Below the pieces are notes generated by a model. The model saw nothing but the letters and a program-made list of their open reading frames with translations. It was not told the origin of the DNA and ran no database searches. This document shows positions 1 to 64,000 of a DNA stretch of 64,000 nt, piece by piece. How positions within the stretch are numbered: the stretch's first letter is position 1; each line of letters begins with the position of its first letter. Both the position numbers and the translations under genes were made by a program. This DNA is from Candidatus Latescibacterota bacterium (GTDB taxonomy: Bacteria > Latescibacterota > UBA2968 > UBA8231): assembly GCA_964291625.2 (NCBI GenBank), contig OZ220089.1:1760001-1824000 (forward strand). Direction: 5' to 3'.

Positions 1-1673
1 CCGACGGCGGTGTAGATCCAGTTCTCCCAGTGCGGCCCATCGAGGCTCTGGATGCGCGCCGCGGCATTGTCGAAGGGATAGCGGGCGGCGCCGCCGAAGA
101 AGAACTGGTCGGTGTTGATCCCCCCGTACTCGTAGGCGAGCTGGAGGATCGACCAGATCGAGCTGGCCAGGGTGAGGACGATGGCGATCAGCATCGCCCA
201 GAACACCAGCCGCCGCCGCCGGTGGATCGCCTCCTGCACCAGCTTGAGGCCGTTGGCGGCCGAGGCCATGACGAAGGTCAGGATGTCGCTGGCCCAGATG
301 TAGGTGAAGGCGAGGGCGACGACGCCGCTCGATCCCAGGGCGCGGGTGCCGAAGTTGGCGGCCACGAAGTCGGAGGCGATCATGGGCGCGAAGATGTGGG
401 CCAGCCCGCCCTCGGCGACGACCCGGGTGATGCCGAGGAAGAGGACGAAGGCGAGGAACAGGTAGACGAGGGTGAGCCACGGCAGCAGCCCCGACTGCCA
501 CAGCCACACGCCCATGAAGGCCAGGCTGAAGAACAGCAGCACCACCGCCGCGCGGTACGACAGGATCTCGTCGGAGTCGTCGACGGCGGCATCGCCGGTG
601 AGGGCCTTGCGGGCGACCTCGCGCAGGTGGCCGCGGGCCGTCCACAGGCCGTAGAGGACGAGGACGATGATGGCGCCGAACCCCTGGTGGACGATGATCG
701 AGCCCGTGTAGGCGCTGTAGACGCCGAGGACGGGGTCGATCTTCTGCAGTCCGAGGATGTTGAAGATCCCCTGCTGGCAGGTGTTGAGGAGGAAGAAGAA
801 GCAGAGGCCGAAGGCGATGTCGCGATTGACGAAGTAGGTGAAGCCCAGCATCTGGAAGCTGAGGCGGATGGGGACCGACACGCTCTCGCGGAAGAGGGGG
901 ATCGACGCGTCGAGGCGCACCGTGGGGATGTAAGGGAAGTAGTGGTTCAGGCCGTTGAGGGACTGCACCACGGCGGGCACCAGGAACCCGATCCACATGA
1001 GCCGGCTGCGGAAGAACGGCTTGATCAGGGACGGGCGTTCCTCGTCCTCCTCGATCATCGACAGGGGCACCTGCACCAGGGGGTAGACGAGCCGTTCCCG
1101 CTCCACCCACTGCTTCCGCAGGATGGCCATGCTGCTGATCATGGCCACGTAGAGAGCCAGGATGAAGGGGATCCACATGGCCAGGGGCCGCAGCCAGAGG
1201 CCCCAGGGGATGCCCATGCCCTCGGGGGCGCCCTCGTAGAAGCTGCGCACCGCCTCCATCTCGTGGTGGGGGATGATCCAGTCCGGCACCGAGGGCACCA
1301 GGACGTCGTTCCAGGCGTTCTCGGGCGTGGCGTAGTAGATCAGGGAGGTGATGTCGGGCAGCAGGAAGGCCGTCAGCCCCCACTCGGGGATCGCCGTGGC
1401 CACGATCCACATGATGTAGACCAGGGCCAGCTCGCCGCGGTTGAGCATCCAGCCGCGCCGCATCAGGCCGATGGCGGTGTTGACGAAGAGGACCAGGAAG
1501 AAGAACAGGATGATCGCCGCCGGGGTGTTGAAGTAGGAGGCGATCCGCGACCCGTGGAGCACCATGTTGCAGTAGGGCACCCCGGCGCCGATGGCGATCG
1601 ATCCGGCGGCGCCCACGAGGAGGGCGCGCAGCCCGGGCGCGGAGGTCTTCCCTGGGTCGGGTGATGTCTTCAC
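1..1673 (-). CDS. DUF6785-family polytopic membrane protein (putative transporter), truncated by the window edge
   Basis: Not in the ORF track because its stop lies outside the window. Hand translation from GTG 1673 gives MKTSPDPGKTSAPGLRALLVGAAGSIAIGAGVPYCNMVLHGS...ELALVYIMWIVATAIP...YYATPENAW...ILRKQWVERERLVYPLVQVP. Many TM segments; RKQW..xERL.YPL is typical of DUF6785. Confidence 0.7.
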   Translation of the reverse strand, partial: MKTSPDPGKTSAPGLRALLVGAAGSIAIGAGVPYCNMVLHGSRIASYFNTPAAIILFFFLVLFVNTAIGLMRRGWMLNRGELALVYIMWIVATAIPEWGLTAFLLPDITSLIYYATPENAWNDVLVPSVPDWIIPHHEMEAVRSFYEGAPEGMGIPWGLWLRPLAMWIPFILALYVAMISSMAILRKQWVERERLVYPLVQVPLSMIEEDEERPSLIKPFFRSRLMWIGFLVPAVVQSLNGLNHYFPYIPTVRLDASIPLFRESVSVPIRLSFQMLGFTYFVNRDIAFGLCFFFLLNTCQQGIFNILGLQKIDPVLGVYSAYTGSIIVHQGFGAIIVLVLYGLWTARGHLREVARKALTGDAAVDDSDEILSYRAAVVLLFFSLAFMGVWLWQSGLLPWLTLVYLFLAFVLFLGITRVVAEGGLAHIFAPMIASDFVAANFGTRALGSSGVVALAFTYIWASDILTFVMASAANGLKLVQEAIHRRRRLVFWAMLIAIVLTLASSIWSILQLAYEYGGINTDQFFFGGAARYPFDNAAARIQSLDGPHWENWIYTAV

Positions 1674-1731
1674 GGGAGTCGGCCGGCGCAACGTAGGCAG
1701 GGGCCCTTCGGCCCGCAAACGGAGACGGGCC

Positions 1732-3447
1732 TCACGGCTGGCGGACCCGCACGACGCGGTCGGCCGCCATCGGGCCCAGCCTCTGCGATCCGCCGCCGGG
1801 CCAGCGCACCTCCACGGCGTCCACCGTGGCCCGCGGCCCCAGGCCGAAGTGGGCCCGGGTATCGTTGTGGGAGAGGTAGCTGCCGCCGGCGGCGATCTCC
1901 ACCGTCCTCGAGAGATCGCCGGCGGTCACCGTCACGAGAGCGCCGACGCCGTCGCGGTTGGCCGCCGTGCCCCGCAGATCGACGATGAGCCAGTGCCCCG
2001 CCGCAGGACCGTCGTTGCGCAGCAGCGCCGGCCGGTCGTCGAGGCGCATGGCCACCAGGTCGACGTCGCCGTCCTCGTCCCAGTCGCCCTTCATCAGGCC
2101 GCGGGTGACGCCGGGCCGGGCGAGATCCCCCCCCGGCGCCGGCTCGAAGCGGTGTCCCGCCGCGGCGCCGAGGTTGAGCAGCAGCAGATCGGGCTGCGCG
2201 TAGCGGGGCCCGTCGAGGAGACGGACCTGCGGGTAGACGTGCCCCTGGCCGACGGCCAGGTCGAGATCGCCGTCGTTGTCGGCGTCGAGGAAGCAGGTGC
2301 CGAAGGCGAGGCCCGGCAGGCCCACCTGGGCCAGACCGGCTTCGTGGGATGCGACGGTGAAGCGGCCGCCGCCGTCGTTGCGGTAGAGGGTGTTGTAGTC
2401 GTCCTCGAAGTGGGTGACGAAGAGATCGCCGTCGCCGTCGCCGTCGTAGTCGCCGCTGGCGATGCCCATGCCGGCCTGGGCCGTGCCCTCGGCGCTGAAG
2501 GCGGCGCGGGCTTCCCAGGCCGCCTCCCGGAACCGCGGTCCGCCGCCGCCCTCGTTGCGGAACAGGTAGTTGGGCGCCGAGTCGTTGGCCACGTAGATGT
2601 CCGGGTCGCCGTCACCGTCGTAGTCGGTGAAGACGACCCCGAGGCCGTACGTCGGGTCCACCCCGGCCACTCCCGCGGACCGGCCGACCTCCGCGAAGCG
2701 GCCCCCGTCGTTTCGCAGCAGGGCATCGGCGTGGCCGGGCAGCCCCATGGGGCCGGCGAAGACCATCAGACCCTTCCACATCCCGGCCCGCGGCGGGATG
2801 GCGTCGACGTCGAAGTCGACGTAGCGGGCGACGTAGAGGTCGAGGTCGCCGTCCAGGTCGTAGTCGCCGAAGGCGGCGCCCGTGCACCAGCCGCCGAGGT
2901 CCAGGGAACCGTCCTCGGCGTAGAGCACCCCCTCCGCGCCGAGGTTCCGGTAGAGGCCGGCCCCGTCGAGACGCGTGACTACGAGGTCGGCGTCGCCGTC
3001 GTTGTCGACGTCGGCCGCCGAGGCCCCCATGCCCCAGCCTTCCCCGGCCGCGGCGGGCAGGCCCGTCTCGGCAAAGGTGCCGTCCCGCCGGTTGAGGTAG
3101 AGGGCGTCGGACGAGGCGGCGGGATCGTCCTCCTCCAGGGTGCCGCCGTTCACGAGGTAGAGGTCGAGCCAGCCGTCCCCGTCGGCGTCGAAGAGGGCGC
3201 CGCCGCCGCCCTTCGCCTCCACGATGTAGTCCTTGACCCCGCCCCCGGCGCGGTGGCGGAAGCGGATCCCGGCCTCCTCGGTGACGTCCGTGAAGCGGGG
3301 GCCGGCGCCGACCTCCCCCTCGGCCTCCGCGCCCGCGGCGGGGGCGGCCTCCTGCGGCGGCCGGGAGGCGTCTCCCGTGCAGGCGGCGAGACAGGCCGCC
3401 ATGGCCGCCGCCCGGCGCAGGACCGCCGCCCGCCTGCCGCTACTCAC
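1732..3447 (-). CDS. CRTAC1-family FG-GAP repeat protein with C-terminal ASPIC/UnbV domain, probable lipoprotein
   Basis: Repeated D.D.DGD.DL Ca-binding FG-GAP motifs, RFTDVTEEAGI start, GGSYLSHND..AHFGLG...VEVRWPGG ASPIC motif, lipobox-like LAAC. Confidence 0.9.
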   Translation of the reverse strand: MSSGRRAAVLRRAAAMAACLAACTGDASRPPQEAAPAAGAEAEGEVGAGPRFTDVTEEAGIRFRHRAGGGVKDYIVEAKGGGGALFDADGDGWLDLYLVNGGTLEEDDPAASSDALYLNRRDGTFAETGLPAAAGEGWGMGASAADVDNDGDADLVVTRLDGAGLYRNLGAEGVLYAEDGSLDLGGWCTGAAFGDYDLDGDLDLYVARYVDFDVDAIPPRAGMWKGLMVFAGPMGLPGHADALLRNDGGRFAEVGRSAGVAGVDPTYGLGVVFTDYDGDGDPDIYVANDSAPNYLFRNEGGGGPRFREAAWEARAAFSAEGTAQAGMGIASGDYDGDGDGDLFVTHFEDDYNTLYRNDGGGRFTVASHEAGLAQVGLPGLAFGTCFLDADNDGDLDLAVGQGHVYPQVRLLDGPRYAQPDLLLLNLGAAAGHRFEPAPGGDLARPGVTRGLMKGDWDEDGDVDLVAMRLDDRPALLRNDGPAAGHWLIVDLRGTAANRDGVGALVTVTAGDLSRTVEIAAGGSYLSHNDTRAHFGLGPRATVDAVEVRWPGGGSQRLGPMAADRVVRVRQP

Positions 3448-6323
3448 CGGCCTGCAGCCGGCGGTGGACGGCCCGGTAGTGGAGCACGTCCTGGAGCTCC
3501 CAGTAGCGGCTCAGTCCCAGGGCCCGTCCGCGGAAGTCGTCGGCCAGGATGCAGGCCTCCATCACCTGCCGGGCCTTGTCGAGGAAGGCCGCGTCCCCCG
3601 TGACCTCGTAGCCCCAGAACAGGGGCAGCACGTCCTGCAGGGCGTAAGCCACCAGGTGGACGTGCTGCAGGGGGTCGTTGCCGTGGATGAAGCCCGGTTC
3701 GGTGGGCGACATCCAGCTGTATGCCATGTTGTGGGCGAGTTGCGACACGGCCCGCCCCGCCGCCTCGGCGCCGGTGGCCCGCCAGTAGCGCATCAGGCCC
3801 GCCGTCAGGATGGCGTTCATCCCCGGGATCCCGCCCCGGTAGTGCCAGGTGGCGGGGGGCTCGCTGAAGTGGCCGAGACGGGGATGGAGCTGTCCCAGGG
3901 CCGCTCCGGCCAGGCCGGCGGCGAACTCGAGGTAGCGGTCGCGGCCGGTGTGCTCCCAGGCGATGACGGCGCTGCGCAGGGGCCACCCCGCGGCGCGCCC
4001 CGATCCGGCGCGGACGCCGATCTCCTCCTTCACCAGCCAGTCGGCGATTCCGGCGGCGGCGGCGAAGGCGTCCTCGTCGCCGGTGAGGGACCAGAGCAGG
4101 AAGAGGCCCGCCACCGGCGCGTTGAGGGCGTACGGGCGGCTGCCGGTGTGATAGGGAGCGATGCCGTAGCTGGCCCCCACGAATTGCGGGTCCGGGTGGT
4201 AGTGGCAGATGTCCAGGTCGATGAAGTGGCGCTGGTAGGCCTCGGCGTAGTCGAGGAAGTCCCGCCGCCCCGACAGGAGGGAGACGGCCAGGGACCCGTA
4301 GTCGACCTCCTGGTACATGTTCCCCCAGGTGCCCCGGTACGCCGAGTAGACCGAGTCGGAGTAGTGGTCCGGCCAGTTGCGCAGGCCCAGGGGCTGGGTG
4401 CAGGCCAGGCCCGGGGCGCCGACGGCGGCGATCAGCTCGTGGAGGGGCGCGTCCGAGGCGGCCGTCAGGGGCGCCCCGAGGCCGAGGGCGCCGTTGCCGG
4501 CGTACCACTCGGGCGAGAACAGCGCCGGCGGCCGGGCGAAGGCCTCGAAGGCGGGCAGGTGGGGCTCCAGGCCTCCCTCGTAGAAGCAGAGCAGCAACTC
4601 GTGCCGGCGCGCCTCCCCGCGGGACATGACGTACTGCTCGTACTCGATGGTGGGGGTGAACAGGTCGAAGACCAGCTGGCCCCCCTGGCCGGCCCACATG
4701 CGCTTGGGATAGAGCTGGCGGAAGTGCCTCACCCGGCCCGCCACCCCGAGGCCCCCGGCCTCGATGGCCATGGGCGCCTCCCAGTGGGTGCCCCGCTCCT
4801 TGCGCCCGTCGTCGCCCCCGAAGACCTCGAAGCCGTCGGCGCGGTGCTGGCGCACCAGCAGGCGCTCCATCTCCGACGCGCCGGTGGGCGACCGGTGCGA
4901 GCCGGCCACCGCCTCCCCGTCCTTCAGGGTGGTCTGCAGTCTCAGGGAGATCTCCTCCACCAGCTGCGCCGGGGCGGCGGTGTCGTTGAAGATCCGGAAG
5001 AACAGGCGGATCCAGGGCCGGCCGCGGTAGGCGTGCACGCGCAGGGTGAACCGCCCCAGGCTGCGGTCGGCGGCGGCCAGCCTCCCCTTGGCGAGCACCG
5101 CCACCCGCTCGGACCCGGCCTCCTCCACCGACACCGAATCGGCCACCGCCCGCCAGCGGGTGCGTTCCCAGCCGTCGCGGGTGACGACGCGGCCCACGAA
5201 TCCCTCCACGAGGCGGCGGCCCCCCAGATCCACCGCCTCGATCAGGGTCTCCGCGCCGCGGCTGACCCGGAAGCTCAGGACCCCCGTGTCGACGCGAATC
5301 CCCTGGCCGTCGGCGGCGGCGGTGAGTCCCGCAGCCGGAGGCCGCGGCTCCACCGCCGCGCCGTACCCCAGGGTGAGGCCGCTCTCGCGGTCTTGCGCCC
5401 GGGCCGGGAAGTCGAGGAGGAGCCAGCGCACGCTGCCGTCGTCCCAGCGCGTCAGCACCCGCCCCTGCAGGGGGATCGCTTCTCCATCGGCCCCCGCCAG
5501 GCGCACCCGGGCCGGGTCGGGGAGGCGGCCGCGGGCGAAGGGCACTCCCCAGGTCGCCGGGTAGCCTTCGGGCGGCAGGCCTCCCGGCGCGTCCAGCCGG
5601 AAGGTGTGCCGGCCCTCGGCGGCCGGACCCGCCGGAGCGGGCCTCACGGGGGCGAAGGGGACCGGCCGGCGGGCGGGGTTGCGCTCCCACGGCAGCGGTT
5701 CGGCGCTCAGGGCCGCGTCGCCGAAGAATGAGCGCGTGTAGAACTTCCGCCGCGCCGCCTCCGGGTCGGCGAGTCCGTCCCAGCTCCACACGCCGAGGTA
5801 GAACTCGTCGCCCGGCAGCCGCTCGGCGGAGGCCACCCGGTCGAAGATGCGCAGGGTCAGGTCGAACTCGTCCCCCGGCGCCAGCTCGCCGAGGTCGACG
5901 TGGACGTAGCTGCCGGCGCCCTCGGCGTCGCCCACGTCGCGCTCCCAGACGAGGCGCCCGTCCACGAGGACCTGCTTGAACCGGTGGCCGGCGAAGTGGT
6001 GGGCCGAGGCGTAGGTGTGGGTCCACCCGGCCCGGGCCTGGTCCCAACCCTCACCGACGTACGTGTCCTCGGCGAAGAGGTTGAGCCAGACCGGCCCCTG
6101 CCAGTGGGCGGGCAGGCGCACGCGGGTGGTCAGGGATCCGTAGTCGCCGGCCTCCGCCTCCGCCCACGGATGGAAGATCTGGCGCAGGCCGCGCGGATCG
6201 GCGACCTCCAGGTAGCGGCCCCGGCTCTCGAAGCGCCACTCCACCCCGTCGAAGCCGAGATCGATCACCTCCGCCGCCCCGGGGGAGAGGGCGGAGAGCA
6301 GGAGCCCCGTGAGGGCGCCGATC

Positions 6324-7146
<823 letters not shown>

Positions 7147-7163
<17 letters not shown>

Positions 7164-9318
7164 TCGTGCCCAGCCGCTGTTCCTCGCCGGAGTCGGTCTC
7201 GAGGACGATCCGGTAGAGGTAGACCCCCGCCGGCACGGCGGCATCGTTCTCGTCGCGGCCGTCCCAGCCCAGGACGCCGGCCCCGGCCTCTCCGAAGATC
7301 CCGCGCACGACAGCCGTGTCTCTCAGGCGCCGCACCAGGCGGCCCGACAGGTCGTGGAGGGAGACCTCCAGGATCCTGGGATCGGAGAGCTCGTGCACCT
7401 GGAAGCGGAAGTAGACCTCGTCGTTGACGCCGTCTCCGTTGGGGGTGAACGGACTCGGCCCCGCCTCCACGCCGGTGATCAGGCCCGATCCGACCTCCCC
7501 CGTGCGCACCCCCAGGACGTTGCCGGGATAGCTGATGTTGGCCTCGCCGGCCACGATCTGCTGCCTGACGCCGGTGGAGCCGGAGTCGAAGACCCACCCG
7601 GCGAACTCGGTGCCGTAGCGCACGACCCTGGTATCGAACTCCACCTCGATGAGCTTGAAGGCGTCGCCCGGACCCCGAAGCTCTGGCAGGGAGAGGAGGA
7701 TCCGGTCCTCCTGGATCTCCGGCCTGAACTCGCCGGTGAGGTCGATCTCCACGGCGTCGACCCGCACCGCCCGCACCGTGTCGGCCCGGGTGAGGGTGAA
7801 GATCTCCAGCCGGTCGAAGCCCTGCTCCTCGGTCTCGAAGTCCGGCAGGACGCTGTAGGTGAAGCGGGTCGATCCCAGGCGCTCGGCGTCGACGGGCCAG
7901 ACCTCGCCCAGGACCAGGCTCGCGGCGGGGTCGGAGAACTGGATCTCGATCTCTCTCAGCCTGGCGGCGTCGTTCGTCCTGGAGAGGAAGACCATCTGCA
8001 CCTGCAGGTAGCGGGCCGGCCCGGGAGACCGGATCGGCGCGCCGTCGGTCCAGGCGTCGGGATCGGCGTCGGGATCGACGAGGGACTCCTCCCAATCGTA
8101 CGGGGAGGACCAGAAGCTCCAGTTTTCCGCGTCGAGGGTGACCCGGCGCGCGGTGATGTCGGACCGCTCCCACTGCTGGCGGTCGATCTGCTGGAACTCC
8201 CCCGGGATCGTGCTCGGCTCCCAGTATAGGTTGGGGTCGGGATCCTGGCCGGTGCGGGTGCGCAGCAGCAGCCGCGCCTCCGGATCCCTGGCGCCGTCCC
8301 AGCGGATCTTCCCCAGGGCCATCGGCTGCCCCAGGTCGAGGACGGAGGTGGTGTAGACCGCCCGGGGGACGAAGCCCTCCCCGAAGACCTCGAACTCGGC
8401 GATCTCCCAGTTTCGGATCGGGTGCAGGGGCCGGAAGGTGATCCACTGGTACATCCGTGTCGGGAACCGCAGGTCCACGACGATCTCCTGGTTCTCCGTC
8501 TCGGAGGCGATGATGTCCCAGCGGGAATCGGACTGCGCACTGGCGGTGTACTGGATGCGCCGGAAGAAGGGGCTGGTGCTGGTGCGCCAGTAGCAGTTGC
8601 CGGCGAAGTTGTGGATCGCGTGGGCCCCCGCCACCTCGAACCAGGGCAGGAAGTTCCCGGAGAAGTCCTCCTCCAGGAGGGCCTCGGGATCGAGCCCGGG
8701 CTCATCCATCGCCTCGAGGATCTCGTCGAACCTGACGTTCTCGCTGCCGATGCGCGGGTAGAAGCGGACGCGGTTGACAGGGTAGTTGAGGCCGAGGTCG
8801 ATGATCGTGTTCTGGATGTAGAAACCGCGCCGCACATCCGGACTGTCCGAGGCGTTGGCGGTGTAGAAGGCCGCCGTCGTCGGATCTCCGTCGAACATGG
8901 GCCGCGCCTTGGTCACCTGCGAGATGTTGTTGTAGCACGTCCCGCTGGTGATGATGTTGTTGGAGATGCCCCGGCTGATGCGGTCCCGGACCCCGTCCCG
9001 GGCAAGGTTGAGGTTGGGGGATATGTAGAACGGCTGCAGCCACACGCCGCCGAGGCTGTCCACCAGGGCGGTCAGGGTGTCGCCCCAGGTGGGGAAGTCC
9101 TGGATCGTCGACAGGCTCCGGGTGCGGATCACCTGTCCGTCCGCGTCCAGAACCTGCGAGACCCCGGGCTCGAAGGAGATGGGCGTCCCCCAGGGATTGC
9201 CGTCTTCCCCTCCGATTCCGTACACGTCGAAGGCGGCCCCGGGGTCCGGGTTCCAGAGGGCCCACGAGATCGCGAAAAGCGCCTGCGGGATGCGGCCAGC
9301 CGGGCGGCGGCGGGTCAT
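7147..9318 (-). CDS. Large secreted protein with C-terminal FlgD-Ig / gliding-motility-CTD-like domain (paralog 1)
   Basis: Signal peptide; DLG..VNRVRFYPR, RTRTG, WSFWS, SPFTPNGDGVND, WDGRD...PAGVYL; ends IAVAY. Confidence 0.75.
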
Positions 9319-9435
9319 GCTCTCCCCCTCTCAAACGGGGCTCGTCAGCGAGAAAGGAATGTGCTACAATATCATTCAGCCGGCCCGGGGAATCAATCTG
9401 CCTTCCCCGGGCCGATCGCCACTGGAGGCTGAGCC

Positions 9436-12141
9436 ATGACCCTTGGAAGAGCGTGGCTTCCCGCGTTGGCCTGCGTCCTGGCCGCGGCGGTTCCCGCCAT
9501 GTCGCTGGACACCCTGCGCGTGGGCATGTCCGGCAACGTGTCCTGGTCCGGGGAGTCCTTTCTCGAGGGCGTCACCACCATCCCGCCCGAGTACAAGGTC
9601 GAGCGCCAACTCACCGAGGTCGGAAGCACCCCGGGGAACCTCATCGACCTGGAACGCCTCCGGGATACGGCGCCCCGGCTGCTCGTCAAGACCGTCATCG
9701 ACGCCGCCGACCGCGACCTCGCCCGGTTGACGGAGCGTACCTCCTCCACACTGCTCCCCGCCCTCGAGCAGATGCCAGGCGTCGAGGATACCGAGATCGT
9801 CACCGGCGGAAACCTCTTCGCCGTCATCCTCCGCCTGGAGCCGGGCACCGACCTGCTGTCGGCTGCCGAGGCCCTGGACGAGGCCCTCGAAGAGGTGCGG
9901 CAGCCAGGCATCAACCCGGTGGTGCTTCCCGTCGCCCTGGCGCCGGACCACTTGGCCCGGGGGCAGAACGTGGCCCAGCTGGCCCTCGGCTGGGGAGGAC
10001 GCATCGAGGCGCCTGCGGTCAAGGACGTCCCCCGGGCCGAGCTGGAGGAAGTCCTGCTCGAGCTGATCACGCCCGAAGGCTCGGAGGACGCCTTCCAGCG
10101 CAAGGGAGAACGCGGGGCCCTGGGGACCTTCGTCGTCCTCGACCTCGGCGCCCCCATCGGCGTCAACCGGATCCGCTTCTACCCCCGCAACACCGTTCAG
10201 CCGGCTCCCAACTATCCCTTCCAGAACGACTTCCTGCGGCAGTTCGAGCTGATGCTGCACGGCGGCCAGAACCTGGTGCTGGACGGCACCGGCCGCCTCG
10301 TTCCCCAGCTGCAGGACTACGAGGTGCTGCGGCGCACCGTGGACAACCAGGACGCCGTGGTCGATATCGCCGTATCCCCCGCGCGGCTCGTGCGCTTCGT
10401 GCGCCTCAAGGCGATCTCCTCCTTCCCCTACGAGCTCGACGAGATCGAGGTCTTCGGCCAGGGCTTCATCTCCGAGGCCCGCTACCTGTCTCCGGTCTAC
10501 GACCTCGGCTCCGTGGCGACCTGGGGCAACATCAGCTGGATCGAGCGCTTCATCGACCGGCGCCTGGACACCGGCGAGGGCGCCCAGGAGACGGACGACA
10601 ACTGCCAGGTCTTCGAGAAGGAGTTCGCCACCGCCGAGGAAGTGACGGAGACCTGGGGTGACTGCGAGACCGTCGGGGAGAACCGTCCCGGAACCGGATA
10701 CATCACGGTGTGGAACTGCGCGCAGACGGTCTGCCGCGACGACCTCGGCGGTCAGACCGTGACCCCCGGACGAGCCAAGAGGGTGGCTGGTCCCGCCGCC
10801 CGACCGGCCCAGCTCGACTCGGGGGAGGAGGTTTCCCAGGTCCTGGTGCGCACGCGCACGGGGAGCGATGCCTCGCCCCTGCTCTATTGGCGCCGCAACG
10901 TGGAGCGCATCAGCGACCCCGAGCGCTCCGAGTCGCTCGCCGATCCAACCCAGCCGCTGGGCCGCGACGAGTATCTGGGTCTGAGCCCGAACCTCGAGGC
11001 GGTCCCTCCCGAGGTGTGGGACAAGGGTGAGATCACCGACGACCTTGGCCGGTGGAGCCCCTGGTCGGCGCCCTATCGGACCGGGCATCTCCCCGGCGGC
11101 GAGCCGATCCTGTCACCCGGCCCGCGGCGCTTCATCCAGTTCTCCGTGGAGTTCAGGAACCAGGCCATCGACGCCACCAAGGTGATCGAGCAGCTGTCGA
11201 TCGAGTACCTCTCCCCGCCGATCGCCGACGACCTGATCGCCGAGATCTACCCCCGCGACGTGGAGGCCTTCGAGGCCGTGCCTTTCACCTACGCCGTTCG
11301 CGCCCTCATGGACATCCCCGGGATCAAGGGCTTCGACCGCTTCGAGGTCTCCACCCCGACGCGGGTGTTGGGGATCGACCGCATCCGGATCATCGACGGC
11401 TCGCCGGAGGAGAACGTGCTCCTCGAGGCCGGGATCAACGCCGACATCAGCTCCGGCGAGGTGCCGGAAGTGGTGCTGGCCGACGGCAGCCGGCATTCGA
11501 TCCCGTACATCGTGACCTCGGCCGAGGGAGACACCTTCGGCGTCGAATCGGTGACCGACCAGGGCTTCGCCGTCCGCTTTCCACCTGTCCAGCGGCCCTC
11601 CACCGGCGGCCAGCGGCTGGTCAAGATCGACTTCCGCAGCCGGGTCCTGCTATACAGCACCGTCTTCCGCGGGGCCGCGGGGTTCGCCGCGGAGGCCGGG
11701 ACGGTGCAGCGCATCACGCCGGGGAACGCCGCCTTCCTCGGCGAGGGCGACCTGCCCACCGCATCGGGGATCACGGTGCTGAGCCCCTCGATCACCGAGA
11801 GCAGCCTGGTGGGCGCGATCCAGCTGGCTCCGAACCCCTTCACGCCCAACGGCGACGGCATCAACGACGCCCTCGAGGTCGCCTACGACATCACCGCCGT
11901 CACTCGTCCGGCGGAGGTGTCGATCGTCCTCTTCGACCTGTCCGGACGGCAGGTGCGGGAGCTCTACGAGAGTGCCGACCTGAGCGGACACTACGACTCG
12001 GGCTCGCAACCCCGGCTGAGCTGGGACGGCCGCGACGACGACGGCAATCCCGTGCCCCCCGGGATCTACATCCTCCGGGCCTCCGTCGCCGGAGACGCTC
12101 GCACCAGCGAGCAGGTGCGCACCATCGCGGTGGCCTACTGA
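9436..12141 (+). CDS. Large secreted protein with C-terminal FlgD-Ig / gliding-motility-CTD-like domain (paralog 2)
   Basis: GGAGG RBS, signal peptide; DLGAPIGVNRIRFYPR, RTRTG, WSPWS, NPFTPNGDGIND, WDGRD..PPGIY; ends IAVAY. Confidence 0.75.
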   Translation: MTLGRAWLPALACVLAAAVPAMSLDTLRVGMSGNVSWSGESFLEGVTTIPPEYKVERQLTEVGSTPGNLIDLERLRDTAPRLLVKTVIDAADRDLARLTERTSSTLLPALEQMPGVEDTEIVTGGNLFAVILRLEPGTDLLSAAEALDEALEEVRQPGINPVVLPVALAPDHLARGQNVAQLALGWGGRIEAPAVKDVPRAELEEVLLELITPEGSEDAFQRKGERGALGTFVVLDLGAPIGVNRIRFYPRNTVQPAPNYPFQNDFLRQFELMLHGGQNLVLDGTGRLVPQLQDYEVLRRTVDNQDAVVDIAVSPARLVRFVRLKAISSFPYELDEIEVFGQGFISEARYLSPVYDLGSVATWGNISWIERFIDRRLDTGEGAQETDDNCQVFEKEFATAEEVTETWGDCETVGENRPGTGYITVWNCAQTVCRDDLGGQTVTPGRAKRVAGPAARPAQLDSGEEVSQVLVRTRTGSDASPLLYWRRNVERISDPERSESLADPTQPLGRDEYLGLSPNLEAVPPEVWDKGEITDDLGRWSPWSAPYRTGHLPGGEPILSPGPRRFIQFSVEFRNQAIDATKVIEQLSIEYLSPPIADDLIAEIYPRDVEAFEAVPFTYAVRALMDIPGIKGFDRFEVSTPTRVLGIDRIRIIDGSPEENVLLEAGINADISSGEVPEVVLADGSRHSIPYIVTSAEGDTFGVESVTDQGFAVRFPPVQRPSTGGQRLVKIDFRSRVLLYSTVFRGAAGFAAEAGTVQRITPGNAAFLGEGDLPTASGITVLSPSITESSLVGAIQLAPNPFTPNGDGINDALEVAYDITAVTRPAEVSIVLFDLSGRQVRELYESADLSGHYDSGSQPRLSWDGRDDDGNPVPPGIYILRASVAGDARTSEQVRTIAVAY

Positions 12142-12162
12142 GCGCCCGGCGGCGTCAGGCGC

Positions 12163-14460
12163 TCAGCGCAACCCCTCCATCATCTCCCGCAGGTCCTGCT
12201 TGAGGCTCTCGGCAAAGTCCTGGTGGCGGCGGTCCGTGTGCAGCCGCTTCAGGCGCTCGATGTAGGCCGCCCCCACCCGGCTGTCCCCTACCACCTGGTG
12301 GAGATGGCCGGCGACCCAGGTGGCCCCGATGTGGTCGGGGTCGACCGCCAGGATCGCCTCCGCCTGCTCCAGGGCCTCGGCGCCGCGGTGCTCGACGATG
12401 AGCTGCGCCGCCAGCATCCACCGGGCCTCCACCGCCCCCGGGCGATGCTCGATCGCCCGCAACAGGCGCGACTTGGCCTCCGCGGGGCGGTCTTCCCGGA
12501 ACATCAGTCGGGCCAGCCGCAGACTGGCCTCCACCCGGGCCGGGTCCCGCCGCAGGATCGCGTCGTATTGCTTCTCCGACTCCGCGTACCGCCCCTGCTC
12601 CTCCAGCACCATGCCGAGCTGGAGGCGGGCGTCGAGGGAATCCGGCGCCAGCTCCAGGAGGGACCGGTAGGCGGTCACGGCCTCCGCGAGCCGGCCCAGC
12701 CGGGCGTACGTCGCCGCCAGGCGGCCATTGATCTCCACGGGACCGGCGGCCATGGCGCCGCTCTCGCGGGCCTTGGACAGGCCGGGGTGGTGCAGCAGTT
12801 CCTCGTATGCTTCCAGGGCGGGCTCGTGCCGGCCGGCGCGCAGGCTGGCATCGCCCAGGGCCAGCAGGCCCTGCGGGTCCTCCGGGAAGCGCTCCACGTA
12901 GGCCTCGAACTCCCCTGCGGCGCGCTCGAACCGCCCCTGCTCGGCGTACAGGGCCCCCAGGTTGTAGCGGGCTGCCCGGATCGAGGGGTCCAGCTGCAGG
13001 GCGCGGCGGTAGTGGCGCAGGGCGTTGGCCCCCATCCCCTTCTGCTGATAGACGAACCCCAGCCTGTGCTGGGTCCCGGCGCCTCCCTCGGGGTCCATGA
13101 CCGGGGCGTCGGTGTTGCACAGGGCGCCGAAGGCGAGCAGGACCCCTGCGGGCAGCGCCGCCTGCCTCCAGCCGAGACGCACCCGCGCCGCCAGTTCCCA
13201 GGCGCCGAGGGCGGCCAGCAGCAGCAGCACGGGCACCACGGGGAGCCGGTAGCGGGAGGCCGGGAAGAAGGCGATCACCGTGCCCCCGTAGACCGCCAGG
13301 AACCACAGCAGGAGGCGCGCCTCCGGGCGCCGGAACCAACCCCCCCGCCATCCCAGCAGGACCCCCAGCAGGGCCAGGGGCATGGCCAGCCCCATGGGGA
13401 AGGCCAGCCAGTGGCTCCAGAGCAGGACCGACAGCAGCCCCGACCAGGTCCGCGCCTGGTACAGGTCGAGGTTGCGGCCGGCCTCGGCGCCGTGGAGGAA
13501 GTCCTGGGCCTTGTGAACGACGAGCCTCAGCCAGGGCCCGGGTTCGGTGACCGCGAACTCCACGGCGCGGCCGAGGAACCACCGCGACTGGTCCGACGGG
13601 GTCACGGCTCCGGCCTCCCGCCGCGGCAGGGAGACCAGCTCCACCCACTCCGGTCCGGGCTGGATCTCCACGGTGCGCTCGAAGTCGGGGTTGTTGCCTA
13701 TGAAGGCGTTGACCCCGGCGTTGGAGGAGATCAGCACGAGGTCGTGGCCGACCAGGAGGTTGCGCGCCGTCACCGGGGCGATGGCCAGGGCGGCCCCGAG
13801 AAGCAGCAAGGCCGGGGCCAGCCACGGGGACGCGTCCGCCGAGGGCCGGCGCCTGAGCCACGCGGCGGCCACGGGCGCGAAGGCCAACACGTTGGCCACG
13901 CACAGCGCCGCCGCCCCCATGGCAGCCCCGGCGAGCAGGGAGCCGCGGGCCCTCGCCCCGGGAGAAGGCGCCTCGGCGGCGCGCAGCAGCAGCAGCAGCG
14001 CCGCCAGGTCCAGGGGGACGGCGAGGACAGCCGGCAGCAGCTCCCCTCCGAACAGCACCAGGGGGCCCCAGAGGGCGGCCGCCAGGGCCGCCGCCAGCCC
14101 GAGAGCCGGCGTCAGGGTGCGGCACCCCAGCCGCCAGAGGAGAACGCAGGTCAGCGCCCCGATGAAGGCCTGGAGCACCCGGGGAGCGGTCCAGTCGACC
14201 CCGGTGAGGGCCCAGACCGCCCCCAGGAAGTATGGGTAGAGGGGAGGCTGCCAGAAGGGCGCCGGCGGCCCGAGCCAGGCGCCGGCGGCCAACTCCCGCG
14301 CCGCGTCGGCGTAGGTACGGGCGTCGACGACGGGCGCGTCGTAGAAGGGGCTGTCGCCGATCCCGCCCAGGTAGGCGAGACGGATGGCGAGGGCCAGGGT
14401 GAAGACCGCCGCCGCCCCCGGCCCGCCGCGCCAGCGGAAGCCGGTCAGGAGCGCCCGCAC
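12163..14460 (-). CDS. GT-C (PMT/ArnT-like) membrane glycosyltransferase fused to C-terminal TPR repeats
   Basis: PVVDARTY...PFWQPPLYPYFL, many TM helices, ISSNAGVNAFIGNN, RYRLPVVP, then TPR units (ARYNLGALY, ARLQLGMVL). Confidence 0.8.
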   Translation of the reverse strand: MRALLTGFRWRGGPGAAAVFTLALAIRLAYLGGIGDSPFYDAPVVDARTYADAARELAAGAWLGPPAPFWQPPLYPYFLGAVWALTGVDWTAPRVLQAFIGALTCVLLWRLGCRTLTPALGLAAALAAALWGPLVLFGGELLPAVLAVPLDLAALLLLLRAAEAPSPGARARGSLLAGAAMGAAALCVANVLAFAPVAAAWLRRRPSADASPWLAPALLLLGAALAIAPVTARNLLVGHDLVLISSNAGVNAFIGNNPDFERTVEIQPGPEWVELVSLPRREAGAVTPSDQSRWFLGRAVEFAVTEPGPWLRLVVHKAQDFLHGAEAGRNLDLYQARTWSGLLSVLLWSHWLAFPMGLAMPLALLGVLLGWRGGWFRRPEARLLLWFLAVYGGTVIAFFPASRYRLPVVPVLLLLAALGAWELAARVRLGWRQAALPAGVLLAFGALCNTDAPVMDPEGGAGTQHRLGFVYQQKGMGANALRHYRRALQLDPSIRAARYNLGALYAEQGRFERAAGEFEAYVERFPEDPQGLLALGDASLRAGRHEPALEAYEELLHHPGLSKARESGAMAAGPVEINGRLAATYARLGRLAEAVTAYRSLLELAPDSLDARLQLGMVLEEQGRYAESEKQYDAILRRDPARVEASLRLARLMFREDRPAEAKSRLLRAIEHRPGAVEARWMLAAQLIVEHRGAEALEQAEAILAVDPDHIGATWVAGHLHQVVGDSRVGAAYIERLKRLHTDRRHQDFAESLKQDLREMMEGLR

Positions 14461-14494
14461 GCCTCCTGGCCGCCGCCGTGCCGTGGGAGGGGCT

Positions 14495-17212
14495 TCAGGT
14501 GCCCAGACCCGCGTAGACGGTGATGAAGCCGGAGGTGATGGACTTGGTCCTCACCGAGGGATCCTCGAAATCCCGCAGGTCGTGCTTGAGACCGACCTGC
14601 GTGGTCAGCTCATAACCCTGGTAGGCGGAGACATTGGTCAACTGTCCGGCGACGATGAAGGACTGGAAGTCGTTCAGGTCGCTGTCCAGATCGCTGAAAC
14701 GCACATACTCGAGCCCCGCCGAAACGACGGAATGACTGAGCATGGGGAACTCGACGATGGTGCCGACGATCTCGGTGAGCTCGCGGCGCTCGCGGTTGGA
14801 GAACAGGTCGAAGGTCTGGTTGCGGAACTCGCTCTTCCAACGGGGCTCGATCTGCGCGCGGCCCAGGTCGAATCGATACTCCGCCTTGTTGATCAGGCCG
14901 ACGAAGAACTCGCTGGCTCCCAGGCCCAGGGGCTGTCGCTCCTCGGCGCTCAATCGCTGGTTCCACAGATCCCACTTGAAGCTGTTCTTCACGCGCAAGC
15001 CGGGCAGGGGCTCCACCGAGTGGGCCACGGCGATGGTGTTGGCGAAGGTGTCGCGGCCGAGGAGGGGATCGAGAACCTCCACGTTGCGGTCGTTGCGCAG
15101 GGTGTTGCGGTTGTCCCACTGCAGGATGTCGTCGGGCAGGTCATCCCGTATGCTCTTGACCATTTTGAAGATGCGCAGCCGCCCCCAGCGAGGATGGTCG
15201 GCATCGACGTTTACCAGGGCATAGGAGGTCTCGTTGCTCCGGTCGGAGGTGATCTCATCCTCCTCGAGACGCCCGGCAGCGACGCGAACCTCGGGGGTCA
15301 GGAAGAGACCGGCATAGGCGTTCCATCCGCGCCGGTTCCTCTTGTAGGGCAGATCGGGGTCGTTGTCGTTCTCGAACCGATCGACCCAGGTGTTGTTGTT
15401 GGCGTCGATGCCGTAGAGGAACTCCGGCCGGTCCACGTGCTGGCGCAGGAAGGGCTCCTCGTAGTCGGGGATCAGGTTGATGATGCGGCCGTTGTCGTTC
15501 TGGTTGAAGTCGGGGATGAAATCATTGTTCTCATCCCAGCCGGGAAAAACGGCGTAGTCCGTGGCCAGGGCGTCGTTGCGGCCCCAGTCCGGGGTCCGGT
15601 CCTGATCGTCGTTGTCCTCGATGAACTCGTAGACGAACCGCTCGATGCGCCCGGGCTGGCCGCGCTGGTAGTAGCCCGAGGTGTAGTCGATCGTGCCGTC
15701 CTGCTCCGTTACCCAGATGCTGGTGGCGTACTGCGGGTCGATCTCGAAGGCCTCGCCGTAGGCGAAGAACGGATACTCCTTCTTGTCGGCGTGGACCATC
15801 CATGCGCTGGCGGAGGGACGCTGGTCGGTCCCGGATGACGACGAGTGATCCGTGTTGCCCTGATCGTTGCTGGGGTACGGATACTTGCGGTAGACGCGAC
15901 TGTTGTCCCACTCGCCGTAGACGTTCACCCCCTTGACGTCGGTGAGCTCCACGGTGAAGCCGAAGATGCTGGTCGCCGTGGGCAGGCCGTACTCGAAGGT
16001 GATGAGGGAGAGGTTGGTGTTGTCCTTGACGTTGCCGCGGGCCTGGGCCACGAGGAGGAAGACGGGGTCGCTGGCGCTTCCCTGCTGGCGGTTGGAGGTG
16101 TACTGCACTTTGTAGTCGTTGCCGAGGACGAGCTCGAACTCGACCTTGCGAATCTGGGTCTTGTCCTGGGAGGCGGTGAGCAGGAAGTCGGGGCTCTCGA
16201 AGTCGTAGCGGAGGGTGATCTGCTCCTCCCCGTCGGCCGACACGAAGCCCTCCTGGGGGAAGCCGCCTTCCACGGTCGGCGCGAAGCCGATCTCCTTGCC
16301 CTCGTCGACGGACCCGTCGAGGTAGGTGATGATGATGTCGGAGCCGGCCGGGAAGAACGCTGCCCCCCCCTCGCCATCGCCGGGGGAATCGTCGCTCAGC
16401 AGGACCTCGATCCAGCTGATCGGCTCCGCCTTCTGATCGACGGTCAGCTCTCCGGCCAGCGGGTTGCCCTGAAAGCCGTCGATGAGGGTGTTGGACTGGT
16501 GGGCGTTGACGAAGTTGACCCCCAGGGTGGTGAAGTCCCCCACCTGCACCGTGCTGCGGCCACCCATCAGCGTGGTGTTGTTGGTGCGGTTGATGCCCTC
16601 GGCGAAGGTGTTGCTGCCGCCCGACTCGCTCACTCTCGAGTAGAGGGCGGTGGCCATGTACTTGTCGGTGGCCAGGTCGAACTGGACGCCGTCGAAATCG
16701 GGCTTGGAGAATGTCAGCGGGGTCAGGGTGGTGCGCAGGCCGTTGGCGATGGTGATGGAGTAGTGGTATTCCCCCTTGCTGTCGGAAGATACGACCACGC
16801 TGTTGAAGAAATTGCCGAAGCGGCCATCCTTGAACAACTGACTGCCGCGCTGCTCGGGCTGACGCTGCACGTTGTTGTAGATCAGCCACCCGCGGGTGAC
16901 GTAGTTGCCGAAGAAGTCGTAGAAGTAGTCTCCTTCGAGGCTTGTGCTCACGTAACGCTGGTACTCCCGGCGGGCGTAGTTGGAATACTCCCATTGCCGC
17001 CAGCGATAGTCGTTGTAGAGCTCCTGGGGGACGTACCACTTCCGCAGGGCCGGATCGAGGGCGTCAAAGATCACCCCCGGCCCACGGGGCGCGTAGTCGA
17101 CCTCCCCTCCCCGCTGAACCCCGAGCCTCGTGCCGTAGTCGATGGCCTCTACCGACACCCCGGTGAGCACCCACGCCACGGCGGCCAACCCCACTCCGAG
17201 AAACCGCTTCAT
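14495..17212 (-). CDS. Conserved hypothetical exported protein, putative outer-membrane beta-barrel with Ca-binding loops
   Basis: True start is MKRFLGVGL (17212), with RBS and signal peptide. Alternating beta-strand patterns, DxDxDxxPD motifs (DNDDQDRTPD, DENNDFIPD), C-terminus GFITVYAGLGT. Confidence 0.55.
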   Translation of the reverse strand: MKRFLGVGLAAVAWVLTGVSVEAIDYGTRLGVQRGGEVDYAPRGPGVIFDALDPALRKWYVPQELYNDYRWRQWEYSNYARREYQRYVSTSLEGDYFYDFFGNYVTRGWLIYNNVQRQPEQRGSQLFKDGRFGNFFNSVVVSSDSKGEYHYSITIANGLRTTLTPLTFSKPDFDGVQFDLATDKYMATALYSRVSESGGSNTFAEGINRTNNTTLMGGRSTVQVGDFTTLGVNFVNAHQSNTLIDGFQGNPLAGELTVDQKAEPISWIEVLLSDDSPGDGEGGAAFFPAGSDIIITYLDGSVDEGKEIGFAPTVEGGFPQEGFVSADGEEQITLRYDFESPDFLLTASQDKTQIRKVEFELVLGNDYKVQYTSNRQQGSASDPVFLLVAQARGNVKDNTNLSLITFEYGLPTATSIFGFTVELTDVKGVNVYGEWDNSRVYRKYPYPSNDQGNTDHSSSSGTDQRPSASAWMVHADKKEYPFFAYGEAFEIDPQYATSIWVTEQDGTIDYTSGYYQRGQPGRIERFVYEFIEDNDDQDRTPDWGRNDALATDYAVFPGWDENNDFIPDFNQNDNGRIINLIPDYEEPFLRQHVDRPEFLYGIDANNNTWVDRFENDNDPDLPYKRNRRGWNAYAGLFLTPEVRVAAGRLEEDEITSDRSNETSYALVNVDADHPRWGRLRIFKMVKSIRDDLPDDILQWDNRNTLRNDRNVEVLDPLLGRDTFANTIAVAHSVEPLPGLRVKNSFKWDLWNQRLSAEERQPLGLGASEFFVGLINKAEYRFDLGRAQIEPRWKSEFRNQTFDLFSNRERRELTEIVGTIVEFPMLSHSVVSAGLEYVRFSDLDSDLNDFQSFIVAGQLTNVSAYQGYELTTQVGLKHDLRDFEDPSVRTKSITSGFITVYAGLGT

Positions 17213-17241
17213 CGCTCTGCCTCCCCCGAAGGCCTCCATAG

Positions 17242-17279
17242 AAAAAGGGGGCGATGGGTCGTGCTCCCCATCGCCCCCC
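17242..17279 (-). terminator. Intrinsic terminator between the 297-aa and 905-aa genes
   Basis: Perfect 12-bp stem GGGGGCGATGGG / CCCATCGCCCCC, followed on the minus strand by TTTTT. Confidence 0.75.
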
Positions 17280-17358
17280 ATCCACTCGGGTAGATCGGTG
17301 GGATCCCGGTCGCGCCGACGTTCGCCGGACGGCGAAGAGAGGATTCCCCCGCTGCTCG

Positions 17359-18252
17359 CTACTCGACGAACTGGGACTTGATGCGGCCCCAGGAGTCGCC
17401 CTCGACAGCCGATCGCATCTGCGTACCCCAGTCGATGCTGTCGTCGGCCTCGCTCATGACCATGTCGTTGGTGGCCTGGCAGCAGGACTCGGGAGAGACC
17501 GACCAGAAGCCCTGGTAGACCGTCCCGGGCTCGTCGAAGTCGCCGAAGGTCCAGCTCATGGCGATGACCTGGCCCTCGAAGAGATCGGTCTCCTCCGCCG
17601 CCTCGCGGTCGCCGTCGTCGGGGATGAAGTCGAGGGGCTGGATCCACATCTCGTAGTAGTAGGTGCTCTCGCCGAACTCCTCACCCGTGAAGGTGTACTC
17701 CATCTTCCAGGTGTCGTCGTTGAAGGGGTCGACGCGCCACTCGAAGTCGGGCAGGTTCTGTCCCCAGTTTCCACCCACAGGGGGCATGGCGAAGTTGAAG
17801 GACTGCTTGGTGATGCCGCCGTTGCCGGCCGCGTAGGGACCGCCGGTGACGTCGTCGGGGTGGGTCGGGGCGATGTAGATCTCCCAGGCGTCGTCGGTCC
17901 AGAACTGGCCCGGATCCTCGCGGTCCGAGTTGTGGACGTTGTCGAAGACCTCGGCCATCAGGTAGAGGCGGTTGTTGTTGTCGTTCCAGCCGACGATCTG
18001 GCGGACGCTGAGGTCGGAGACGTCGATCTCGCCGCGGTTTCCGCTGCCGAAGGCGGAATCACTGTACATGTCGTTGCCGTACTCGTAGGGAATCTGGGGA
18101 ACGACTTCCCAGTCCGACAGATCCCCGTCCACGGTGGGCACGTTGGCATCGGGGAACTGCACGGCGAAGAGGAACTCACCCTCGGGTGAGTGCGCCCAGG
18201 CGCCCGATGTTGCCAGGGCGGCCAGGGTCAGGATCGAAAGCAGTCTGCGCAT
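17359..18252 (-). CDS. Secreted acidic protein, CBM9/DOMON-like, with C-terminal AVExxSWGRIK motif
   Basis: Signal peptide; PTVDGDLSDW and D.WEIYI CBM9-like motifs; ends SAVEGDSWGRIKSQFVE. Confidence 0.6.
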   Translation of the reverse strand: MRRLLSILTLAALATSGAWAHSPEGEFLFAVQFPDANVPTVDGDLSDWEVVPQIPYEYGNDMYSDSAFGSGNRGEIDVSDLSVRQIVGWNDNNNRLYLMAEVFDNVHNSDREDPGQFWTDDAWEIYIAPTHPDDVTGGPYAAGNGGITKQSFNFAMPPVGGNWGQNLPDFEWRVDPFNDDTWKMEYTFTGEEFGESTYYYEMWIQPLDFIPDDGDREAAEETDLFEGQVIAMSWTFGDFDEPGTVYQGFWSVSPESCCQATNDMVMSEADDSIDWGTQMRSAVEGDSWGRIKSQFVE

Positions 18253-18359
18253 GGTGCCTTCTCCAGGCTGGGTGTGGTGCTGCGTCGGAGGGTTGTCTGG
18301 GCCGGCCTGCAGCCGGTCGCCGGAAACGGGGGAATAGATAGGGAATCACCCCCGTCCGG

Positions 18360-20156
18360 TCAAGGAGAAAATCGGCCCTCCGGGGACCCTCCGGAGCCCC
18401 CCTTTCCGTCTCCCTTTCGGGACGGCGCGGCCAGGAGCCTGCGGGCATAGTCGTCGAAAGTGCGCACGAATTCCGGGTCCACGGTGGGGAGCACCAGGCC
18501 GGCTCGCCGGACGGCCTCCTCCACCTCGGCGCGCTGCTCCCGCGTGAGGCGGCCGTCCTGCAGGTAGAGGCGGCACCGGCCCAGCCGCAGGGACGGCCAC
18601 AGGTCTCCCCAGGCGGTGAAGGGGACCTCCCGCACCGCGGCCCGGTAGTGCTCGGCGGCCTCCGCGAACCTGCGGCCCCCGAACAGCTGGTCGGCCACGG
18701 GCAGGACCAGGGGCGGACGCCGGCCCATCTTCTCCCAGGCGCGGTAGCCTCTGCGCTCCTGCTCACCGAGTCCGGACCGGATCTCCCCCGCCTGCCGGCG
18801 CAGCCGCTCGGCGGCGTCCGGCTGCCGGAGCGGTGGCCCGGACAGGAGACGGGCCCCCGCCTCGGCCAGGGCGAGCGCTTCGATGGGCAGGTCCCCGTGG
18901 GCCTCCAGCAGGGCCGCGTCCCCGGGGGCCCTGGACTCCCAGTCGGCGGGCACGTCCCAAGGAGCCGGGGAGCCGACGAGGGCGGCGACGACCGAGCGCG
19001 CCAGCAGGGCGTGTCCCCGGGCCGTGGGATGGACGTGGTCCACCATCAGGCCCCACCCGGGCGCGGCGCCGGCGGCCGCCGCGGCCAGCCGCCCCTCGGC
19101 GTCGGCCAGAGCCACCCGGTGGCGGGCGGCGGCCTCGCGGACCGTGCGCACCAGATCCAGAGGCGCGCGCCACGGCGCCGGGTCGGCCGCCCGGGCCGCG
19201 GCGAAGACCCGCGCCGCTTCCGCCAGGCGCCCGGCGGCGGCCAGCTCGCGCCCACGGTCCGCCGCCGCCGCCGCCCGGCGGCCTCCCTCCGAGGTGGTGT
19301 CGGGCTGGAACCCGGCGTCGTTGGCGGCCGGCGCGCACACCACCAGCCGGCTCCCCGCCTTGCGGCACGCGGCGGCGATCTCCTCGAGGCTGAACCGCAG
19401 CTGCCGGACGGCCTAGTCCCGCGCCGGGTCTCCCGGCGGCACCGGCCCCGCCGAACCCATGGCCGCCAGCAGGTTCATCTCCGGCGCCGGCCCCTGCCGG
19501 ACCTGCCCGGCGAGCCAGCGCACGAGACCGGTGAGCCGCAGTCCCATCAGGCGATAGTGGAGGTGGCGGATCCAGGGGCTGGAGCCGCCCTGGCGCAGGG
19601 AGGAGACACCGTACACGCCGTAGAACTCGTTGTGGCCCGTGTAGACCACGACCAGGTCCGGCTGCAGGCTCTCGAGGGCGTCGACGACGACGCGGGCCAC
19701 GGCGAAGCTCGCCAGTGAGGTGATGCCCAGGTTCAGGACCTGCACGGGGCGCTCGAGGGCCCCGGAGAGCAGCGTCTCCAGGAGGGCCGGGGCCGCGAGA
19801 CGGGCCGGATGGGGGTACCCCTGGACCGTGGACGCGCCGGCGACGACCACGCGCAGCGCCGAATCCGGGGGCGGATCGACGAAGCGATGCGCCGCCAGGC
19901 GCACGCCCCCCAGATCGAACCCGCCCATGGAGCCGGCGAAGAACCGCCTCGGATAGAGGGGGTTGAGCTGGCGCAGGGCCCGCCCCGATCCGACCTCCTC
20001 GGCGAGGGTGAGCACCAGGGGCGGCGGGCGGAACCCCGGCACCAGATGGAGCGCGGCTTCGACGCCGGCGACGAGAACCACCCCGCCCGCCAGGGCCGGC
20101 AGCCGGACCCGCCAGCGGCTCGGTGCGTCGGGCCTGCCCTCCCCCCCGGCGGTCAA
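18360..20156 (-). pseudogene. SGNH/GDSL hydrolase-TPR protein interrupted by an in-frame TAG at 19413-19415
   Basis: ORFs 19413..20156 (GASTVQGYP, YTGHNEFYG) and 18360..19343 (DHVHPT) are in the same frame. Read-through gives ...PARD*AVRQLRFSLEEIAAACRKAGSRLVVCAPAAN. Colinear with the intact paralog at 26973-28547. Confidence 0.75.
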
Positions 20157-21778
20157 GGTCCCCCCCCGTGGGCGCCGCCGTCCTGCAGGCGATCCAGCCC
20201 TTCCGCCGCCGCGGCGTGGCCGGGGGCCAGGGAGAGGAGACCGCGGTAGTCGGCGGCGGCGGCCTCGAGGCGGCCCATCGCCTCGAAGACGCGGGCCCTC
20301 GCCAACAGGGCGTCGCGGCGGCCGGGGCTCAGGCTCAGGGCGGCGGTGAAGGCGACGGCGGCCTCCGGCAGCTGCCCCCGCCGCGCCTCCAGGAGCCCGA
20401 GGTTGACCAGGGCCCGCGGGTTCTCCGGCCGCACCACCAGGGCCTCCCGGTACAGGCCGACGGCGGACTCCAGGTCTCCCTGGCGGGCCTTCCAGTGACC
20501 CAGGTTCTCCAGGGCCCGCGCGTTTCTCGGAAACCGCTCGCTCACGGCGGCGAACAGGGTCCCGTCGTCACGCCAGTCGCGGCTCCGGTCCGCCGCGCGG
20601 AGGATCCACAGACCGGCCACGAGGGACAGTCCCGCCATGGCCGCACGACGCCGGGCGGGCCTCCCCTCCAGCAGCCGGGCCGCGGCCGATCCCGCGGCCA
20701 GGGCGACGGCCCAGCCCCCGGCGTAGACGTACCGTTCCGCCATGGCGCTCGGAGCCAGCACGAGCAGGTTCGACACCGGCAGCCAGGCCAGCAGGAAGCC
20801 GCCTGCAGCCAGGGAGGACACGCCTTGCTGGCGGTGGACGGCGAGGGCCAGGACCACCACGACCGCGAGGCCGGCGTAGAGCCACGGGTCGCGGACCCCG
20901 CTGAGGGGGATCGAGTCGAAGGAGTAGTCCGCCGACAGGCGCAGGGGGAAAGCCAGGAGCGAGGCGTAGCGCCCCAGGATCGCGATCGCAGTCGCCCAGC
21001 GGTCGGCGATCCCCGCCGCGGCCAGGAAGTTGGCGCTCGCCGGCGGCTCCCCGCCCCCGGAGACGACCAGGGTGCGCAGGACGAGGGCCGCCGCCAGGGC
21101 GGCGAGGCAGCCGGCGTGTCCGCGCGCCCAGGCGAGTCCGTGGCGCACCAGGGGGTCCCGCCCACCGGGTGCCGAACGGCAGCGGTCGAGCCACCAGGCG
21201 GCGGCGGGCAGGACGACGCCGGTCTCCTTGGCGAGGGGCGCCAGGGCGCAACAGCCGATGGTGAGCCACCTCCAGCCGCCGGCGCGCCTTCCCTCCTGCC
21301 CGGCTCGCAGGTGGGCGCCCAGCCCGAGGACCACCAGTCCGGCGGAGAGCAGGTCGGCGCGGGCCGAGATCCAGCAGACGACGGCCGACTGCAGCGGGTG
21401 CAGCCCGAAGACCAGGGCCGCCGCCAGCGCGGCGGAGGGTCCCGCGAGGGGGCGGACCAACCACCACACCAGCCAGGTCACGCCTCCATGGAGAACGACG
21501 TTGGTGAGGTGGAAGCCGGCGGCGCGCTCGCCCCAGAGGGCGTGATCGGCGGCGATGGAGACCAGGGTCAGGGGCCGGTAGAGATCGAGTCCGGCCCAGT
21601 TGCCCAGCACCAGGCCGCGCAGGTCGAAGTCCCGGACCGCCTGGCTGCCGAGGTAGGCGGAGTCGTCGAAGACGAAACCGTTCTCCAGGCTGCCGGCGTA
21701 GACGAGACAGGTCAGGACGGCGGCGCCGGCCGGTGCGGCGGCGGTTGAGAGTCCCCGGAGGCCCCGTATATTCGTCAT
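20153..21778 (-). CDS. TMTC-like protein O-mannosyltransferase-type GT-C (DUF1736-like) with TPR repeats
   Basis: NGFVFDD, YRPLT, FHLTNVVLH, FGLHPLQSAVVCWISARADLL, AKET, AERYVY, W.DD.TLF, then TPRs. Start taken at MTNIRG. Confidence 0.8.
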   Translation of the reverse strand: MTNIRGLRGLSTAAAPAGAAVLTCLVYAGSLENGFVFDDSAYLGSQAVRDFDLRGLVLGNWAGLDLYRPLTLVSIAADHALWGERAAGFHLTNVVLHGGVTWLVWWLVRPLAGPSAALAAALVFGLHPLQSAVVCWISARADLLSAGLVVLGLGAHLRAGQEGRRAGGWRWLTIGCCALAPLAKETGVVLPAAAWWLDRCRSAPGGRDPLVRHGLAWARGHAGCLAALAAALVLRTLVVSGGGEPPASANFLAAAGIADRWATAIAILGRYASLLAFPLRLSADYSFDSIPLSGVRDPWLYAGLAVVVVLALAVHRQQGVSSLAAGGFLLAWLPVSNLLVLAPSAMAERYVYAGGWAVALAAGSAAARLLEGRPARRRAAMAGLSLVAGLWILRAADRSRDWRDDGTLFAAVSERFPRNARALENLGHWKARQGDLESAVGLYREALVVRPENPRALVNLGLLEARRGQLPEAAVAFTAALSLSPGRRDALLARARVFEAMGRLEAAAADYRGLLSLAPGHAAAAEGLDRLQDGGAHGGGP

Positions 21779-21803
21779 TCCTCTTTCAGGATAGAGCCGC
21801 GGA

Positions 21804-23501
21804 ATGACCATGCAAAGAGCCGGAGGACCCCTTGCGGCGCTGATCGCCGGCGTCATCGGAGCCGCTTTCGTCGGCTGTGGCGGCGGGGGGCCCGCCGTCG
21901 TCGCCGAGGTCGCGGGGCGGCCGATCGACGAGGAGTCCCTGCGGCGCCTCGTGATGACCCTGCCCCCAGGGCTGAGGACCGCCAAGAAGGGGCAGGAGGC
22001 CCGCCGCGACTATCTGCAGACGCTCATCGATCGGGAGCTCATGCTGCTGGAGGCCGAAGCGCGGGGCCTGCAGGAGGATCCGGAGCTGCTCGGCCGGCTG
22101 CAGCGCAAGGTGGAGGACCGGGTCCTCTCCCTCTACCGCCAGCGGGAGATCCCGGCCGTCGAGGTGACCGCCGAAGAGGTGGAGACGCACATCCGGGAGT
22201 TGGGGCTGCACCGGGAGCGGCTGGCGGAGGCGATCCCGGCGGAGTCGGAGGAGGAGGCGCAGCGGCTTCTCGGCGAGCTCGCCGGCGGACGGCCCTTCGA
22301 GGAGCTGGCGGCCGCACGGCCCGGCTCCCGCGGCAGCGTGGTGGGCTACCTCAACCGCCTCACGGCCCCGCGGGCGGGCGTCCCGGCGCCGGTCTTCGAT
22401 ACCCTGGCCGTGGGCGAGGTCTCCCGGCCCCTGCCCCTGGGCGGCGGCTGGCGCCTGGTGCGCTTCATCGACGACCGCACCTCCACCGACCCCGTCCTGC
22501 GAGACCGCGTGCGCCAGCGCCTCGTCCGCGAGGCCCGCCAGGAGATCGAGGACCAGAAGGTCGAGTTGCTCGCCCGCGAGCTGGACTGGGCGCCCGATAG
22601 CGAAGGCCTGGCCTTTCTCGCCGGCCTCGACACCGGAAGCCGCCGCCTTCGGGAGCTGACCCCCTCCGAGGCCCGGATGCCGCTGTTCACCTTCGAGGGC
22701 GGCGCCGTGACCGTCGATGAATACCTGAACGCGGTCCGCGAGCACAGGGTACGCACCGCCCGGGCCCTGTCGGACAGCGCCTTCGCCTCGGCCCTCGGGC
22801 AGCGCCTCCTCCAGGCCCGCGCCCTGCTCCTGGTCGCCGCCGACCGCCTCGGCATCCCCGAAGAGCCCGGGGTCGTCGACTGGCGGGACCAGGTGCATCC
22901 CGAGATGCTCCTGCGGAGCCTTCGCGCCCAGGTGATCCGGGGCGCCGACTCGATGGCCACCGAGGTGCGGGTGCGCGCCTATTATGATGAACGCCAGGAG
23001 AGCTTCCGCCTGCCCGAGGAGGTCTGCTTCGACGAGATCCTCTTCCGCACCCGCCAGGAGGCCGAGCAGGCCCTTGGCGAGATCGACGACGACGCGCAGC
23101 TCCTCGAGCTCTCCCGCCGGCGCGGCAACAAGGTCCGCAGGCGCCGGCCGGACGGCCTGCTGTGCGCCAACAGCGCGTCCCGTCAGGTGCTGCCCGAGCT
23201 CTGGGCCGTCCTCGAGCAGGCGCCGCCGGGGGTGGTGACGGGTCCGGTATCGCTGCAGGACAAGGCGTACGTGCTGATCAAGGTCGTCCGCCGGGAGCCG
23301 GAGAGACTCCAGACCTTCGACGAGGCCCGAGGCCGCGCCAGGGCTTCCCTCGTGGCCGGCTTCCAGCAACGGCTCTTCGAGGACTGGCTGGCGGGCGTGC
23401 GGGAAGATCGGCAGGGGGAGGTCCGGGTCTTCGAGGACCTCCTCGAGGCCGCCCTCCCCGAGGCCCTGCTGGCCGGGGTCGTCCTCGAGAACGAGACGTG
23501 A
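21804..23501 (+). CDS. PpiC/SurA/PrsA-type peptidyl-prolyl isomerase lipoprotein with tandem rotamase-like domains
   Basis: Lipobox FVGC, VVAEVAGRPI, LQTLIDRELMLLEAEARGL, GEVSRPL, YYDE..ESF..PEEV...EIL, TFDEARGR. Confidence 0.75.
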   Translation: MTMQRAGGPLAALIAGVIGAAFVGCGGGGPAVVAEVAGRPIDEESLRRLVMTLPPGLRTAKKGQEARRDYLQTLIDRELMLLEAEARGLQEDPELLGRLQRKVEDRVLSLYRQREIPAVEVTAEEVETHIRELGLHRERLAEAIPAESEEEAQRLLGELAGGRPFEELAAARPGSRGSVVGYLNRLTAPRAGVPAPVFDTLAVGEVSRPLPLGGGWRLVRFIDDRTSTDPVLRDRVRQRLVREARQEIEDQKVELLARELDWAPDSEGLAFLAGLDTGSRRLRELTPSEARMPLFTFEGGAVTVDEYLNAVREHRVRTARALSDSAFASALGQRLLQARALLLVAADRLGIPEEPGVVDWRDQVHPEMLLRSLRAQVIRGADSMATEVRVRAYYDERQESFRLPEEVCFDEILFRTRQEAEQALGEIDDDAQLLELSRRRGNKVRRRRPDGLLCANSASRQVLPELWAVLEQAPPGVVTGPVSLQDKAYVLIKVVRREPERLQTFDEARGRARASLVAGFQQRLFEDWLAGVREDRQGEVRVFEDLLEAALPEALLAGVVLENET

Positions 23502-23589
23502 CCGAGGGGCTCCCCCGCGCTACATTGGGGACGCTTCCGGCCACCGCCGCGCCGGCGTGCCCCGGTGCGGCCAAGGAGGATGGTTGCCG

Positions 23590-26500
23590 ATGAATCGAAC
23601 CTTCGGATGTTGGGGCTGGTTGGGGGTCATCGCCGCGGGTGCCGGCCTCGGTGCCGCCGACACGGCGGACGCCGCGGACGGGTTCCGCATGAGCGGCGAC
23701 CGGATCGTCATCGACCGGGCGGAGGACTGGAGCCAGTGGCGGCGTCCCTCCCACGCCACCGAGATCGACGCGGACGGCGGGTTCGTGCGTCCCCTGCTGG
23801 TGCGCAGGGAGATCAACGCCATTCCCGGCATGGACCAGTTCACGAGTCTCATCGGCGATCAGAGGGCCCTCGACAAGCTGGTCAAGGACGTCGACCGGGA
23901 GGGCGGGGCCATGCCCATGAACATCCGCTCCCAGGCGGCCTCGGTGGCGGGCGTCCCCATCGTGCACCTCAAGGACAACGAGAAGAAGGGAATCAAGGCG
24001 GGGGACCCGATCGAGTGGTTCTACTACTTCGGCGGTATCCGCCACACACCGCGCAGCGCCGAGTCGGCGTCCAACATTCTGGACGGCGATCCCTCCAGCT
24101 ATTGGGAGCCCACGACCCTGGTCACCGAGGGGGAGTGGCTGGACCTGCCCGAGGCCAGGCGCGGACCCAAGATCTTTCTCGCTCCCGATGCGGCGGGCGA
24201 TCTTGCCCGGGTGGACTCGCTGGCCTGGCTGTCGGCGCCCACCAACGAGCGGCAGGTGGAGTACCACAGCCATGACCTCTCCGAGTGGTATGTCGACATC
24301 GAGCTCGGGCGTGTCCTGCCCGTGCGGTTCATCGTTCTCCGCTTCGCCGACCCCGAGGTGGGCGAGCCCTTCCGCCAGTTCCGCATCCTCGGCACCGCCT
24401 CGCACCTGCGCGACGCCCCCCTGGGGCTGATCGCGCGCACCAACACGCCGAACGAGGACCACCAGGTCGTCAGCTTCGAGCTCGGATCGGGACCAGCCAC
24501 CCCGAGCGTCGGCTCCGAGGCGGTGATCGACTTCGACACTCCCGGCGGCTACCAGCAGCTCCACCGCCTGCGCATCGCCGTCACCGACAGCCGCTTCGAC
24601 CGCTTCCGCCGGCTGGCCTCCGAGGAGGAGTACCTGGCCCTGCCGCTGCAGGACCGCGGCAGCATCGAGTACCACATCGTCAATGCCGCCGGGACCGAGA
24701 CCCGCGTGGACAGGGAGGTCTACGACAAGGTCGACGACGATCGCAAGGGCTCCCGCGTCTACTACCAGCGCGAGCGTCCGCGCCTGGCCGATATCGAGGT
24801 CTGGACCCAGGGGGACAACATCTCCCTAGGCGTGATCGACGGCGGCGGCAGCGTCGACCTGACGGGGGCCCGCGTCGGCGACCCGGGCTTCGACGGCCTC
24901 TACGAGACCAACTACCTGCAGCTCGTGTGGTCCTCGGACGCGCGCTACTCCAACCGGGGCATCATGAACCTCGACCTGGGGGCCCGCTTCTGGCTCGACT
25001 TCTTCCGCATGGTGGGCTGGTTCAACGGCGTCGACGAGATCGTCACCTGGGTCTCCGACGGCAGCCGCGACCCCAACGGCAACCTGCGCTTCACCGAGAT
25101 CGACCGCGACCCGAGCGGACAGGGGCGCAGCGACATCGAGATCTCCCTTGAGGAGCCCATGCCGGTGCGCTACCTGCGCACACAGATCTTCTCCGACGCA
25201 CCCGGGCGGGCGGGCGGATACAACACCGGCGACCGCATCCGGGAGTTCCAGATCTTCGGCGACGGCTACCCCTCCCAGGTCACCCTCTCCTCCCCGATCA
25301 TCGAGCTGCCGGGAGCCACCTTCCTCGGCGCCATCACCTGGGACGCGGACGTTCCGAACCCGGATCTCGCGGACGTCGAGATCCGCACGCGCACCGGCGA
25401 CCGCCTGGTGGACGTGACCGAGTACTACGGCAGCGGCGGCGAGCCCAAGACCGAGGCCGAGTACAACAAGCTGCCTACCAGCTTCAAGGGCCCCGTCGTG
25501 CCCCGGCGGGTCCCCGGGGGCGGCTGGAGCTCCTGGAGCCAGCGCTACCTGGTCCCGGGCCAGCGCGTGACCTCCCCGAGCCCGCGGAGGTATCTGCAGA
25601 TCCAGGCGCGGCTGCTGTCGTTGACGCCGGACCTCGCCGCCACCCTGCGCTCCATCGAGGTGGAGCTGCTGCCGCCGGCGGCCGCCAGCTCCCTGGCCGA
25701 GGTGTGGCCCTCGGAGGCGACGCCGGGCCACATGGAGGTCTTCGATCTCTTCGTGCGGCCCACCTTCATCGAGGAGGATCCGGACGGCGAGCCGAGCAGC
25801 CGCTTCGACGAGATCCTGGTCGACGCCGACCCCATCCAGGAGTTCGAGCTGCTCCACATCGCCATCGGTGCCGAAGGGGACATGGAGGACGGCGGCACGG
25901 CCCAGCGGTTCTCCGAGCCGGCGTCGCGGACCGACCCGGATACAGGGGCTCCGACGAACTGGTTCGAGGGCGACGACGGCCCCTTCCTGGCCCTCCTCGA
26001 CCCGTCCTCGGGCGACACCCTCAAGGTGCTGCAGGGAGGCCTGCCGGGGATCGCCGCGCCGGAGCCGGATGAGGCTTCCCGGGTGCTGTTGAGGCTGCCC
26101 AGGAGGGTGGCCCCCCTGCCCGCGGGCGACGGCGACCGGCTCTTCCACCGCAAGATCCTCGAGGTCGAGGAAGAGGTGCCGGTGGACGAGGACGGCCGCA
26201 TCCTGAACGAGCTGACCTACCTCGGCCTTCCCATGGAGCAGCAGGGGAGGATCCTGTATTTCGAGATCACCGGGCGCACCGACGCGGGCGGTCCCCTGCA
26301 GGAGCAGGTGGAAGAGTTCGACTACCGAGCCCTGCCGGACTCCGCCAAGGGCGAGATCCGCTACTTCCGCAAGCTCGTCGGCTCCGGAGGGGAGTTCCCC
26401 TACGACCGCGAGGGGGTGCCCCTCACCGAAGCCGCGTACAACCAGTTGCCCCAGGCCGAGCGAGGCCGCGTGCAGGCTGCCGGCGAGCTGGTCCGCATCG

Positions 26501-26976
26501 CTTTCCGCGCCAAGGTGCTGCTCAACGGAACCACCCTCGACGTGGCCATCCGCGACTCCGAGGGCGGGAGCGGCTGGCAACAGGTCGACCCGGGGAACGC
26601 AACGCTCCTGCAGCCGGGTGACGGCCTCAGCATCGCCGTTCCCATCAGCCGGCAGGTGGTGCGCGGCATCCAGGTCGAGCCGAGGACGTTCACCCCCAAC
26701 GGCGACGGCATCAACGACCTCACCGAGGTCCGGTTCTCGGTGGGCAACGTCAACGTGGCGCGTCCCGTGGAGCTGCGGATCCACGACCTCAGCGGACGCC
26801 TGGTGTGGCGCGAGGAGCGCCTGACCTTCGGCGACCAGAGCTTCCAGTGGGACGGTTCGGACGGCTCCGGCAACCTCGTGGCTCCGGGCCTGTACCTGTG
26901 CCGCGTGGTGGTCGATGTCGACGACGCCGGCGCCTCGAGAAGGGCCGACCAACGGCTCATCGCCGTCGCTTACTGA
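23590..26976 (+). CDS. Large secreted protein with C-terminal FlgD-Ig / gliding-motility-CTD-like domain (paralog 3), with internal repeats
   Basis: AGGAGG RBS before MNRTFG; RTRTG, WSSWS, SPSPRRYLQ, AEVWP, TFTPNGDGIND, WDG..APGLY; ends IAVAY. Confidence 0.75.
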   Translation: MNRTFGCWGWLGVIAAGAGLGAADTADAADGFRMSGDRIVIDRAEDWSQWRRPSHATEIDADGGFVRPLLVRREINAIPGMDQFTSLIGDQRALDKLVKDVDREGGAMPMNIRSQAASVAGVPIVHLKDNEKKGIKAGDPIEWFYYFGGIRHTPRSAESASNILDGDPSSYWEPTTLVTEGEWLDLPEARRGPKIFLAPDAAGDLARVDSLAWLSAPTNERQVEYHSHDLSEWYVDIELGRVLPVRFIVLRFADPEVGEPFRQFRILGTASHLRDAPLGLIARTNTPNEDHQVVSFELGSGPATPSVGSEAVIDFDTPGGYQQLHRLRIAVTDSRFDRFRRLASEEEYLALPLQDRGSIEYHIVNAAGTETRVDREVYDKVDDDRKGSRVYYQRERPRLADIEVWTQGDNISLGVIDGGGSVDLTGARVGDPGFDGLYETNYLQLVWSSDARYSNRGIMNLDLGARFWLDFFRMVGWFNGVDEIVTWVSDGSRDPNGNLRFTEIDRDPSGQGRSDIEISLEEPMPVRYLRTQIFSDAPGRAGGYNTGDRIREFQIFGDGYPSQVTLSSPIIELPGATFLGAITWDADVPNPDLADVEIRTRTGDRLVDVTEYYGSGGEPKTEAEYNKLPTSFKGPVVPRRVPGGGWSSWSQRYLVPGQRVTSPSPRRYLQIQARLLSLTPDLAATLRSIEVELLPPAAASSLAEVWPSEATPGHMEVFDLFVRPTFIEEDPDGEPSSRFDEILVDADPIQEFELLHIAIGAEGDMEDGGTAQRFSEPASRTDPDTGAPTNWFEGDDGPFLALLDPSSGDTLKVLQGGLPGIAAPEPDEASRVLLRLPRRVAPLPAGDGDRLFHRKILEVEEEVPVDEDGRILNELTYLGLPMEQQGRILYFEITGRTDAGGPLQEQVEEFDYRALPDSAKGEIRYFRKLVGSGGEFPYDREGVPLTEAAYNQLPQAERGRVQAAGELVRIAFRAKVLLNGTTLDVAIRDSEGGSGWQQVDPGNATLLQPGDGLSIAVPISRQVVRGIQVEPRTFTPNGDGINDLTEVRFSVGNVNVARPVELRIHDLSGRLVWREERLTFGDQSFQWDGSDGSGNLVAPGLYLCRVVVDVDDAGASRRADQRLIAVAY

Positions 26977-28547
26977 TCCCCCGGCTCTCCCGGGCCAACC
27001 TGCTGGCCTTGCTGGGGGGCTTCGGCGTCATCGGGCTGGCCGAGTTGGCCCTTTGGGCGGTCGGCTACGGGCCGCCGAACCGTCTCTTCCTGCTCGACAA
27101 GACCGCGGGATCCTACACGGCCAACCCCGAGGTCACGCACCGCTTCTTCCCGCCACACCTGCGCCGCCGGCCGGTGGCCCTCGACTTCGCCGCCCGCAAG
27201 CCGCCCGACACGGTGCGCATCTTCGCCCTCGGCGGCTCCACCCTCGTGGGGTTTCCCAACGCTCCCGGCCTCGACTTCCCGCGCTTCCTGCAGCTCATGC
27301 TCGCCGATGCCTTCCCGGACCGCAGGTTCGAAGTCGTCAACTGCGGGATCACCGCGGTCAACAGCCACTGCGTCCTCGACTTCGGGCGCGAGGTCCTCGA
27401 CTACGAGCCCGATCTGCTCGTCGTCTACATGGGCCACAATGAGTTCGTGGGACCCTACGGGCCGACGACGCCCTTCGTCCGCCTGGGCCAGAGACGCCCG
27501 CTGATCCGGGCGCACATGCAGCTGCAGAGATCCAGGCTCCTCCACGGCGCCAAGGAGGTGTTCTTCGGCCTGTCCTCGCTGGCCGGGGGGGAGCCTCCCC
27601 GCTTCGGCCTCCACCTGGTGACCGGCGAGATCGACTGGACCGACGCCAGCTACGGGAGCACCGTGGACAACTACCGCGCCAACCTCGACGACCTGGCGCA
27701 GGCGGCCGCCGACAGGGGCGTCCCGGTCCTGCTGGGGACCCTGGCGTCCAACCTCGGCGGTTTCTACCCCCTGAGGTCGGACTGCGGCGGCGGTCTCGCC
27801 GGCCCGGAGCTGGCGGCCGCGGCGGACGACCTCCTCCGTCAGGGCCGGCCGGAGCGGGTGCGGTCCCTGGCCAGGGAATCGCTCAGGAGTGACCCCTACT
27901 GCGCCGCCGCCCACTTCGAGCTGGCCCGCCTGCAGAGGATGGAGGGCAGAGACCGCGAGGCCCAGGCCTCCTTTGCTCTCGCCCGCGACCAGGACCGCGT
28001 GCCCTTCCGGGCGCCGTCGGTCTTCAACGAGGTCGTGCGCGAGACCGGCCGCCGCCACGCCAACGTGATCGTCGCCGACGTGGAGGCCGCCCTTGCCGCC
28101 GCCTCTCCGGGGGGCATCGTCGGGGACGAGCTGATGACCGACTACCTCCACCCCACCGTCTACGGCCACTACCTGCTGGCCCGGACCCTGATCGAGCAGA
28201 TGGCCGGCCGCCCTCCGGCCTCGGCCTGGGGAACCCCGCGGCCGGCGGACGGCTTCGAGTCCTGCCGGGACCGCCTCGGGTACACTCGCTTCGCCGACGC
28301 CCTCGCCCGCAACGACCTGATCTACTTCCTGCGCAGCATGCCCTACCTCTCGCCGCCGCCGTTGCTGCGCGAGCGCGTGGCCGGGCTGGTCCGGCAGCAG
28401 CTGGATCTCTACGCGCGCCTGACCCCCGTCGACCGGGAGCGCTTCCGCCGCGCCGGGGGGCTCGCCTTCCTGCGCAAGGCGGTCTCCTTCGCCCCGCCGC
28501 GGCGCATCCCGGACCTTGACGCGGCGCTGCGGCGCCTGGGGGCCTGA
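26973..28547 (+). CDS. SGNH/GDSL hydrolase with TPR insertion, membrane-anchored
   Basis: N-terminal TM, RIFALGGST, EVVNCG, YMGHNEFVG, DYLHPT catalytic motif. Start approximate. Confidence 0.75.
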   Translation: MIPRLSRANLLALLGGFGVIGLAELALWAVGYGPPNRLFLLDKTAGSYTANPEVTHRFFPPHLRRRPVALDFAARKPPDTVRIFALGGSTLVGFPNAPGLDFPRFLQLMLADAFPDRRFEVVNCGITAVNSHCVLDFGREVLDYEPDLLVVYMGHNEFVGPYGPTTPFVRLGQRRPLIRAHMQLQRSRLLHGAKEVFFGLSSLAGGEPPRFGLHLVTGEIDWTDASYGSTVDNYRANLDDLAQAAADRGVPVLLGTLASNLGGFYPLRSDCGGGLAGPELAAAADDLLRQGRPERVRSLARESLRSDPYCAAAHFELARLQRMEGRDREAQASFALARDQDRVPFRAPSVFNEVVRETGRRHANVIVADVEAALAAASPGGIVGDELMTDYLHPTVYGHYLLARTLIEQMAGRPPASAWGTPRPADGFESCRDRLGYTRFADALARNDLIYFLRSMPYLSPPPLLRERVAGLVRQQLDLYARLTPVDRERFRRAGGLAFLRKAVSFAPPRRIPDLDAALRRLGA

Positions 28548-28689
28548 AGGCGGCCCTCGCGAGTCTCCGGACGCGCGTCCCGGGCCCTCGAACGCGCGCC
28601 CACGGCGCCCCTTGCCCCTCGGATAGGGTCGGTGTATACTGGCGAAGATCGTCTGACCAAGGCCCTCGCCCCTCGCCGGAGGACGGAAG

Positions 28690-29421
28690 ATGAGACGCCT
28701 CGGAGCCGCCCTGCCCCTCTTTCTGCTCACCCTCGGCTGCGGCTACTCCTACTACTCCGAACCCCTTCAGCCCCTCGGATCGCAGGCCCCCCACCTGCAG
28801 GTGCAGGACGACGGGGGCGTCCACTTCACCCAGGGCCGGCTGGAGGTCCGCGTGCGGCCCATGACCGAGGACGAGCTCAACCGGCGGTTCCAGTCGGCCT
28901 CGGTCCACGGCGTCCACTCGACCAATCCCTACACCTTCGGTAACGCCGAGCGGCCCGAGCAGGAGTCGGAGGACCGGTTCACCGTCTTCCTCCTGAGCGT
29001 CAAGAACTACGAGTATCCCAAGGTCCTCATCGATCCGATGAAGATCGCCCTCTACGCCGACAACGGACGCGAGTACTGGTCTCTCGACATCCTGCAGCTG
29101 ACCAACTACTACCGCGCCTACGCCCAGGGTTACCGGGGCAACGAGTACGGCCGCTTCCGCGAGCGCCAGGACCTGCTCAACCGCACCATGTTCCCCAAGG
29201 AGATGATCTTCAGCGGCCAGGAGCTGGAGGGGTTTCTCGTCTTCCGCAGCCTGCACTCGGACGTGGCCAACCTGACGCTGACCATCCACGGCGCCGTGAC
29301 CCGCTTCGACTACCGCGACGAGCCCGTGGAGAAGGTCGACATCTCCTACCGGTTCGGACGCGAGGTGGGGCGGCTCTACCCCGGAGGCCGCCGCCAGCCG
29401 AGCACCGCCTCGGCCTCCTGA
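28690..29421 (+). CDS. Hypothetical lipoprotein
   Basis: Lipobox LTLGC, good codon usage, RBS. Confidence 0.7.
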   Translation: MRRLGAALPLFLLTLGCGYSYYSEPLQPLGSQAPHLQVQDDGGVHFTQGRLEVRVRPMTEDELNRRFQSASVHGVHSTNPYTFGNAERPEQESEDRFTVFLLSVKNYEYPKVLIDPMKIALYADNGREYWSLDILQLTNYYRAYAQGYRGNEYGRFRERQDLLNRTMFPKEMIFSGQELEGFLVFRSLHSDVANLTLTIHGAVTRFDYRDEPVEKVDISYRFGREVGRLYPGGRRQPSTASAS

Positions 29422-29532
29422 ACACCCTGATCCGGCACCCCGCCGGAGTCCGTTTCTCCCGAGTCCCGCACCGCCTTGCCGGCCGCTTTCCGCCCGCTCC
29501 CGCCGGGCGTCCGCCCGAACCCCGCCGGATCG

Positions 29533-31251
29533 TCAGGGCCCCTCGCCGGCGTTCTGCGGAGTCGCCACGTTGAGGGGACAGCGGTCCCGGTACGAGGGTT
29601 CCATCCGGTCCCACAACTCTTCGAGGGCGTGCTGGTTCCAGTCGTGGAAGCGGGAGGCGCCGATCTCGTCGGCCAGGCCGGTGCTCTCGAGGACCTGGTA
29701 GACCCCGTGCTTGACACGGGTCACGTGGACCTCCACCCCGACGCCCCGCAACTCCTCGACGGCGCGGCGCAGAGCCTCGACTCCGGTGACATCGATCTCG
29801 TTGATGCCCCCCGCATCGAAGACGAGATAGCGCAGTTGCGGCAGCCGCGACAGCGCCTCGAGCACCTTGTCCTCGAACCAGCCGGCGTCGCCGAAGTAGA
29901 GACCGCCGTCGAATCGCAGGATGGCGATGCGCTGACCGAGGGCCAGGCCGTGGGCGTCAGCGTCGACGAGATGGCCCTCCGGGTGGCGGGCGAGGTAGGC
30001 CACGTGGGGACGCATCGTGCGGCGCAGGAACTGCAGCAGGGAGAGGGCGACGCCGATGAGGATGCCCCAGTGAAGGGCGGGGGCCAGGGCGAGGGTGGCG
30101 GCGAAGGTGATGGCGGCGATGAGGGCGCCGGTGCGCGACACCCTCCAGGCGCGGCGGACCGGCTTGATGCCGACCAGGCCGGCCACGGCGGCGACGATGA
30201 TGACCGCCAGCGTCGCCCGGGGCAGATGGTGGAAGAGTGGGGTGAGGACCAGGAGGGTGAGGAGGACGGCGGCGGAGGTCACGGCGGAGGCGAAGCCCGT
30301 GACCGCGCCGTTGGTGAAGTTGACCATCGACCGCGAGAACGAGCCGGAGACGGCGTACGATCCGAAGAGGCTGCCCGCCACGTTGGCCAGGCCCTGCCCG
30401 ACGAGCTCCTGGTCGACGTCGATGTGGTGCTTGCTGCGCGCCGCGATCGTCTTGGCGATCGACATCGCCTCCATGAGGCCGATGAGGGTCAGCACCGCGG
30501 CGCCGGGCAGCAGTTGCAGGACCAGGCCGGGGTCGACCGCCGGCAGCTCGAAGGCGGGCAGGCCCCTCGGGACGTGGCCCACCACCTCGCCGTCGAAGCC
30601 GGCCGCCCAGGAGAGGGCGGTGGTGACGGCCACGGCGGCGAGGACCTTCTCGAAGCGGTGCCGCAGCAGGATGAGGACGGCGGCGGCCAGGGCCGCCATG
30701 CCGACCGTCGTCCAGCGGAGGTCCGCGGCGGAGGCCAGGACGCGCCACACCGTCTCCACATGGAACGACCCGGCCTCGGCGTCCACGCCGAGGAGGTGGT
30801 GCAGCTGCGAGCTGGCGATGATCAGGGCGGCGGCGTTGGTGAAGCCGGCGATGACCGGCACGGAGAGCAGGTTGACGAGCATCCCCAGCCTCAGCGCCCC
30901 GAGGGCCAGCCGCAGGACCCCGACCATCAGGGCCAGCAGGATCGAGCAGGAGACGTAGGCCTCGGTGCCCGCCGCGGCCACCGACCCCACGGTGGCGGCG
31001 CTGATCAGGGAGGCCATGGCCACCGGTCCCGTGGCCAGGTGCCGGGAGGATCCCCAGAAGGCGGCGATCACCGGCGGCAGGAAGGCGGCGTAGAGGCCGT
31101 AGACCGAGGGCAGCCCCGCCAGCTCGGCATAGGCCATCGCCTGGGGCACCAGCACCGCGGCCACCGTCACGCCGGCGACCAGGTCCCGCCGCAGGACGCC
31201 GGGCCGGCGCAGCTCGGGGAGCCAGCGGAGGAAGGGAAGGAGTCGGTCCAT
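29533..31251 (-). CDS. SulP-family anion permease with STAS domain
   Basis: DLVAGVTVAAVLVPQAMAYAELAGLP..YGLY, QELVGQGLAN, SGSFSRS, C-terminal STAS (LRFDGGLYF, IDVTG). Start MDRLLPF. Confidence 0.93.
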   Translation of the reverse strand: MDRLLPFLRWLPELRRPGVLRRDLVAGVTVAAVLVPQAMAYAELAGLPSVYGLYAAFLPPVIAAFWGSSRHLATGPVAMASLISAATVGSVAAAGTEAYVSCSILLALMVGVLRLALGALRLGMLVNLLSVPVIAGFTNAAALIIASSQLHHLLGVDAEAGSFHVETVWRVLASAADLRWTTVGMAALAAAVLILLRHRFEKVLAAVAVTTALSWAAGFDGEVVGHVPRGLPAFELPAVDPGLVLQLLPGAAVLTLIGLMEAMSIAKTIAARSKHHIDVDQELVGQGLANVAGSLFGSYAVSGSFSRSMVNFTNGAVTGFASAVTSAAVLLTLLVLTPLFHHLPRATLAVIIVAAVAGLVGIKPVRRAWRVSRTGALIAAITFAATLALAPALHWGILIGVALSLLQFLRRTMRPHVAYLARHPEGHLVDADAHGLALGQRIAILRFDGGLYFGDAGWFEDKVLEALSRLPQLRYLVFDAGGINEIDVTGVEALRRAVEELRGVGVEVHVTRVKHGVYQVLESTGLADEIGASRFHDWNQHALEELWDRMEPSYRDRCPLNVATPQNAGEGP

Positions 31252-31324
31252 GAACACTATTCTATACTGATTTCCAGCCCCTCCACGCACACACGGGGGC
31301 CGGGAGCCCCCCCGGAGAAGAGAA

Positions 31325-32317
31325 ATGGCGAAGACCTCGGCGATCGTCGTAGGCACCGGCGGCATGGCCCGCCACCACATGAGCGTCATGCTCGACATGT
31401 CCAACACCCGCATCTGCGGCCTCGTCGAGGTCGCCGATGACCAGCGGCAGCAGACCCGTGACCTGTTCGAGAGCCGGGGCAGGAGGTGCCCGCCCTTCTA
31501 CGACACGATCAAGGCACTCATCGCGGCCCAGGGCGCGCCCGACACGGCTTTCATCGCCACGCCGCACAAGTACCACCTGGAGAACGCCCGGGACTGCCTG
31601 CGGGCCGGCGTCGACGTCCTGCTCGAGAAGCCGATGGTGATCAACGCCTCCGAGGCGAGGCGCCTGATCAAGGTCCGCGACGAAGTCGGGAAGCTGCTCG
31701 TCGTCGCCTTCCCGGGCAGCCTGTCGCCGGCGGTCAGGAAAGCCAGGCAGATGATCGCGGGCGGAAAGCTCGGCCACGTAACGTCCGTCTCCGCCTACGC
31801 GCACCAGAACTGGAAGGCGATGACCGTCGGCCAGTGGCGGCAGGACCCGGAGATCTCCGGAGGGGGCTTTCTCTTCGACACGGGATCGCACATGGTCAAC
31901 ACGGTCGTCGATCTCATCGACCAGGACGTGGTCGAGGTCTGCGCCCTCATGGATGACTGCGGCACCCCCGTCGACATCAATTCGACCGTCAGCGGCCGCT
32001 TCCGCGACGGCACCCTGCTCTCGCTGGCCGCGGCCGGCGACTCCATCCACTGCACCTCCGAAGTCACCGTCATCGGCGACCGGGGGATCCTGCGGACCGG
32101 TATCTGGGGGGAGCGGCTGCTCTTCAAACCGGTGAAGGAGAGTGCCTTCGCCGAGGTCCGCCACCCCCGCTCCCGGGGCGTGTGGGAGCAGTTCCTCAAG
32201 GTCCGCGCCGGCCGACAGGCCAATCCCTGCCCTCCCGAGGTCGGCCTGCGCTTCGCCAGGATGATGGACATGATCCGCAAGAGCGACCGCACCCGGACCA
32301 CGGTCAAGGCGCGCTAG
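31325..32317 (+). CDS. Gfo/Idh/MocA-family oxidoreductase
   Basis: VVGTGGMA, IATPH..H, VLLEKPM, SGGGFLFDTGSH. Confidence 0.92.
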   Translation: MAKTSAIVVGTGGMARHHMSVMLDMSNTRICGLVEVADDQRQQTRDLFESRGRRCPPFYDTIKALIAAQGAPDTAFIATPHKYHLENARDCLRAGVDVLLEKPMVINASEARRLIKVRDEVGKLLVVAFPGSLSPAVRKARQMIAGGKLGHVTSVSAYAHQNWKAMTVGQWRQDPEISGGGFLFDTGSHMVNTVVDLIDQDVVEVCALMDDCGTPVDINSTVSGRFRDGTLLSLAAAGDSIHCTSEVTVIGDRGILRTGIWGERLLFKPVKESAFAEVRHPRSRGVWEQFLKVRAGRQANPCPPEVGLRFARMMDMIRKSDRTRTTVKAR

Positions 32318-32359
32318 CGGCGCCGGCCGATCCTGCATACCCCCGAATGGAGACCCACC

Positions 32360-34417
32360 GTGAGCATTGAGATCCACGTCGCCGTCGATGGCAAGGACAC
32401 ACACTCCGGAACCCGGAAGCAACCTTTCGCCACTCTCGCCCGCGCCCGCGATGCCCTGCGGGCCCTGCCGGCCGAGGAGCGCGCCGGCAGCACCGTCTGG
32501 ATCGGCGGCGGCGACTACCCGCTGACCGAGAGCCTGCGCCTGGGCCGCCGCGACGGCGGCCGTCCCGAGGCCCCGGTGACCTGGCGCTCCCTGCCGGATC
32601 AACGGGTACGCCTCCTCGGCGGCATCACCCTCTCCGGCTTCACCCCGGTGCGCGATGCCGCCGTCCGGGCGCGGCTGGACCCCGCGGCGCGCCGCCACGT
32701 GCGCCAGGTGGACCTGAAGGCCCTCGGCCTCGGGCGCCTGTCGCCGATGCGGTCGCGCGGTTTCGGCCGCCAGATGACAGCGGCCCACGTGGAGCTCTTC
32801 GTCGACGGCGAACCGCAGACGGTGGCCCGCTGGCCGAACGCCGATGCCGACGAGCCCTTCGCCCGCATGGCCGGCTTTCCCGAGGGCAAGAGCCGCGACG
32901 ACGGCCACGGCACGCAGTTGGGGCTCCTGGAAGAGGGCTTCTTCTACGAAGGGGACCGCCCGCGCCGGTGGGCGACCGTGGACGACGCCTGGGTGCACGG
33001 CTACTGGGCCTACGACTGGGCCAACAGCTACGAGCGCATCGCCTCCATCGACGTCGAGGCGCGCCTCGTCAAGACCCTCCCGCCTCACGGCAACCACGGG
33101 TTCCGGCCCGGAAACCGGATCTACTTCCTCAACATCCTCGAGGAGCTCGACTCGCCGGGAGAGTACTTCGTCGACCGCGCCGCCGGCATCCTCTACCTGT
33201 GGCCGCCCAAGCCCCTGAGGAGCGCCGAGGTCATGCTGTCGCTTCTCGAGAGTCCCCTCGTCGCCCTCGGGGGGGCCCGCCACGTCGTCCTGCGCGACCT
33301 CGAGCTGACGGCGACCCGGGGCCACGCCGTCGCCGTCAAGGGCGGCACCGGCTGCCTCGTCGCCGGCTGCCGCATCTCGAACACGGGCAACTACGGCGTC
33401 TGGATCGACGGCGGCACCGACCACGGGGTGCAGGGCTGCGATATCTGGAACAACGGCGACGGCGGCGTCAGCCTCAGCGGCGGCGACCGCAAGAGCATCA
33501 CCCCCTGCCGGCACTTCGTCCACAACTGCCACTTCCATCACCAGGCCCGCTGGTCGCGCTGCTACTACCCGGCCGTGAACCTGGAGGGCGTCGGCACGCG
33601 CGTCTCCAACAACGAGATCCACGACCACCCGCACTGCGCCATCCTGTTCTGGGGCAATGACCACCTGATCGAGTACAACCACATCCACCACGTCTGTCAC
33701 GAGACCGGCGACGTGGGCGCCATCTACACGGGCCGCAACTGGACCTACCGCGACAACATCATTCGCTACAACCACATGCACGACATCCGCGGTCCCGGCA
33801 ACGGCGAAGCCCTCGTCGTCTATCTCGACGACTGCGTCAGCGGCATCACCGTGTACGGCAACCTGATCGTGAACACGCAGTGCGCCGTCGGCATCGGGGG
33901 GGGCCGCGACTGCCTGGTGGAGAACAACGTCTTCGTCGACAATCACCCGGCCATCGGCATCGACGCCCGCGGCCTCGACAAGAGCCCGGTCTGGGCAAAC
34001 GGGGTGCTGGGGCTGGCGGAGAGCCTGCGGGAGATGGATCACCACAACCCGCCCTATTCGGAGCGCTATCCCGAGCTGATGGAGATCGACCGCTGGGTCG
34101 CGGCCGGCACCGGCGTGCCGCCCGAGGGGAACCGCTTTCTGCGCAATCTCTTCGTCGAAGGCTGGTGGCTGCGGATCTTCTGGCTGGCCGAGGAGGAGAT
34201 CATCGACATCCGCGACAACTGGCTCGTCCCCGAAGCCGGCGATCCGGGCTGGGTCGATCCGGAGGATCCGGGCCGCGCCGGTTGGGCCCTGCGCGACGAC
34301 GCCCGGATCCTGCGCGTCACCGGCTTCCAGCCGCTGCCGCTGGAGCGCATCGGCCTGCGCCGGGACGAGTACCGTCCCCGCCTGTCCGCGCCGCGCCCGA
34401 AGCGGCGCCGCCGCTGA
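32360..34417 (+). CDS. Right-handed parallel beta-helix protein (GH141-like)
   Basis: G.D..SGT...PFATL, ARWPN, ELDSPGEYF, repeated beta-helix coils, ETGDVGAIY, YLDD. Confidence 0.8.
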   Translation: MSIEIHVAVDGKDTHSGTRKQPFATLARARDALRALPAEERAGSTVWIGGGDYPLTESLRLGRRDGGRPEAPVTWRSLPDQRVRLLGGITLSGFTPVRDAAVRARLDPAARRHVRQVDLKALGLGRLSPMRSRGFGRQMTAAHVELFVDGEPQTVARWPNADADEPFARMAGFPEGKSRDDGHGTQLGLLEEGFFYEGDRPRRWATVDDAWVHGYWAYDWANSYERIASIDVEARLVKTLPPHGNHGFRPGNRIYFLNILEELDSPGEYFVDRAAGILYLWPPKPLRSAEVMLSLLESPLVALGGARHVVLRDLELTATRGHAVAVKGGTGCLVAGCRISNTGNYGVWIDGGTDHGVQGCDIWNNGDGGVSLSGGDRKSITPCRHFVHNCHFHHQARWSRCYYPAVNLEGVGTRVSNNEIHDHPHCAILFWGNDHLIEYNHIHHVCHETGDVGAIYTGRNWTYRDNIIRYNHMHDIRGPGNGEALVVYLDDCVSGITVYGNLIVNTQCAVGIGGGRDCLVENNVFVDNHPAIGIDARGLDKSPVWANGVLGLAESLREMDHHNPPYSERYPELMEIDRWVAAGTGVPPEGNRFLRNLFVEGWWLRIFWLAEEEIIDIRDNWLVPEAGDPGWVDPEDPGRAGWALRDDARILRVTGFQPLPLERIGLRRDEYRPRLSAPRPKRRRR

Positions 34418-35574
34418 TGAACCGTATCGTCTTCGTCTCCCAGGGCCGGACGGCGATCGTGAACGCCGACGGCAGCGGTCTGCGGTACTTCGAGTTCGAC
34501 GTGCCCCTCCAGGAGACCTGGCACCCCGGCGAGTTCTTCGCCGACGGCAGGATGCTGCTCACCAGCATGGAGGCGCGGCGCGACGGGCCCGGCAAGTCCT
34601 TCGACGAGTACTACCACCTGACGCCCACCCACACCTGGATCTACGATCCCGAGGGGGACACGCTCGAAGAGATCCTCACTCGCGAGCGGCTGGCCGTCTC
34701 CCAGCAACCGTACCTCCTGCTGAAAAACGGGCGCATGCTCGTGCAGGTCGTCTTTGCAGACAGGACGGCCCAGGCCTACAGCATGAACCCGGACGGCACC
34801 GATGCGCGGGAGGTGACCCAGGCGGGCGAGGGCCTGGCGTACGGGCTCAGTCTCAGTCCGGACGGCAGCCGCATCGCCTTTCACCTGGCCGGTCCATCGG
34901 GGTACCAGATCTGGACCAGCGACGTGGACGGGGGGAACCGCGTCCTGGTGGCGGCTCACGAGGAGTACCTGTTCTTCGGGCCGAACTGGTCCCCCGACGG
35001 CGAGTGGCTGGTCTACCAGGGATGCCTCTTCCGGCACGACTCCGGACACGACTGGTCCGACCTGTTCATCAACCGCCCGGACGGCTCCGAGCCGCGGCAA
35101 CTGACGGACGGGCAGGCCCTGTGGTTCGGGGCGTCGTACGGCTCTCCCGAGACCAGGGGGGGCGGTTCCAACATGCCGGTCTGGTCACGGGACGGGTCGA
35201 TCCTGGTGTCGCGCCGGCTGCCCGGTTCCAAGGTGCCCTGGGAGCACCAGCCGCAGCGTCCGGACATGGACCACTTCAACCGCGATTACAAGCCGGAGCT
35301 GGCCCGCGGCGGCACCGAGATCTGCCGGATCGATCCGGGCGGCGGCGCCCTCGTGCGGCTCACCCGCTCGGACCCGCCGGTCTGGGACTTCCGGCAGAGC
35401 GAGTCACCCGACGGCGGGCAGATCGTCTTCTGCCGGGCGAAGACGGGGGAACCGCCGGCCGTCTGGGTGGCGGACGGGGATGGCCGGAATCAGCGGCTCC
35501 TCACCCGGGGGATCGACAGCCGGGGTGCGGATCACCCGAGGTGGGTGCCGCGGGCGGATCAGGGGTCAGCCTGA
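34417..35574 (+). CDS. TolB-like / PD40 beta-propeller protein
   Basis: LSPDGSRIAF, PNWSPDGEWLVY, PVWSRDG, SPDGGQIVF, HPRW. ATG overlaps the upstream TGA. Confidence 0.8.
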   Translation: MNRIVFVSQGRTAIVNADGSGLRYFEFDVPLQETWHPGEFFADGRMLLTSMEARRDGPGKSFDEYYHLTPTHTWIYDPEGDTLEEILTRERLAVSQQPYLLLKNGRMLVQVVFADRTAQAYSMNPDGTDAREVTQAGEGLAYGLSLSPDGSRIAFHLAGPSGYQIWTSDVDGGNRVLVAAHEEYLFFGPNWSPDGEWLVYQGCLFRHDSGHDWSDLFINRPDGSEPRQLTDGQALWFGASYGSPETRGGGSNMPVWSRDGSILVSRRLPGSKVPWEHQPQRPDMDHFNRDYKPELARGGTEICRIDPGGGALVRLTRSDPPVWDFRQSESPDGGQIVFCRAKTGEPPAVWVADGDGRNQRLLTRGIDSRGADHPRWVPRADQGSA

Positions 35575-35673
35575 GTCTGCCCCAGTCGGGCGTGCGCCGA
35601 CATCGTGGTCGGTTGCGTGGGACGGCAGTCGAGAGCAGCCACGGCCCGCGTCCAGGCGCGGCTCAAGCCAGGG

Positions 35674-36984
35674 CTAGTCCCGGTAGGGGTCGTGGGTCTC
35701 GGGACCGGCCATGGCCACGCCCAGGGGCTGAAGGGTGTGGAGCACGCGGATCGAGCCGGCGTGGTGCTCCAGGACCTCCGGCAGCCGCTTGTAGCAGTGG
35801 GGCGACTCGTCGGTGCCGGCGCCGCGCAGCTCCACCCCCCAGTCCCGGACCCAGTCCTCCATCATCTGGCGGCTGATCCGGCCCTCCTTGACGACCACGG
35901 GCCTCTTGCGGCCCCCCTTCCCCCTCTTCCAGCGCACGCGGCCGGCGGCGGCCGTGCGCGACATGACGCGGCCGGCGCCGTGCACGGTGGAGCGGTAGCC
36001 CCGGGCCGCCTCCTCGGTGTCGACGCCCTCGACGATCACGGAGACGTCGCCCATGGAGCCACCGATGAAGCCGCGCTGTCCGGGGAAGGCGGGCGTCGCG
36101 CCCTTGCGCACGACCCACAGCCGGCGGCCGCCGTGCTCCTCGAGCCATGCGAAGTTGTGGTGGTTGTGGACCTCTTCCAGGGCCGGCGACCCGAGGATCT
36201 CGCAGACGCGGCCGCAGACCCAGTCGCGGCCGGCGTAGGCGTAGCGTCCGGCCAGCTCCATGCAGGCGCGGTACTCCTCCCCCGCCCGGGAGTCGACGTC
36301 GAAGAGCACGGGAGGGGCGTGGAAGTCGTCGGACCCGCCGCCGAGGCGCATGAAGTGGGTGGCCAGCCGGTGGCCGAGGCCGCGGGAGCCGAAGTGGACG
36401 CCGATCCAGAGGCGGTCCTCCTCGTCGGCGAAGACGTCGACGTAGTGGTTGCCGGCGCCCACGGTGCCGAGCTGCCCCCGGGCCAGGCCGTGGAGCCCCG
36501 CCGCCACGTCGATGCTCCAGGCGGGATCGTCCTCGAAGAGGGGATGGTCCACGGTCTCCTTGTTCCTGCGGCCGATGCCGAAGGAGATCGTCTCCCAGAT
36601 CTCGTCCATCAGCTCCGAGATCCTCGGCCGCACCTCGGCGGCGCTGAGACCGACGCGCACCGCCTTGTTGCCGCAGGCGATGTCGTAGCCCACGCCCGAG
36701 GGCGAGATCCGGTCCTCGTAGGCGACGACCCCGCCCACGGGCATGGAGTATCCGAGGTGATGGTCGGCCATCAGGACACCGCCGACGGCGCCGGTGCCGT
36801 CGGCCATGCAGGCGTGGATCTGGCGGACCGCGCCCTCGTCGACGGGATCGCCCCAGGCGGCGCGCAGGCGGCCGCTGTCGGTCCGGCGGGCGTTGGGACC
36901 CGACGGCTTTCCGACGGACCCTTCGCCCCCGGCCCGTCCTGGCCGGGCCCCCTTGAGAGATGGCTTCGCCGCGCGTCTCCTCAT
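35674..36984 (-). CDS. rtcB: RtcB-family RNA-splicing/repair ligase
   Basis: LMADHHLGYSMPVGGV, GVGYDIACG, QLGTVGAGNHY, HFGSRGLG, HNHHNFA, VRKGATPA, HGAGR, DESPHCYK. Confidence 0.93.
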   Translation of the reverse strand: MRRRAAKPSLKGARPGRAGGEGSVGKPSGPNARRTDSGRLRAAWGDPVDEGAVRQIHACMADGTGAVGGVLMADHHLGYSMPVGGVVAYEDRISPSGVGYDIACGNKAVRVGLSAAEVRPRISELMDEIWETISFGIGRRNKETVDHPLFEDDPAWSIDVAAGLHGLARGQLGTVGAGNHYVDVFADEEDRLWIGVHFGSRGLGHRLATHFMRLGGGSDDFHAPPVLFDVDSRAGEEYRACMELAGRYAYAGRDWVCGRVCEILGSPALEEVHNHHNFAWLEEHGGRRLWVVRKGATPAFPGQRGFIGGSMGDVSVIVEGVDTEEAARGYRSTVHGAGRVMSRTAAAGRVRWKRGKGGRKRPVVVKEGRISRQMMEDWVRDWGVELRGAGTDESPHCYKRLPEVLEHHAGSIRVLHTLQPLGVAMAGPETHDPYRD

Positions 36985-37187
36985 TTCGCCAGGATCTCCG
37001 AAGCCTCGCAGTCCAGTCCAGCGCACAAGCGGGCGACGATCTCCTCCTCCACCTCGGTCTCGCCGCCGACGAGAATCGCCGTCAGGCGGTCGTAGCTGAT
37101 TCCGACCTGGTTGGCCAGTTGGAACTTGAAGAGGAAGTTCCTCCGCATCATCTGTCTTTGCAGGGCCGGGACATTCAGGCGCGGCAT
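36981..37187 (-). CDS. Small XRE/Cro-type HTH protein (68 aa)
   Basis: MPRLNVPALQRQMMRR...QLANQVGISYDRLTAIL...IVARLCAGLDCEASEIL. Its TGA overlaps the rtcB ATG (ATGA). Confidence 0.7.
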   Translation of the reverse strand: MPRLNVPALQRQMMRRNFLFKFQLANQVGISYDRLTAILVGGETEVEEEIVARLCAGLDCEASEILAK

Positions 37188-37280
37188 GGTCAGGCCCCCC
37201 GGGGCCGCGCGGCCCGGATCGAGGGGGCTGCCGGGCGACGAGCTTGAGGCGCGGACGAGGACGGGGTTAGCATTCGAGGC

Positions 37281-38273
37281 ATGGGACCGCACGGGGTAGG
37301 AATCATCGGAGCGGGCAGCGTCGCCCACGGGCACCTGCGGGCGGCGGCGGCCCTTGAATCTACGCAGGTGCGGGCCGTCGCCGACACCCGGGCGGAGGCC
37401 CGCGACCGCGTCAGCGCGGAGCACGGCTGCCGCGGCTATTCCACGTACCAGGAACTGCTCGACGACGACCGGGTCGACCTGGCCATCGTCTGCCTGCCCC
37501 ACGCCCTGCACTGCGAGGCGACCGTGGCCGCCCTGGAGGCGGGCAAGCATGTCCTGGTGGAGAAGCCGATGGCCGTCGACGTCGAGCAGTGCGACGCCAT
37601 GATCGAGGCCTCCCGCCGCTCGGGCCGGCAGCTCACCGTGGGCCACATGCACCACTTCTCGCCGCCGAACCGCGCCGTGAAGAAGCTGCTGAGCGAGCGG
37701 GCCCTGGGCGAGCTGGTCTGTCTCTGCGACGAGGGCTACCGGCCCTTCAAGCCCAAGAGGCGGGCCTGGTACCTCGACAAGGCCACCTACGGCGGACTGT
37801 GGTACCAGAACGGCATCCACCTCATCGACCGCTCCTGCTGGTGGACGGGCCACCGCGTCGCGGCCGTGAAGGCCCTGGTCGACAGCCGCTTCTTCGAGTT
37901 CTCGGCCGACGACGTGGCCATGGCCCTGCTGCAGTTCGAGAACGGCGTCCACGCCACCCTCATCCACGTCTGGTGGAAGACGGGCGGCACCCGCTTCAGC
38001 ACCGAGTTCGTGTGCACCGACGGCATGATCCAGCTGCACCGGGGCATCGAGTCCGGGGGGGACGACCTCTTCATCGGCAGGGAGGGGAACTGGGAGCCCG
38101 TGGAGGTCACCGAGGACCACGACACCACGGCGATGCAGCTGCAGGCCTTCGTGGACGCCATCGACGCGGGGACGGAGCCGCCCGTGACCGCCGGGTACTC
38201 CCGCCACCTCGTGGAGGTGATGGCCGCCTGCCTGGAGTCCTCCCGCACCGGCCGGGAGGTGGTGCTGGCGTGA
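37281..38273 (+). CDS. Gfo/Idh/MocA-family oxidoreductase
   Basis: GIIGAGSVA, CLPHALH, GKHVLVEKPMA, GGLWYQNGIH. Confidence 0.92.
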   Translation: MGPHGVGIIGAGSVAHGHLRAAAALESTQVRAVADTRAEARDRVSAEHGCRGYSTYQELLDDDRVDLAIVCLPHALHCEATVAALEAGKHVLVEKPMAVDVEQCDAMIEASRRSGRQLTVGHMHHFSPPNRAVKKLLSERALGELVCLCDEGYRPFKPKRRAWYLDKATYGGLWYQNGIHLIDRSCWWTGHRVAAVKALVDSRFFEFSADDVAMALLQFENGVHATLIHVWWKTGGTRFSTEFVCTDGMIQLHRGIESGGDDLFIGREGNWEPVEVTEDHDTTAMQLQAFVDAIDAGTEPPVTAGYSRHLVEVMAACLESSRTGREVVLA

Positions 38274-39670
38274 ACGACGCGGACCTGTGCTGGCTCTCCG
38301 CCCTCGAGCTGCGGCGGCTCTACCGGCGCCGGGAGCTGTCCCCGGTGGAGGTCACCGAGGCGGTCCTGCGCCGCATCGAGGCCGTCGACGGCGGGCTCAA
38401 CGCCTTCGTCACGGTCACTCCCGGGCGGGCCATGGCCGAAGCGCGCGCCGCCGAGGCCGCGTACGCCGGCGGCGATCAGGTCCCGCCGCTGGCCGGCATT
38501 CCCGGCTCCCTGAAGGACCTGACGGCGACGCACGGGATCCGCACCACCCGGGGCTCGCTGTCGACCGCCGACTGGGTCCCCGACTTCGACGCGCCCCTCA
38601 CCGAACGCCTGCGCGACGCCGGCATGGTCCTCCTCGGCAAGACCAACACCCCGGAGTTAGGGTGGAAGGGGGACTCCGGCAACCGCGTCTGCGGACCGAC
38701 CCACAATCCCTGGCGCCACGGACGCACGCCCGGCGGCTCCAGCGGCGGCGCCGCGGCGGCGGTGGCAGCCGGCCTGGGAGCCCTGGCCCAGGGCACGGAC
38801 GGCGCCGGCTCGATCCGCATCCCCGCCGCCTTCTGCGGCGCCTTCGGCTTCAAGCCCTCCTGGGGACGGATCCCCCAGCACCCGGCCAGCGTCGTGGAGA
38901 CCCTGTCCCACGCCGGTCCGATCACGCGCACCGTGGGCGACGCCGTGCTCATGTTGCAGACCATGGCCGGCCCCGACGCGCGGGACCGCACCTCCATGCC
39001 GGCCGAGCCCGTGGCCCTGGACCAGATCGAGGGAGGGATGGAGGGACTGCGCGCGGCCTGGTCTTCCGACCTCGGATACGCCGCCGTCGATCCCCGGGTG
39101 GTCGAGACCGCCCGGTCCGCCGCTCTCCGGTTCGCGGACCTCGGCTGCACCCTCGAGGAGGCGCACCCCGAGACCGCCGATCCCTGGCGGCTTCTCCACA
39201 CCCTGTGGTCGACGGCCTTCGCCGCCACCTTCCGCGACGACTTCGACAACATCGCCGACCGCCTCGACCCCGGTCTGCGGGCCGTCGTCGAGGAGGGCTT
39301 CCGGTTCCGCGGCACGGATGTGGCCGCCGCCTACCTGGAGCGCAACCCCTACTATCACCTCTGGCGGGAGTTCTTCGAGAGCCGCGACCTGCTGCTGACA
39401 CCGACCCTGCCGGTGACCGCCTTCGCCGCCGGCGACGACCACCCGGGCTCGATCGCCGGCCGCGAGACCACCTACCTGAGCTGGACGGCCTTCACCTACC
39501 CGGTGAACCTCACCGGCCTGCCGGCCGCCACCGTGCCCTGCGGCTTCGTCGACGGCCTGCCCGTGGGCCTGCAGATCATCGGCGGCTGGCGCCAGGACCT
39601 CGCCGTTCTGCGCGCCGCCCGGGCCTTCGAGCAGCTCGCCCCCTGGAGCCAGGAACGGCCGCCCCTCTGA
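38270..39670 (+). CDS. Amidase signature family enzyme
   Basis: SLKDL, GKTNTPE, TPGGSSGGAAAAVAAG, GTDGAGSIRIPA, GLPVGLQ. GTG start overlaps the upstream TGA. Confidence 0.93.
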   Translation: MNDADLCWLSALELRRLYRRRELSPVEVTEAVLRRIEAVDGGLNAFVTVTPGRAMAEARAAEAAYAGGDQVPPLAGIPGSLKDLTATHGIRTTRGSLSTADWVPDFDAPLTERLRDAGMVLLGKTNTPELGWKGDSGNRVCGPTHNPWRHGRTPGGSSGGAAAAVAAGLGALAQGTDGAGSIRIPAAFCGAFGFKPSWGRIPQHPASVVETLSHAGPITRTVGDAVLMLQTMAGPDARDRTSMPAEPVALDQIEGGMEGLRAAWSSDLGYAAVDPRVVETARSAALRFADLGCTLEEAHPETADPWRLLHTLWSTAFAATFRDDFDNIADRLDPGLRAVVEEGFRFRGTDVAAAYLERNPYYHLWREFFESRDLLLTPTLPVTAFAAGDDHPGSIAGRETTYLSWTAFTYPVNLTGLPAATVPCGFVDGLPVGLQIIGGWRQDLAVLRAARAFEQLAPWSQERPPL

Positions 39671-39700
39671 TCCGGGACGTCGCCGGCCCGGGGAAGAGAG

Positions 39701-40447
39701 TCAGCCGTCGCGGCGCATGAGGCTGAAGCTCTGCGCCGTGGGCCCCACGTCCGGCTGGGTGGCCAGGAAGAGGGCCAGGGGCACCACCTCCTCCGGGGAC
39801 TTCACCCATTCGCTGTCGATCCCGGCCACCGCGCCGCCGCCTCGGGTGGCGTCGGTGCGCACCGGCCCCGGGATCAGCTCGTTGACGCTGATGCCGTCGG
39901 CCCACAGCTCGCGGGCGCTGACGCGGGTCAGCATCCACAGGGCGGCCTTGGCGCAGCAGTAGGCCGAGTCTCCGGCCAGACCGTTGTGGCCCATGCCCGA
40001 GCCCATGGTGAGGATCTTGCCGCCGCCGCGCCGCTTCAGGTGCGGGATGACGGCGCGGATGCAGTGGTAGGCGCCGAAGAGGTTCACGGCCAAGGTGGCC
40101 TCCCACAGAGAGGGGTCTCCCTCCAGGATCGGCTTCGACTCGAGGACGCCGCCGGCATTGGCGACCAGGATGTCGACACCGCCCATCGCCTCCGCCGCCG
40201 CCTCGAACATACTCGTCACGGCCCGGGGGTCGGTGACGTCGGCGGCCACGGCGATCCCGGTCCCGCCGGCGCCGCGGATGCGGTCTGCGGTATCCTCGAT
40301 CTGCTCCCGCGTGCGGGCCGTGCAGCAGACCGCCGCTCCGGCCTCGGCGTAGGCGAGGGCGATGGCCCGTCCGATGCCGCGGCCGGCCCCGGTGACGACG
40401 GCGACCTTGCCGCGGAGGGGCCGGTCCCCTGGTCCCGTGGCGCTCAC
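39701..40447 (-). CDS. Short-chain dehydrogenase/reductase (SDR)
   Basis: VTGAGRGIG, DILVANAG, YCCAK (YxxxK), NELIPG. Confidence 0.92.
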   Translation of the reverse strand: MSATGPGDRPLRGKVAVVTGAGRGIGRAIALAYAEAGAAVCCTARTREQIEDTADRIRGAGGTGIAVAADVTDPRAVTSMFEAAAEAMGGVDILVANAGGVLESKPILEGDPSLWEATLAVNLFGAYHCIRAVIPHLKRRGGGKILTMGSGMGHNGLAGDSAYCCAKAALWMLTRVSARELWADGISVNELIPGPVRTDATRGGGAVAGIDSEWVKSPEEVVPLALFLATQPDVGPTAQSFSLMRRDG

Positions 40448-40626
40448 GAGAGGGTTGCCCCTTCCTCGATCTCCTCGCTGCGGATGAACCGACGGCACGA
40501 GGCGCAGTGATAGCTGCGAGTCCGGACCGAGCGGACCTCACCGTCCGGCAGGGTCACTCGCCGGCTGGTGGACTGCACGGAGACGTTGCGTGAGGCGCGG
40601 CAGCGCGGGCAGTACTCGGGATTCAT
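40444..40626 (-). CDS. Small zinc-ribbon protein (60 aa)
   Basis: CPRC...CASC, AGGAG RBS, stop overlaps the SDR start (GTGA). Confidence 0.6.
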   Translation of the reverse strand: MNPEYCPRCRASRNVSVQSTSRRVTLPDGEVRSVRTRSYHCASCRRFIRSEEIEEGATLS

Positions 40627-40720
40627 CGTGGTCGGCTCCTTTCCTGGGCGCGGCGGGATGCGAGAAAGCGAGCTTCAAAAGCGCAGCGCTCTCCATCTTC
40701 TCCTCCTGAGCCTGCGGGCA

Positions 40721-41089
40721 CTATCCGATCTCTTCGATCACGTCCGGCTCAGGCGTCTTCGCGAATTGGACGGCCTTGATCGTCCTGCTCCCTTCGAGCA
40801 AGGCTCGAGCCAGGCGGTGACCTCCGTCCATCAGACCGCCGTTCTCGTTGAGTATAATCGGGAATTCCGAGTTGACCTCATTGATCCGCTTGCAGTGGCC
40901 GGCCACCTCTCGGATGGTCGGCCTGCGACCCGCGCCGAACCAGCAGTCCCGGTCCAGTTCCCGAATGCTCTCCACCTCGACTTCGAACTCGGGCAGCTCC
41001 CGGGCCAGCTTCCACAGCCGGTCCGTGTACCAGATGTGTCTCTTCCCTCCGACTCTCGTCGAATGGGTCTCTCGTCTACGTCTGTGCAA
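40721..41089 (-). CDS. Small stand-alone ParB/Srx-like domain protein
   Basis: FPIIL..NGGLMDGGHRLARA motif; AGAGG RBS. Confidence 0.6.
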   Translation of the reverse strand: MHRRRRETHSTRVGGKRHIWYTDRLWKLARELPEFEVEVESIRELDRDCWFGAGRRPTIREVAGHCKRINEVNSEFPIILNENGGLMDGGHRLARALLEGSRTIKAVQFAKTPEPDVIEEIG

Positions 41090-41139
41090 AGCCCCTCTCC
41101 CTCAGCTCTCTCAGCCTCCAGTCATTCCCCGGCAACAGG

Positions 41140-41349
41140 TGACCACCGGATTTCTTCCCCCGATACACCTGCACAGCCAATCCTCAACAGTGATCATGTG
41201 GAGCATCCAGCGGCCAAGAACCCAGTCGGTCGAACCCGGGAGCCATCCCGCTCCTCATGGACATAGATCGAGTTTTCCCCATGCTCGCCATGTTGCAGCA
41301 CACACTCGAAACCATAGGATTCCACCTCCGCTACGAGCCTCTTCCCATC
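41140..41349. repeat. Direct repeat A, copy 1 (3' end of the methyltransferase gene plus downstream DNA)
   Basis: Shares long blocks with 44901-45113, e.g. CCGATACACCTGCACAGCCAATCCTCA, GGTCGAACCCGGGAGCCATCCCGCTCC, CACCTCCGCTACGAGCCTCTTCCCATC. Confidence 0.9.
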
Positions 41350-42048
41350 TCGATAGCACCGCTTGGGAATGTAGGTCTTGCCGTTGATGACCAGTGTGTC
41401 GCTGCAGGGAACTGCCTGCTCCAGTTCGGAAGGAGCCTTTTCCAGCGGCTCGTAGTAGTAGTCTGTTGACGGATCGTAGAGGCAATCGCCGTCATAGGTA
41501 TCGTAGGTCTGGCCGGTGGAGCGATCTACGACTCTCTCTTCCGGGCTATGCCGTCCGGACTCATAGACAGAGGAACTCACGAGGTAGTAGCCCTCGGGCT
41601 TCAGCATGGCCTTGACACTCTCGAAGACGGACCTGCGCTCCCTCGCGAAAACGATGTGGTTGATGCAGTAGCTGTCGAGTATCAAGTCGAACTGGCGCCC
41701 ATTCCGCGGAATCGCCGTCACGTCCACGACCTCGTATGAAATGGCCAGACCTCGGACGGCGGATATCTCCCGGGCCTTCCGGATCGCCTCCGGAATCAGA
41801 TCATAGCCGGTGACCTTGTAGCCCCGCTCGGCAAGGTACAGGGCCACCGGGCCCACGCCCGTGCCAAGTTCAAGCGTCTCCGGATCGGGCGTCTCGAACC
41901 GGAGCTTCGGCAAGGCCAACTCGAGGAATTCCCGGGAGGAGAAGTCATGGAAGTCGATGCCACCATACATCTGCCTTGCCCAGTCTTCCAGGCCCATCCG
42001 GGTCATGATCTCGTAACGCCGGACATTCTCGCGGAAGTAGTATCTCAC
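41194..42048 (-). CDS. Class I SAM-dependent methyltransferase
   Basis: LELGTGVG motif I, VTGYDL, FDLILD, LKPEGY. Confidence 0.88.
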   Translation of the reverse strand: MRYYFRENVRRYEIMTRMGLEDWARQMYGGIDFHDFSSREFLELALPKLRFETPDPETLELGTGVGPVALYLAERGYKVTGYDLIPEAIRKAREISAVRGLAISYEVVDVTAIPRNGRQFDLILDSYCINHIVFARERRSVFESVKAMLKPEGYYLVSSSVYESGRHSPEERVVDRSTGQTYDTYDGDCLYDPSTDYYYEPLEKAPSELEQAVPCSDTLVINGKTYIPKRCYRDGKRLVAEVESYGFECVLQHGEHGENSIYVHEERDGSRVRPTGFLAAGCST

Positions 42049-42290
42049 CTTGCCTGCGCGACATCGTAGGCCGCCTGCAGCCGTATCCAGGTCTCGGTCG
42101 TCGACCCGAAGGCCTTGGCCAGGCGGACGGCCATGTCCCCGGAAATCCGGGCGCGACCATTCACCAGGTTCGACAGGGCCTGGCGACTGACCCCAAGGAC
42201 CTTCGCTCCTTGCGTGACAGTGAGGCCGAGCGGCTCCAGACAGGACACACGCACGGCCTTGCCGGGGTGCGGCGGCTTCTTCATGGGCAT
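42045..42290 (-). CDS. higA: HigA-family antitoxin (orphan, possibly C-terminally shortened)
   Basis: MPMKKPPHPG...LGLTVTQGAKVLGVSRQALSNLVNG...DMAVRLAKAFGST.ETW.RLQAAYD. No higB upstream. Confidence 0.88.
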   Translation of the reverse strand: MPMKKPPHPGKAVRVSCLEPLGLTVTQGAKVLGVSRQALSNLVNGRARISGDMAVRLAKAFGSTTETWIRLQAAYDVAQAR

Positions 42291-42302
42291 GTGGTTTCGG
42301 AG

Positions 42303-42410
42303 TCAGGTCAGCTCGATGCGGAGCTTCTTGCCCATAGCCCTCGCAGCGCGGTCCATTGCCTGCAGCGTTACGGAGGGATTGGGACGCGTCAAGCAGACGG
42401 TCCAGGGATT
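42303..42410 (-). pseudogene. C-terminal remnant of an XRE-type HTH antitoxin/regulator with a frameshift
   Basis: Reads SLDRLLDAS(+1 base)NPSVTLQAMDRAARAMGKKLRIELT*, the typical LDRLLDxxNxSVTL...LRIEL C-terminus. 5' part missing. Confidence 0.6.
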
Positions 42411-42461
42411 ATGCGGCGGATGGTGGTCAGGGAGTGCCCTCATGAGTTGCGATCTGGGGGA

Positions 42462-42644
42462 TCAGGAGACTCCCGGCTCTTCGCTGACCGGCCGTCTCTT
42501 GGAGTGGGCCCAGTCCACAACTCTGTGGGCATACTCACGCTCCCTTTCGCGGATCATGGCGCCAAGGCGGTCCACGTCATAGTCGTGTTCGCGAGCTATG
42601 TCCTCCTTGACCCTCCACAAGGCAGCTATGACTTCATCCTTCAT
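42462..42644 (-). CDS. Small hypothetical protein (60 aa), possibly TA-associated
   Basis: AGGAG RBS; MKDEVIAALWRVKEDIAREHDYDVDRLGAMIRERE, charged and helical. Confidence 0.55.
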   Translation of the reverse strand: MKDEVIAALWRVKEDIAREHDYDVDRLGAMIREREREYAHRVVDWAHSKRRPVSEEPGVS

Positions 42645-42678
42645 CAGGGCAAGTCTCCTATCGATTTCGGGGGATCGC

Positions 42679-44043
<1,365 letters not shown>

Positions 44044-44047
<4 letters not shown>

Positions 44048-44815
44048 CGCTCCCTCCCGTCGAAGGGGAGGCGGACGTGCACGGTGGTGCCGGCGCCAGG
44101 ACGGCTGTCGATGTCGATCTGCCCCTCGTGGCGGGAGACGATCCCGTAGCACACCGCCAGGCCGAGGCCGGTGCCCTCCTCGCGGGTGGTGAAGAAGGGG
44201 TCGAAGACGAGGTCCAAATCCTCGGCGGGGATGCCGGGGCCCGTGTCGGCGACGCTGACGCGGAGGGTGTGATCGGAGCGGACCATCCCGAGGGAGAGCC
44301 GGCCGCCCTCGGGCATGGCCTGCAGCGCGTTCATGCACAGGTTGAGGAAGACCTGCTTCAACTGGTCCGGGTCGCCCCGCGTGCGTCCCTCCTCCTCCGG
44401 CAGCACGAACTCGACCCCCTGGGACCGGGCGGCGCTGTCGAGCAGGCGTCCGACCTGTTGCAGCAGGGCCGGCACGTCGACCTCCTCGAGGTGGGGCGGC
44501 GCCGGCCGCGCGAAGGAGAGGAGACCCGCGATGATGCCGTTGATGCGGTCCACCTCGCCCAGCAGCTCGTCGACGAGGACCGCCTTCTCCGAGCCCTCCC
44601 CGAAGTCGGGGCGGAGGTACTGGATCGTGCTGCGGATGCTGGTCAGGGGGTTGCGGATCTCGTGGGCCGCCCCCGCGGCCAGCTCCCCCAGGGTGGCCAG
44701 CCGCTCGGCCCGGTAGAGACCGCGCACCCGCTGGCGTCCCTGGCGCAGGAGCAGGGCATTGTGCAACGCCAGGCCGAAGAGGGGCAGGAGGTCACGGAGA
44801 TGGTGCTCGCGCTCG
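44044..44815 (-). pseudogene. Sensor histidine kinase, N-terminally truncated
   Basis: ERLATLGELAAGAAHEIRNPL, QLKQVFLNLCMNA, DTGPGI, FDPFFTT, GTGLGL. The sensor region is replaced by repeat A copy 2. Confidence 0.8.
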
Positions 44816-44900
44816 GAAGCAGACTGGAACAAACCGGCCAGTTCTACATCGCAGCTCCACAAACCGCAGCCACTCTTTCCTCCCATGTCCCGAGAACAAC

Positions 44901-45113
44901 TGACCACCAGGCCTCGTCGCCCGATACACCTGCACAGCCAATCCTCAGCAGAACTCACTGCGGAGCACCTAGCGGTCTTGGCCTTGCAGGGTCGAACCCG
45001 GGAGCCATCCCGCTCCCCTTATGGACATAGATCGAGTTCTCCCCATGCTCGCCATGTTGCAGAACACACTCGAAGCCGTAGGATTGCACCTCCGCTACGA
45101 GCCTCTTCCCATC
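44901..45113. repeat. Direct repeat A, copy 2
   Basis: Diverged copy of 41140-41349, joined directly to repeat B copy 1 via CCATC microhomology (CTTCCCATCCCATCAAGCG). Confidence 0.9.
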
Positions 45114-45482
45114 CCATCAAGCGCTCCCTGGACCATGGCCTATCCCCGTCAGAGATGTCCTGCCGACACAGACGACGGCTCGCACAAGGATCTCTCCTCG
45201 GAGTCCGCCCCAGCGCCGATGCCCGGACAGCTTTCCAGGAGAGCCAAGGCCCCTTCCTCCAGGGTCGCGATCTCCAGAAGGCGGTCGTGCAGTCGGTCCA
45301 GGATTGACTCCGTCGCTTTCACATGACCCTTCAGGCAGAGGTTTCTCAGGACGAGCCACTTCTGGGTAATCCTTCGCAGTTGGTCCCCCACATGCGTGAG
45401 TCGCGAATCTCCCACAACCTGAGCTGCTGCCTCGAGGTACTTCCCGTGCCGATCTCGCTCTATCACCACGTTTCGCATTTGA
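45114..45482. repeat. Direct repeat B, copy 1 (3' third of the BtrH-like gene)
   Basis: Colinear with 63463-63833 from CCATCAAGCG to GTTTCGCATTTGA, with scattered substitutions. Confidence 0.92.
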
Positions 45483-46207
45483 TAGTACATCTCCTTGAGG
45501 CGAATCCGCGCCTGATCGGCTTCCAGTTCCTTCCAGCAGGCGAAGTCCCGGGCCAGTCGTCGCAGTCCCCCAAGGCCCAGGGATTCCTCGCCCGTGGATG
45601 TCTCCAATCGCATGGCCTCGAGATTTCTCCGGATGGCCCCTACCGCCTGCCCTCGCGTGAGCCTCCAGCGCGGCTCCGGGCAATGATAGTCCATCCAGGT
45701 ATATTGCGGGATACCCTCTGATCCCCAGACTTCCTTGATGGCCGAGAGGGGCAAGTCCCCCCGGAACTGCACAGGCCAGGCAGGGTCGACGACGTGCACC
45801 GTCCCTGCCGCCTCGTCATAGCCGGCGAGAATGATGTAATGCTCCGAGTGACGCCTCCGGTGGCCAGGGAAGTAATGGGTCCGGAGATGGTAAGTGTCGG
45901 CTGCAGCCACCACGGGATGGCCCTGAGCGATCCGCGCTCTGGCATGCGCCCAAGCGGCCTCTCCGTCTGGATCCTGGTGATTTGCTATTCGGATACTGCA
46001 TCTCCGCAGGCTCTCGATAAAAGGAACGAGACGGTCAATGAGGCGCATATCTCCATCTTCAGGTCGCACGTAGCCAAAGACCCATGCATCGTGCAACACG
46101 AGTGGGACGCAGTACCCATGAAACCTGAGAAGGGCCTCCATGGCACTGAGACCGCAAGGGTAGTACTCGCAGTTCCCAAAGGGCACATCCAGCACGATTC
46201 GATTCAT
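45149..46207 (-). CDS. BtrH N-terminal / DUF4872-like protein (papain/C39-like fold, putative ACP-dependent acyltransferase or peptidase)
   Basis: Start MNRIVLDVP. Early Cys (YYPCGLSA), PVVAAADTYHL, HSEHYIILAGYD...VHVVDP (Cys-His-Asp triad pattern), helical C-terminus ending LLEIATLEEGAL. Confidence 0.72.
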   Translation of the reverse strand: MNRIVLDVPFGNCEYYPCGLSAMEALLRFHGYCVPLVLHDAWVFGYVRPEDGDMRLIDRLVPFIESLRRCSIRIANHQDPDGEAAWAHARARIAQGHPVVAAADTYHLRTHYFPGHRRRHSEHYIILAGYDEAAGTVHVVDPAWPVQFRGDLPLSAIKEVWGSEGIPQYTWMDYHCPEPRWRLTRGQAVGAIRRNLEAMRLETSTGEESLGLGGLRRLARDFACWKELEADQARIRLKEMYYQMRNVVIERDRHGKYLEAAAQVVGDSRLTHVGDQLRRITQKWLVLRNLCLKGHVKATESILDRLHDRLLEIATLEEGALALLESCPGIGAGADSEERSLCEPSSVSAGHL

Positions 46208-46809
46208 TGTTCCCCCTTGTGGCAACCGGGGCACTGCAAGGTCATTGCAAAGACGTGCATTCCAGGGTTGTCCGGAAGTTCTATCGCTGCCAGGCACTCC
46301 GTTGGGTCTATGGCTACCGTCTGGAGCCATATACCGTAGTCAACGCCGAGAAGATCGGTATGGACATCGTGCGTGAGGAAGTGATAACCTCGGCATTCAA
46401 TGGCAACGCGCTCTCCGTACTTCAAGTCGTGACGCAGGCGCCAAGAGCTGAATCCCAGAGGCGTCTCATGTTGCCTGCCACTGACATACACGAATCGGAT
46501 GACATCTTCCAGGCTGTTCTCCTCCGCAGCGCCCAGCAGGAAGAGGTTGGCGAACGTGGCTTGCGATACGGAGATGCGTTGTCCTTCCATCGAAATGTTG
46601 TTGTTCAGGCCGTCTCCCTTGTCGGGGAAGCGAAAGGGCACGCCATGGCACACCACCAGAGCATTGGAGGGCGGCAAGTCCTCCGCTGGATAGGTAACTC
46701 CCTGTCCGGCGAAATCGCCATCCCCACGATTGTGGTCGAATGAAATCCCGTCGTTGTTGAAATAGGGAGTCAGGTCGAGAATCTGACAGGCAATCCAGGG
46801 ATTCGTCAT
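46204..46809 (-). CDS. Hypothetical beta-sandwich protein
   Basis: LDLTPYFNNDGIS, TYPAEDLP, GVPFRFP, LFLLGAA, IELPDNPGMHVFAMTL. Resembles accessory domains of some glycosidases. ATGA-coupled on both sides. Confidence 0.55.
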   Translation of the reverse strand: MTNPWIACQILDLTPYFNNDGISFDHNRGDGDFAGQGVTYPAEDLPPSNALVVCHGVPFRFPDKGDGLNNNISMEGQRISVSQATFANLFLLGAAEENSLEDVIRFVYVSGRQHETPLGFSSWRLRHDLKYGERVAIECRGYHFLTHDVHTDLLGVDYGIWLQTVAIDPTECLAAIELPDNPGMHVFAMTLQCPGCHKGEQ

Positions 46810-47117
46810 GGTGATATCGCGCGGTGTGCCGGCAATTTGCTTTCGACGTACTTGCTCAGAGCTTTCACTGAATCGAAGAGCCCTGCCTGCAACTCGTCGT
46901 CCTCTACCTCCAGTCCGAATTCCTCCTCCATGGCGAAGACGATCTCCAAGGTAGCGATCGAGTCCAATCCGAATCCGCCACCGAAGATCGCCTCGTCATC
47001 GGGGATCTCTTCGGGTTTGACCTGAAGTTTGAGCGCCTCAACGATGAGTCTCTTCACCCGCAGGGTTATGTCCGCGTGATTCGCTAAGGGTTTGACCTCG
47101 TCTTGGTCGTGTGACAT
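46806..47117 (-). CDS. Acyl carrier protein (stand-alone)
   Basis: GFGLDSIATLEIVFAMEEEFGLEVED with the phosphopantetheine Ser in the GLDS motif; GAGGA RBS before MSHDQD. Confidence 0.9.
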   Translation of the reverse strand: MSHDQDEVKPLANHADITLRVKRLIVEALKLQVKPEEIPDDEAIFGGGFGLDSIATLEIVFAMEEEFGLEVEDDELQAGLFDSVKALSKYVESKLPAHRAISP

Positions 47118-47204
47118 TCCTCGTTCTCCTGGCAAGCAAGCGATCTTCCACTTCGCACTCAATCTATCACGAATCGTCCAGGGTTCCAATGGCGCCGGCT
47201 GGCG

Positions 47205-50200
47205 TCATGCCGCCCGCAATCCCGGCGCATCCCTTCTCATCAGAAGAAGCGGCACCACCAGCACCAACAGCACAGAGGAAGAGATCAGGCCGCCCGAGGT
47301 CCCGAGGGCCAGGGTGTACCAGAAGTCGGAGCGGTTCCCCTGCAACAGGAGAGGCACGAATCCCACTACCGTGGTGAAGGTGGTGATGAAGATCGGCCGC
47401 AGGCGCTGGAAGGCGGCCCGGATGACGGCCTCCTTGGGGGAAGAAGGCTGTCCCTTGAGGGCGCTGGAAACATGGTGCACGAGCAGGATGGAGTTGTTCA
47501 CGGAAATGCCCATCAGCAGCAACAGCGAGGCGTAGCCGCCCTGGTTGAAGGGGGCGTGTGAAAGGTAGAACCCGGCGCCCACGCCGACGAGGGTCAGGGG
47601 CAGGGCGATGAGCACCAGCAGCGGCTTTGTCCAGGATTCGAACAGGGCCGCGGTGACCATCCAGACCAGCAGGACCGAGAGCAGCAGGATCAGGGCCAGC
47701 TCTCTTTCCTCCCCTTTACTGAATCCCGTCCAGGTCCAGCCTCCCGACAGGCTGTACCCGTACGGCACGGGGGTGTGGTCGAGCAGGTCCTGGACCACTC
47801 TCCTGCTGTACGTCCAGTCCCCGAGGATGGTGAAGCCGACTCTCTTGAGGTAGCGCTGGTTTTCGCGTTGTATCGCCGGCGGCGCCATCTGCTTGCGCAC
47901 CTCGCCCACGTCACCCAGCCGGGCGGCGTGTCCATTCAGGAGAACCTGGTTCAGGGCGCGCAAGTCGGTTTGATCGCCGGCCGTATCGACGACCTCGGCC
48001 GGGTACTGGCGCCGGTCGACGTAGAGGTCTCCGACTTGGGCGCCCCGGTCGAGCCGGGTCTGTATCTCGTCTATGACCTCGGCGTGGTCAATTCCCAGCG
48101 TCGCGGTCCTGGCATGATCGATCCGGGCCAGCATCTCGTAGCTAAGCGAGCCGTGGGCGTAATCCAGGCGGATGTCCTTGATCCTTCGTGAGCGGCGTTC
48201 CCGCAAGCGCTCGGCAACCGCCTCGGAAATCTCACCCACCTTACTGAGATTGTACCCCTTGATCTTTAGCGACCGGGTCACGGAGCGGCTCAGGCTTCGG
48301 CCCGCGGGGTCGAGGTCCTTGCCGTACACCCAGTAGGAGACGCCGCCGAGATTGGCTCCATACGCCACCAGTTGGTCGTAGAGCACGTAGGGCAACTCGG
48401 TCTTTCGGTACTCCTCCTTCAGCAACACCTGGATAAGGCCGCTGCCGCCCCAGGTCTGGGTGATGATTCCCTTGACGTAGGGAGCGAAGGGGTACAACTG
48501 CTTTTCGAAGCCTTGTAAAAGGCCGTCCATCCTGCTTATGTGGGAGTTGCCCGGCATCCTGAGGAACACGCTGAGTGAGAATCCCTCGACCGTCTCCCTC
48601 AGGCGTCCCCTGTAATGACTCCTGTCCAATCGCGAGCTGACGTCGTGGTACAGGTAATAGCTCGCCCCTCCGAACAATCTGAAGAGCACAGGTCTGGCGC
48701 TGCCGATGGCGCCCCACACTCCGTTGTAGAGTTGTGTCCCGCGATCGGCGAGCCGTTCGCGGAGCGAGCCCCAACCCTGCTGCTCGTCGAGATGTGTTAC
48801 ATGACGATCGAGCATGCCGGCGTCGAGAGAGTCCCTTGCCGCCAACCACTTGCGGTACTCCTGGCGCGTTTCCACCTCTCCGGGCGCCTGTCTTTCGACC
48901 CGCCGCGGGCCCTTGCCGATCTCGGGCGGCAGCAGCCAGATCGGAAGCCCCACCATCCACGCCACCAGCCCCAGTACCCATGCCCTGCGCCGCCGACAGC
49001 GGTCGAGGATGCTTCGGTAGCCGCGGTACAGGCGGCCCTCGCCGAAGGGCCGGGGACGGACGAGCGCGGTGCGGCAGAAGAAGACGGGGATCAGGGTGAG
49101 GGAGATGACCAGGGCGAGGGCGAGGGTCAGGCCCAGGGAGAGGGCGAAGGACTTGAAAAACCGCTGCAGCTCTTCGGAGAGAAACAGCACCGGCAGGAAG
49201 GCGCCGAGGGTGGTCAGGTTGGAGACGACGATGGGGTGCGTCACCTCGCGCAGCCCCGCGGCCACGGCCTCCTTGAGATCCCCCTTGCGGACGCAGTCCC
49301 CGGCGCGGCGATGGACGTAGTCGTAGACGACGATGGCGTTGTCGACGATCAGCCCGAAGCCGAGAGTGAGCCCGGCCAGTGTGACGAGGTTGAGGTGCAT
49401 GCCGAACAAGAAGAACAGGCTCATCGCCCCGGTTACGGACAGCACCACCGAGGACAGGATCAGTAGCACGGCCTCCCAGCGCTTGAAGACCGCCAGCAGC
49501 ACCAGTGAAATCAGCAGGATGGAGAAGACGGACCGCCGCAACAGAAAGCGGAGATCGGCCGCTACCTCGGCGCCCTCGTCGTTGAGCACCACGATCTCTG
49601 TTCCAGCGGGCAACCGCGCCGACAGCGCGACGAGTTCTTCCCGCACCCGCCGGGAGGTGGCGGTCATGTCGCTGCCGGCCGCATGGTCGACCTGCACGGC
49701 AACGGCGTTGCGGCCGTTGATCCGATTGAGGACCCGTGGGTCGCCGGGGTGGTAGCGGACGGTGGCGACGTCCCCCAAAGAGAGGACGCGGCCTTCCTCC
49801 AGCCGCTGCAGCGGAATCCGCCGCAGCGCGTCGAGATCCTCGATGCCCCCGGGAACCTCGATGCCGGTGCGGATGCCGTGGCCTTCCGCGGCCCCGAGGG
49901 AACGGGTCTGCATGCCGTGCGTCGCCAGCGCCCCCCTGACCGCGGCGAGGCCGATGCCGAAGCGCCGGGCACGGGCCCGATCCATTTCGATACGGACGCT
50001 CTCCTCCCCGCCGCCGTGCACTGTGACTTCCCGGACACCGGGCAGGGCCTGCAGGGGCAACCGCACCTCCTCCTCCACCAGCTTGCGCAGGTCGCTCGGG
50101 GACACGCCGCCAAGGACATCGAACCGGATAAACCCCCGGATCTCCTGGAGCAGGTCGGGTTCCGAGCGCCGCACCCGCGGCCAGGAGACCCCCTCCGGCC

Positions 50201-50561
50201 GCTCGCGGAAGAAGGAGTATATCCGCTCCCTGAGCTCCAGCTCGGCCAGTTGCAGGTTGGCGTCGCGGGCGAAGTCCGCGGTGACGAAGGCGCTCCCGTG
50301 CGAGGTGGTGGACCTCAACTCCTCGACGGCGCCCACCCCTTGCATGAGGGCTTCGAGGGGGGCGGTGATTCTCGCTTCGATCGCCGTCGCCGGGGCGTCC
50401 TGCCAGTATACGCTCACCGTGAGCCGAGGGGCCTGCACTTCCTCGGAGACGTCGATTGGTATGAGAGGGAAGCTCAGGAGACCCAGGGCGCAGAACGCCG
50501 CTCCGGCCACGCCGACGGCCACGGGCCGGTCGAGCAGGGCGCGAGCGGTTCCTGCACCCAT
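47205..50561 (-). CDS. RND efflux permease subunit (AcrB/AcrD/AcrF family)
   Basis: IEARITAPLE, LAGLTLGFGLIVDNAIVV, ALFESW, GISVNNSIL, RLRPIFITT. Confidence 0.9.
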   Translation of the reverse strand: MGAGTARALLDRPVAVGVAGAAFCALGLLSFPLIPIDVSEEVQAPRLTVSVYWQDAPATAIEARITAPLEALMQGVGAVEELRSTTSHGSAFVTADFARDANLQLAELELRERIYSFFRERPEGVSWPRVRRSEPDLLQEIRGFIRFDVLGGVSPSDLRKLVEEEVRLPLQALPGVREVTVHGGGEESVRIEMDRARARRFGIGLAAVRGALATHGMQTRSLGAAEGHGIRTGIEVPGGIEDLDALRRIPLQRLEEGRVLSLGDVATVRYHPGDPRVLNRINGRNAVAVQVDHAAGSDMTATSRRVREELVALSARLPAGTEIVVLNDEGAEVAADLRFLLRRSVFSILLISLVLLAVFKRWEAVLLILSSVVLSVTGAMSLFFLFGMHLNLVTLAGLTLGFGLIVDNAIVVYDYVHRRAGDCVRKGDLKEAVAAGLREVTHPIVVSNLTTLGAFLPVLFLSEELQRFFKSFALSLGLTLALALVISLTLIPVFFCRTALVRPRPFGEGRLYRGYRSILDRCRRRRAWVLGLVAWMVGLPIWLLPPEIGKGPRRVERQAPGEVETRQEYRKWLAARDSLDAGMLDRHVTHLDEQQGWGSLRERLADRGTQLYNGVWGAIGSARPVLFRLFGGASYYLYHDVSSRLDRSHYRGRLRETVEGFSLSVFLRMPGNSHISRMDGLLQGFEKQLYPFAPYVKGIITQTWGGSGLIQVLLKEEYRKTELPYVLYDQLVAYGANLGGVSYWVYGKDLDPAGRSLSRSVTRSLKIKGYNLSKVGEISEAVAERLRERRSRRIKDIRLDYAHGSLSYEMLARIDHARTATLGIDHAEVIDEIQTRLDRGAQVGDLYVDRRQYPAEVVDTAGDQTDLRALNQVLLNGHAARLGDVGEVRKQMAPPAIQRENQRYLKRVGFTILGDWTYSRRVVQDLLDHTPVPYGYSLSGGWTWTGFSKGEERELALILLLSVLLVWMVTAALFESWTKPLLVLIALPLTLVGVGAGFYLSHAPFNQGGYASLLLLMGISVNNSILLVHHVSSALKGQPSSPKEAVIRAAFQRLRPIFITTFTTVVGFVPLLLQGNRSDFWYTLALGTSGGLISSSVLLVLVVPLLLMRRDAPGLRAA

Positions 50562-50565
50562 ACTT

Positions 50566-53500
50566 TCAGCCCCTCGTCTTGACCACCACCGAGTAGAGCA
50601 GGGGAACGACGACGAGGGTCAGCAGGCTGGCCAGGGTGATGCCGCCGACCACGGCCCAGGCCAAGGGGTGCCGCAGCTCGGCCCCACTGCCGCTGGACAG
50701 GGCCATGGGCAGCAGGCCGCAGACCGTGGTCATGGTGGTCATGCAGATAGGGCGAAAGCGCATGCGGCCGGCTTCGGCAATGGCCGCCCGAAGATCGCCT
50801 CCGACGCGGAAATGCGAGTGGATGAAGTCGACCTTGACGATGGAGTCGTTGACGACGATCCCTACCAGTACGATGCATCCGAGCAGGGACATGACGTTGA
50901 GGCTGTGGCCGGTCAGCCACAGGGTCAACACCACCCCGGCCACCGCCAGCGGAACCGCGGCGACGATGACAAAGGGGACGACGAGGGACTCGAACTGGGC
51001 GGCGAGAATGAAGTAGACGAGAGTCACGGATATGGCGAGAACTACGTACAGGCTGCGGTACTGCTCCTGCCGCTCCGCCTCCTGCGACCCGGTGTCGATC
51101 CAGTAGCCGCCTGGAACTTCCAGGCGATCTAGCAGCGGCGCGAGCCTCGCGTGGGCTTGCGCGAGGTCGATCCCTTCGAGGCCGGCCGTTATGGTGACGG
51201 TGAGCGCGTGGTCTTCGCGGTGGATCTCTTCGTACCCCAAGCCGGGATCGAGCCGGATCAGTTCGGAGAGTGGCACCTCCACGGTCCTGCCTTCCCGACG
51301 GACGGGGTAATGCATGTTGAGCAGGTTCCAGGGGTCCATATCATCACGGCCCTCGGGGAGCAAGCGGATGTCGATGTGTTCGACGAAATCAAGGAATTGG
51401 GTCGGTGTACTTCCCTGCAACTGCCGCTCGATGAAATCGGTGAGGTCAGCAACGCGAATGCCGTAGGTGATGACGGCGTTACGGTCGACCACGAGGTTCA
51501 AGGCGCGCTTGCTGGGCCGCAGATTCGAGCTTGGGTTCACGAATCCTTTCGTCTGCTGCAGGTATTCGACGATCTGACCCCCGAGGTCCGCCAAGGTCTC
51601 CACTCCTGGACCGACGATTCTGAGGTCAAAGGAGGCGTCTCGCGTCTGGAACAAGTGTTCGAAGACAGTTTCCGGCTGTTCCACAACAAAGGTCATCCCG
51701 CTGAAATCGACGAAGACCCGCTCCAGGTCTGCCGCCACCTCCCGGCTACTCATGCCTTCCTCGATTTCGATGTCCATGACCGCCTTGTTCGGACCTGGTT
51801 GACGCTTCAAGTCGACTCTTCCGGTGATGCCGACCGAAGAGAGCACGGACCGCACCCCTTCCTCCTGGAGCAGGAGACGCTCAAGCCGGGTGACTTCCGC
51901 GGTCGTCGCCGCCAGGCTCGCCTCGGCGGGCAATTGTGCACGGACCACGAGGTGTTTCCTGTCTACGGACGGCATGACCTCCCGGTCGAGGTGCTCCGCC
52001 ATCCACACGCTCAACAGCAGCAGAAGCAGCACCGCGCCCAGCACCTTGCCTCGGTGGTCGAGAGCGCGGCTGAGAACTCGCTCGTACAAGGTGGAGATGC
52101 TGCTGAACATGCGCTGGAAAAGGTGGACAGACCAAGTGAACAGGCGCAGGGGGAGTCGCAGTAACAGAAACAGGGCGCGACCGAACAACCGGAAGCAGAA
52201 GCGCACGGGCCGCAGGAATACGGGCGCAGGCCCGCCTGTCCCTGCCTGCGGGCGGCTTGGAACAGAAGCCTCGTTTCCCTGACTCCGTGAGGAGAGCATC
52301 GGCAACAAGGTGATCGATACCAGCAGCGAGACGGCCAGAGACAGGGAGATGGTGACCGCCTGCTGGTAGAAGAGCGCCCCGGCGATTCCTTCGACGTACA
52401 CCATGGGCATGAAGACGGCCATGGTGGTCAGGGTCGAGGCGGTGATGGCCAAGCCCACCTCCGTGGTACCGGTAACGGCAGCTTCGCCAGGGGCAAGTCC
52501 CGTTTCGCGATGGCGGTATATGTTCTCGAACACGACGATAGAGTTGTCCACCAAGATGCCCATGGCCAAGGCCAGCCCGCCAAGGGATATGATGTTGAAG
52601 TGAATGTCGAGGAGATACATGAGGACGAAGGTGGTCACCATGGAGACCGGTATCGACAGACCGACGACGAGCGGATTCCTCAGATCCCGGAGGAAGTAGA
52701 CGAGGGTGAGGATGGCGAACACTGAGCCGAGATAGAGCGCCTGCAGGACGCTGTCTATCGACTCGCGGATGAACTCCGCCTGGTCGAAGACCGCCCGCAC
52801 GGCGAAATCGGGGTAGTCTCGGGAGAACCGGTAGAGGTCGCCGTACACCCTGCGCGAGGTCTTGACGGTGTTGGCTCCGGCCTCCTTGAACAGGTGCAGG
52901 GTGATGACCTCGTGGCCATTGAAACGGGTGTATCCACGGCGCTGCTGGTACCCCTCCTCGATGCGGGCGACCTCCTTGAGGCGGATCAGGCGGGGCTCAA
53001 GTCTCACGGGGATCTGCCGGATTTCGTCGAGGCTGGTGAACTCCGCCTGTATTCTCAGGGGAAACTCTGAATACCCGTCGCGAATGACGCCGCCGAGGCC
53101 TGCAACGTTGAACTGCTCCAGGCTCCTTTCCACCTCGGTGAAACCGACACCGTAGCGGCGGCTTTTCTCGACGTCGAGGAAGACGTTGATCTCGCGGTCG
53201 AGACCGCCGGCCACCTGCACCCAGGCCACACCGTCGAGTTGCTCGAGCCGGCGCTTGACGACCGCCTCGGCGACTCCTTTCAGCTCCGTCAGAGCCTCAT
53301 GGTAATCCCGGGTGGAGCGGGGGTTCTCGACCCTTTCCCCGGTGACGACCAGCGTCATCACAGGTGCCGCGGAAGGGTCGAAACGCAGGATGTTGGGATG
53401 GTCGGCGGCCCTCGGCAGACGTACTTGGTCGAGATAACCGCGCAATTGGATGAAGCCGAGGTCCATGTCGCTTCCCCAGCGGAAGCGGACGTCCACCAAG

Positions 53501-53766
53501 GAGAGGCCATCCCGCGAAACCGACTCGATGCGGCTCACACCGCTTACGGCGCTGATCGTGGCCTCGAGCGGACTGGTGACGTACTCATCCACATCGCGGA
53601 CGTTCATGCCCGGCACATCCGTGCGCACAAGGAGCCGGGGCACGTCAATCTCGGGCAGAAAGTCAACGCTCAGCCGGAAGAAGGAGTAGACCCCCATCAT
53701 GGCCGCGGCCAGGAAACAGACCGTGGTCGCCACCGGCCGATGCACTGCGAACCTCACGACACGCAT
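50566..53766 (-). CDS. RND efflux permease subunit (AcrB/AcrD/AcrF family)
   Basis: AVHRPVAT, SLGGLALAMGILVDNSIVVFENI, LAAQFES, GIVVNDSI, RFRPICMTT. Confidence 0.93.
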   Translation of the reverse strand: MRVVRFAVHRPVATTVCFLAAAMMGVYSFFRLSVDFLPEIDVPRLLVRTDVPGMNVRDVDEYVTSPLEATISAVSGVSRIESVSRDGLSLVDVRFRWGSDMDLGFIQLRGYLDQVRLPRAADHPNILRFDPSAAPVMTLVVTGERVENPRSTRDYHEALTELKGVAEAVVKRRLEQLDGVAWVQVAGGLDREINVFLDVEKSRRYGVGFTEVERSLEQFNVAGLGGVIRDGYSEFPLRIQAEFTSLDEIRQIPVRLEPRLIRLKEVARIEEGYQQRRGYTRFNGHEVITLHLFKEAGANTVKTSRRVYGDLYRFSRDYPDFAVRAVFDQAEFIRESIDSVLQALYLGSVFAILTLVYFLRDLRNPLVVGLSIPVSMVTTFVLMYLLDIHFNIISLGGLALAMGILVDNSIVVFENIYRHRETGLAPGEAAVTGTTEVGLAITASTLTTMAVFMPMVYVEGIAGALFYQQAVTISLSLAVSLLVSITLLPMLSSRSQGNEASVPSRPQAGTGGPAPVFLRPVRFCFRLFGRALFLLLRLPLRLFTWSVHLFQRMFSSISTLYERVLSRALDHRGKVLGAVLLLLLLSVWMAEHLDREVMPSVDRKHLVVRAQLPAEASLAATTAEVTRLERLLLQEEGVRSVLSSVGITGRVDLKRQPGPNKAVMDIEIEEGMSSREVAADLERVFVDFSGMTFVVEQPETVFEHLFQTRDASFDLRIVGPGVETLADLGGQIVEYLQQTKGFVNPSSNLRPSKRALNLVVDRNAVITYGIRVADLTDFIERQLQGSTPTQFLDFVEHIDIRLLPEGRDDMDPWNLLNMHYPVRREGRTVEVPLSELIRLDPGLGYEEIHREDHALTVTITAGLEGIDLAQAHARLAPLLDRLEVPGGYWIDTGSQEAERQEQYRSLYVVLAISVTLVYFILAAQFESLVVPFVIVAAVPLAVAGVVLTLWLTGHSLNVMSLLGCIVLVGIVVNDSIVKVDFIHSHFRVGGDLRAAIAEAGRMRFRPICMTTMTTVCGLLPMALSSGSGAELRHPLAWAVVGGITLASLLTLVVVPLLYSVVVKTRG

Positions 53767-53778
53767 GATGGCAGGGTC

Positions 53779-54969
53779 TCAGTCCTGGACCACCACTATC
53801 TTGGCGTCGTGGCCCAGGTTGAAGTGGCCGGCCACGATCAGCTCCTCGCCTTCGCTCACCCCTTCGGTGATCTCGATGAAGTCGTCGTTCTCCAGCCCGG
53901 TCTTGACGTAGCGCCACTTCGCCAGCCCTCCCTCGCGCACGAACAGAAGTTTGCGGTCATCGCGCACGAGGAGGGCGTCCCGGGGCACGAGCAGCCGCCG
54001 CACGAACAGCCTCGTCTCGACCGCGACCTGCGCGAACATGCCTGGCTTGATGCGGTGGCCGGGGTTGTCGATGCGGATGCGGACATCGCAGGTCCCGCTC
54101 TCCGGGTCGACTACCGGGCTGACCGCCGCAATGACCCCCCGGAACTGCTCCCCGGGGAAGGCATGGGGTCGGATGGAGACTTCGGCGCCGGCCTGCACCA
54201 GGCGCAACTCGCTCTCGAGGATGCCGACTTCGAGCAGCAGCGGATCGGGGGCCACCAGCCGCATCAGCTTGCCGCCTTGCGAGATCGTGCCGTTGAGGGT
54301 TGCCTCCAGCCCGGTCACGTACGCGTCAAACGGGGCTCTGACCACGGTATGCTCGAGGTCGAGCTCGGCCCGTCGCAGGCCGAGCCGAGCCCGGGTGAGT
54401 CCCGTGGTGCTGGCGATCCACTCCTTGGGCGCGTACTCGGCGAACAACCTCAGGGCGGTACGGTCATTGGGATCAGTCGTGTCGGCCGCCGCCGCGATCT
54501 CATCCCGGACGCGGCCGGTTCGTTGCAGTTGCCTGCTCAGCAGGGCGACCGAGGCGTACTCCCGGGCCGAGCGAGTCACTACGTCCCTGGCCAGCAGGCA
54601 GGCAATCTCGTACGGCTCCGGATCGATCTCAAGAACGAGATCCCCTTCGCGCACGAAGCTGCCCTCATCGACGGCAAGACGGATCACCGGCCCCGACACC
54701 CGGGCGACGAGATCGGTCTCGCGGTGGGCGATGAAGACGCCACCCGAGGAGATCCGCTGTACGAGGTCGCGACGGCGGATCTCTTCCACGGCCACCGGCG
54801 TTACCGGGGGCTCGATCGGGGGCAGCTCGTCGAGCGCGCGCCCTTTTTCGAGCGAAATCTCGTCCGCCCCGCCTGCATCCGTGCCTGTCGACGTGGAGTC
54901 ATCGACCAACGCCCACACCGAGAGCCCCACCCCGAGCCCCAGGAGCACGTAGAGGAGGTTCTTCAACAT
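53779..54969 (-). CDS. RND periplasmic adaptor (membrane fusion protein)
   Basis: N-terminal TM, RVSG.V..LAVDEG..V.EGD, VRAPFD, ISPVVD-like, IKPGMFA, VKTGL. Confidence 0.92.
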   Translation of the reverse strand: MLKNLLYVLLGLGVGLSVWALVDDSTSTGTDAGGADEISLEKGRALDELPPIEPPVTPVAVEEIRRRDLVQRISSGGVFIAHRETDLVARVSGPVIRLAVDEGSFVREGDLVLEIDPEPYEIACLLARDVVTRSAREYASVALLSRQLQRTGRVRDEIAAAADTTDPNDRTALRLFAEYAPKEWIASTTGLTRARLGLRRAELDLEHTVVRAPFDAYVTGLEATLNGTISQGGKLMRLVAPDPLLLEVGILESELRLVQAGAEVSIRPHAFPGEQFRGVIAAVSPVVDPESGTCDVRIRIDNPGHRIKPGMFAQVAVETRLFVRRLLVPRDALLVRDDRKLLFVREGGLAKWRYVKTGLENDDFIEITEGVSEGEELIVAGHFNLGHDAKIVVVQD

Positions 54970-54978
54970 GAAGTGACG

Positions 54979-56868
54979 CTACTTCTTCTTGTCGGCGAAA
55001 TACTCGACCACTACCTCGACGGCCTTCTCAATACCGGCCTCGGAGGCGATCGATACAGCCGGCCGGTCGAAGGTCTCTTCGAGGTGCCGCAGCTTGCGAC
55101 GGCTGTCTTCCTCGGGCATCTGCCGGGGTTTGATCGAAGTGCGTCCGTACGCCTCGCGCACATGCTTCGCCTTGTCGCTCATGGCCAGCAGCAGGACCGG
55201 GGCCTGGGATATGGCCCGAATGCCGTCCATAGTGTCCCGTATATAGTCGTCGGTGTCCACGCTGTTGACCACGAGCAGGCAGGCGTCCGGCTTGACTCCC
55301 ATCAGGAAGGCGAGGGAGGGCAGGGTGTGGGTCTGGGGTTCGCTGACGTTGTAGGGCACGGTGCCGGACTGGCTGCCGGCCAGGATCAGGTGCGGGCTCC
55401 TGCGACGGTTGATTTCGCGTAGCTTGGCGTCGAGGTAGGGGGCGTAGAAATCGAAGGGTATCTCCACCGACGGGGCGTACCCTATCGGGAACGCGCAGTC
55501 CATGCCAAACAGCCCGGAGTGATGCTCCGTGCCGAGCTGGCCAACCCGGTAGCCCAGTTCCTGCAGGCGGCGGCGCAATCCCAGTTGCAGGGTGAACTTG
55601 CCCTGCTGCGAACTGGTGCCCATGACCGCGATCACCGGCACGTCCACCGCAGGGTACTGCGACGCCGAGTCGAGGGTGTGCCGCGCTTCTTCCGCCGACA
55701 GCGCGGGATAGTACAGGCGAAGCCCCTTGCTTTCTGCCCGTTCGTACAGGTCGGCGTAGCGCTCGCGCGGCAGCGCAAGCAGGCTGAAGACGTGAACGCC
55801 CTGCTCCAGCGCCTCCTCGACGGCTTCGCGCAGCACATCTCTATTTCGGATGCGGCCCAGCTCATCTACGTACCCGAGGATGAGGGTGTCGGCCCCCTGC
55901 AGGGCCGCGGCGAGGCGAGGGGCGATGCGCAGGCCGGCCGAGGACAGGCCGACCGCCTTGGCGGCGTCCTTTCCGACCAGACCCTTCCCGGCTGGATCGG
56001 CCACACCGACGATCTCGAAGCCGAGCAGGTCGCGCGCCCGCACCAAGGCGTGCATCTCCTTGTTGTAGGGGTAAAGGGCCGCTTTCCCGATCCAGGCGAA
56101 TGAGTCCTCCGTTCCGTGTGGTTCTGAAGGTTTGGTTGCTTTGGGCGGGGCCGGCTCAGGGTGGGCATTGGCCTGCAACAGTGCCCGCATCTGCCCCAAG
56201 GAGGCACATGGGTGTGCCTCGCGGATCAGGGCGAGCAGACCGCTAATATGGGGGGCGGCAAAGCTGGTGCCCCCGAGCAGGATCTCGCGCGGCTCCAGCC
56301 AGCAGAGCCGCTGCGGGTCGCCACGGGCCAGGCACTCGATAGCCGCGCCGACGCGGTAGTGGTACTTGTAGAGACCGCGCACCTTGCCCGCTCCGACGCC
56401 TATGACTTGGGGCAACAGGGCCGGCCAGCTCTCCCGGCCTTCTTCGTGCTCGGCCGCGACGAGCAAGACGCCTTGGTCCACGGCCTCTTGGCAGACCTCC
56501 TCCAGGGCGTCGCGATGCCCCACCTCGGTGGTTCCCAGGCTCAGGTTGACGAGGTCCATTCCCTGGTCCACCGCCCATTTGATGGCCGCGATCAGCAGGC
56601 GGGGGTCGGCTGCAAGGGATTCATCGAAAATCCGTACGCTGTGCAGCTCGGCCTCGGATGCCTTGCGGCGGACAAGCCCGGCGCAGGCGGTACCGTGGCC
56701 GGCGCAATCGGAGTAGTCGTCGCTTTGTACCGGTTCGCCGGCCGGCCCCAAGCTCAGGCCGACGCCGCCGGCCACCGGCCCGACTTTGGGGTGGTCGGGA
56801 ACTATACCGCTGTCGACCACCGCCACCTTGACGCCTCGTCCGGTCCGGTTCGCAAAGGGAAACTTCAT
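54979..56868 (-). CDS. S8 (subtilisin-like) peptidase fused to a DUF1611-like P-loop domain
   Basis: Start MKFPF. Catalytic triad VAVVDSG / GHGTACAG / GTSFAAPH. No signal peptide. C-terminal half KAALYPYNKEMHAL...PVIAVMGTSSQQGKFTLQL.LRR.L...GYRVGQLGTE. Confidence 0.85.
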   Translation of the reverse strand: MKFPFANRTGRGVKVAVVDSGIVPDHPKVGPVAGGVGLSLGPAGEPVQSDDYSDCAGHGTACAGLVRRKASEAELHSVRIFDESLAADPRLLIAAIKWAVDQGMDLVNLSLGTTEVGHRDALEEVCQEAVDQGVLLVAAEHEEGRESWPALLPQVIGVGAGKVRGLYKYHYRVGAAIECLARGDPQRLCWLEPREILLGGTSFAAPHISGLLALIREAHPCASLGQMRALLQANAHPEPAPPKATKPSEPHGTEDSFAWIGKAALYPYNKEMHALVRARDLLGFEIVGVADPAGKGLVGKDAAKAVGLSSAGLRIAPRLAAALQGADTLILGYVDELGRIRNRDVLREAVEEALEQGVHVFSLLALPRERYADLYERAESKGLRLYYPALSAEEARHTLDSASQYPAVDVPVIAVMGTSSQQGKFTLQLGLRRRLQELGYRVGQLGTEHHSGLFGMDCAFPIGYAPSVEIPFDFYAPYLDAKLREINRRRSPHLILAGSQSGTVPYNVSEPQTHTLPSLAFLMGVKPDACLLVVNSVDTDDYIRDTMDGIRAISQAPVLLLAMSDKAKHVREAYGRTSIKPRQMPEEDSRRKLRHLEETFDRPAVSIASEAGIEKAVEVVVEYFADKKK

Positions 56869-58664
56869 GGGGCTACCGCCGCGCTGGTGCGGGCCTCGCC
56901 TTGCTGGTGAACAAACCGCGCGTAATACCCGTGCCGCGAAAGGAGGACGGCGGGCGAGCCTTGCTCCACCACTCGGCCCTCGGACAGGCAGATCACCTCG
57001 TCCACCCCCTGCACGGCGCTGAGCCGGTGGCTGATCAGGAGAATCGTCTTGTCGTGAAACCGTTGCCCCAGGAGACGGATGATTGCTTCCTCGCTCTCCG
57101 CGTCCAGCGCCGAGGTCGCTTCGTCGAGGATAAGCAACTCCTTCGGCCACAACAGGGTCCGCGCCAAGGCGATCCGCTGTTGCTGGCCACCGGAGAGTTG
57201 CCCGCCTTGCTCCCCGACCTTCGCCTCCACATCCAGATCGTTCAGGCGGACCTGTTGGATCACCTGCTCAATCTCCGCCGGGTCGCGCTGGAAATTGCCG
57301 TAGCGGACGTTGTTCTGGATCGTATCGTCGAACAGGTGGACTTGCTGGCTTACCAAGCCGACCTGCTCCCGCAGCTCGCGCAGGCTGATCTCCTCGAGCG
57401 GCACCCCGTCTACGAGAATGCGGCCCTGGCCGGGTTGATAGAATGCACATAGCAGATGCGCCAGGGTCGTCTTGCCGACGCCGCTCAGGCCGACAAGGGC
57501 ATACGTCTTGCCCTTGACCAGTTCCAGGTTCAGGCCCTGCAAGACGGGTTGGTCGTCGAAACGAAAATGAACGTCCTGCAGTTCAATCGCGTGCTCATAG
57601 GTGAACGACCGGTGGCCTCTGTGTGTGTCTTCCTGGGTCGGAACCTGCATGAACTCCAGCACTCGCCGCATCGAAACCAAACCCCGTACGAGGCTCATGT
57701 AGAGATTGTGCAGTCCCTGGATCGGGCCGAACAGGCGCCTGGTGTATTGAAGGAAGGCAATCAGGGTACCGAGCGTCATGACGCCCTGTATCACCTGATA
57801 CCCGCCCCAGCCGAGGATCACCGCCGGGGTCATCATGACCAGCCCCGACGAAACCGTGCTCATGGAAACCGAGTAGCGGACATTCCGCATGGCAATGGTG
57901 ATCATCGCATTTATGGCCGAGGCGAAACGACCGGTCTCGTGGCCGTCACTGTTGGCGAGTTGGATCAGCGGTACGTTGGTGAACCGCTCGATGGTAAAGC
58001 TGGAAATCCCGGCTCCCTGCTGCTGCAAGGATTCGACGGTCTCTCTGATTCGTGGTTGAAAGTACAGCAGGTTGCCTACGAACAGGGGAACGACCGTGAT
58101 GGAGAGCAGAAACAAGGTGACGTTCAGCCAGCACAAAACGATCACCAAGCCGATCAGGGTCAGGATGCTGTGCAGGAAACGGAGCACGCTCGAGGTCAAG
58201 ACCGATTGGACTACTCCCACGTCGTTGTTCAGCCGAAAGACCAGTTCCCCGGTTTTCTGCCGGTGATGAAAGTCGATCGGCAGGTTCACAAGATGTCGAA
58301 AGAGATCTACCCGTATGTCCCGCACAACGCGATTGCCAGCCCAGTTATACAGATAGTTGGACGAAGCAGAGAGAACCAATCGAGTCGCGCCAAGGATCAA
58401 CAATACGGCGAGGGCCATCAACAATGAATCGAGCTGTCTAGACGGCAGTACATCATCGATGATGACCTTGATGATATACGGCGGCGCCAAGGAGAGGGCG
58501 GTCACACAGAGCACACAGAGCAGTACGAACAGCCATTGGTACCAGTAAGGGAGCAGGTACCGAATGAACCAGATGGCTATGGACCGGGCGGTCGCGGAAT
58601 CAGACACCCTGGCCTCCATTAGACGAATGTAGGGAATCCACCGATTTTCCCCCTTAAGGGACAT
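56865..58664 (-). CDS. ABC exporter, fused TMD + NBD (no C39 domain)
   Basis: TM domain, Walker A GLSGVGKT, LSGGQQQR, LILDEATSALD, ISHR. Alternative start at 58619. Confidence 0.93.
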   Translation of the reverse strand: MSLKGENRWIPYIRLMEARVSDSATARSIAIWFIRYLLPYWYQWLFVLLCVLCVTALSLAPPYIIKVIIDDVLPSRQLDSLLMALAVLLILGATRLVLSASSNYLYNWAGNRVVRDIRVDLFRHLVNLPIDFHHRQKTGELVFRLNNDVGVVQSVLTSSVLRFLHSILTLIGLVIVLCWLNVTLFLLSITVVPLFVGNLLYFQPRIRETVESLQQQGAGISSFTIERFTNVPLIQLANSDGHETGRFASAINAMITIAMRNVRYSVSMSTVSSGLVMMTPAVILGWGGYQVIQGVMTLGTLIAFLQYTRRLFGPIQGLHNLYMSLVRGLVSMRRVLEFMQVPTQEDTHRGHRSFTYEHAIELQDVHFRFDDQPVLQGLNLELVKGKTYALVGLSGVGKTTLAHLLCAFYQPGQGRILVDGVPLEEISLRELREQVGLVSQQVHLFDDTIQNNVRYGNFQRDPAEIEQVIQQVRLNDLDVEAKVGEQGGQLSGGQQQRIALARTLLWPKELLILDEATSALDAESEEAIIRLLGQRFHDKTILLISHRLSAVQGVDEVICLSEGRVVEQGSPAVLLSRHGYYARFVHQQGEARTSAAVAP

Positions 58665-58859
58665 CTACTTTCGCGCACCCCGCGATCCGTCCCTCGGCAT
58701 CCCTGGAGGAATCGTTCCTCAGCCAAGGGGGCCGCGCATGACCAAGTTGCGGGACGAAGATCTGGTGTGTGTGCGCAAGTCTTGACCGTCCAAGGCGGTC
58801 ACAGCGTTCGCTCGTGATTCGGACGTGGATCCAGGGGACAGCACGAGCGTCTGCAAGCG

Positions 58860-59182
58860 GGCCAGCGGCCTGAGCCGGTGCGGGCCTTTACGACACCCTG
58901 GTCCGCGAGCACGGCCACCGGGGGACCTACAAGGCGGTGGCCTATGTGCGCCGCCGCCGGCCGCCGCCGAAGGTGCGGCCCCTGCGTCGGGTGGAGGTGC
59001 GGCCGGGCAGCCAGGCGCAGGTAGGACTGGGTCGAGCCCTGGGTGCACGTGCTCGAGTTTGCACGGTCGCACCCGGCTGAGCGCCTTCAGCCTCTCGCTC
59101 AGCTCTTCGCGCATGTGGTCGGTGCAGTGGCGGCTCGACCAGCGCCAGCTGTCCTGGCAGGAGGCCCACACAATCGCGCCTT
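58860..59182 (+). mobile_element. IS21-family istA transposase remnant (frameshifted)
   Basis: Across frames reads LYDTLVREHGHRGTYKAV..YVRRRRPPPKVRP..RRVEVRPGSQAQV/DW...LSAFSLSLSSSRMWSVQWRLDQRQLSWQEAH. Cut off by an IS3 end at 59183. Confidence 0.72.
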
Positions 59183-59320
59183 TGGAGTTGACCCGCTTTG
59201 GTGGACACGCCATCTCTTGATGAAGAAAAAGGGAGGGCTGTCCAACCATGCCGAAACGCGCCCCTCACCCGCCGGAGTCCCGGCAACAGATATGATCAAG
59301 CTTGGGGCCGGCCGAGCAGG
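59183..59320 (+). mobile_element. IS3-family left end with degenerate orfA start
   Basis: TGGAGTTGACCCGCTTTGGTGGACA terminal repeat, then RBS and ATG 59248 (MPKRAPHPPESRQQ). Closely matches the reverse complement of 62266-62330. Confidence 0.75.
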
Positions 59321-59749
59321 GTCTCGGTGGAGGGGAACCTGCCGCCGCTGGAGGAGCTGCAGTCGCTGCTGCCTTCGACCCGGCTGGGGGGGGACCCGGG
59401 CCTGGGGGGTGGCGCCACCGCAGAATCGGTCTTCGCTGGAGGTCTCCGGGCCCTCAAAGAGCGGTGCTACGAGGGGTCGCACCTCCTCGGTGTACTGCTG
59501 CGTCCGTCGCCCCCGCCCCCGAGAAACTTCGATGTGACGTGGATACACCCGTTGGACCCACCAAGGGAGGCCAGCAGATCCTCAATCTGGGAGCCCAACT
59601 GCTAATCCCATCAATGGAAGGCAAAGTAGCTGCCCGGGCTTTCCCCGTTTCCGCCGAGGTGCCCCCACCCAAGCAAGCGCAGATGGGACCTGGGTCGTGC
59701 GCATGCCGAGGCGGGGGCACCAGGCCAAGGAAGGACGACTGAGCGCCCC

Positions 59750-59983
59750 TCAGTCGTCCTCCTCCTCCGGACAAGGGTCAGCCTCACAGGTACTGACACA
59801 CGAACCGTCGCCTGCCGAGCAGACGTCTTCGGTGGCCGAGGACATCACGCACGCAGTGATCTGCTTGAAACACGGCACACTCTCATAGACGATTGTAGTC
59901 ACCACCCAGGATAGGTGCTCCTCCGAGTAGGCAAGGACCGCGTGGTTGCGCCTTGCAGGCGACTTTTTTGTGAGGGCTCTCAT
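59750..59983 (-). CDS. Cys-rich 77-aa peptide, candidate RiPP precursor (CLI_3235-like leader)
   Basis: GGGAGG RBS; MRALTKKSPARRNHAVLAY-SEEHLSWVVTTIVYESVPCFKQITACVMSSATEDVCSAGDGSCVSTCEADPCPEEEDD; six Cys; co-oriented with the maturation/export genes. Confidence 0.7.
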   Translation of the reverse strand: MRALTKKSPARRNHAVLAYSEEHLSWVVTTIVYESVPCFKQITACVMSSATEDVCSAGDGSCVSTCEADPCPEEEDD

Positions 59984-60063
59984 TGGAGATGCCTCCCTTT
60001 TGAGTAGAGGATGATGAATGATAACTCTAGGTTTCAATTTGAAACCTAAGAAGTTGAGGGTTG

Positions 60064-61248
60064 CTAACCCCCGCGTCCTGAAGCCAAGGCAATTCCGTAC
60101 AGTTCGATGGTCCCATTGGAGATCTCTGACTCTTCTTCTGATGGAGGTCTCCAAATACAAAGCTGATCCTCCCAAGCTGCAATCCTGTTCCAAGGCGCGT
60201 GTACGGCCAACGGGCGGATACGCTCCTCCCAATCTGGAGTAAGACCGTACACCTTGATTGTCGACGCCCCATCCCCTTCAAGGTCGTAGATAGCCCATCC
60301 TCGGTCCGTGGCGTGAAGAACAAGTAGGTATCTATCTTGGAACAAAGTCATTCTCCTCAGGAGAGTCATCCCCGAACTCATCAATTCAGTCATCAACTCC
60401 CTGGTGCCAGTACCAACATCGTGGAATCGCCCAGGTAAGGGAGTAAACCCTTCGGGACGGAAGCCAAACCTTCTTGTGATCTCTCCTGTAGCGGCGTCAA
60501 TCTCCTTTACATGGTATTCATTAACCCCCAAGTAGTACAGCCGATGCCGGGAGGTGCTGTAACACAAGTGATACAAGCGACCCAGCCGAGCCGCTAGAAA
60601 CCGATCTCTGTCCGTGGAAACAGGAGTCTGATAGCTCATCTCCCAAGTCTTGGGATCAAGGCGCGACACCGTCACGTAACGCTCCCTTCCCAACACAAAC
60701 AGCTCTCCCTCCCGTCCGGTTAAGACACGTGTATCATCATAGCCTGTCCATTGATCCAAGTAACTTCCAAGCCGATCATATCGGATGACACCCGCAGTGT
60801 GTAGAAGGTAAACGAAACCGTTAGGAGGATCCATGGAAATAGCAAGCGGTGAAGTATACTCACCCGGCCCGGCCCCCTTCCTCCCAAATGACCGAATGTA
60901 GCGTCCGTCAAGCAAGCTGAATTCATGTGCCGCTTGGCCAACCCCATCAACGAGCAACAAGCTGCTGTCAGGGGATACGCTCATCCAATCCACCGATCCG
61001 ATGGCTGGCGCCTCTTCGTCCAAGGCCAGTTCGACCTGGCCGTGGAAGATTAGACCAATCTCGCCTGCGGGTTGTACCGGCGTCTCCAGAATGCTGGATT
61101 CATCGACCCCCTCTACTGGGCCGCTGACGAGCACCCAGGCGAGCACCAGAGTTCGGACGTATGAAAGCACCTTATTCGCAACGCAACTCCGGGATGGCTG
61201 ACCAGATCGCCGATTGTGGCGATCGGAGGGGAGAGGGAGATATCTCAT
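60064..61248 (-). CDS. 6-bladed beta-propeller (NHL-like) exported protein
   Basis: Signal-like segment VRTLVLAWVLVSG, IGSVDWMSV, YIRSFGRKGAGPGEY motif. True start probably downstream of 61248. Confidence 0.75.
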   Translation of the reverse strand: MRYLPLPSDRHNRRSGQPSRSCVANKVLSYVRTLVLAWVLVSGPVEGVDESSILETPVQPAGEIGLIFHGQVELALDEEAPAIGSVDWMSVSPDSSLLLVDGVGQAAHEFSLLDGRYIRSFGRKGAGPGEYTSPLAISMDPPNGFVYLLHTAGVIRYDRLGSYLDQWTGYDDTRVLTGREGELFVLGRERYVTVSRLDPKTWEMSYQTPVSTDRDRFLAARLGRLYHLCYSTSRHRLYYLGVNEYHVKEIDAATGEITRRFGFRPEGFTPLPGRFHDVGTGTRELMTELMSSGMTLLRRMTLFQDRYLLVLHATDRGWAIYDLEGDGASTIKVYGLTPDWEERIRPLAVHAPWNRIAAWEDQLCIWRPPSEEESEISNGTIELYGIALASGRGG

Positions 61249-61454
61249 ATGGGATCGTAATCCTGACTGTTAAGGGATGTAGGGGTCAATACCCCTGGAC
61301 GCTCACCGTCCACTTTTCACATGCTGAGTATAGCGCCACAGCGCGACCCAATCCAATAGACGCATCTTTGGTAGTCGCCTTGTGAAACTATGATTTCCGC
61401 CTTGTGCAATGTCGAGTTTCTCCTCTAATCGCTCGCCCCAGATTCTCGTTGGAA

Positions 61455-61997
61455 TTATGGATTGGGCGAGGTGGTCCCCTCGAGGATCGCATACTTGGTC
61501 AGAGAGGCCGAACTGTCCAGGCCGAGCTCTTTACTGATAACCCAGACTTGGGAGCGCACGGTTGTTTCGCTTACCGCCAATTTCGCGGCTATTTCCTTAA
61601 CTTCAGCGAGCGACGAATAGACTCGCTAAAGGCGCCGATGCAATTTCGGGCTCACGTACTGGTTTCCTGCCTCCACCTGCCGAATTGCTTCCACCAAGCT
61701 TCCGTGGCCGTCCGCTCTTCCAACATAGGCCCAGGCTCCAGCCTCCATCATCTTGCCCATGAGGCGGTCGTTGTGCACGGACAGGCCAACCAACCGGACC
61801 AGGGGGTTTTCGGCCAGTATCTGCCGCGTCGCCTGGACACCGTTCAGTTCCGGCAGGACGCACTCCATGACCACCGCATCGGGCGGACCGCCGCGAACCA
61901 AGTCGACGGCAGTACGCCCGTCTTCAGCCTCAAGCAGTACTCGCCACCCTTCCAGCGTGGTCGTGTGATCCTGTACTACCACGACACTGATGGTCAT
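61455..61997 (-). pseudogene. NarL/LuxR-family response regulator, degenerate, with in-frame TAG at 61626-61628
   Basis: Receiver-like N-terminus (PELNGVQATRQI, LVEAIRQVEAGNQYVSP) with the phospho-Asp replaced and internal deletions. After the TAG the same frame continues KEIAAKLAVSETTVRSQ...ELGLDSSASLTKYAILEG*. Confidence 0.75.
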
Positions 61998-62013
61998 GGA
62001 TGAACGTATCTCC

Positions 62014-62330
62014 TGGAGTTAATCCGGTCTCATGGACAGTGGCCGCCCGGCCGTGGGATGGCGACGGGTCTGTGACCACCGCCGCCGCCAGTGTTTCTGC
62101 TCCGCACGGTTCGACCATTCGGCGGATCCCTTCATCCCGGTCGGCCTGGACCTGCCAAGTTGCGGATCGTCTGGCCCGAGGGCTCGAACTCCCGGGCCAG
62201 GCCTCCGGGCTCCAGCCCGCCCGGACTAGCTCGACCATCTGCTCCCGAACTCCGGCGGGGCGTCTCGGCATGGTTAGACAGCCTCCCCTTCTTCAAGGGA
62301 CAGGGTGTCCACCAAAGCGGGGCAACTCGA
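62014..62330 (-). mobile_element. Internally deleted IS3-family element (about 317 bp)
   Basis: Ends TGGAGTTAATCCGGTCTCATGGACA and TGTCCACCAAAGCGGGGCAACTCGA. orfA remnant REQMVELVRAG.SPE..AREFEPSGQTIRN..QADRDEG. Confidence 0.78.
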
Positions 62331-62730
62331 GGAGCAGAAGGGCTACCAGACCCACTACCTGCTCATCGGCGTCGAGCTGCTGCACCGGCTCACCGGGAGG
62401 GAGGACGTGGCCGCCGCCTACGTGCGGGCCGTGCACTGGTTCTGCGGCGGCCCCGGGTCCACGAGGCCGCACTTCGCCCTGTCGCAGCACTACTACGGGA
62501 TCGTCTGCCGGCACCTCGCCTACGCTTGGCGCCTCACGGGGCACCGGCCCTACCTCCAGATCGCCCGGGCCGTCCTCGAGCGGCTCATGGGGATGCAGGA
62601 CTGGAGCGGCGCCCAGACGAGGCGGGGCTCCGTGGGCATGAGCCCCATGGGTCTGAGCCTGCTGTTCTTCGGGGTCCCATGCCTGCTGGAGGCGCTGGCC
62701 GAGGCGGGGATGGAGGAGCCGGGCGGCTGG
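62331..62730 (+). pseudogene. C-terminal fragment of an alpha/alpha-toroid (lyase/hydrolase-like) protein truncated by the IS3 end
   Basis: High-GC coding pattern begins abruptly at the IS end: YQTHYLLIGVELLHRLTG...LAYAWRLTGHRPYL. End coordinate approximate. Confidence 0.5.
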
Positions 62731-62801
62731 CCTCAGGGGACCCGCCGCGAGGCCGGCGGGGCCTCGGCGAGGAGGAAGCCCGGCTCGTCGCCGTCCTGGA
62801 A

Positions 62802-63240
62802 CTATGGCTCTCTGGCTTCGGCCGAAGCTTTGGCAATCGCGACTATCTGGGTGGCATCCAGAAGCCTGGGCAAATCATGGTCCAGGATTACAGAATAGAA
62901 CCCTTGCAGCACTTGGCGGTACTTGACTAATAGAGGCTCAGAAGACCTGAGGTCTCGATTCCTGAACTCCGTGAACAGATCCATTTTGTTGATAATGAAG
63001 TCGGCAATGCTGAGATGGCTGGCCTCAGAGTGGGTCTCGAAGCCTCGGAAAACGAGCCCATTCGACAAAGGCGTCTCACTCCTCACCAAACTCTTTTCCT
63101 CTTCGGAGAGGCGGCAGTACGAATCCTCAAGGAAGCGGCACACCTTTAGCACTTCAAAGACCTCATCAACTCGGCTCTGGTTGTGCAGATGGACGATCAG
63201 TCTCTCTCGATCACTGATGCTTGCGTCTGGATTCTCCCTC
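62802..63240 (-). CDS. YfbU-like protein, probably degenerate
   Basis: SDRERLI, FLEDSY, VFRGFE..SEASHLSIADFII.KMDLFTEF..RDL.S..P....Y resembles the YfbU FxGFDGNNE/LNSH pattern with substitutions. Start unclear. Confidence 0.55.
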
Positions 63241-63462
63241 GAGTAGCTGGAATCTCCCTTCAGCAAGAGACCCTCCTTTGAGCGTTCCGTCGTGGTCTCC
63301 CTGGCGTGCCTCACCGGCGTTCGCGCAGCCGTCGGGCGTAGGGGGTCTCGATGCCGTACCGGCGGCACAGCCGGCTGAAGCTGCGCGGCTCGATGCCGAG
63401 GGCCCGGCTAGCGGCCTCGTTCGTCGAGTACATGCGGGCGGCTCGCTCGACGCGGCCCCGCT

Positions 63463-63833
63463 CCATCAAGCGTTCTCCCTGGACCATGGCTTATCCCCGT
63501 CAGAGTTGTCCTGCCGAGACAGACGACGGCTCGGACAAGGATCTTTCCTCAGAGTCCGCCCCAGCGCCGATGGCCGGACAGCTTTCGAAGAGAGCCAAGG
63601 CCTCTTCCTCCAAGGCCGCGATCTCCAGAAGGCGGTCGTGCAGTCGCTCCAGTATTGACTCCGTCGCTTTCACATGACCCTTCAGGCAGAGGTTTCTCAG
63701 GACGAGCCACTTCTGGGTAGTCCTCCGAAGCTGGTCCCCCACCTGCGTGAGTCGCGAATCTCCCACAACCTGAGCTGCCGCCCCGAGGTACTTCCCATGC
63801 CGATGTCGCTCTATCACCACGTTTCGCATTTGA
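63463..63833. repeat. Direct repeat B, copy 2 (orphan 3' fragment of the BtrH-like gene)
   Basis: Encodes QMRNVVIERHRHGKYL...SSVSAGQL*, versus ...ERDRHGKYL...SSVSAGHL* in copy 1. Confidence 0.92.
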
Positions 63834-63917
63834 GAAAGCTTCAGAACACGGGGCGCAACTTCCTTCTGCTTCGGACGGCTCGGCCCCATCGCGACGCTCC
63901 GGCCCGGCCCGGACCAG

Positions 63918-63938
63918 CACGAGAGCGGGTCAACTCCA
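63918..63938 (-). mobile_element. Isolated IS3-family terminal inverted repeat
   Basis: CACGAGAGCGGGTCAACTCCA matches the reverse complement of the 59183 end (TGGAGTTGACCCGCT). Confidence 0.6.
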
Positions 63939-64000
63939 CACCGGGCGCCCCCTGACAGGAGCCTACGAGCAACCGACGTACGAGAAGCTCCAAGCCATCC

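Follow-up and report, generated by a model that had tools for sequence, protein, structure and literature searches.

Several described systems have bearing on the cluster reported here. According to excerpts of PMC10731318, TIGR04066 and TIGR04069 proteins of Firmicutes occur in clusters for Cys-rich peptides, and a passage of this SacP23 paper offers "immunity" as a mere guess at their role. In the qhp system, as described in parts of PMC7876137, QhpE cuts the QhpC leader in the cytoplasm and the ABC transporter QhpF then carries out export. Sections of PMC12865890 describe CtaG, BtrH and AsbE as carrier-protein-dependent papain-like ligases with a Cys-His-Asp triad; AziU3/U2, which form aziridine via sulfate elimination (sections of PMC12865890 and PMC12559475), are called functionally unrelated to these ligases in the same sections of PMC12865890.

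Within the window, by which we mean the whole 64,000-nucleotide stretch of Latescibacterota DNA analyzed here, we found ten ORFs on the minus strand between 45149 and 61248, at the positions given by a preliminary description of this DNA. ORF calling and a domain scan bore out its account of ten co-oriented genes and their domains, and its claim that several of them are ATGA-coupled held as well, since three such overlaps could be read directly (ABC/S8, ACP/201-aa protein, and 201-aa protein/BtrH-like gene). The apparent substrate of the cluster is a small Cys-rich peptide that is cleaved, chemically modified and exported. The system is an uncharacterized RiPP-like maturation variant, and catalytic motifs are intact in every enzyme of the cluster.

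Gene content of the cluster

The precursor peptide (59750..59983; this and all other genes below are on the minus strand) was identified as an ORF with a ribosome-binding site, GGGAGG, 8 nt ahead of its ATG, and has 77 aa with six cysteines, arranged as a conserved leader and an acidic core. The preliminary description had taken this small ORF for a Cys-rich precursor, and it proved to be a member of a leader-conserved family of precursor-like sequences, with relatives in 10 of 30 loci by a leader HMM (E<0.01). Residues M1, L4, Y19, W26, C38 and C45 are invariant in an alignment of 12 precursor sequences. Across the family, the N-terminal leader conserves the pattern M-x-x-L-x-K-K...R-R-N...A-Y...W, and the core is hypervariable (mean column identity 33%), acidic and Cys-rich, with a recurring C-x-x-G-D motif. 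The precursor had no NCBIfam match. The gene at 60064..61248 encodes a membrane-anchored six-bladed NHL-like beta-propeller with a weak DUF5128 match (24.9 bits), for which the AlphaFold model (pLDDT 84) shows a helix at residues 20-41 followed by the propeller, and the best fold matches were the BF0058 exported protein and NHL domains. This gene lies upstream of the fusion gene described below in 11 of 30 loci, and propeller and precursor are duplicated together just outside the window. We regard this membrane-anchored protein, whose gene is duplicated along with each precursor, as most likely a partner in binding or immunity.

The gene at 54979..56868 encodes a cytoplasmic, QhpE-like S8 protease fused to DUF1611_N and DUF1611 domains that are TIGR04066-like. 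The ORF as called spans 54979-57150; based on homologue starts and the ATGA overlap, we corrected its start to 56868, which gives a protein of 629 aa with no signal peptide visible at the N-terminus. All 23 fusion sequences compared have both the S8 triad (D19/H58/S202) and a P-loop (G417-T418...Q422-G423-K424-F425) unchanged. Among named models, QhpE fitted the S8 part best (149.4 bits, cut-off 165), and the DUF1611 part aligned with TIGR04066 end to end (positions 2-360 of 361) at 114.7 bits (cut-off 200). The fold of the C-terminal model (pLDDT 84.7) matches TM0796, DgcN (7xrj) and Ava_3511; the likeness to DgcN (Foldseek E 2.3e-13, TM 0.58-0.64, the next match being succinyl-CoA synthetase alpha) is one of fold only, as a profile search matched 2g0t alone (E 1.8e-05).

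A complex prediction for the fusion and the precursor scored 0.49 (runs 0.27, 0.49 and 0.55), compared to 0.00 for the best of three controls, with at least 60% of contacts shared between runs and a partner pLDDT of at least 42. Of 80 solved complexes in a benchmark of this score, 58 attained the mark, as did 2 of 110 mismatched pairs; with a score at or below 0.60, it was attained by just 7 of the 80 solved complexes, yet by both mismatched pairs. The prediction thus lends weak support to contact between the fusion and the precursor.

Export functions are encoded by four genes. The ABC half-transporter (56865..58664; ABC_membrane 156 bits, ABC_tran 117 bits) is an MsbA/HlyB-like exporter without a C39 peptidase domain, for which every NCBIfam model scored under its cut-off; 18 of 30 loci have a homologue with at least 40% identity upstream of their fusion gene. 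An RND periplasmic adaptor, or membrane fusion protein (MFP; 53779..54969; TIGR01730, 169.2 bits against a cut-off of 94.9), is accompanied by two RND permeases. RND permease 1 is MdtB/MdtC-like (50566..53766; ACR_tran 743.7 bits), with MdtC and MdtB as its best equivalog models, both under cut-off, and RND permease 2 (47205..50561; ACR_tran 442.5 bits) is a divergent paralogue for which these two models also fell under their cut-offs.

The cluster has a dedicated ACP (46806..47117, likely start at 47117 within an ORF called as 46806-47189; PP-binding 36.4 bits against a cut-off of 20.8), and the phosphopantetheine serine (GLDS) is present in this protein and all 21 homologues listed. The genome contains just two copies of this ACP type, each near a fusion gene, and three phosphopantetheinyl transferase matches elsewhere. 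We domain-scanned 29 ORFs at 37.6-64 kb, the basis for all local enzyme absences given here, and found no AMP-binding, ketosynthase or acyltransferase domain that could represent an ACP-loading enzyme. As no acyl-activating or fatty-acid enzyme domain is present among these ORFs, the lipopeptide product proposed in the preliminary description is unsupported. In two other loci (L032 and L034), a protein with PP-binding and NRPS condensation domains follows the ACP in place of the usual genes; this condensation protein is also an amide-bond former.

The 201-aa protein (46204..46809) had no Pfam or NCBIfam family match, but matched Azi28 (8gs1_A, E 3.1e-14) and AziU2 (7wuw_A, E 3.6e-14) in the PDB over residues 9-193 of 201. 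Its neighbor is an AziU3/BtrH-like papain-fold protein (45149..46207, likely start at 46207 within an ORF called as 45149-46330; BtrH_N 57.5 bits, DUF4872 34.9 bits), which matched AziU3 at E 9.6e-06 with a single sequence and 1.2e-09 with a profile, in alignments that begin at about residue 88-104 and hence exclude the cysteine region. Together, the two proteins make up a papain-fold pair in which Cys-His-Asp (C18, H123 and D141 of the BtrH-like protein) is invariant. What the preliminary description had listed as an unknown protein and a BtrH-like protein are therefore homologues of the two-subunit aziridine synthase AziU2/AziU3; its proposal of BtrH-type acyl transfer stays plausible given the Cys-His-Asp, although this homology provides another reading.

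Distribution and genomic setting

Matches to the S8-DUF1611 fusion were found in 89 of 168 Latescibacterota genomes (27 of 52 high-quality ones), with up to 7 matches per genome. The preliminary description had named a lack of co-occurrence between the fusion and ACP, BtrH or peptide genes as evidence against its proposal; of 30 fetched loci, 22 have an ACP directly 3' of the fusion (across three phyla and including a Bacillota MAG; the other 8 have no adjacent ACP) and 11 have a BtrH-like gene. An AziU2-like gene is present in 10 of the 30 and MFP with RND permease 1 in 11, and fusion, ACP, BtrH-like, MFP and RND genes occur together in 10. Across the phylum, 17 of 40 AziU2-like matches are at most 0.8 kb from a fusion gene and 9 more are within 22 kb; near the second fusion copy of this genome, an ACP is 4 kb and an AziU2/U3-like pair 21 kb away. 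From these data, we conclude that the gene set is conserved and not a chance juxtaposition. The modules are mosaic: L017 and L010 have the fusion most like that of the window (75-76%), whereas the nearest counterparts of the AziU2-like protein are in L025 and L013 (55-58%, compared to 31-35% for L010 and L017).

GC content is 0.52-0.69 over the cluster region, compared to 0.70-0.74 at 36-40 kb and 42.5-44.5 kb. The reported drop in GC relative to both flanks thus holds on the left; to the right, GC stays low within the window, as the island runs on there. Between the precursor and ABC genes is a repeat-bearing non-coding gap of 1.08 kb (58665..59749, no strand), where ORFs had no Pfam match and bases 1-518 are 89-91% identical to two other genomic sites. 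At this position, 16 of 30 loci carry a gene for a TM-anchored CxxC thioredoxin-like protein, which had no tblastn match anywhere in the window, and the window copy also lacks a rhodanese gene present in 12 of 30 loci. With these two accessory genes absent and repeat DNA between precursor and ABC gene, the window copy may be impaired. Of a second AziU3/BtrH-like gene, a 3' remnant is left at 63503..63952 (71% aa identity to residues 254-393), and 63463-63833 has 93% DNA identity to 45114-45482. A histidine kinase and sigma-54 response regulator (42644..44958), possible regulators of the cluster, have a second copy beyond the window end; of the 30 loci, 5 have such a pair downstream of the fusion and 7 have a match to the sigma-54 regulator. 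The window region is a rearranged, low-GC and probably laterally acquired copy of a biosynthetic/export cluster common in Latescibacterota.

Proposed mechanism and alternative readings

We propose that, in the cytoplasm, the S8 domain would take off the precursor leader, by analogy to QhpE acting on QhpC. The fused DUF1611 domain, modeled with the fold of the acetyl-CoA-dependent N-acetyltransferase DgcN including a CoA-binding-type Rossmann half, would act on the dedicated ACP at its phosphopantetheine arm, and the AziU2-like/AziU3-like pair would shift the ACP-borne group onto the peptide or remodel the group there. The product would pass into the periplasm through the ABC half-transporter and then out of the cell by way of the adaptor and both RND permeases, and the kinase and sigma-54 regulator probably govern expression. 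Taken as a whole, a rearranged, probably lateral copy of a phylum-common peptide maturation and export cluster that acts in this manner is the explanation towards which we lean, at somewhat better than even chance. Natural-product discovery has a good target in this phylum-conserved cluster with its unstudied enzyme set.

The pair might instead catalyze elimination or ring closure, with either the peptide or an ACP-bound small molecule as its substrate, yielding a strained or cyclized group and not an acyl cap. To this we assign a lesser but appreciable chance, as AziU2 and AziU3 are the sole solved sequence relatives of the pair (E 3.6e-14 and 1.2e-09), its ATGA-coupled arrangement mirrors the two-subunit AziU3/U2 enzyme, and CtaG was not detected by sequence from the BtrH-like protein at E up to 1. 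However, Cys-His-Asp is invariant in 11 of 11 BtrH-like sequences, as in the ligases CtaG, BtrH and AsbE, a sulfotransferase domain is absent from the 29 ORFs scanned at 37.6-64 kb, and a dedicated ACP suits a thioester donor. We consider it unlikely that the ACP, the pair and perhaps DUF1611 make a separate small molecule that shares the island and efflux pump with a simple disulfide-bonded bacteriocin, given that DUF1611 is physically joined to the peptide protease in all 120 homologues listed, that the ACP is directly 3' of the fusion across three phyla, and that, per the excerpts cited above, the Firmicutes TIGR04066/TIGR04069 proteins are found in Cys-rich peptide clusters. Such a division would account for the mobility of the pair, which precedes the RND genes in most loci but follows them in the window and L013, is 10-21 kb away from the fusion gene in loci of the cluster-B type, and is represented by 14 of 40 AziU2-like matches away from any fusion gene.

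It seems distinctly improbable that, like QhpCDEF, the system serves the cell's own periplasm by maturing a peptide that bears a cofactor or forms a crosslinked subunit, and does not make a secreted natural product. The S8 part is nearest QhpE, the ABC exporter could fill the QhpF role, QhpD/PapB-like radical SAM genes are present in 4 of 30 loci, and relatives have MauE/DoxX, thioredoxin-like and rhodanese genes; yet dehydrogenase subunits were not found among the scanned ORFs, this genome has no QhpD/PapB-like radical SAM, and the hypervariable core, the multiple fusion matches per genome and the dedicated RND efflux pump all speak against this reading. That unrelated genes came together by chance on a genomic island, for which the plasticity of the region (low GC, repeats, segmental duplications) might speak, is scarcely credible, as the same set occurs in 10 of 30 independent loci, partial sets occur in most others, and three ATGA couplings are present. 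The recurring gene set and the proximity of AziU2-like and fusion genes in the phylum refute this candidate.

Comparison with known systems

Membership in the clostridial Cys-rich peptide system (TIGR04065/66/68/69), to which the preliminary description likened the cluster, was not borne out, as all four family models fail: TIGR04065 and TIGR04069 had no match among window proteins, and no CcpM-type radical SAM is present in the genome (best 83.7 bits against 500, ~1.2 Mb away). The window cluster shares with CLI_3235-type systems, such as the SacP23 cluster, a Cys-rich leader peptide, an S8 protease, an ABC exporter, and a TIGR04066-homologous DUF1611-type protein with a small carrier protein alongside. 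It differs from them in that protease and DUF1611 are fused, in lacking a radical SAM enzyme, and in adding the AziU2/U3-like pair, the RND pump and the propeller. With QhpC/D/E/F maturation, as described in the cited parts of PMC7876137, it shares a cytoplasmic subtilisin-like leader peptidase followed by ABC efflux of a small Cys/Asp/Glu-rich peptide; in contrast, the window cluster is without QhpA/B/D/G genes and has a variable core, and the qhp operon is without the ACP, DUF1611 and RND genes that are all present in the window.

DgcN (7xrj), which uses a phosphopantetheine-containing donor, has the same two-domain fold as the DUF1611 part and is named an N-acetyltransferase in NCBIfam (NF041892, 23.3 bits on the window protein against a cut-off of 480). 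It is, however, a stand-alone D-glutamate catabolism enzyme without an ACP or protease partner, whereas the window DUF1611 is fused to a protease. With AziU3/AziU2 (Azi29/Azi28, the azinomycin aziridine synthase), the cluster shares adjacent genes for a papain-fold protein and a ~200-aa partner, but the homology is distant (E 1e-09, 3e-14) and the context is a ribosomal peptide and ACP, not a polyketide/non-ribosomal small molecule. Finally, the BtrH_N + DUF4872 architecture, the Cys-His-Asp triad and a dedicated carrier protein encoded by the same cluster are features known from CtaG, BtrH and AsbE; while these ligases act singly in non-ribosomal pathways, the window encodes a second subunit, with a ribosomal peptide as the likely acceptor.

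Gene content and predicted functions of the cluster

The preliminary description of this region proposed ten co-oriented genes, several joined by ATGA overlaps, at a lower GC content than the flanking DNA. All ten open reading frames were found on the minus strand (window positions 45149-61248), three such couplings were seen (ABC/fusion, ACP/201-aa gene and 201-aa gene/BtrH-like gene), and the GC content of the cluster was 0.52-0.69 versus 0.70-0.74 in the left flank. The domains identified comprise a weak six-bladed propeller (60064-61248), an ABC half-transporter, an RND adaptor (MFP), two ACR_tran permeases (RND1 and RND2), a fusion of Peptidase_S8, DUF1611_N and DUF1611 (54979-56868), a PP-binding protein (ACP) and a BtrH_N plus DUF4872 protein (45149-46207). 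In addition, there is a 77-aa ORF with six cysteines (59750-59983), with a GGGAGG site 8 nt 5' of its ATG, and a 201-aa protein (46204-46809) that had no family match in a profile search. The model of the propeller protein shows a membrane helix and, C-terminal to it, an NHL-like propeller, and a fold search returned generic NHL/WD40 neighbors alone, with no functional lead. An inverted repeat with a 10-bp stem (TTAGGTTTCAAATTGAAACCTAG; 60027-60049) lies in the interval from the stop codon of the propeller gene to the start of the precursor and may be a regulatory or processing site. At the high-GC/low-GC transition to the left of the cluster, we saw an amidase and a SAM-dependent methyltransferase (37589-39670 and 41194-42048), with no visible link to it.

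The start of the fusion was placed at position 56868 because homolog starts and the ATGA overlap agree on it, giving a protein of 629 aa. Both halves belong to recognized families, with scores of 90.7 bits for Peptidase_S8 (cut-off 21.8) and of 43.7 and 29.8 bits for the two DUF1611 models (PF07755 and PF17396; cut-offs 25 and 22.6). The S8 triad (D19, H58, S202) and a P-loop, G-T-S-S-Q-Q-G-K-F, which we take to be of the BioD/CobQ style, were each invariant in 23/23 sequences. Of the named models, QhpE (NF049966) was nearest to the S8 part, but its 149.4 bits fall short of the 165-bit cut-off, and we rejected membership, though the triad is kept. The C-terminal part spans positions 2-360 of the 361 in TIGR04066 and scored 114.7 bits, below the cut-off of 200, so membership in this family was likewise rejected; the Bacillota relatives in loci L035 and L039 reached 86.3 and 73.3 bits against the same cut-off. 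An AlphaFold model of this part (pLDDT 84.7) matched TM0796, the N-acetyltransferase DgcN (7xrj, E 2.3e-13) and Ava_3511. In Foldseek, ranks 1-7 were occupied by 2g0t, 7xrj and 2obn, and the next tier by IcmF/MeaB G-proteins and succinyl-CoA synthetase alpha. When PDB sequences were searched with a DUF1611 profile, 2g0t was the sole match and no sequence link to DgcN was found.

The carrier protein scored 36.4 bits against the PP-binding cut-off of 20.8, and its phosphopantetheine-attachment serine (GLDS) is kept in 21 of the 21 homologs listed. The window ACP matched 15 families at E<=0.01, but TIGR04069 (cut-off 70 bits) was not one of them, and the ACP of L035 reached 22.1 bits with this model. 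The source genome has only two copies of this ACP type, each near a fusion gene; in other parts of the genome there are three phosphopantetheinyl transferase matches. A scan of 29 ORFs between 37.6 and 64 kb of the window showed neither an obvious ACP-loading enzyme nor a sulfotransferase domain, such as would supply the sulfated amino-alcohol substrate of an AziU3/U2 enzyme. In one related locus (L025), an AMP-binding enzyme and a further ACP are encoded at a distance of 6 kb, and in two others (L032, L034) a protein with PP-binding and condensation domains follows the ACP. In L032 and L034, which are Latescibacterota loci, a 904-907-aa protein is encoded directly 3' of the fusion and ACP (L032:12249-14963, L034:12210-14933); the L032 protein, which was the one scanned, contains PP-binding and NRPS condensation domains and an N-terminal stretch of ~350 aa without a match. 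L032 also has an Rce1-like CAAX protease ahead of its fusion gene.

The preliminary description listed the two genes at the 3' end of the cluster as an unknown protein and a BtrH-like protein. The second assignment held, with scores above cut-off for BtrH_N (57.5 bits versus 29.7) and DUF4872 (34.9 bits versus 28), as in BtrH/CtaG-type proteins, and with C18, H123 and D141 invariant in 11/11 BtrH-like sequences, including a distant paralog from the source genome. The description required revision in that the first protein is a homolog of Azi28/AziU2 (residues 9-193 of 201, E 3.1e-14 and 3.6e-14) and that the BtrH-like protein is itself related to AziU3 (E 9.6e-06 as a single sequence, 1.2e-09 as a profile). 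Adjacent, ATGA-coupled genes homologous to both AziU3/U2 subunits are therefore present.

Recurrence of the gene set and of the precursor family

The preliminary description held that a chance juxtaposition of genes would be indicated if homologs of the fusion did not occur elsewhere with ACP, BtrH-like or small peptide genes. We compared 30 loci containing a fusion relative, from a scan of one genome per species (26 Latescibacterota, 2 Gemmatimonadota, 2 Bacillota), with both the window proteins and the accessory proteins of relatives as tblastn queries; L012, L030, L037 and L039 are short or cut. An ACP gene lay directly 3' of the fusion in 22/30 loci and an ABC gene of >=40% identity lay upstream in 18/30. 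BtrH-like, MFP, RND1 and propeller genes were each found in 11/30, and the 201-aa gene, RND2 and a precursor recognized by a leader HMM (E<0.01) in 10/30. Ten loci (L010, L011, L012, L014-L019, L038) contained the fusion, ACP, BtrH-like, MFP and RND genes together. Across the phylum, the 201-aa family had 40 matches in 32/168 genomes, of which 17 were <=0.8 kb from a fusion gene and 9 more were <=22 kb away on the same contig; the remaining 14 lay in other places, on different contigs or in genomes where the fusion was not matched. As co-occurrence is evident in both the locus and the phylum counts, the situation set out in the preliminary description does not apply, and chance juxtaposition was rejected on the recurring gene set and the proximity of the 201-aa and fusion genes across the phylum.

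The fusion family itself is large and unnamed. It comprises at least 405 clusters (E<=1e-10, 8000 candidates scored), and all 120 listed carry both Pfam domains; existing annotations of the homologs go no further than "S8 family serine peptidase" or an erroneous epimerase name. It was matched in 89/168 genomes of this poorly studied phylum, and in 27/52 of those of high quality, or about half, often in several copies (up to 7 per genome).

In relatives, the interval separating the propeller and ABC genes holds small ORFs with an N-terminal motif that is also present in the window ORF. When 12 members were aligned, M1, L4, Y19, W26, C38 and C45 were invariant, K6 was nearly so, and a third cysteine was followed by x-x-G-D in most. 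The predicted leader has the consensus MxxLxKKTPxRRNxxIxAYxxEGxxW, and the part after it varies in length and sequence, so that the family as aligned has the form expected of a leader joined to a variable core. This precursor is encoded beside a protease, predicted modifying enzymes and an exporter, the general arrangement of a RiPP cluster. Neither the window precursor, its paralog nor the precursor of L010 matched the CLI_3235 bacteriocin model (TIGR04065) or any other NCBIfam model at E<=0.01. We also modeled the fusion with the precursor and obtained a complex score of 0.49, compared with 0.00 for the best of 3 controls (agreement between runs >=60% of contacts, partner pLDDT >=42). This mark was reached by 58/80 solved complexes and 2/110 mismatches, with scores at 0.60 or under accounting for 7/80 solved complexes and both mismatches, and the prediction lends weak support to a fusion-precursor complex.

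Relatives of the cluster contain additional genes, chiefly for a membrane-anchored thioredoxin-like protein (16/30 loci) with an N-terminal helix and a CQPC motif and for a rhodanese (12/30), also with an N-terminal helix; MauE/DoxX and Yip1 proteins recur as well. Such proteins are consistent with thiol chemistry in the periplasm, acting on a Cys-rich peptide after its export. Both genes, which the L010 and L017 loci for example possess, are absent from the window cluster (no tblastn match at E<=1e-3, window 40-78 kb), and a 1.08-kb gap occupies the place of the thioredoxin-like gene. A degraded copy of either gene in this gap (58.7-59.7 kb) was rejected, as tblastn was blank and repeat DNA was found instead: the first 518 bases of the gap (58665-59182) are a repeat element with 89-91% identity to C1:1302136-1302771 and C1:1530323-1530958 of the source genome, and the ORFs of this element had no Pfam match.

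Radical SAM genes were present in 4/30 loci, and their products were nearest to the thioether-forming maturases PapB, SCIFF and QhpD, all below cut-offs. An Erysipelotrichaceae MAG (L039:104-694) has an AgrB homolog together with a radical SAM/SPASM gene immediately upstream of the fusion. In the source genome, the best match to a radical SAM/SPASM maturase model scored 83.7 bits versus a cut-off of 500 (C1:555588, ~1.2 Mb from the window), and the radical SAM gene of L018 as query recovered the same site only. We therefore rejected a radical SAM enzyme acting in trans, this genome having neither the thioether-forming kind seen in the 4 loci nor the ranthipeptide/CcpM type.

History of the locus and a second cluster

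Genomes of the same genus contain only a second fusion type, 48% identical to the window type; the nearest relatives of the window type (75-77%) are in another genus of the family. This distribution, together with the lower GC content, points to lateral acquisition of the cluster. By sequence identity the cluster is a mosaic: L010 and L017 have the nearest counterparts of its fusion, ABC and RND genes, whereas the 201-aa protein is nearest to those of L025 and L013 (55-58% versus 31-35% for L010 and L017), with its gene after the RND genes, as in L013, and not before them.

Segmental duplications flank the region. Just past the window end, a 1.5-kb, 84%-identical duplicate of 59916-61400 (G000:C1:1824333-1825791, equivalent to window 64333-65791) encodes another intact propeller (80.5% aa identity), along with a further precursor that starts with GTG and has 4 Cys (52% identity). 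Of a second AziU3/BtrH-like gene, the 3' part is left at 63503-63952, in a region (63463-63952) with 93% DNA identity to 45114-45482, as the trace of a former arrangement or of a duplication. For the histidine kinase beside the cluster (44000-44823), a copy of 96.7% identity lies at a distance of 24 kb (G000:C1:1828397-1829220), and the sigma-54 regulator has a second copy (97% aa identity), seemingly split at residue 486/487.

The second fusion copy of the source genome lies in a separate cluster of 47% identity (G000:C1:3451972-3480295; loci L007 and L008), which also has a Yip1-like gene, an ABC ATPase, a pair of MacB-type permeases and an ACP (44% identity). Its AziU2/U3-like pair is 21 kb off, beyond a UvrD/PD-(D/E)XK helicase and a C5 DNA methylase, and no Cys-rich precursor was found among ORFs of >=30 aa nearby (L007 17700-19300).

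Proposed pathway and relation to known systems

The precursor family, the conserved gene set and the intact catalytic motifs are established. For the pathway, we propose that the S8 domain would remove the leader in the cytoplasm, that DUF1611 would act with the ACP in a phosphopantetheine-dependent step, that the papain-fold pair would transfer or reshape an ACP-borne group, and that the product would leave through the ABC transporter first and the MdtABC-like pump second. A copy of the propeller accompanies each precursor, and at a guess this protein could bind the product or protect the producer.

As PMC12865890 describes them, the papain-like ligases CtaG, BtrH and AsbE use a Cys-His-Asp triad to accept acyl groups delivered by carrier proteins, and AziU3/U2 resembles CtaG in structure and is unrelated in function; PMC12559475 cites AziU3/U2 as an aziridine synthase acting by sulfate displacement. 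The strongest rival to acyl transfer is that the pair performs AziU3-like, non-acyl chemistry. Homology to both Azi subunits favors this, and a profile of the BtrH-like protein did not find CtaG; the retained triad and the adjacent ACP gene fit a ligase, and alignments to AziU3 begin after the position of C18. One tentative possibility, which we consider rather unlikely as a whole, is a hybrid ribosomal/thiotemplated assembly, in which the fused S8 domain would first remove the leader and a block held on the ACP would then be joined to the ribosomal Cys-rich peptide by a two-subunit papain-like ligase (the AziU2/U3-like pair) together with a phosphopantetheine-binding DUF1611, with an NRPS condensation domain substituting in sister loci. 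If true, such an assembly would be a new RiPP class and the first peptide-maturation function for DUF1611/TIGR04066.

The predicted system is conserved, abundant and enzymatically unusual. Once solved, its chemistry would explain what DUF1611/TIGR04066 and the carrier protein that partners it do, a question that extends to the Firmicutes bacteriocin clusters, would reveal whether ribosomal peptides are substrates of the papain-like ligase/AziU3 fold, and would open a variable family of Cys-rich peptides to activity screening. We found no description of a fused S8-DUF1611 protein in the main texts of the literature searched, nor of an AziU2/U3-like pair in a ribosomal peptide cluster, a point on which Table S4 of PMC12865890 (CtaG-like enzymes) could bear.

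The preliminary description likened the cluster to clostridial CLI_3235/CcpM systems, which were defined by bioinformatics and, according to PMC10731318, are uncharacterized beyond heterologous peptide expression. The window system resembles them, yet it fails all four family models (TIGR04065, TIGR04066, TIGR04069 and radical SAM), and membership was rejected on these scores. It also has a processing and export logic in common with QhpCDEF, in which, as PMC7876137 describes, QhpE cuts the QhpC leader in the cytoplasm and the ABC transporter QhpF exports the product afterwards.

Follow-up and report, generated by a model that had tools for sequence, protein, structure and literature searches.

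A leader-bearing, Cys-rich peptide gene beside a beta-propeller gene and near an S8-DUF1611 fusion in Candidatus Latescibacterota: a putative exported mini-protein

A 77-residue reading frame on the minus strand of a Candidatus Latescibacterota chromosome segment is a genuine gene. By sequence comparison, its product belongs to a previously unnamed family of peptides, and the cluster that surrounds it is, on the same kind of comparison, conserved across Latescibacterota and Gemmatimonadota. The DNA analysed is a single stretch of 64,000 nucleotides, referred to here as the window. The account that we consider rather probable is that the gene specifies a leader-guided, exported mini-protein stabilised by Cys residues, which would be cut after Tyr19 by the subtilase (S8) half of a nearby S8-DUF1611 fusion and would be partnered by a beta-propeller protein; the system would then be a relative of the CLI_3235-type peptide systems that lacks their radical SAM enzyme.

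The gene (P0001) occupies 59750..59983 on the minus strand, as 77 codons and a stop, with the ATG at 59983-59981 and the stop codon at 59752-59750; the ORF reading, a public gene call and a profile agree on it. Codons 1-19 (59927..59983, minus strand), delimited by the family alignment, form a basic leader that ends in AVLAY and contains five Lys and Arg residues and no Asp or Glu. Codons 20-77 (59753..59926, minus strand), delimited by the alignment together with a structure model, form a 58-residue core with 13 Asp and Glu, a single Lys or Arg, and 13 Ser and Thr. Cys residues stand at positions 38, 45, 55, 62, 66 and 71 of the peptide, which closes with EEEDD. A GGGAGG ribosome-binding site at 59992..59997 (minus strand), 8 nt 5′ of the ATG, is kept in the paralogue described below. 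A first-pass annotation, made from the letters alone, had proposed the 77-codon ORF with its AVLAY leader, six Cys positions and acidic tail, and had called the ribosome-binding site strong; re-reading of the sequence confirmed each of these, the site lying at 59997-59992. It had also called the peptide ‘hidden’, which is true of the ORF track only: the mechanical ORF list does bury the gene inside a 160-aa ORF with a TTG start (59750-60232) reaching into the 3′ end of the propeller gene, but the identical 77-aa protein already stands in NCBI/ENA records of a 4.79 Mb contig as an unnamed called protein. The start is assigned to Met1 because the in-frame stretch 5′ of it differs between the paralogous copies. 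A perfect 11-bp hairpin, possibly an attenuator, spans the stop codon (59733..59759, minus strand); it is no better than what shuffled sequence yields (z -1.41). Promoter and terminator scans at the gene gave chance-level results, and public listings hold no RNA run containing window positions 59600-61300.

A paralogue lies 4.3 kb away, just beyond the window (G000:C1:1824324-1824539). The two peptides match at E 1.1e-16 with 54% identity, the similarity being biased to the leader; at the DNA level the region of the ribosome-binding site and the leader are near-identical and the core has strongly diverged. The indels read within the coding part between the two copies, of 6 nt and 3 nt, preserve the frame. 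In a codon comparison of the leader covering 26 codons, 14 are identical, five differ synonymously and seven non-synonymously, numbers too few to show selection. Variants of the paralogue on other public contigs are called as proteins of 71-72 residues. When a profile of 20 family members was compared with 1.84 billion representative proteins, 39 matches were returned at E<=0.001; all are 37-84 aa long, and every alignment begins at residue 1. In a 42-sequence alignment M1, Y19, C45 and C55 are invariant; L4/K6 and W26 are conserved, a Trp about seven residues past the leader is common, and an acidic residue frequently precedes the second member of the Cys pair. Scanning all six frames of the 5.9 Mb genome with the iterated leader model ranks the peptide at E 1.8e-6, the paralogue at E 0.19 and the next candidate at E 9.6, so that these two alone match the model in their own genome. 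Against leader model A2, in which it is itself a training member, the window peptide scores 48 bits (E 1.1e-11). Profile searches with the peptide found no curated family. The peptide has two of the features that define an unnamed ‘K-P ... A-Y leader’ family (a profile match from residue 1 and the invariant Tyr) and the three that define a Cys-loop subfamily within it: W26, the C45/C55 pair (the two Cys being 7-12 apart in the subfamily), and an adjacent DUF5128 propeller gene. A weak match in another genome, G002 (E 0.004), carries two in-frame TGA codons.

The conserved leader also ties the peptide to the S8-DUF1611 fusion gene (54979..56868, minus strand; TIGR04066-like; start taken as the Met abutting the stop of the ABC transporter gene). 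From the peptide stop to the start of the fusion gene is 2.9 kb, against the <=10 kb used as the limit for the family. A leader model was built from eight peptides adjoining S8-DUF1611 genes and applied to 132 genomes of the class. It returned 21 matches; the 19 with E<=7.4e-5 all sit 1.0-9.0 kb from an S8-DUF1611 gene, and the two others (E 0.012 and E 0.042), one of them in a genome with no detected S8-DUF1611, are probably false. The first-pass annotation had suggested looking for the leader beside homologous S8-DUF1611 genes, and with every strong match in the 132 genomes (19/19) lying within 10 kb of one, its idea of a precursor-type peptide with a conserved leader ending hydrophobic-x-A-Y, genetically tied to S8-DUF1611, is supported. 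A broader sample took 80 S8-DUF1611 loci from several phyla, one genome per species, some of the loci being cut off. In 25 of these the leader model matches at E<1, starting at model position 1-3; the other 55, cut-off loci included, contain no match to this particular leader model. Of 41 related genomes, 30 have fusion genes of this kind, frequently more than one, and those of Clostridia (Firmicutes) adjoin short Cys-rich peptides with the same type of leader. The genome studied here has a second S8-DUF1611 locus, at which the whole-genome scan found no leader-model match; its orthologues elsewhere carry two to four tandem precursors. One candidate peptide near this second locus (E 0.104) was rejected, as it runs antisense within an ABC gene.

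The fusion protein itself looks like an intact enzyme. Its S8 half has QhpE as best NCBIfam match, at 149.8 bits (cut-off 165), and the DUF1611 half matches TIGR04066 at 115.2 bits over positions 2-360 of the 361 in that model (cut-off 200; 117.2 bits in the genome search). A profile of the fusion also picks up subtilisin (E 6e-38), and eight homologues show no change in the subtilase motifs around Asp19, His58, Asn108 and Ser202 or in a Walker-A-type loop at residues 417-426. Since the protein begins directly with the subtilase domain, it has neither signal peptide nor pro-domain. The residues at the end of the leader suit the preference of classical subtilisins: Tyr at P1, a small residue at P2 (Ala or Gly) and a hydrophobic one at P4 (Val or Ile). 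No mention of DUF1611 was found in the peptide-biosynthesis literature, within the papers that are searchable.

A second association is with the propeller. The gene for a DUF5128/NHL-like six-bladed beta-propeller with an N-terminal membrane anchor (60064..61248, minus strand; domain and profile evidence) ends 80 bp upstream of the peptide start. Among the loci examined, for 14 of 16 peptides of the Cys-loop type a DUF5128-type propeller gene lies no more than 350 bp away; of the remaining two, one has a propeller gene at 4.2 kb, and for the other there is none in the 2.2 kb of the locus that survives. In loci with the other peptide types of the leader family, which are acidic peptides of 127-144 residues or Gly-rich hydrophobic ones, no propeller gene was seen (0/8). 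The paralogous peptide-propeller module lacks an S8-DUF1611 gene of its own, the nearest being 7.6 kb away, which argues that the tightest partner of the peptide is the propeller rather than the protease. Propellers of this group start with a signal peptide, a lipobox or a membrane anchor and so work outside the cytoplasm. Between the two propeller paralogues in the genome identity is 82%; the two peptide cores are far more divergent.

Downstream of the peptide, all on the minus strand, the cluster continues with an ABC exporter, an MsbA/HlyB-like half transporter without a C39 peptidase domain (56865..58664; domain matches), which aligns with an orthologue over 591 of its 599 residues; then, past the fusion gene, an RND periplasmic adaptor (53779..54969; domain matches), RND pump 1 (50566..53766; ORF and locus comparison) and RND pump 2 (47205..50561; domain match and locus comparison). 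Behind the pumps lie an acyl carrier protein gene (ACP; PF00550, 46806..47117), a gene for a 201-aa AziU2-like protein without a Pfam family (46204..46809; profile and Foldseek evidence), and a BtrH_N/DUF4872 gene (45149..46207; start taken as the Met overlapping the stop of the gene upstream) whose product has a papain-like acyltransferase or peptidase fold. Throughout its length the 201-aa protein is a homologue of AziU2 (profile E 2.7e-19); its model (pLDDT 64.6) matches 7wuw and 8gs1 in Foldseek at E 1.6e-8 and TM 0.60, and the Protein Atlas places it in unnamed clusters only. The earlier annotation of the peptide had been silent on the propeller pairing, on the ACP, AziU2-like and BtrH-like genes, on the missing radical SAM maturase and on a transposase-like fragment next to the peptide gene.

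Relatives carrying the cluster are found in Candidatus Latescibacterota and some Gemmatimonadota. A comparison covered six loci, those whose S8-DUF1611 proteins are the most similar (62-70% identity); all six have the fusion, the ACP and the adaptor/RND genes, and five also have one or more propellers and the ABC gene, the contig of the sixth beginning at S8-DUF1611. Within the reach of each contig, gene order is common to the six. AziU2-like and BtrH-like genes are both present in four, BtrH-like alone in one, and neither in one. A peptide gene of the family occurs in four of the five loci whose upstream side is uncut. Two of these six also have genes for a rhodanese, a redoxin-like protein, a histidine kinase fragment and an intact LuxR-type regulator; more distant loci have ResA/TlpA-like oxidoreductases, and one has a sulfotransferase. 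A thiol-disulfide oxidoreductase or rhodanese is absent among the annotated cluster genes of the window, though present in these relatives. No radical SAM protein was found among 52 ORFs flanking S8-DUF1611 in seven related loci, nor does PF04055 match anywhere in the window (C1:1760001-1824000). The whole genome contains 21 radical SAM matches, the nearest at C1:1693078 (~67 kb) and C1:1869917 (~46 kb).

An AlphaFold2 model made from the 42-sequence alignment has a mean pLDDT of 79.2. It shows a leader without order and a core in which three strands (residues 23-33, 38-48 and 60-64) make up a sheet, with block means of 79-90 across the core and 84-90 over the majority of it. Against the PDB, the model has zero Foldseek matches at E<=0.001, and VIA-align gives a best Z of 2.9; neither result is evidence of a new fold. 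A Protein Atlas assignment to a cyanobactin-class cluster (score 0.80) was discarded, as shuffled sequences reach such scores. A structured core of 58 residues is atypical when set against the classical RiPP core.

The CLI_3235-type peptide maturation systems of Firmicutes are among the closest known systems. A five-gene cluster of Roseburia intestinalis comprises genes for a radical SAM enzyme (TIGR04068), a TIGR04066 protein, a TIGR04069 protein, a subtilase and an ABC transporter (accessible text of PMC4573289); the SacP23 cluster of Paenibacillus polymyxa has the same parts (accessible text of PMC10731318). As far as these two sources go in their accessible portions (PMC4573289, PMC10731318), such systems are known through genome mining and one heterologous expression only. 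The SacP23 precursor, as printed in Table 2 of PMC10731318, opens with a basic 18-19-residue leader whose last residues are A-F, and a Cys-rich core comes directly after it. The window peptide shares the basic leader of 18-19 residues and its hydrophobic-x-A-aromatic end, a likeness drawn from that one printed sequence, and the cluster likewise brings together a TIGR04066-like DUF1611 protein, a subtilase, a small carrier protein and an ABC transporter. The window system is read as a relative of the CLI_3235/TIGR04066 group: it keeps a TIGR04066-like protein, a subtilase (here fused), a carrier protein and an exporter, is without the radical SAM enzyme, and has acquired the propeller, the AziU2-like and BtrH-like proteins and the RND module. 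The first-pass annotation had gone further, likening the leader to those of the CLI_3235 family and proposing a score against TIGR04065. The build of the leader does resemble that of SacP23, but membership in TIGR04065 failed: the model does not match the peptide at E<=10 (cut-off 26 bits), a whole-genome search finds nothing at the peptide locus and a best score of 12.3 bits elsewhere, and among 22 relatives scanned 21 have no match at E<=10. One Clostridia relative scores 10.8 bits over the leader half (cut-off 26). The kinds of neighbour that accompany TIGR04065 are nonetheless all present (TIGR04066-like protein, subtilase, ACP and ABC transporter), with TIGR04066 and TIGR04069 scores below their cut-offs; for the ACP, TIGR04069 gives 12.7 bits against a cut-off of 70.

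Compared with the CLI_3235 type, the window cluster is without a radical SAM maturase; its core is an acidic 58-residue domain, predicted to be a beta-sheet, instead of a stretch of CxC repeats; the subtilase and DUF1611 are fused; the peptide fails TIGR04065 and the ACP fails TIGR04069; and there are additional genes, for the DUF5128 propeller, the AziU2-like and BtrH-like proteins, the adaptor and the RND pumps. The first-pass remark that the core departs from the CxCxC cores of clostridial members was correct, as it has six spaced Cys and no CxC repeat, and its phrase ‘new subclass’ is fair on that ground.

Three further groups of known systems offer partial parallels. In the Qhp system, QhpE cuts the leader of QhpC in the cytoplasm and the ABC transporter QhpF then exports the product; QhpC is a small subunit bearing Cys, Asp, Glu and Trp (both from the accessible text of PMC7876137). 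QhpE is the closest curated model of the S8 part, the proposed logic (a leader cut in the cytoplasm, then ABC export) would be the same, and the exported product in both cases would be a small polypeptide rich in Cys and acidic residues; the S8 part nevertheless falls under the QhpE cut-off (149.8 versus 165), and no QhpD, QhpG or dehydrogenase subunit genes were seen among the annotated genes of the window cluster. Class II bacteriocins and microcins resemble the system in having a small leader-bearing gene with a variable core, an ABC exporter and an adjacent cognate gene, in their paralogous copies and presence/absence variation between strains, and in the Gly-rich hydrophobic cores of some other subfamilies with the same leader. 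They differ in that a double-glycine motif is missing from the window leader, the ABC transporter is without a C39 peptidase domain, leader cleavage would be through a cytoplasmic subtilase, and the neighbour is a propeller of 390 residues rather than a small membrane immunity protein. BtrH is an ACP-dependent acyltransferase. The ACP, the BtrH_N protein and the full-length AziU2 homologue together recall the butirosin (BtrI/BtrH) and azinomycin (AziU2/AziU3) pathways, AziU3/U2 being described in the accessible text of a review as an aziridine synthase acting via sulfate displacement (PMC12559475). Here these genes belong to a ribosomal peptide cluster instead of a pathway of the aminoglycoside or NRPS/PKS kind, and there is a single AziU2-like gene in place of the AziU2/AziU3 pair of azinomycin.

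These elements can be assembled into a scheme. The subtilase domain of the cytoplasmic S8-DUF1611 protein would bind the leader (residues 1-19) and would most likely cut after Tyr19, a position suggested by the conserved block, which ends exactly there, and by the fit of the leader end to the subtilisin pocket. The ABC transporter would next carry the 58-residue core out of the cytoplasm, the adaptor and RND pumps serving for the outer barrier. Outside the cytoplasm a C45-C55 disulfide would form, and the core would meet its cognate, signal-anchored, six-bladed propeller, which might be an immunity protein, a receptor or a complex partner. The P-loop domain of DUF1611 and the ACP, AziU2-like and BtrH-like proteins would probably add further modification. 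The product might be a bacteriocin, the propeller conferring immunity; a signal that the nearby two-component genes sense; or part of a complex with the propeller.

Could the reading frame be a chance ORF in GC-rich DNA? It is short, matches no curated family and comes with no RNA evidence; the paralogue, the public call, the genome scan, the 39-member family, the invariant residues and the AlphaFold model all contradict this, and the family and synteny evidence has already refuted it, leaving it scarcely any probability. That the peptide is a true family member, but a decaying, unprocessed relic in this particular genome, is likelier than that, though still unlikely. The 1.1 kb gap between the peptide and ABC genes contains a transposase-like fragment of ~0.55 kb (58628..59183, strand not given), which shares 91% identity with portions of a repeat that has two copies, each at least 1.3 kb long, elsewhere in the genome; the full repeat encodes a transposase-like protein, and the window fragment runs into the first codons of the ABC gene. 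The LuxR-type response regulator (61455..61997, minus strand) is broken, into a receiver at 61626-61997 and a helix-turn-helix tail at 61455-61580, where its paralogue is intact (212 aa). Given the fragment and the broken regulator, the local copy may be in decay or poorly expressed. Near the window cluster there are pieces of duplicated cluster genes. The cluster keeps the gene set of its relatives; compared with five related loci, its ACP, AziU2-like and BtrH-like genes are displaced behind the RND genes. There is also a deletion allele. In a same-genus genome the propeller orthologue is 91% identical, and its stop is followed after ~150 bp by a remnant of S8-DUF1611, its final ~20 codons, and by the adaptor gene; a joint deletion has removed the peptide, the ABC transporter and the bulk of S8-DUF1611. 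Contigs from three other public runs show the same deletion junction at 60064. This joint loss also counts in favour of the preferred account. Decay sits poorly with the intact peptide ORF, ribosome-binding site and propeller, with an ABC gene alignable over 591 of 599 residues and with the preserved catalytic motifs of S8-DUF1611; moreover, a second run from the same study has an identical peptide region.

Other alternatives concern chemistry rather than integrity. The proximity of the S8 part to QhpE raises the idea of a small, post-translationally cross-linked subunit of a periplasmic complex with the propeller, like the gamma/beta pair of quinohemoprotein amine dehydrogenase (QHNDH), in place of a free bacteriocin or signal. 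The beta subunit of QHNDH is a propeller. The adjacency of peptide and propeller genes in 14 of 16 cases would fit such a complex, as would the predicted fold of the core, the Trp and Cys pair kept in the family, the second Cys commonly having an acidic residue in front of it, and the precedent of QhpC, which is small, loses its leader to QhpE in the cytoplasm and is exported by an ABC transporter (accessible text of PMC7876137). Cross-linking of that kind has no candidate in the window, where no QhpD-like radical SAM gene occurs (the nearest radical SAM genes being those at ~67 kb and ~46 kb); a haem subunit or flavoprotein was not found among the annotated cluster genes; and the cores of the paralogues differ strongly (54% identity overall), where enzyme subunits are usually conserved. 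A QHNDH-like subunit therefore seems quite improbable. The same radical SAM results bear on the possibility that this is a canonical TIGR04065 precursor whose Cys residues are cross-linked by a radical SAM enzyme, CcpM (TIGR04068), encoded elsewhere. Leader build and length match SacP23, the neighbour is TIGR04066-like, and 21 radical SAM matches exist in the genome to draw on; the best TIGR04068 match in a search of the whole genome reaches 83.7 bits against a cut-off of 500 and lies at C1:555588, 1.26 Mb off. Together with the failed TIGR04065 match, the 0/52 count around S8-DUF1611 in the seven related loci and a core without CxC repeats, this makes the canonical precursor very hard to credit. 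The preferred account, an exported mini-protein cut by the S8 domain, admits a more elaborate variant, for which we would allow only a small chance: a hybrid product, in which an amino-acid-derived unit built on the ACP is moved onto the peptide to give a decorated mini-protein docked on the propeller. The subtilase would free the core, the ATP-binding DUF1611 domain and the AziU2-type enzyme would help to build the unit on the ACP, and the BtrH-like transferase would move it onto the peptide; solved relatives of the AziU2-type enzyme close an aziridine ring through sulfate displacement. Were this true, a ribosomal peptide would carry a warhead made on a carrier protein and have a protein partner, a maturation route without precedent.

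The preferred account of a leader-guided, propeller-partnered mini-protein has implications beyond this locus. It connects clusters of the uncultured phyla Latescibacterota and Gemmatimonadota with the TIGR04066/DUF1611 ‘peptide maturation’ proteins that gut Firmicutes have and that are little understood. As the radical SAM enzyme is missing, the roles of DUF1611, the carrier protein and the subtilase can be studied here without it. A family of precursors that curated models do not cover gains a testable definition: a leader motif (K-P ... hydrophobic-x-A-Y), a Trp and a Cys pair, and fixed neighbours. The strict pairing of peptide and propeller, and the AziU2-like and BtrH-like genes of the cluster, point to chemistry or protein partnerships as yet undescribed for ribosomal peptides.

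One allele lacks both the Cys-rich peptide gene and the ABC exporter gene: in it, the stop of the propeller gene is fused to the last ~20 codons of the S8-DUF1611 gene. This deletion allele was seen in another species-level genome of the same genus (L014 2680-2940, in G002), and also in contigs of three other public sequencing runs (X3-X5), with its junction at window position 60064. In the source genome, the peptide and ABC genes are separated by a repeat fragment (58628-59183) that overlaps the ABC ORF, so that the first dozen codons of the latter lie within the repeat. Two longer copies of the repeat are present elsewhere on the contig (around G000:C1:1302099-1302771 and 1530323-1530996); these are 98.7% alike over 1342 bp, and their product is transposase-like. 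Frameshifted pieces at 61930-62300 are similar to the N-terminal region of an IS3-type transposase, and a short stretch like them lies in the gap region (59043-59250).

The neighborhood also contains a segmental duplication, involving window positions 42462-45700 and 63500-64000 and running on into the stretch past the window end (L011 3500-9670). Found again there are genes for a sigma-54-type regulator and a histidine kinase, together with the C-terminal portion of the BtrH-like gene, whose second copy is a fragment only; these duplicated genes adjoin a second peptide-propeller module. The LuxR-type response regulator at 61455-61997, which neighbors the propeller gene, is shortened and split; its counterpart in the paralogous module (L011 6018-6656) is intact, at 212 aa. 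As read from the translations, the usual phospho-acceptor Asp is replaced by Glu in both copies.

A second S8-DUF1611 gene of the source genome (G000:C1:3456341-3458227; L010 9312-11201), 48% identical to that in the window, is accompanied by an ABC exporter, a Yip1/YknW-like membrane protein and MacB-type permeases; the leader model gave no match anywhere in its vicinity. Orthologues of this locus in other genomes (L115, L116 and L120) carry two to four tandem precursors with Gly-rich hydrophobic cores. Further subfamilies share the same leader and have long acidic cores (127-140 aa) or Gly-rich hydrophobic C-termini (L060 12885-14278; L071, L072, L075, L076, L078 and L080); in place of propellers, their neighbors are repeated pairs of TPR and CPBP-protease genes.

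The 201-residue product of 46204-46809 falls in no Pfam family; over its full length it is homologous to AziU2, one of the subunits of the enzyme that forms the aziridine of azinomycin. Its gene is kept next to the ACP and BtrH-like genes in four to five related clusters. Sulfotransferase and rhodanese genes occur within related clusters (L065 8250-9068 and 15895-16401; L114 7504-8001; L094 5313-5810); the sulfotransferase is of note because sulfated intermediates are substrates of AziU-type enzymes. No AziU2-like gene was found among the scanned ORFs of L065.

GC content is 0.63-0.67 for the S8-DUF1611, adaptor and pump genes, and 0.54 for the propeller, 0.59 for the peptide, 0.55 for the ACP, 0.56 for the AziU2-like and 0.60 for the BtrH-like gene, in a genome of 0.70. 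The low GC of these last five, which occupy 45149-47117 and 59750-61248, suggests that part of the cluster may be of foreign origin.
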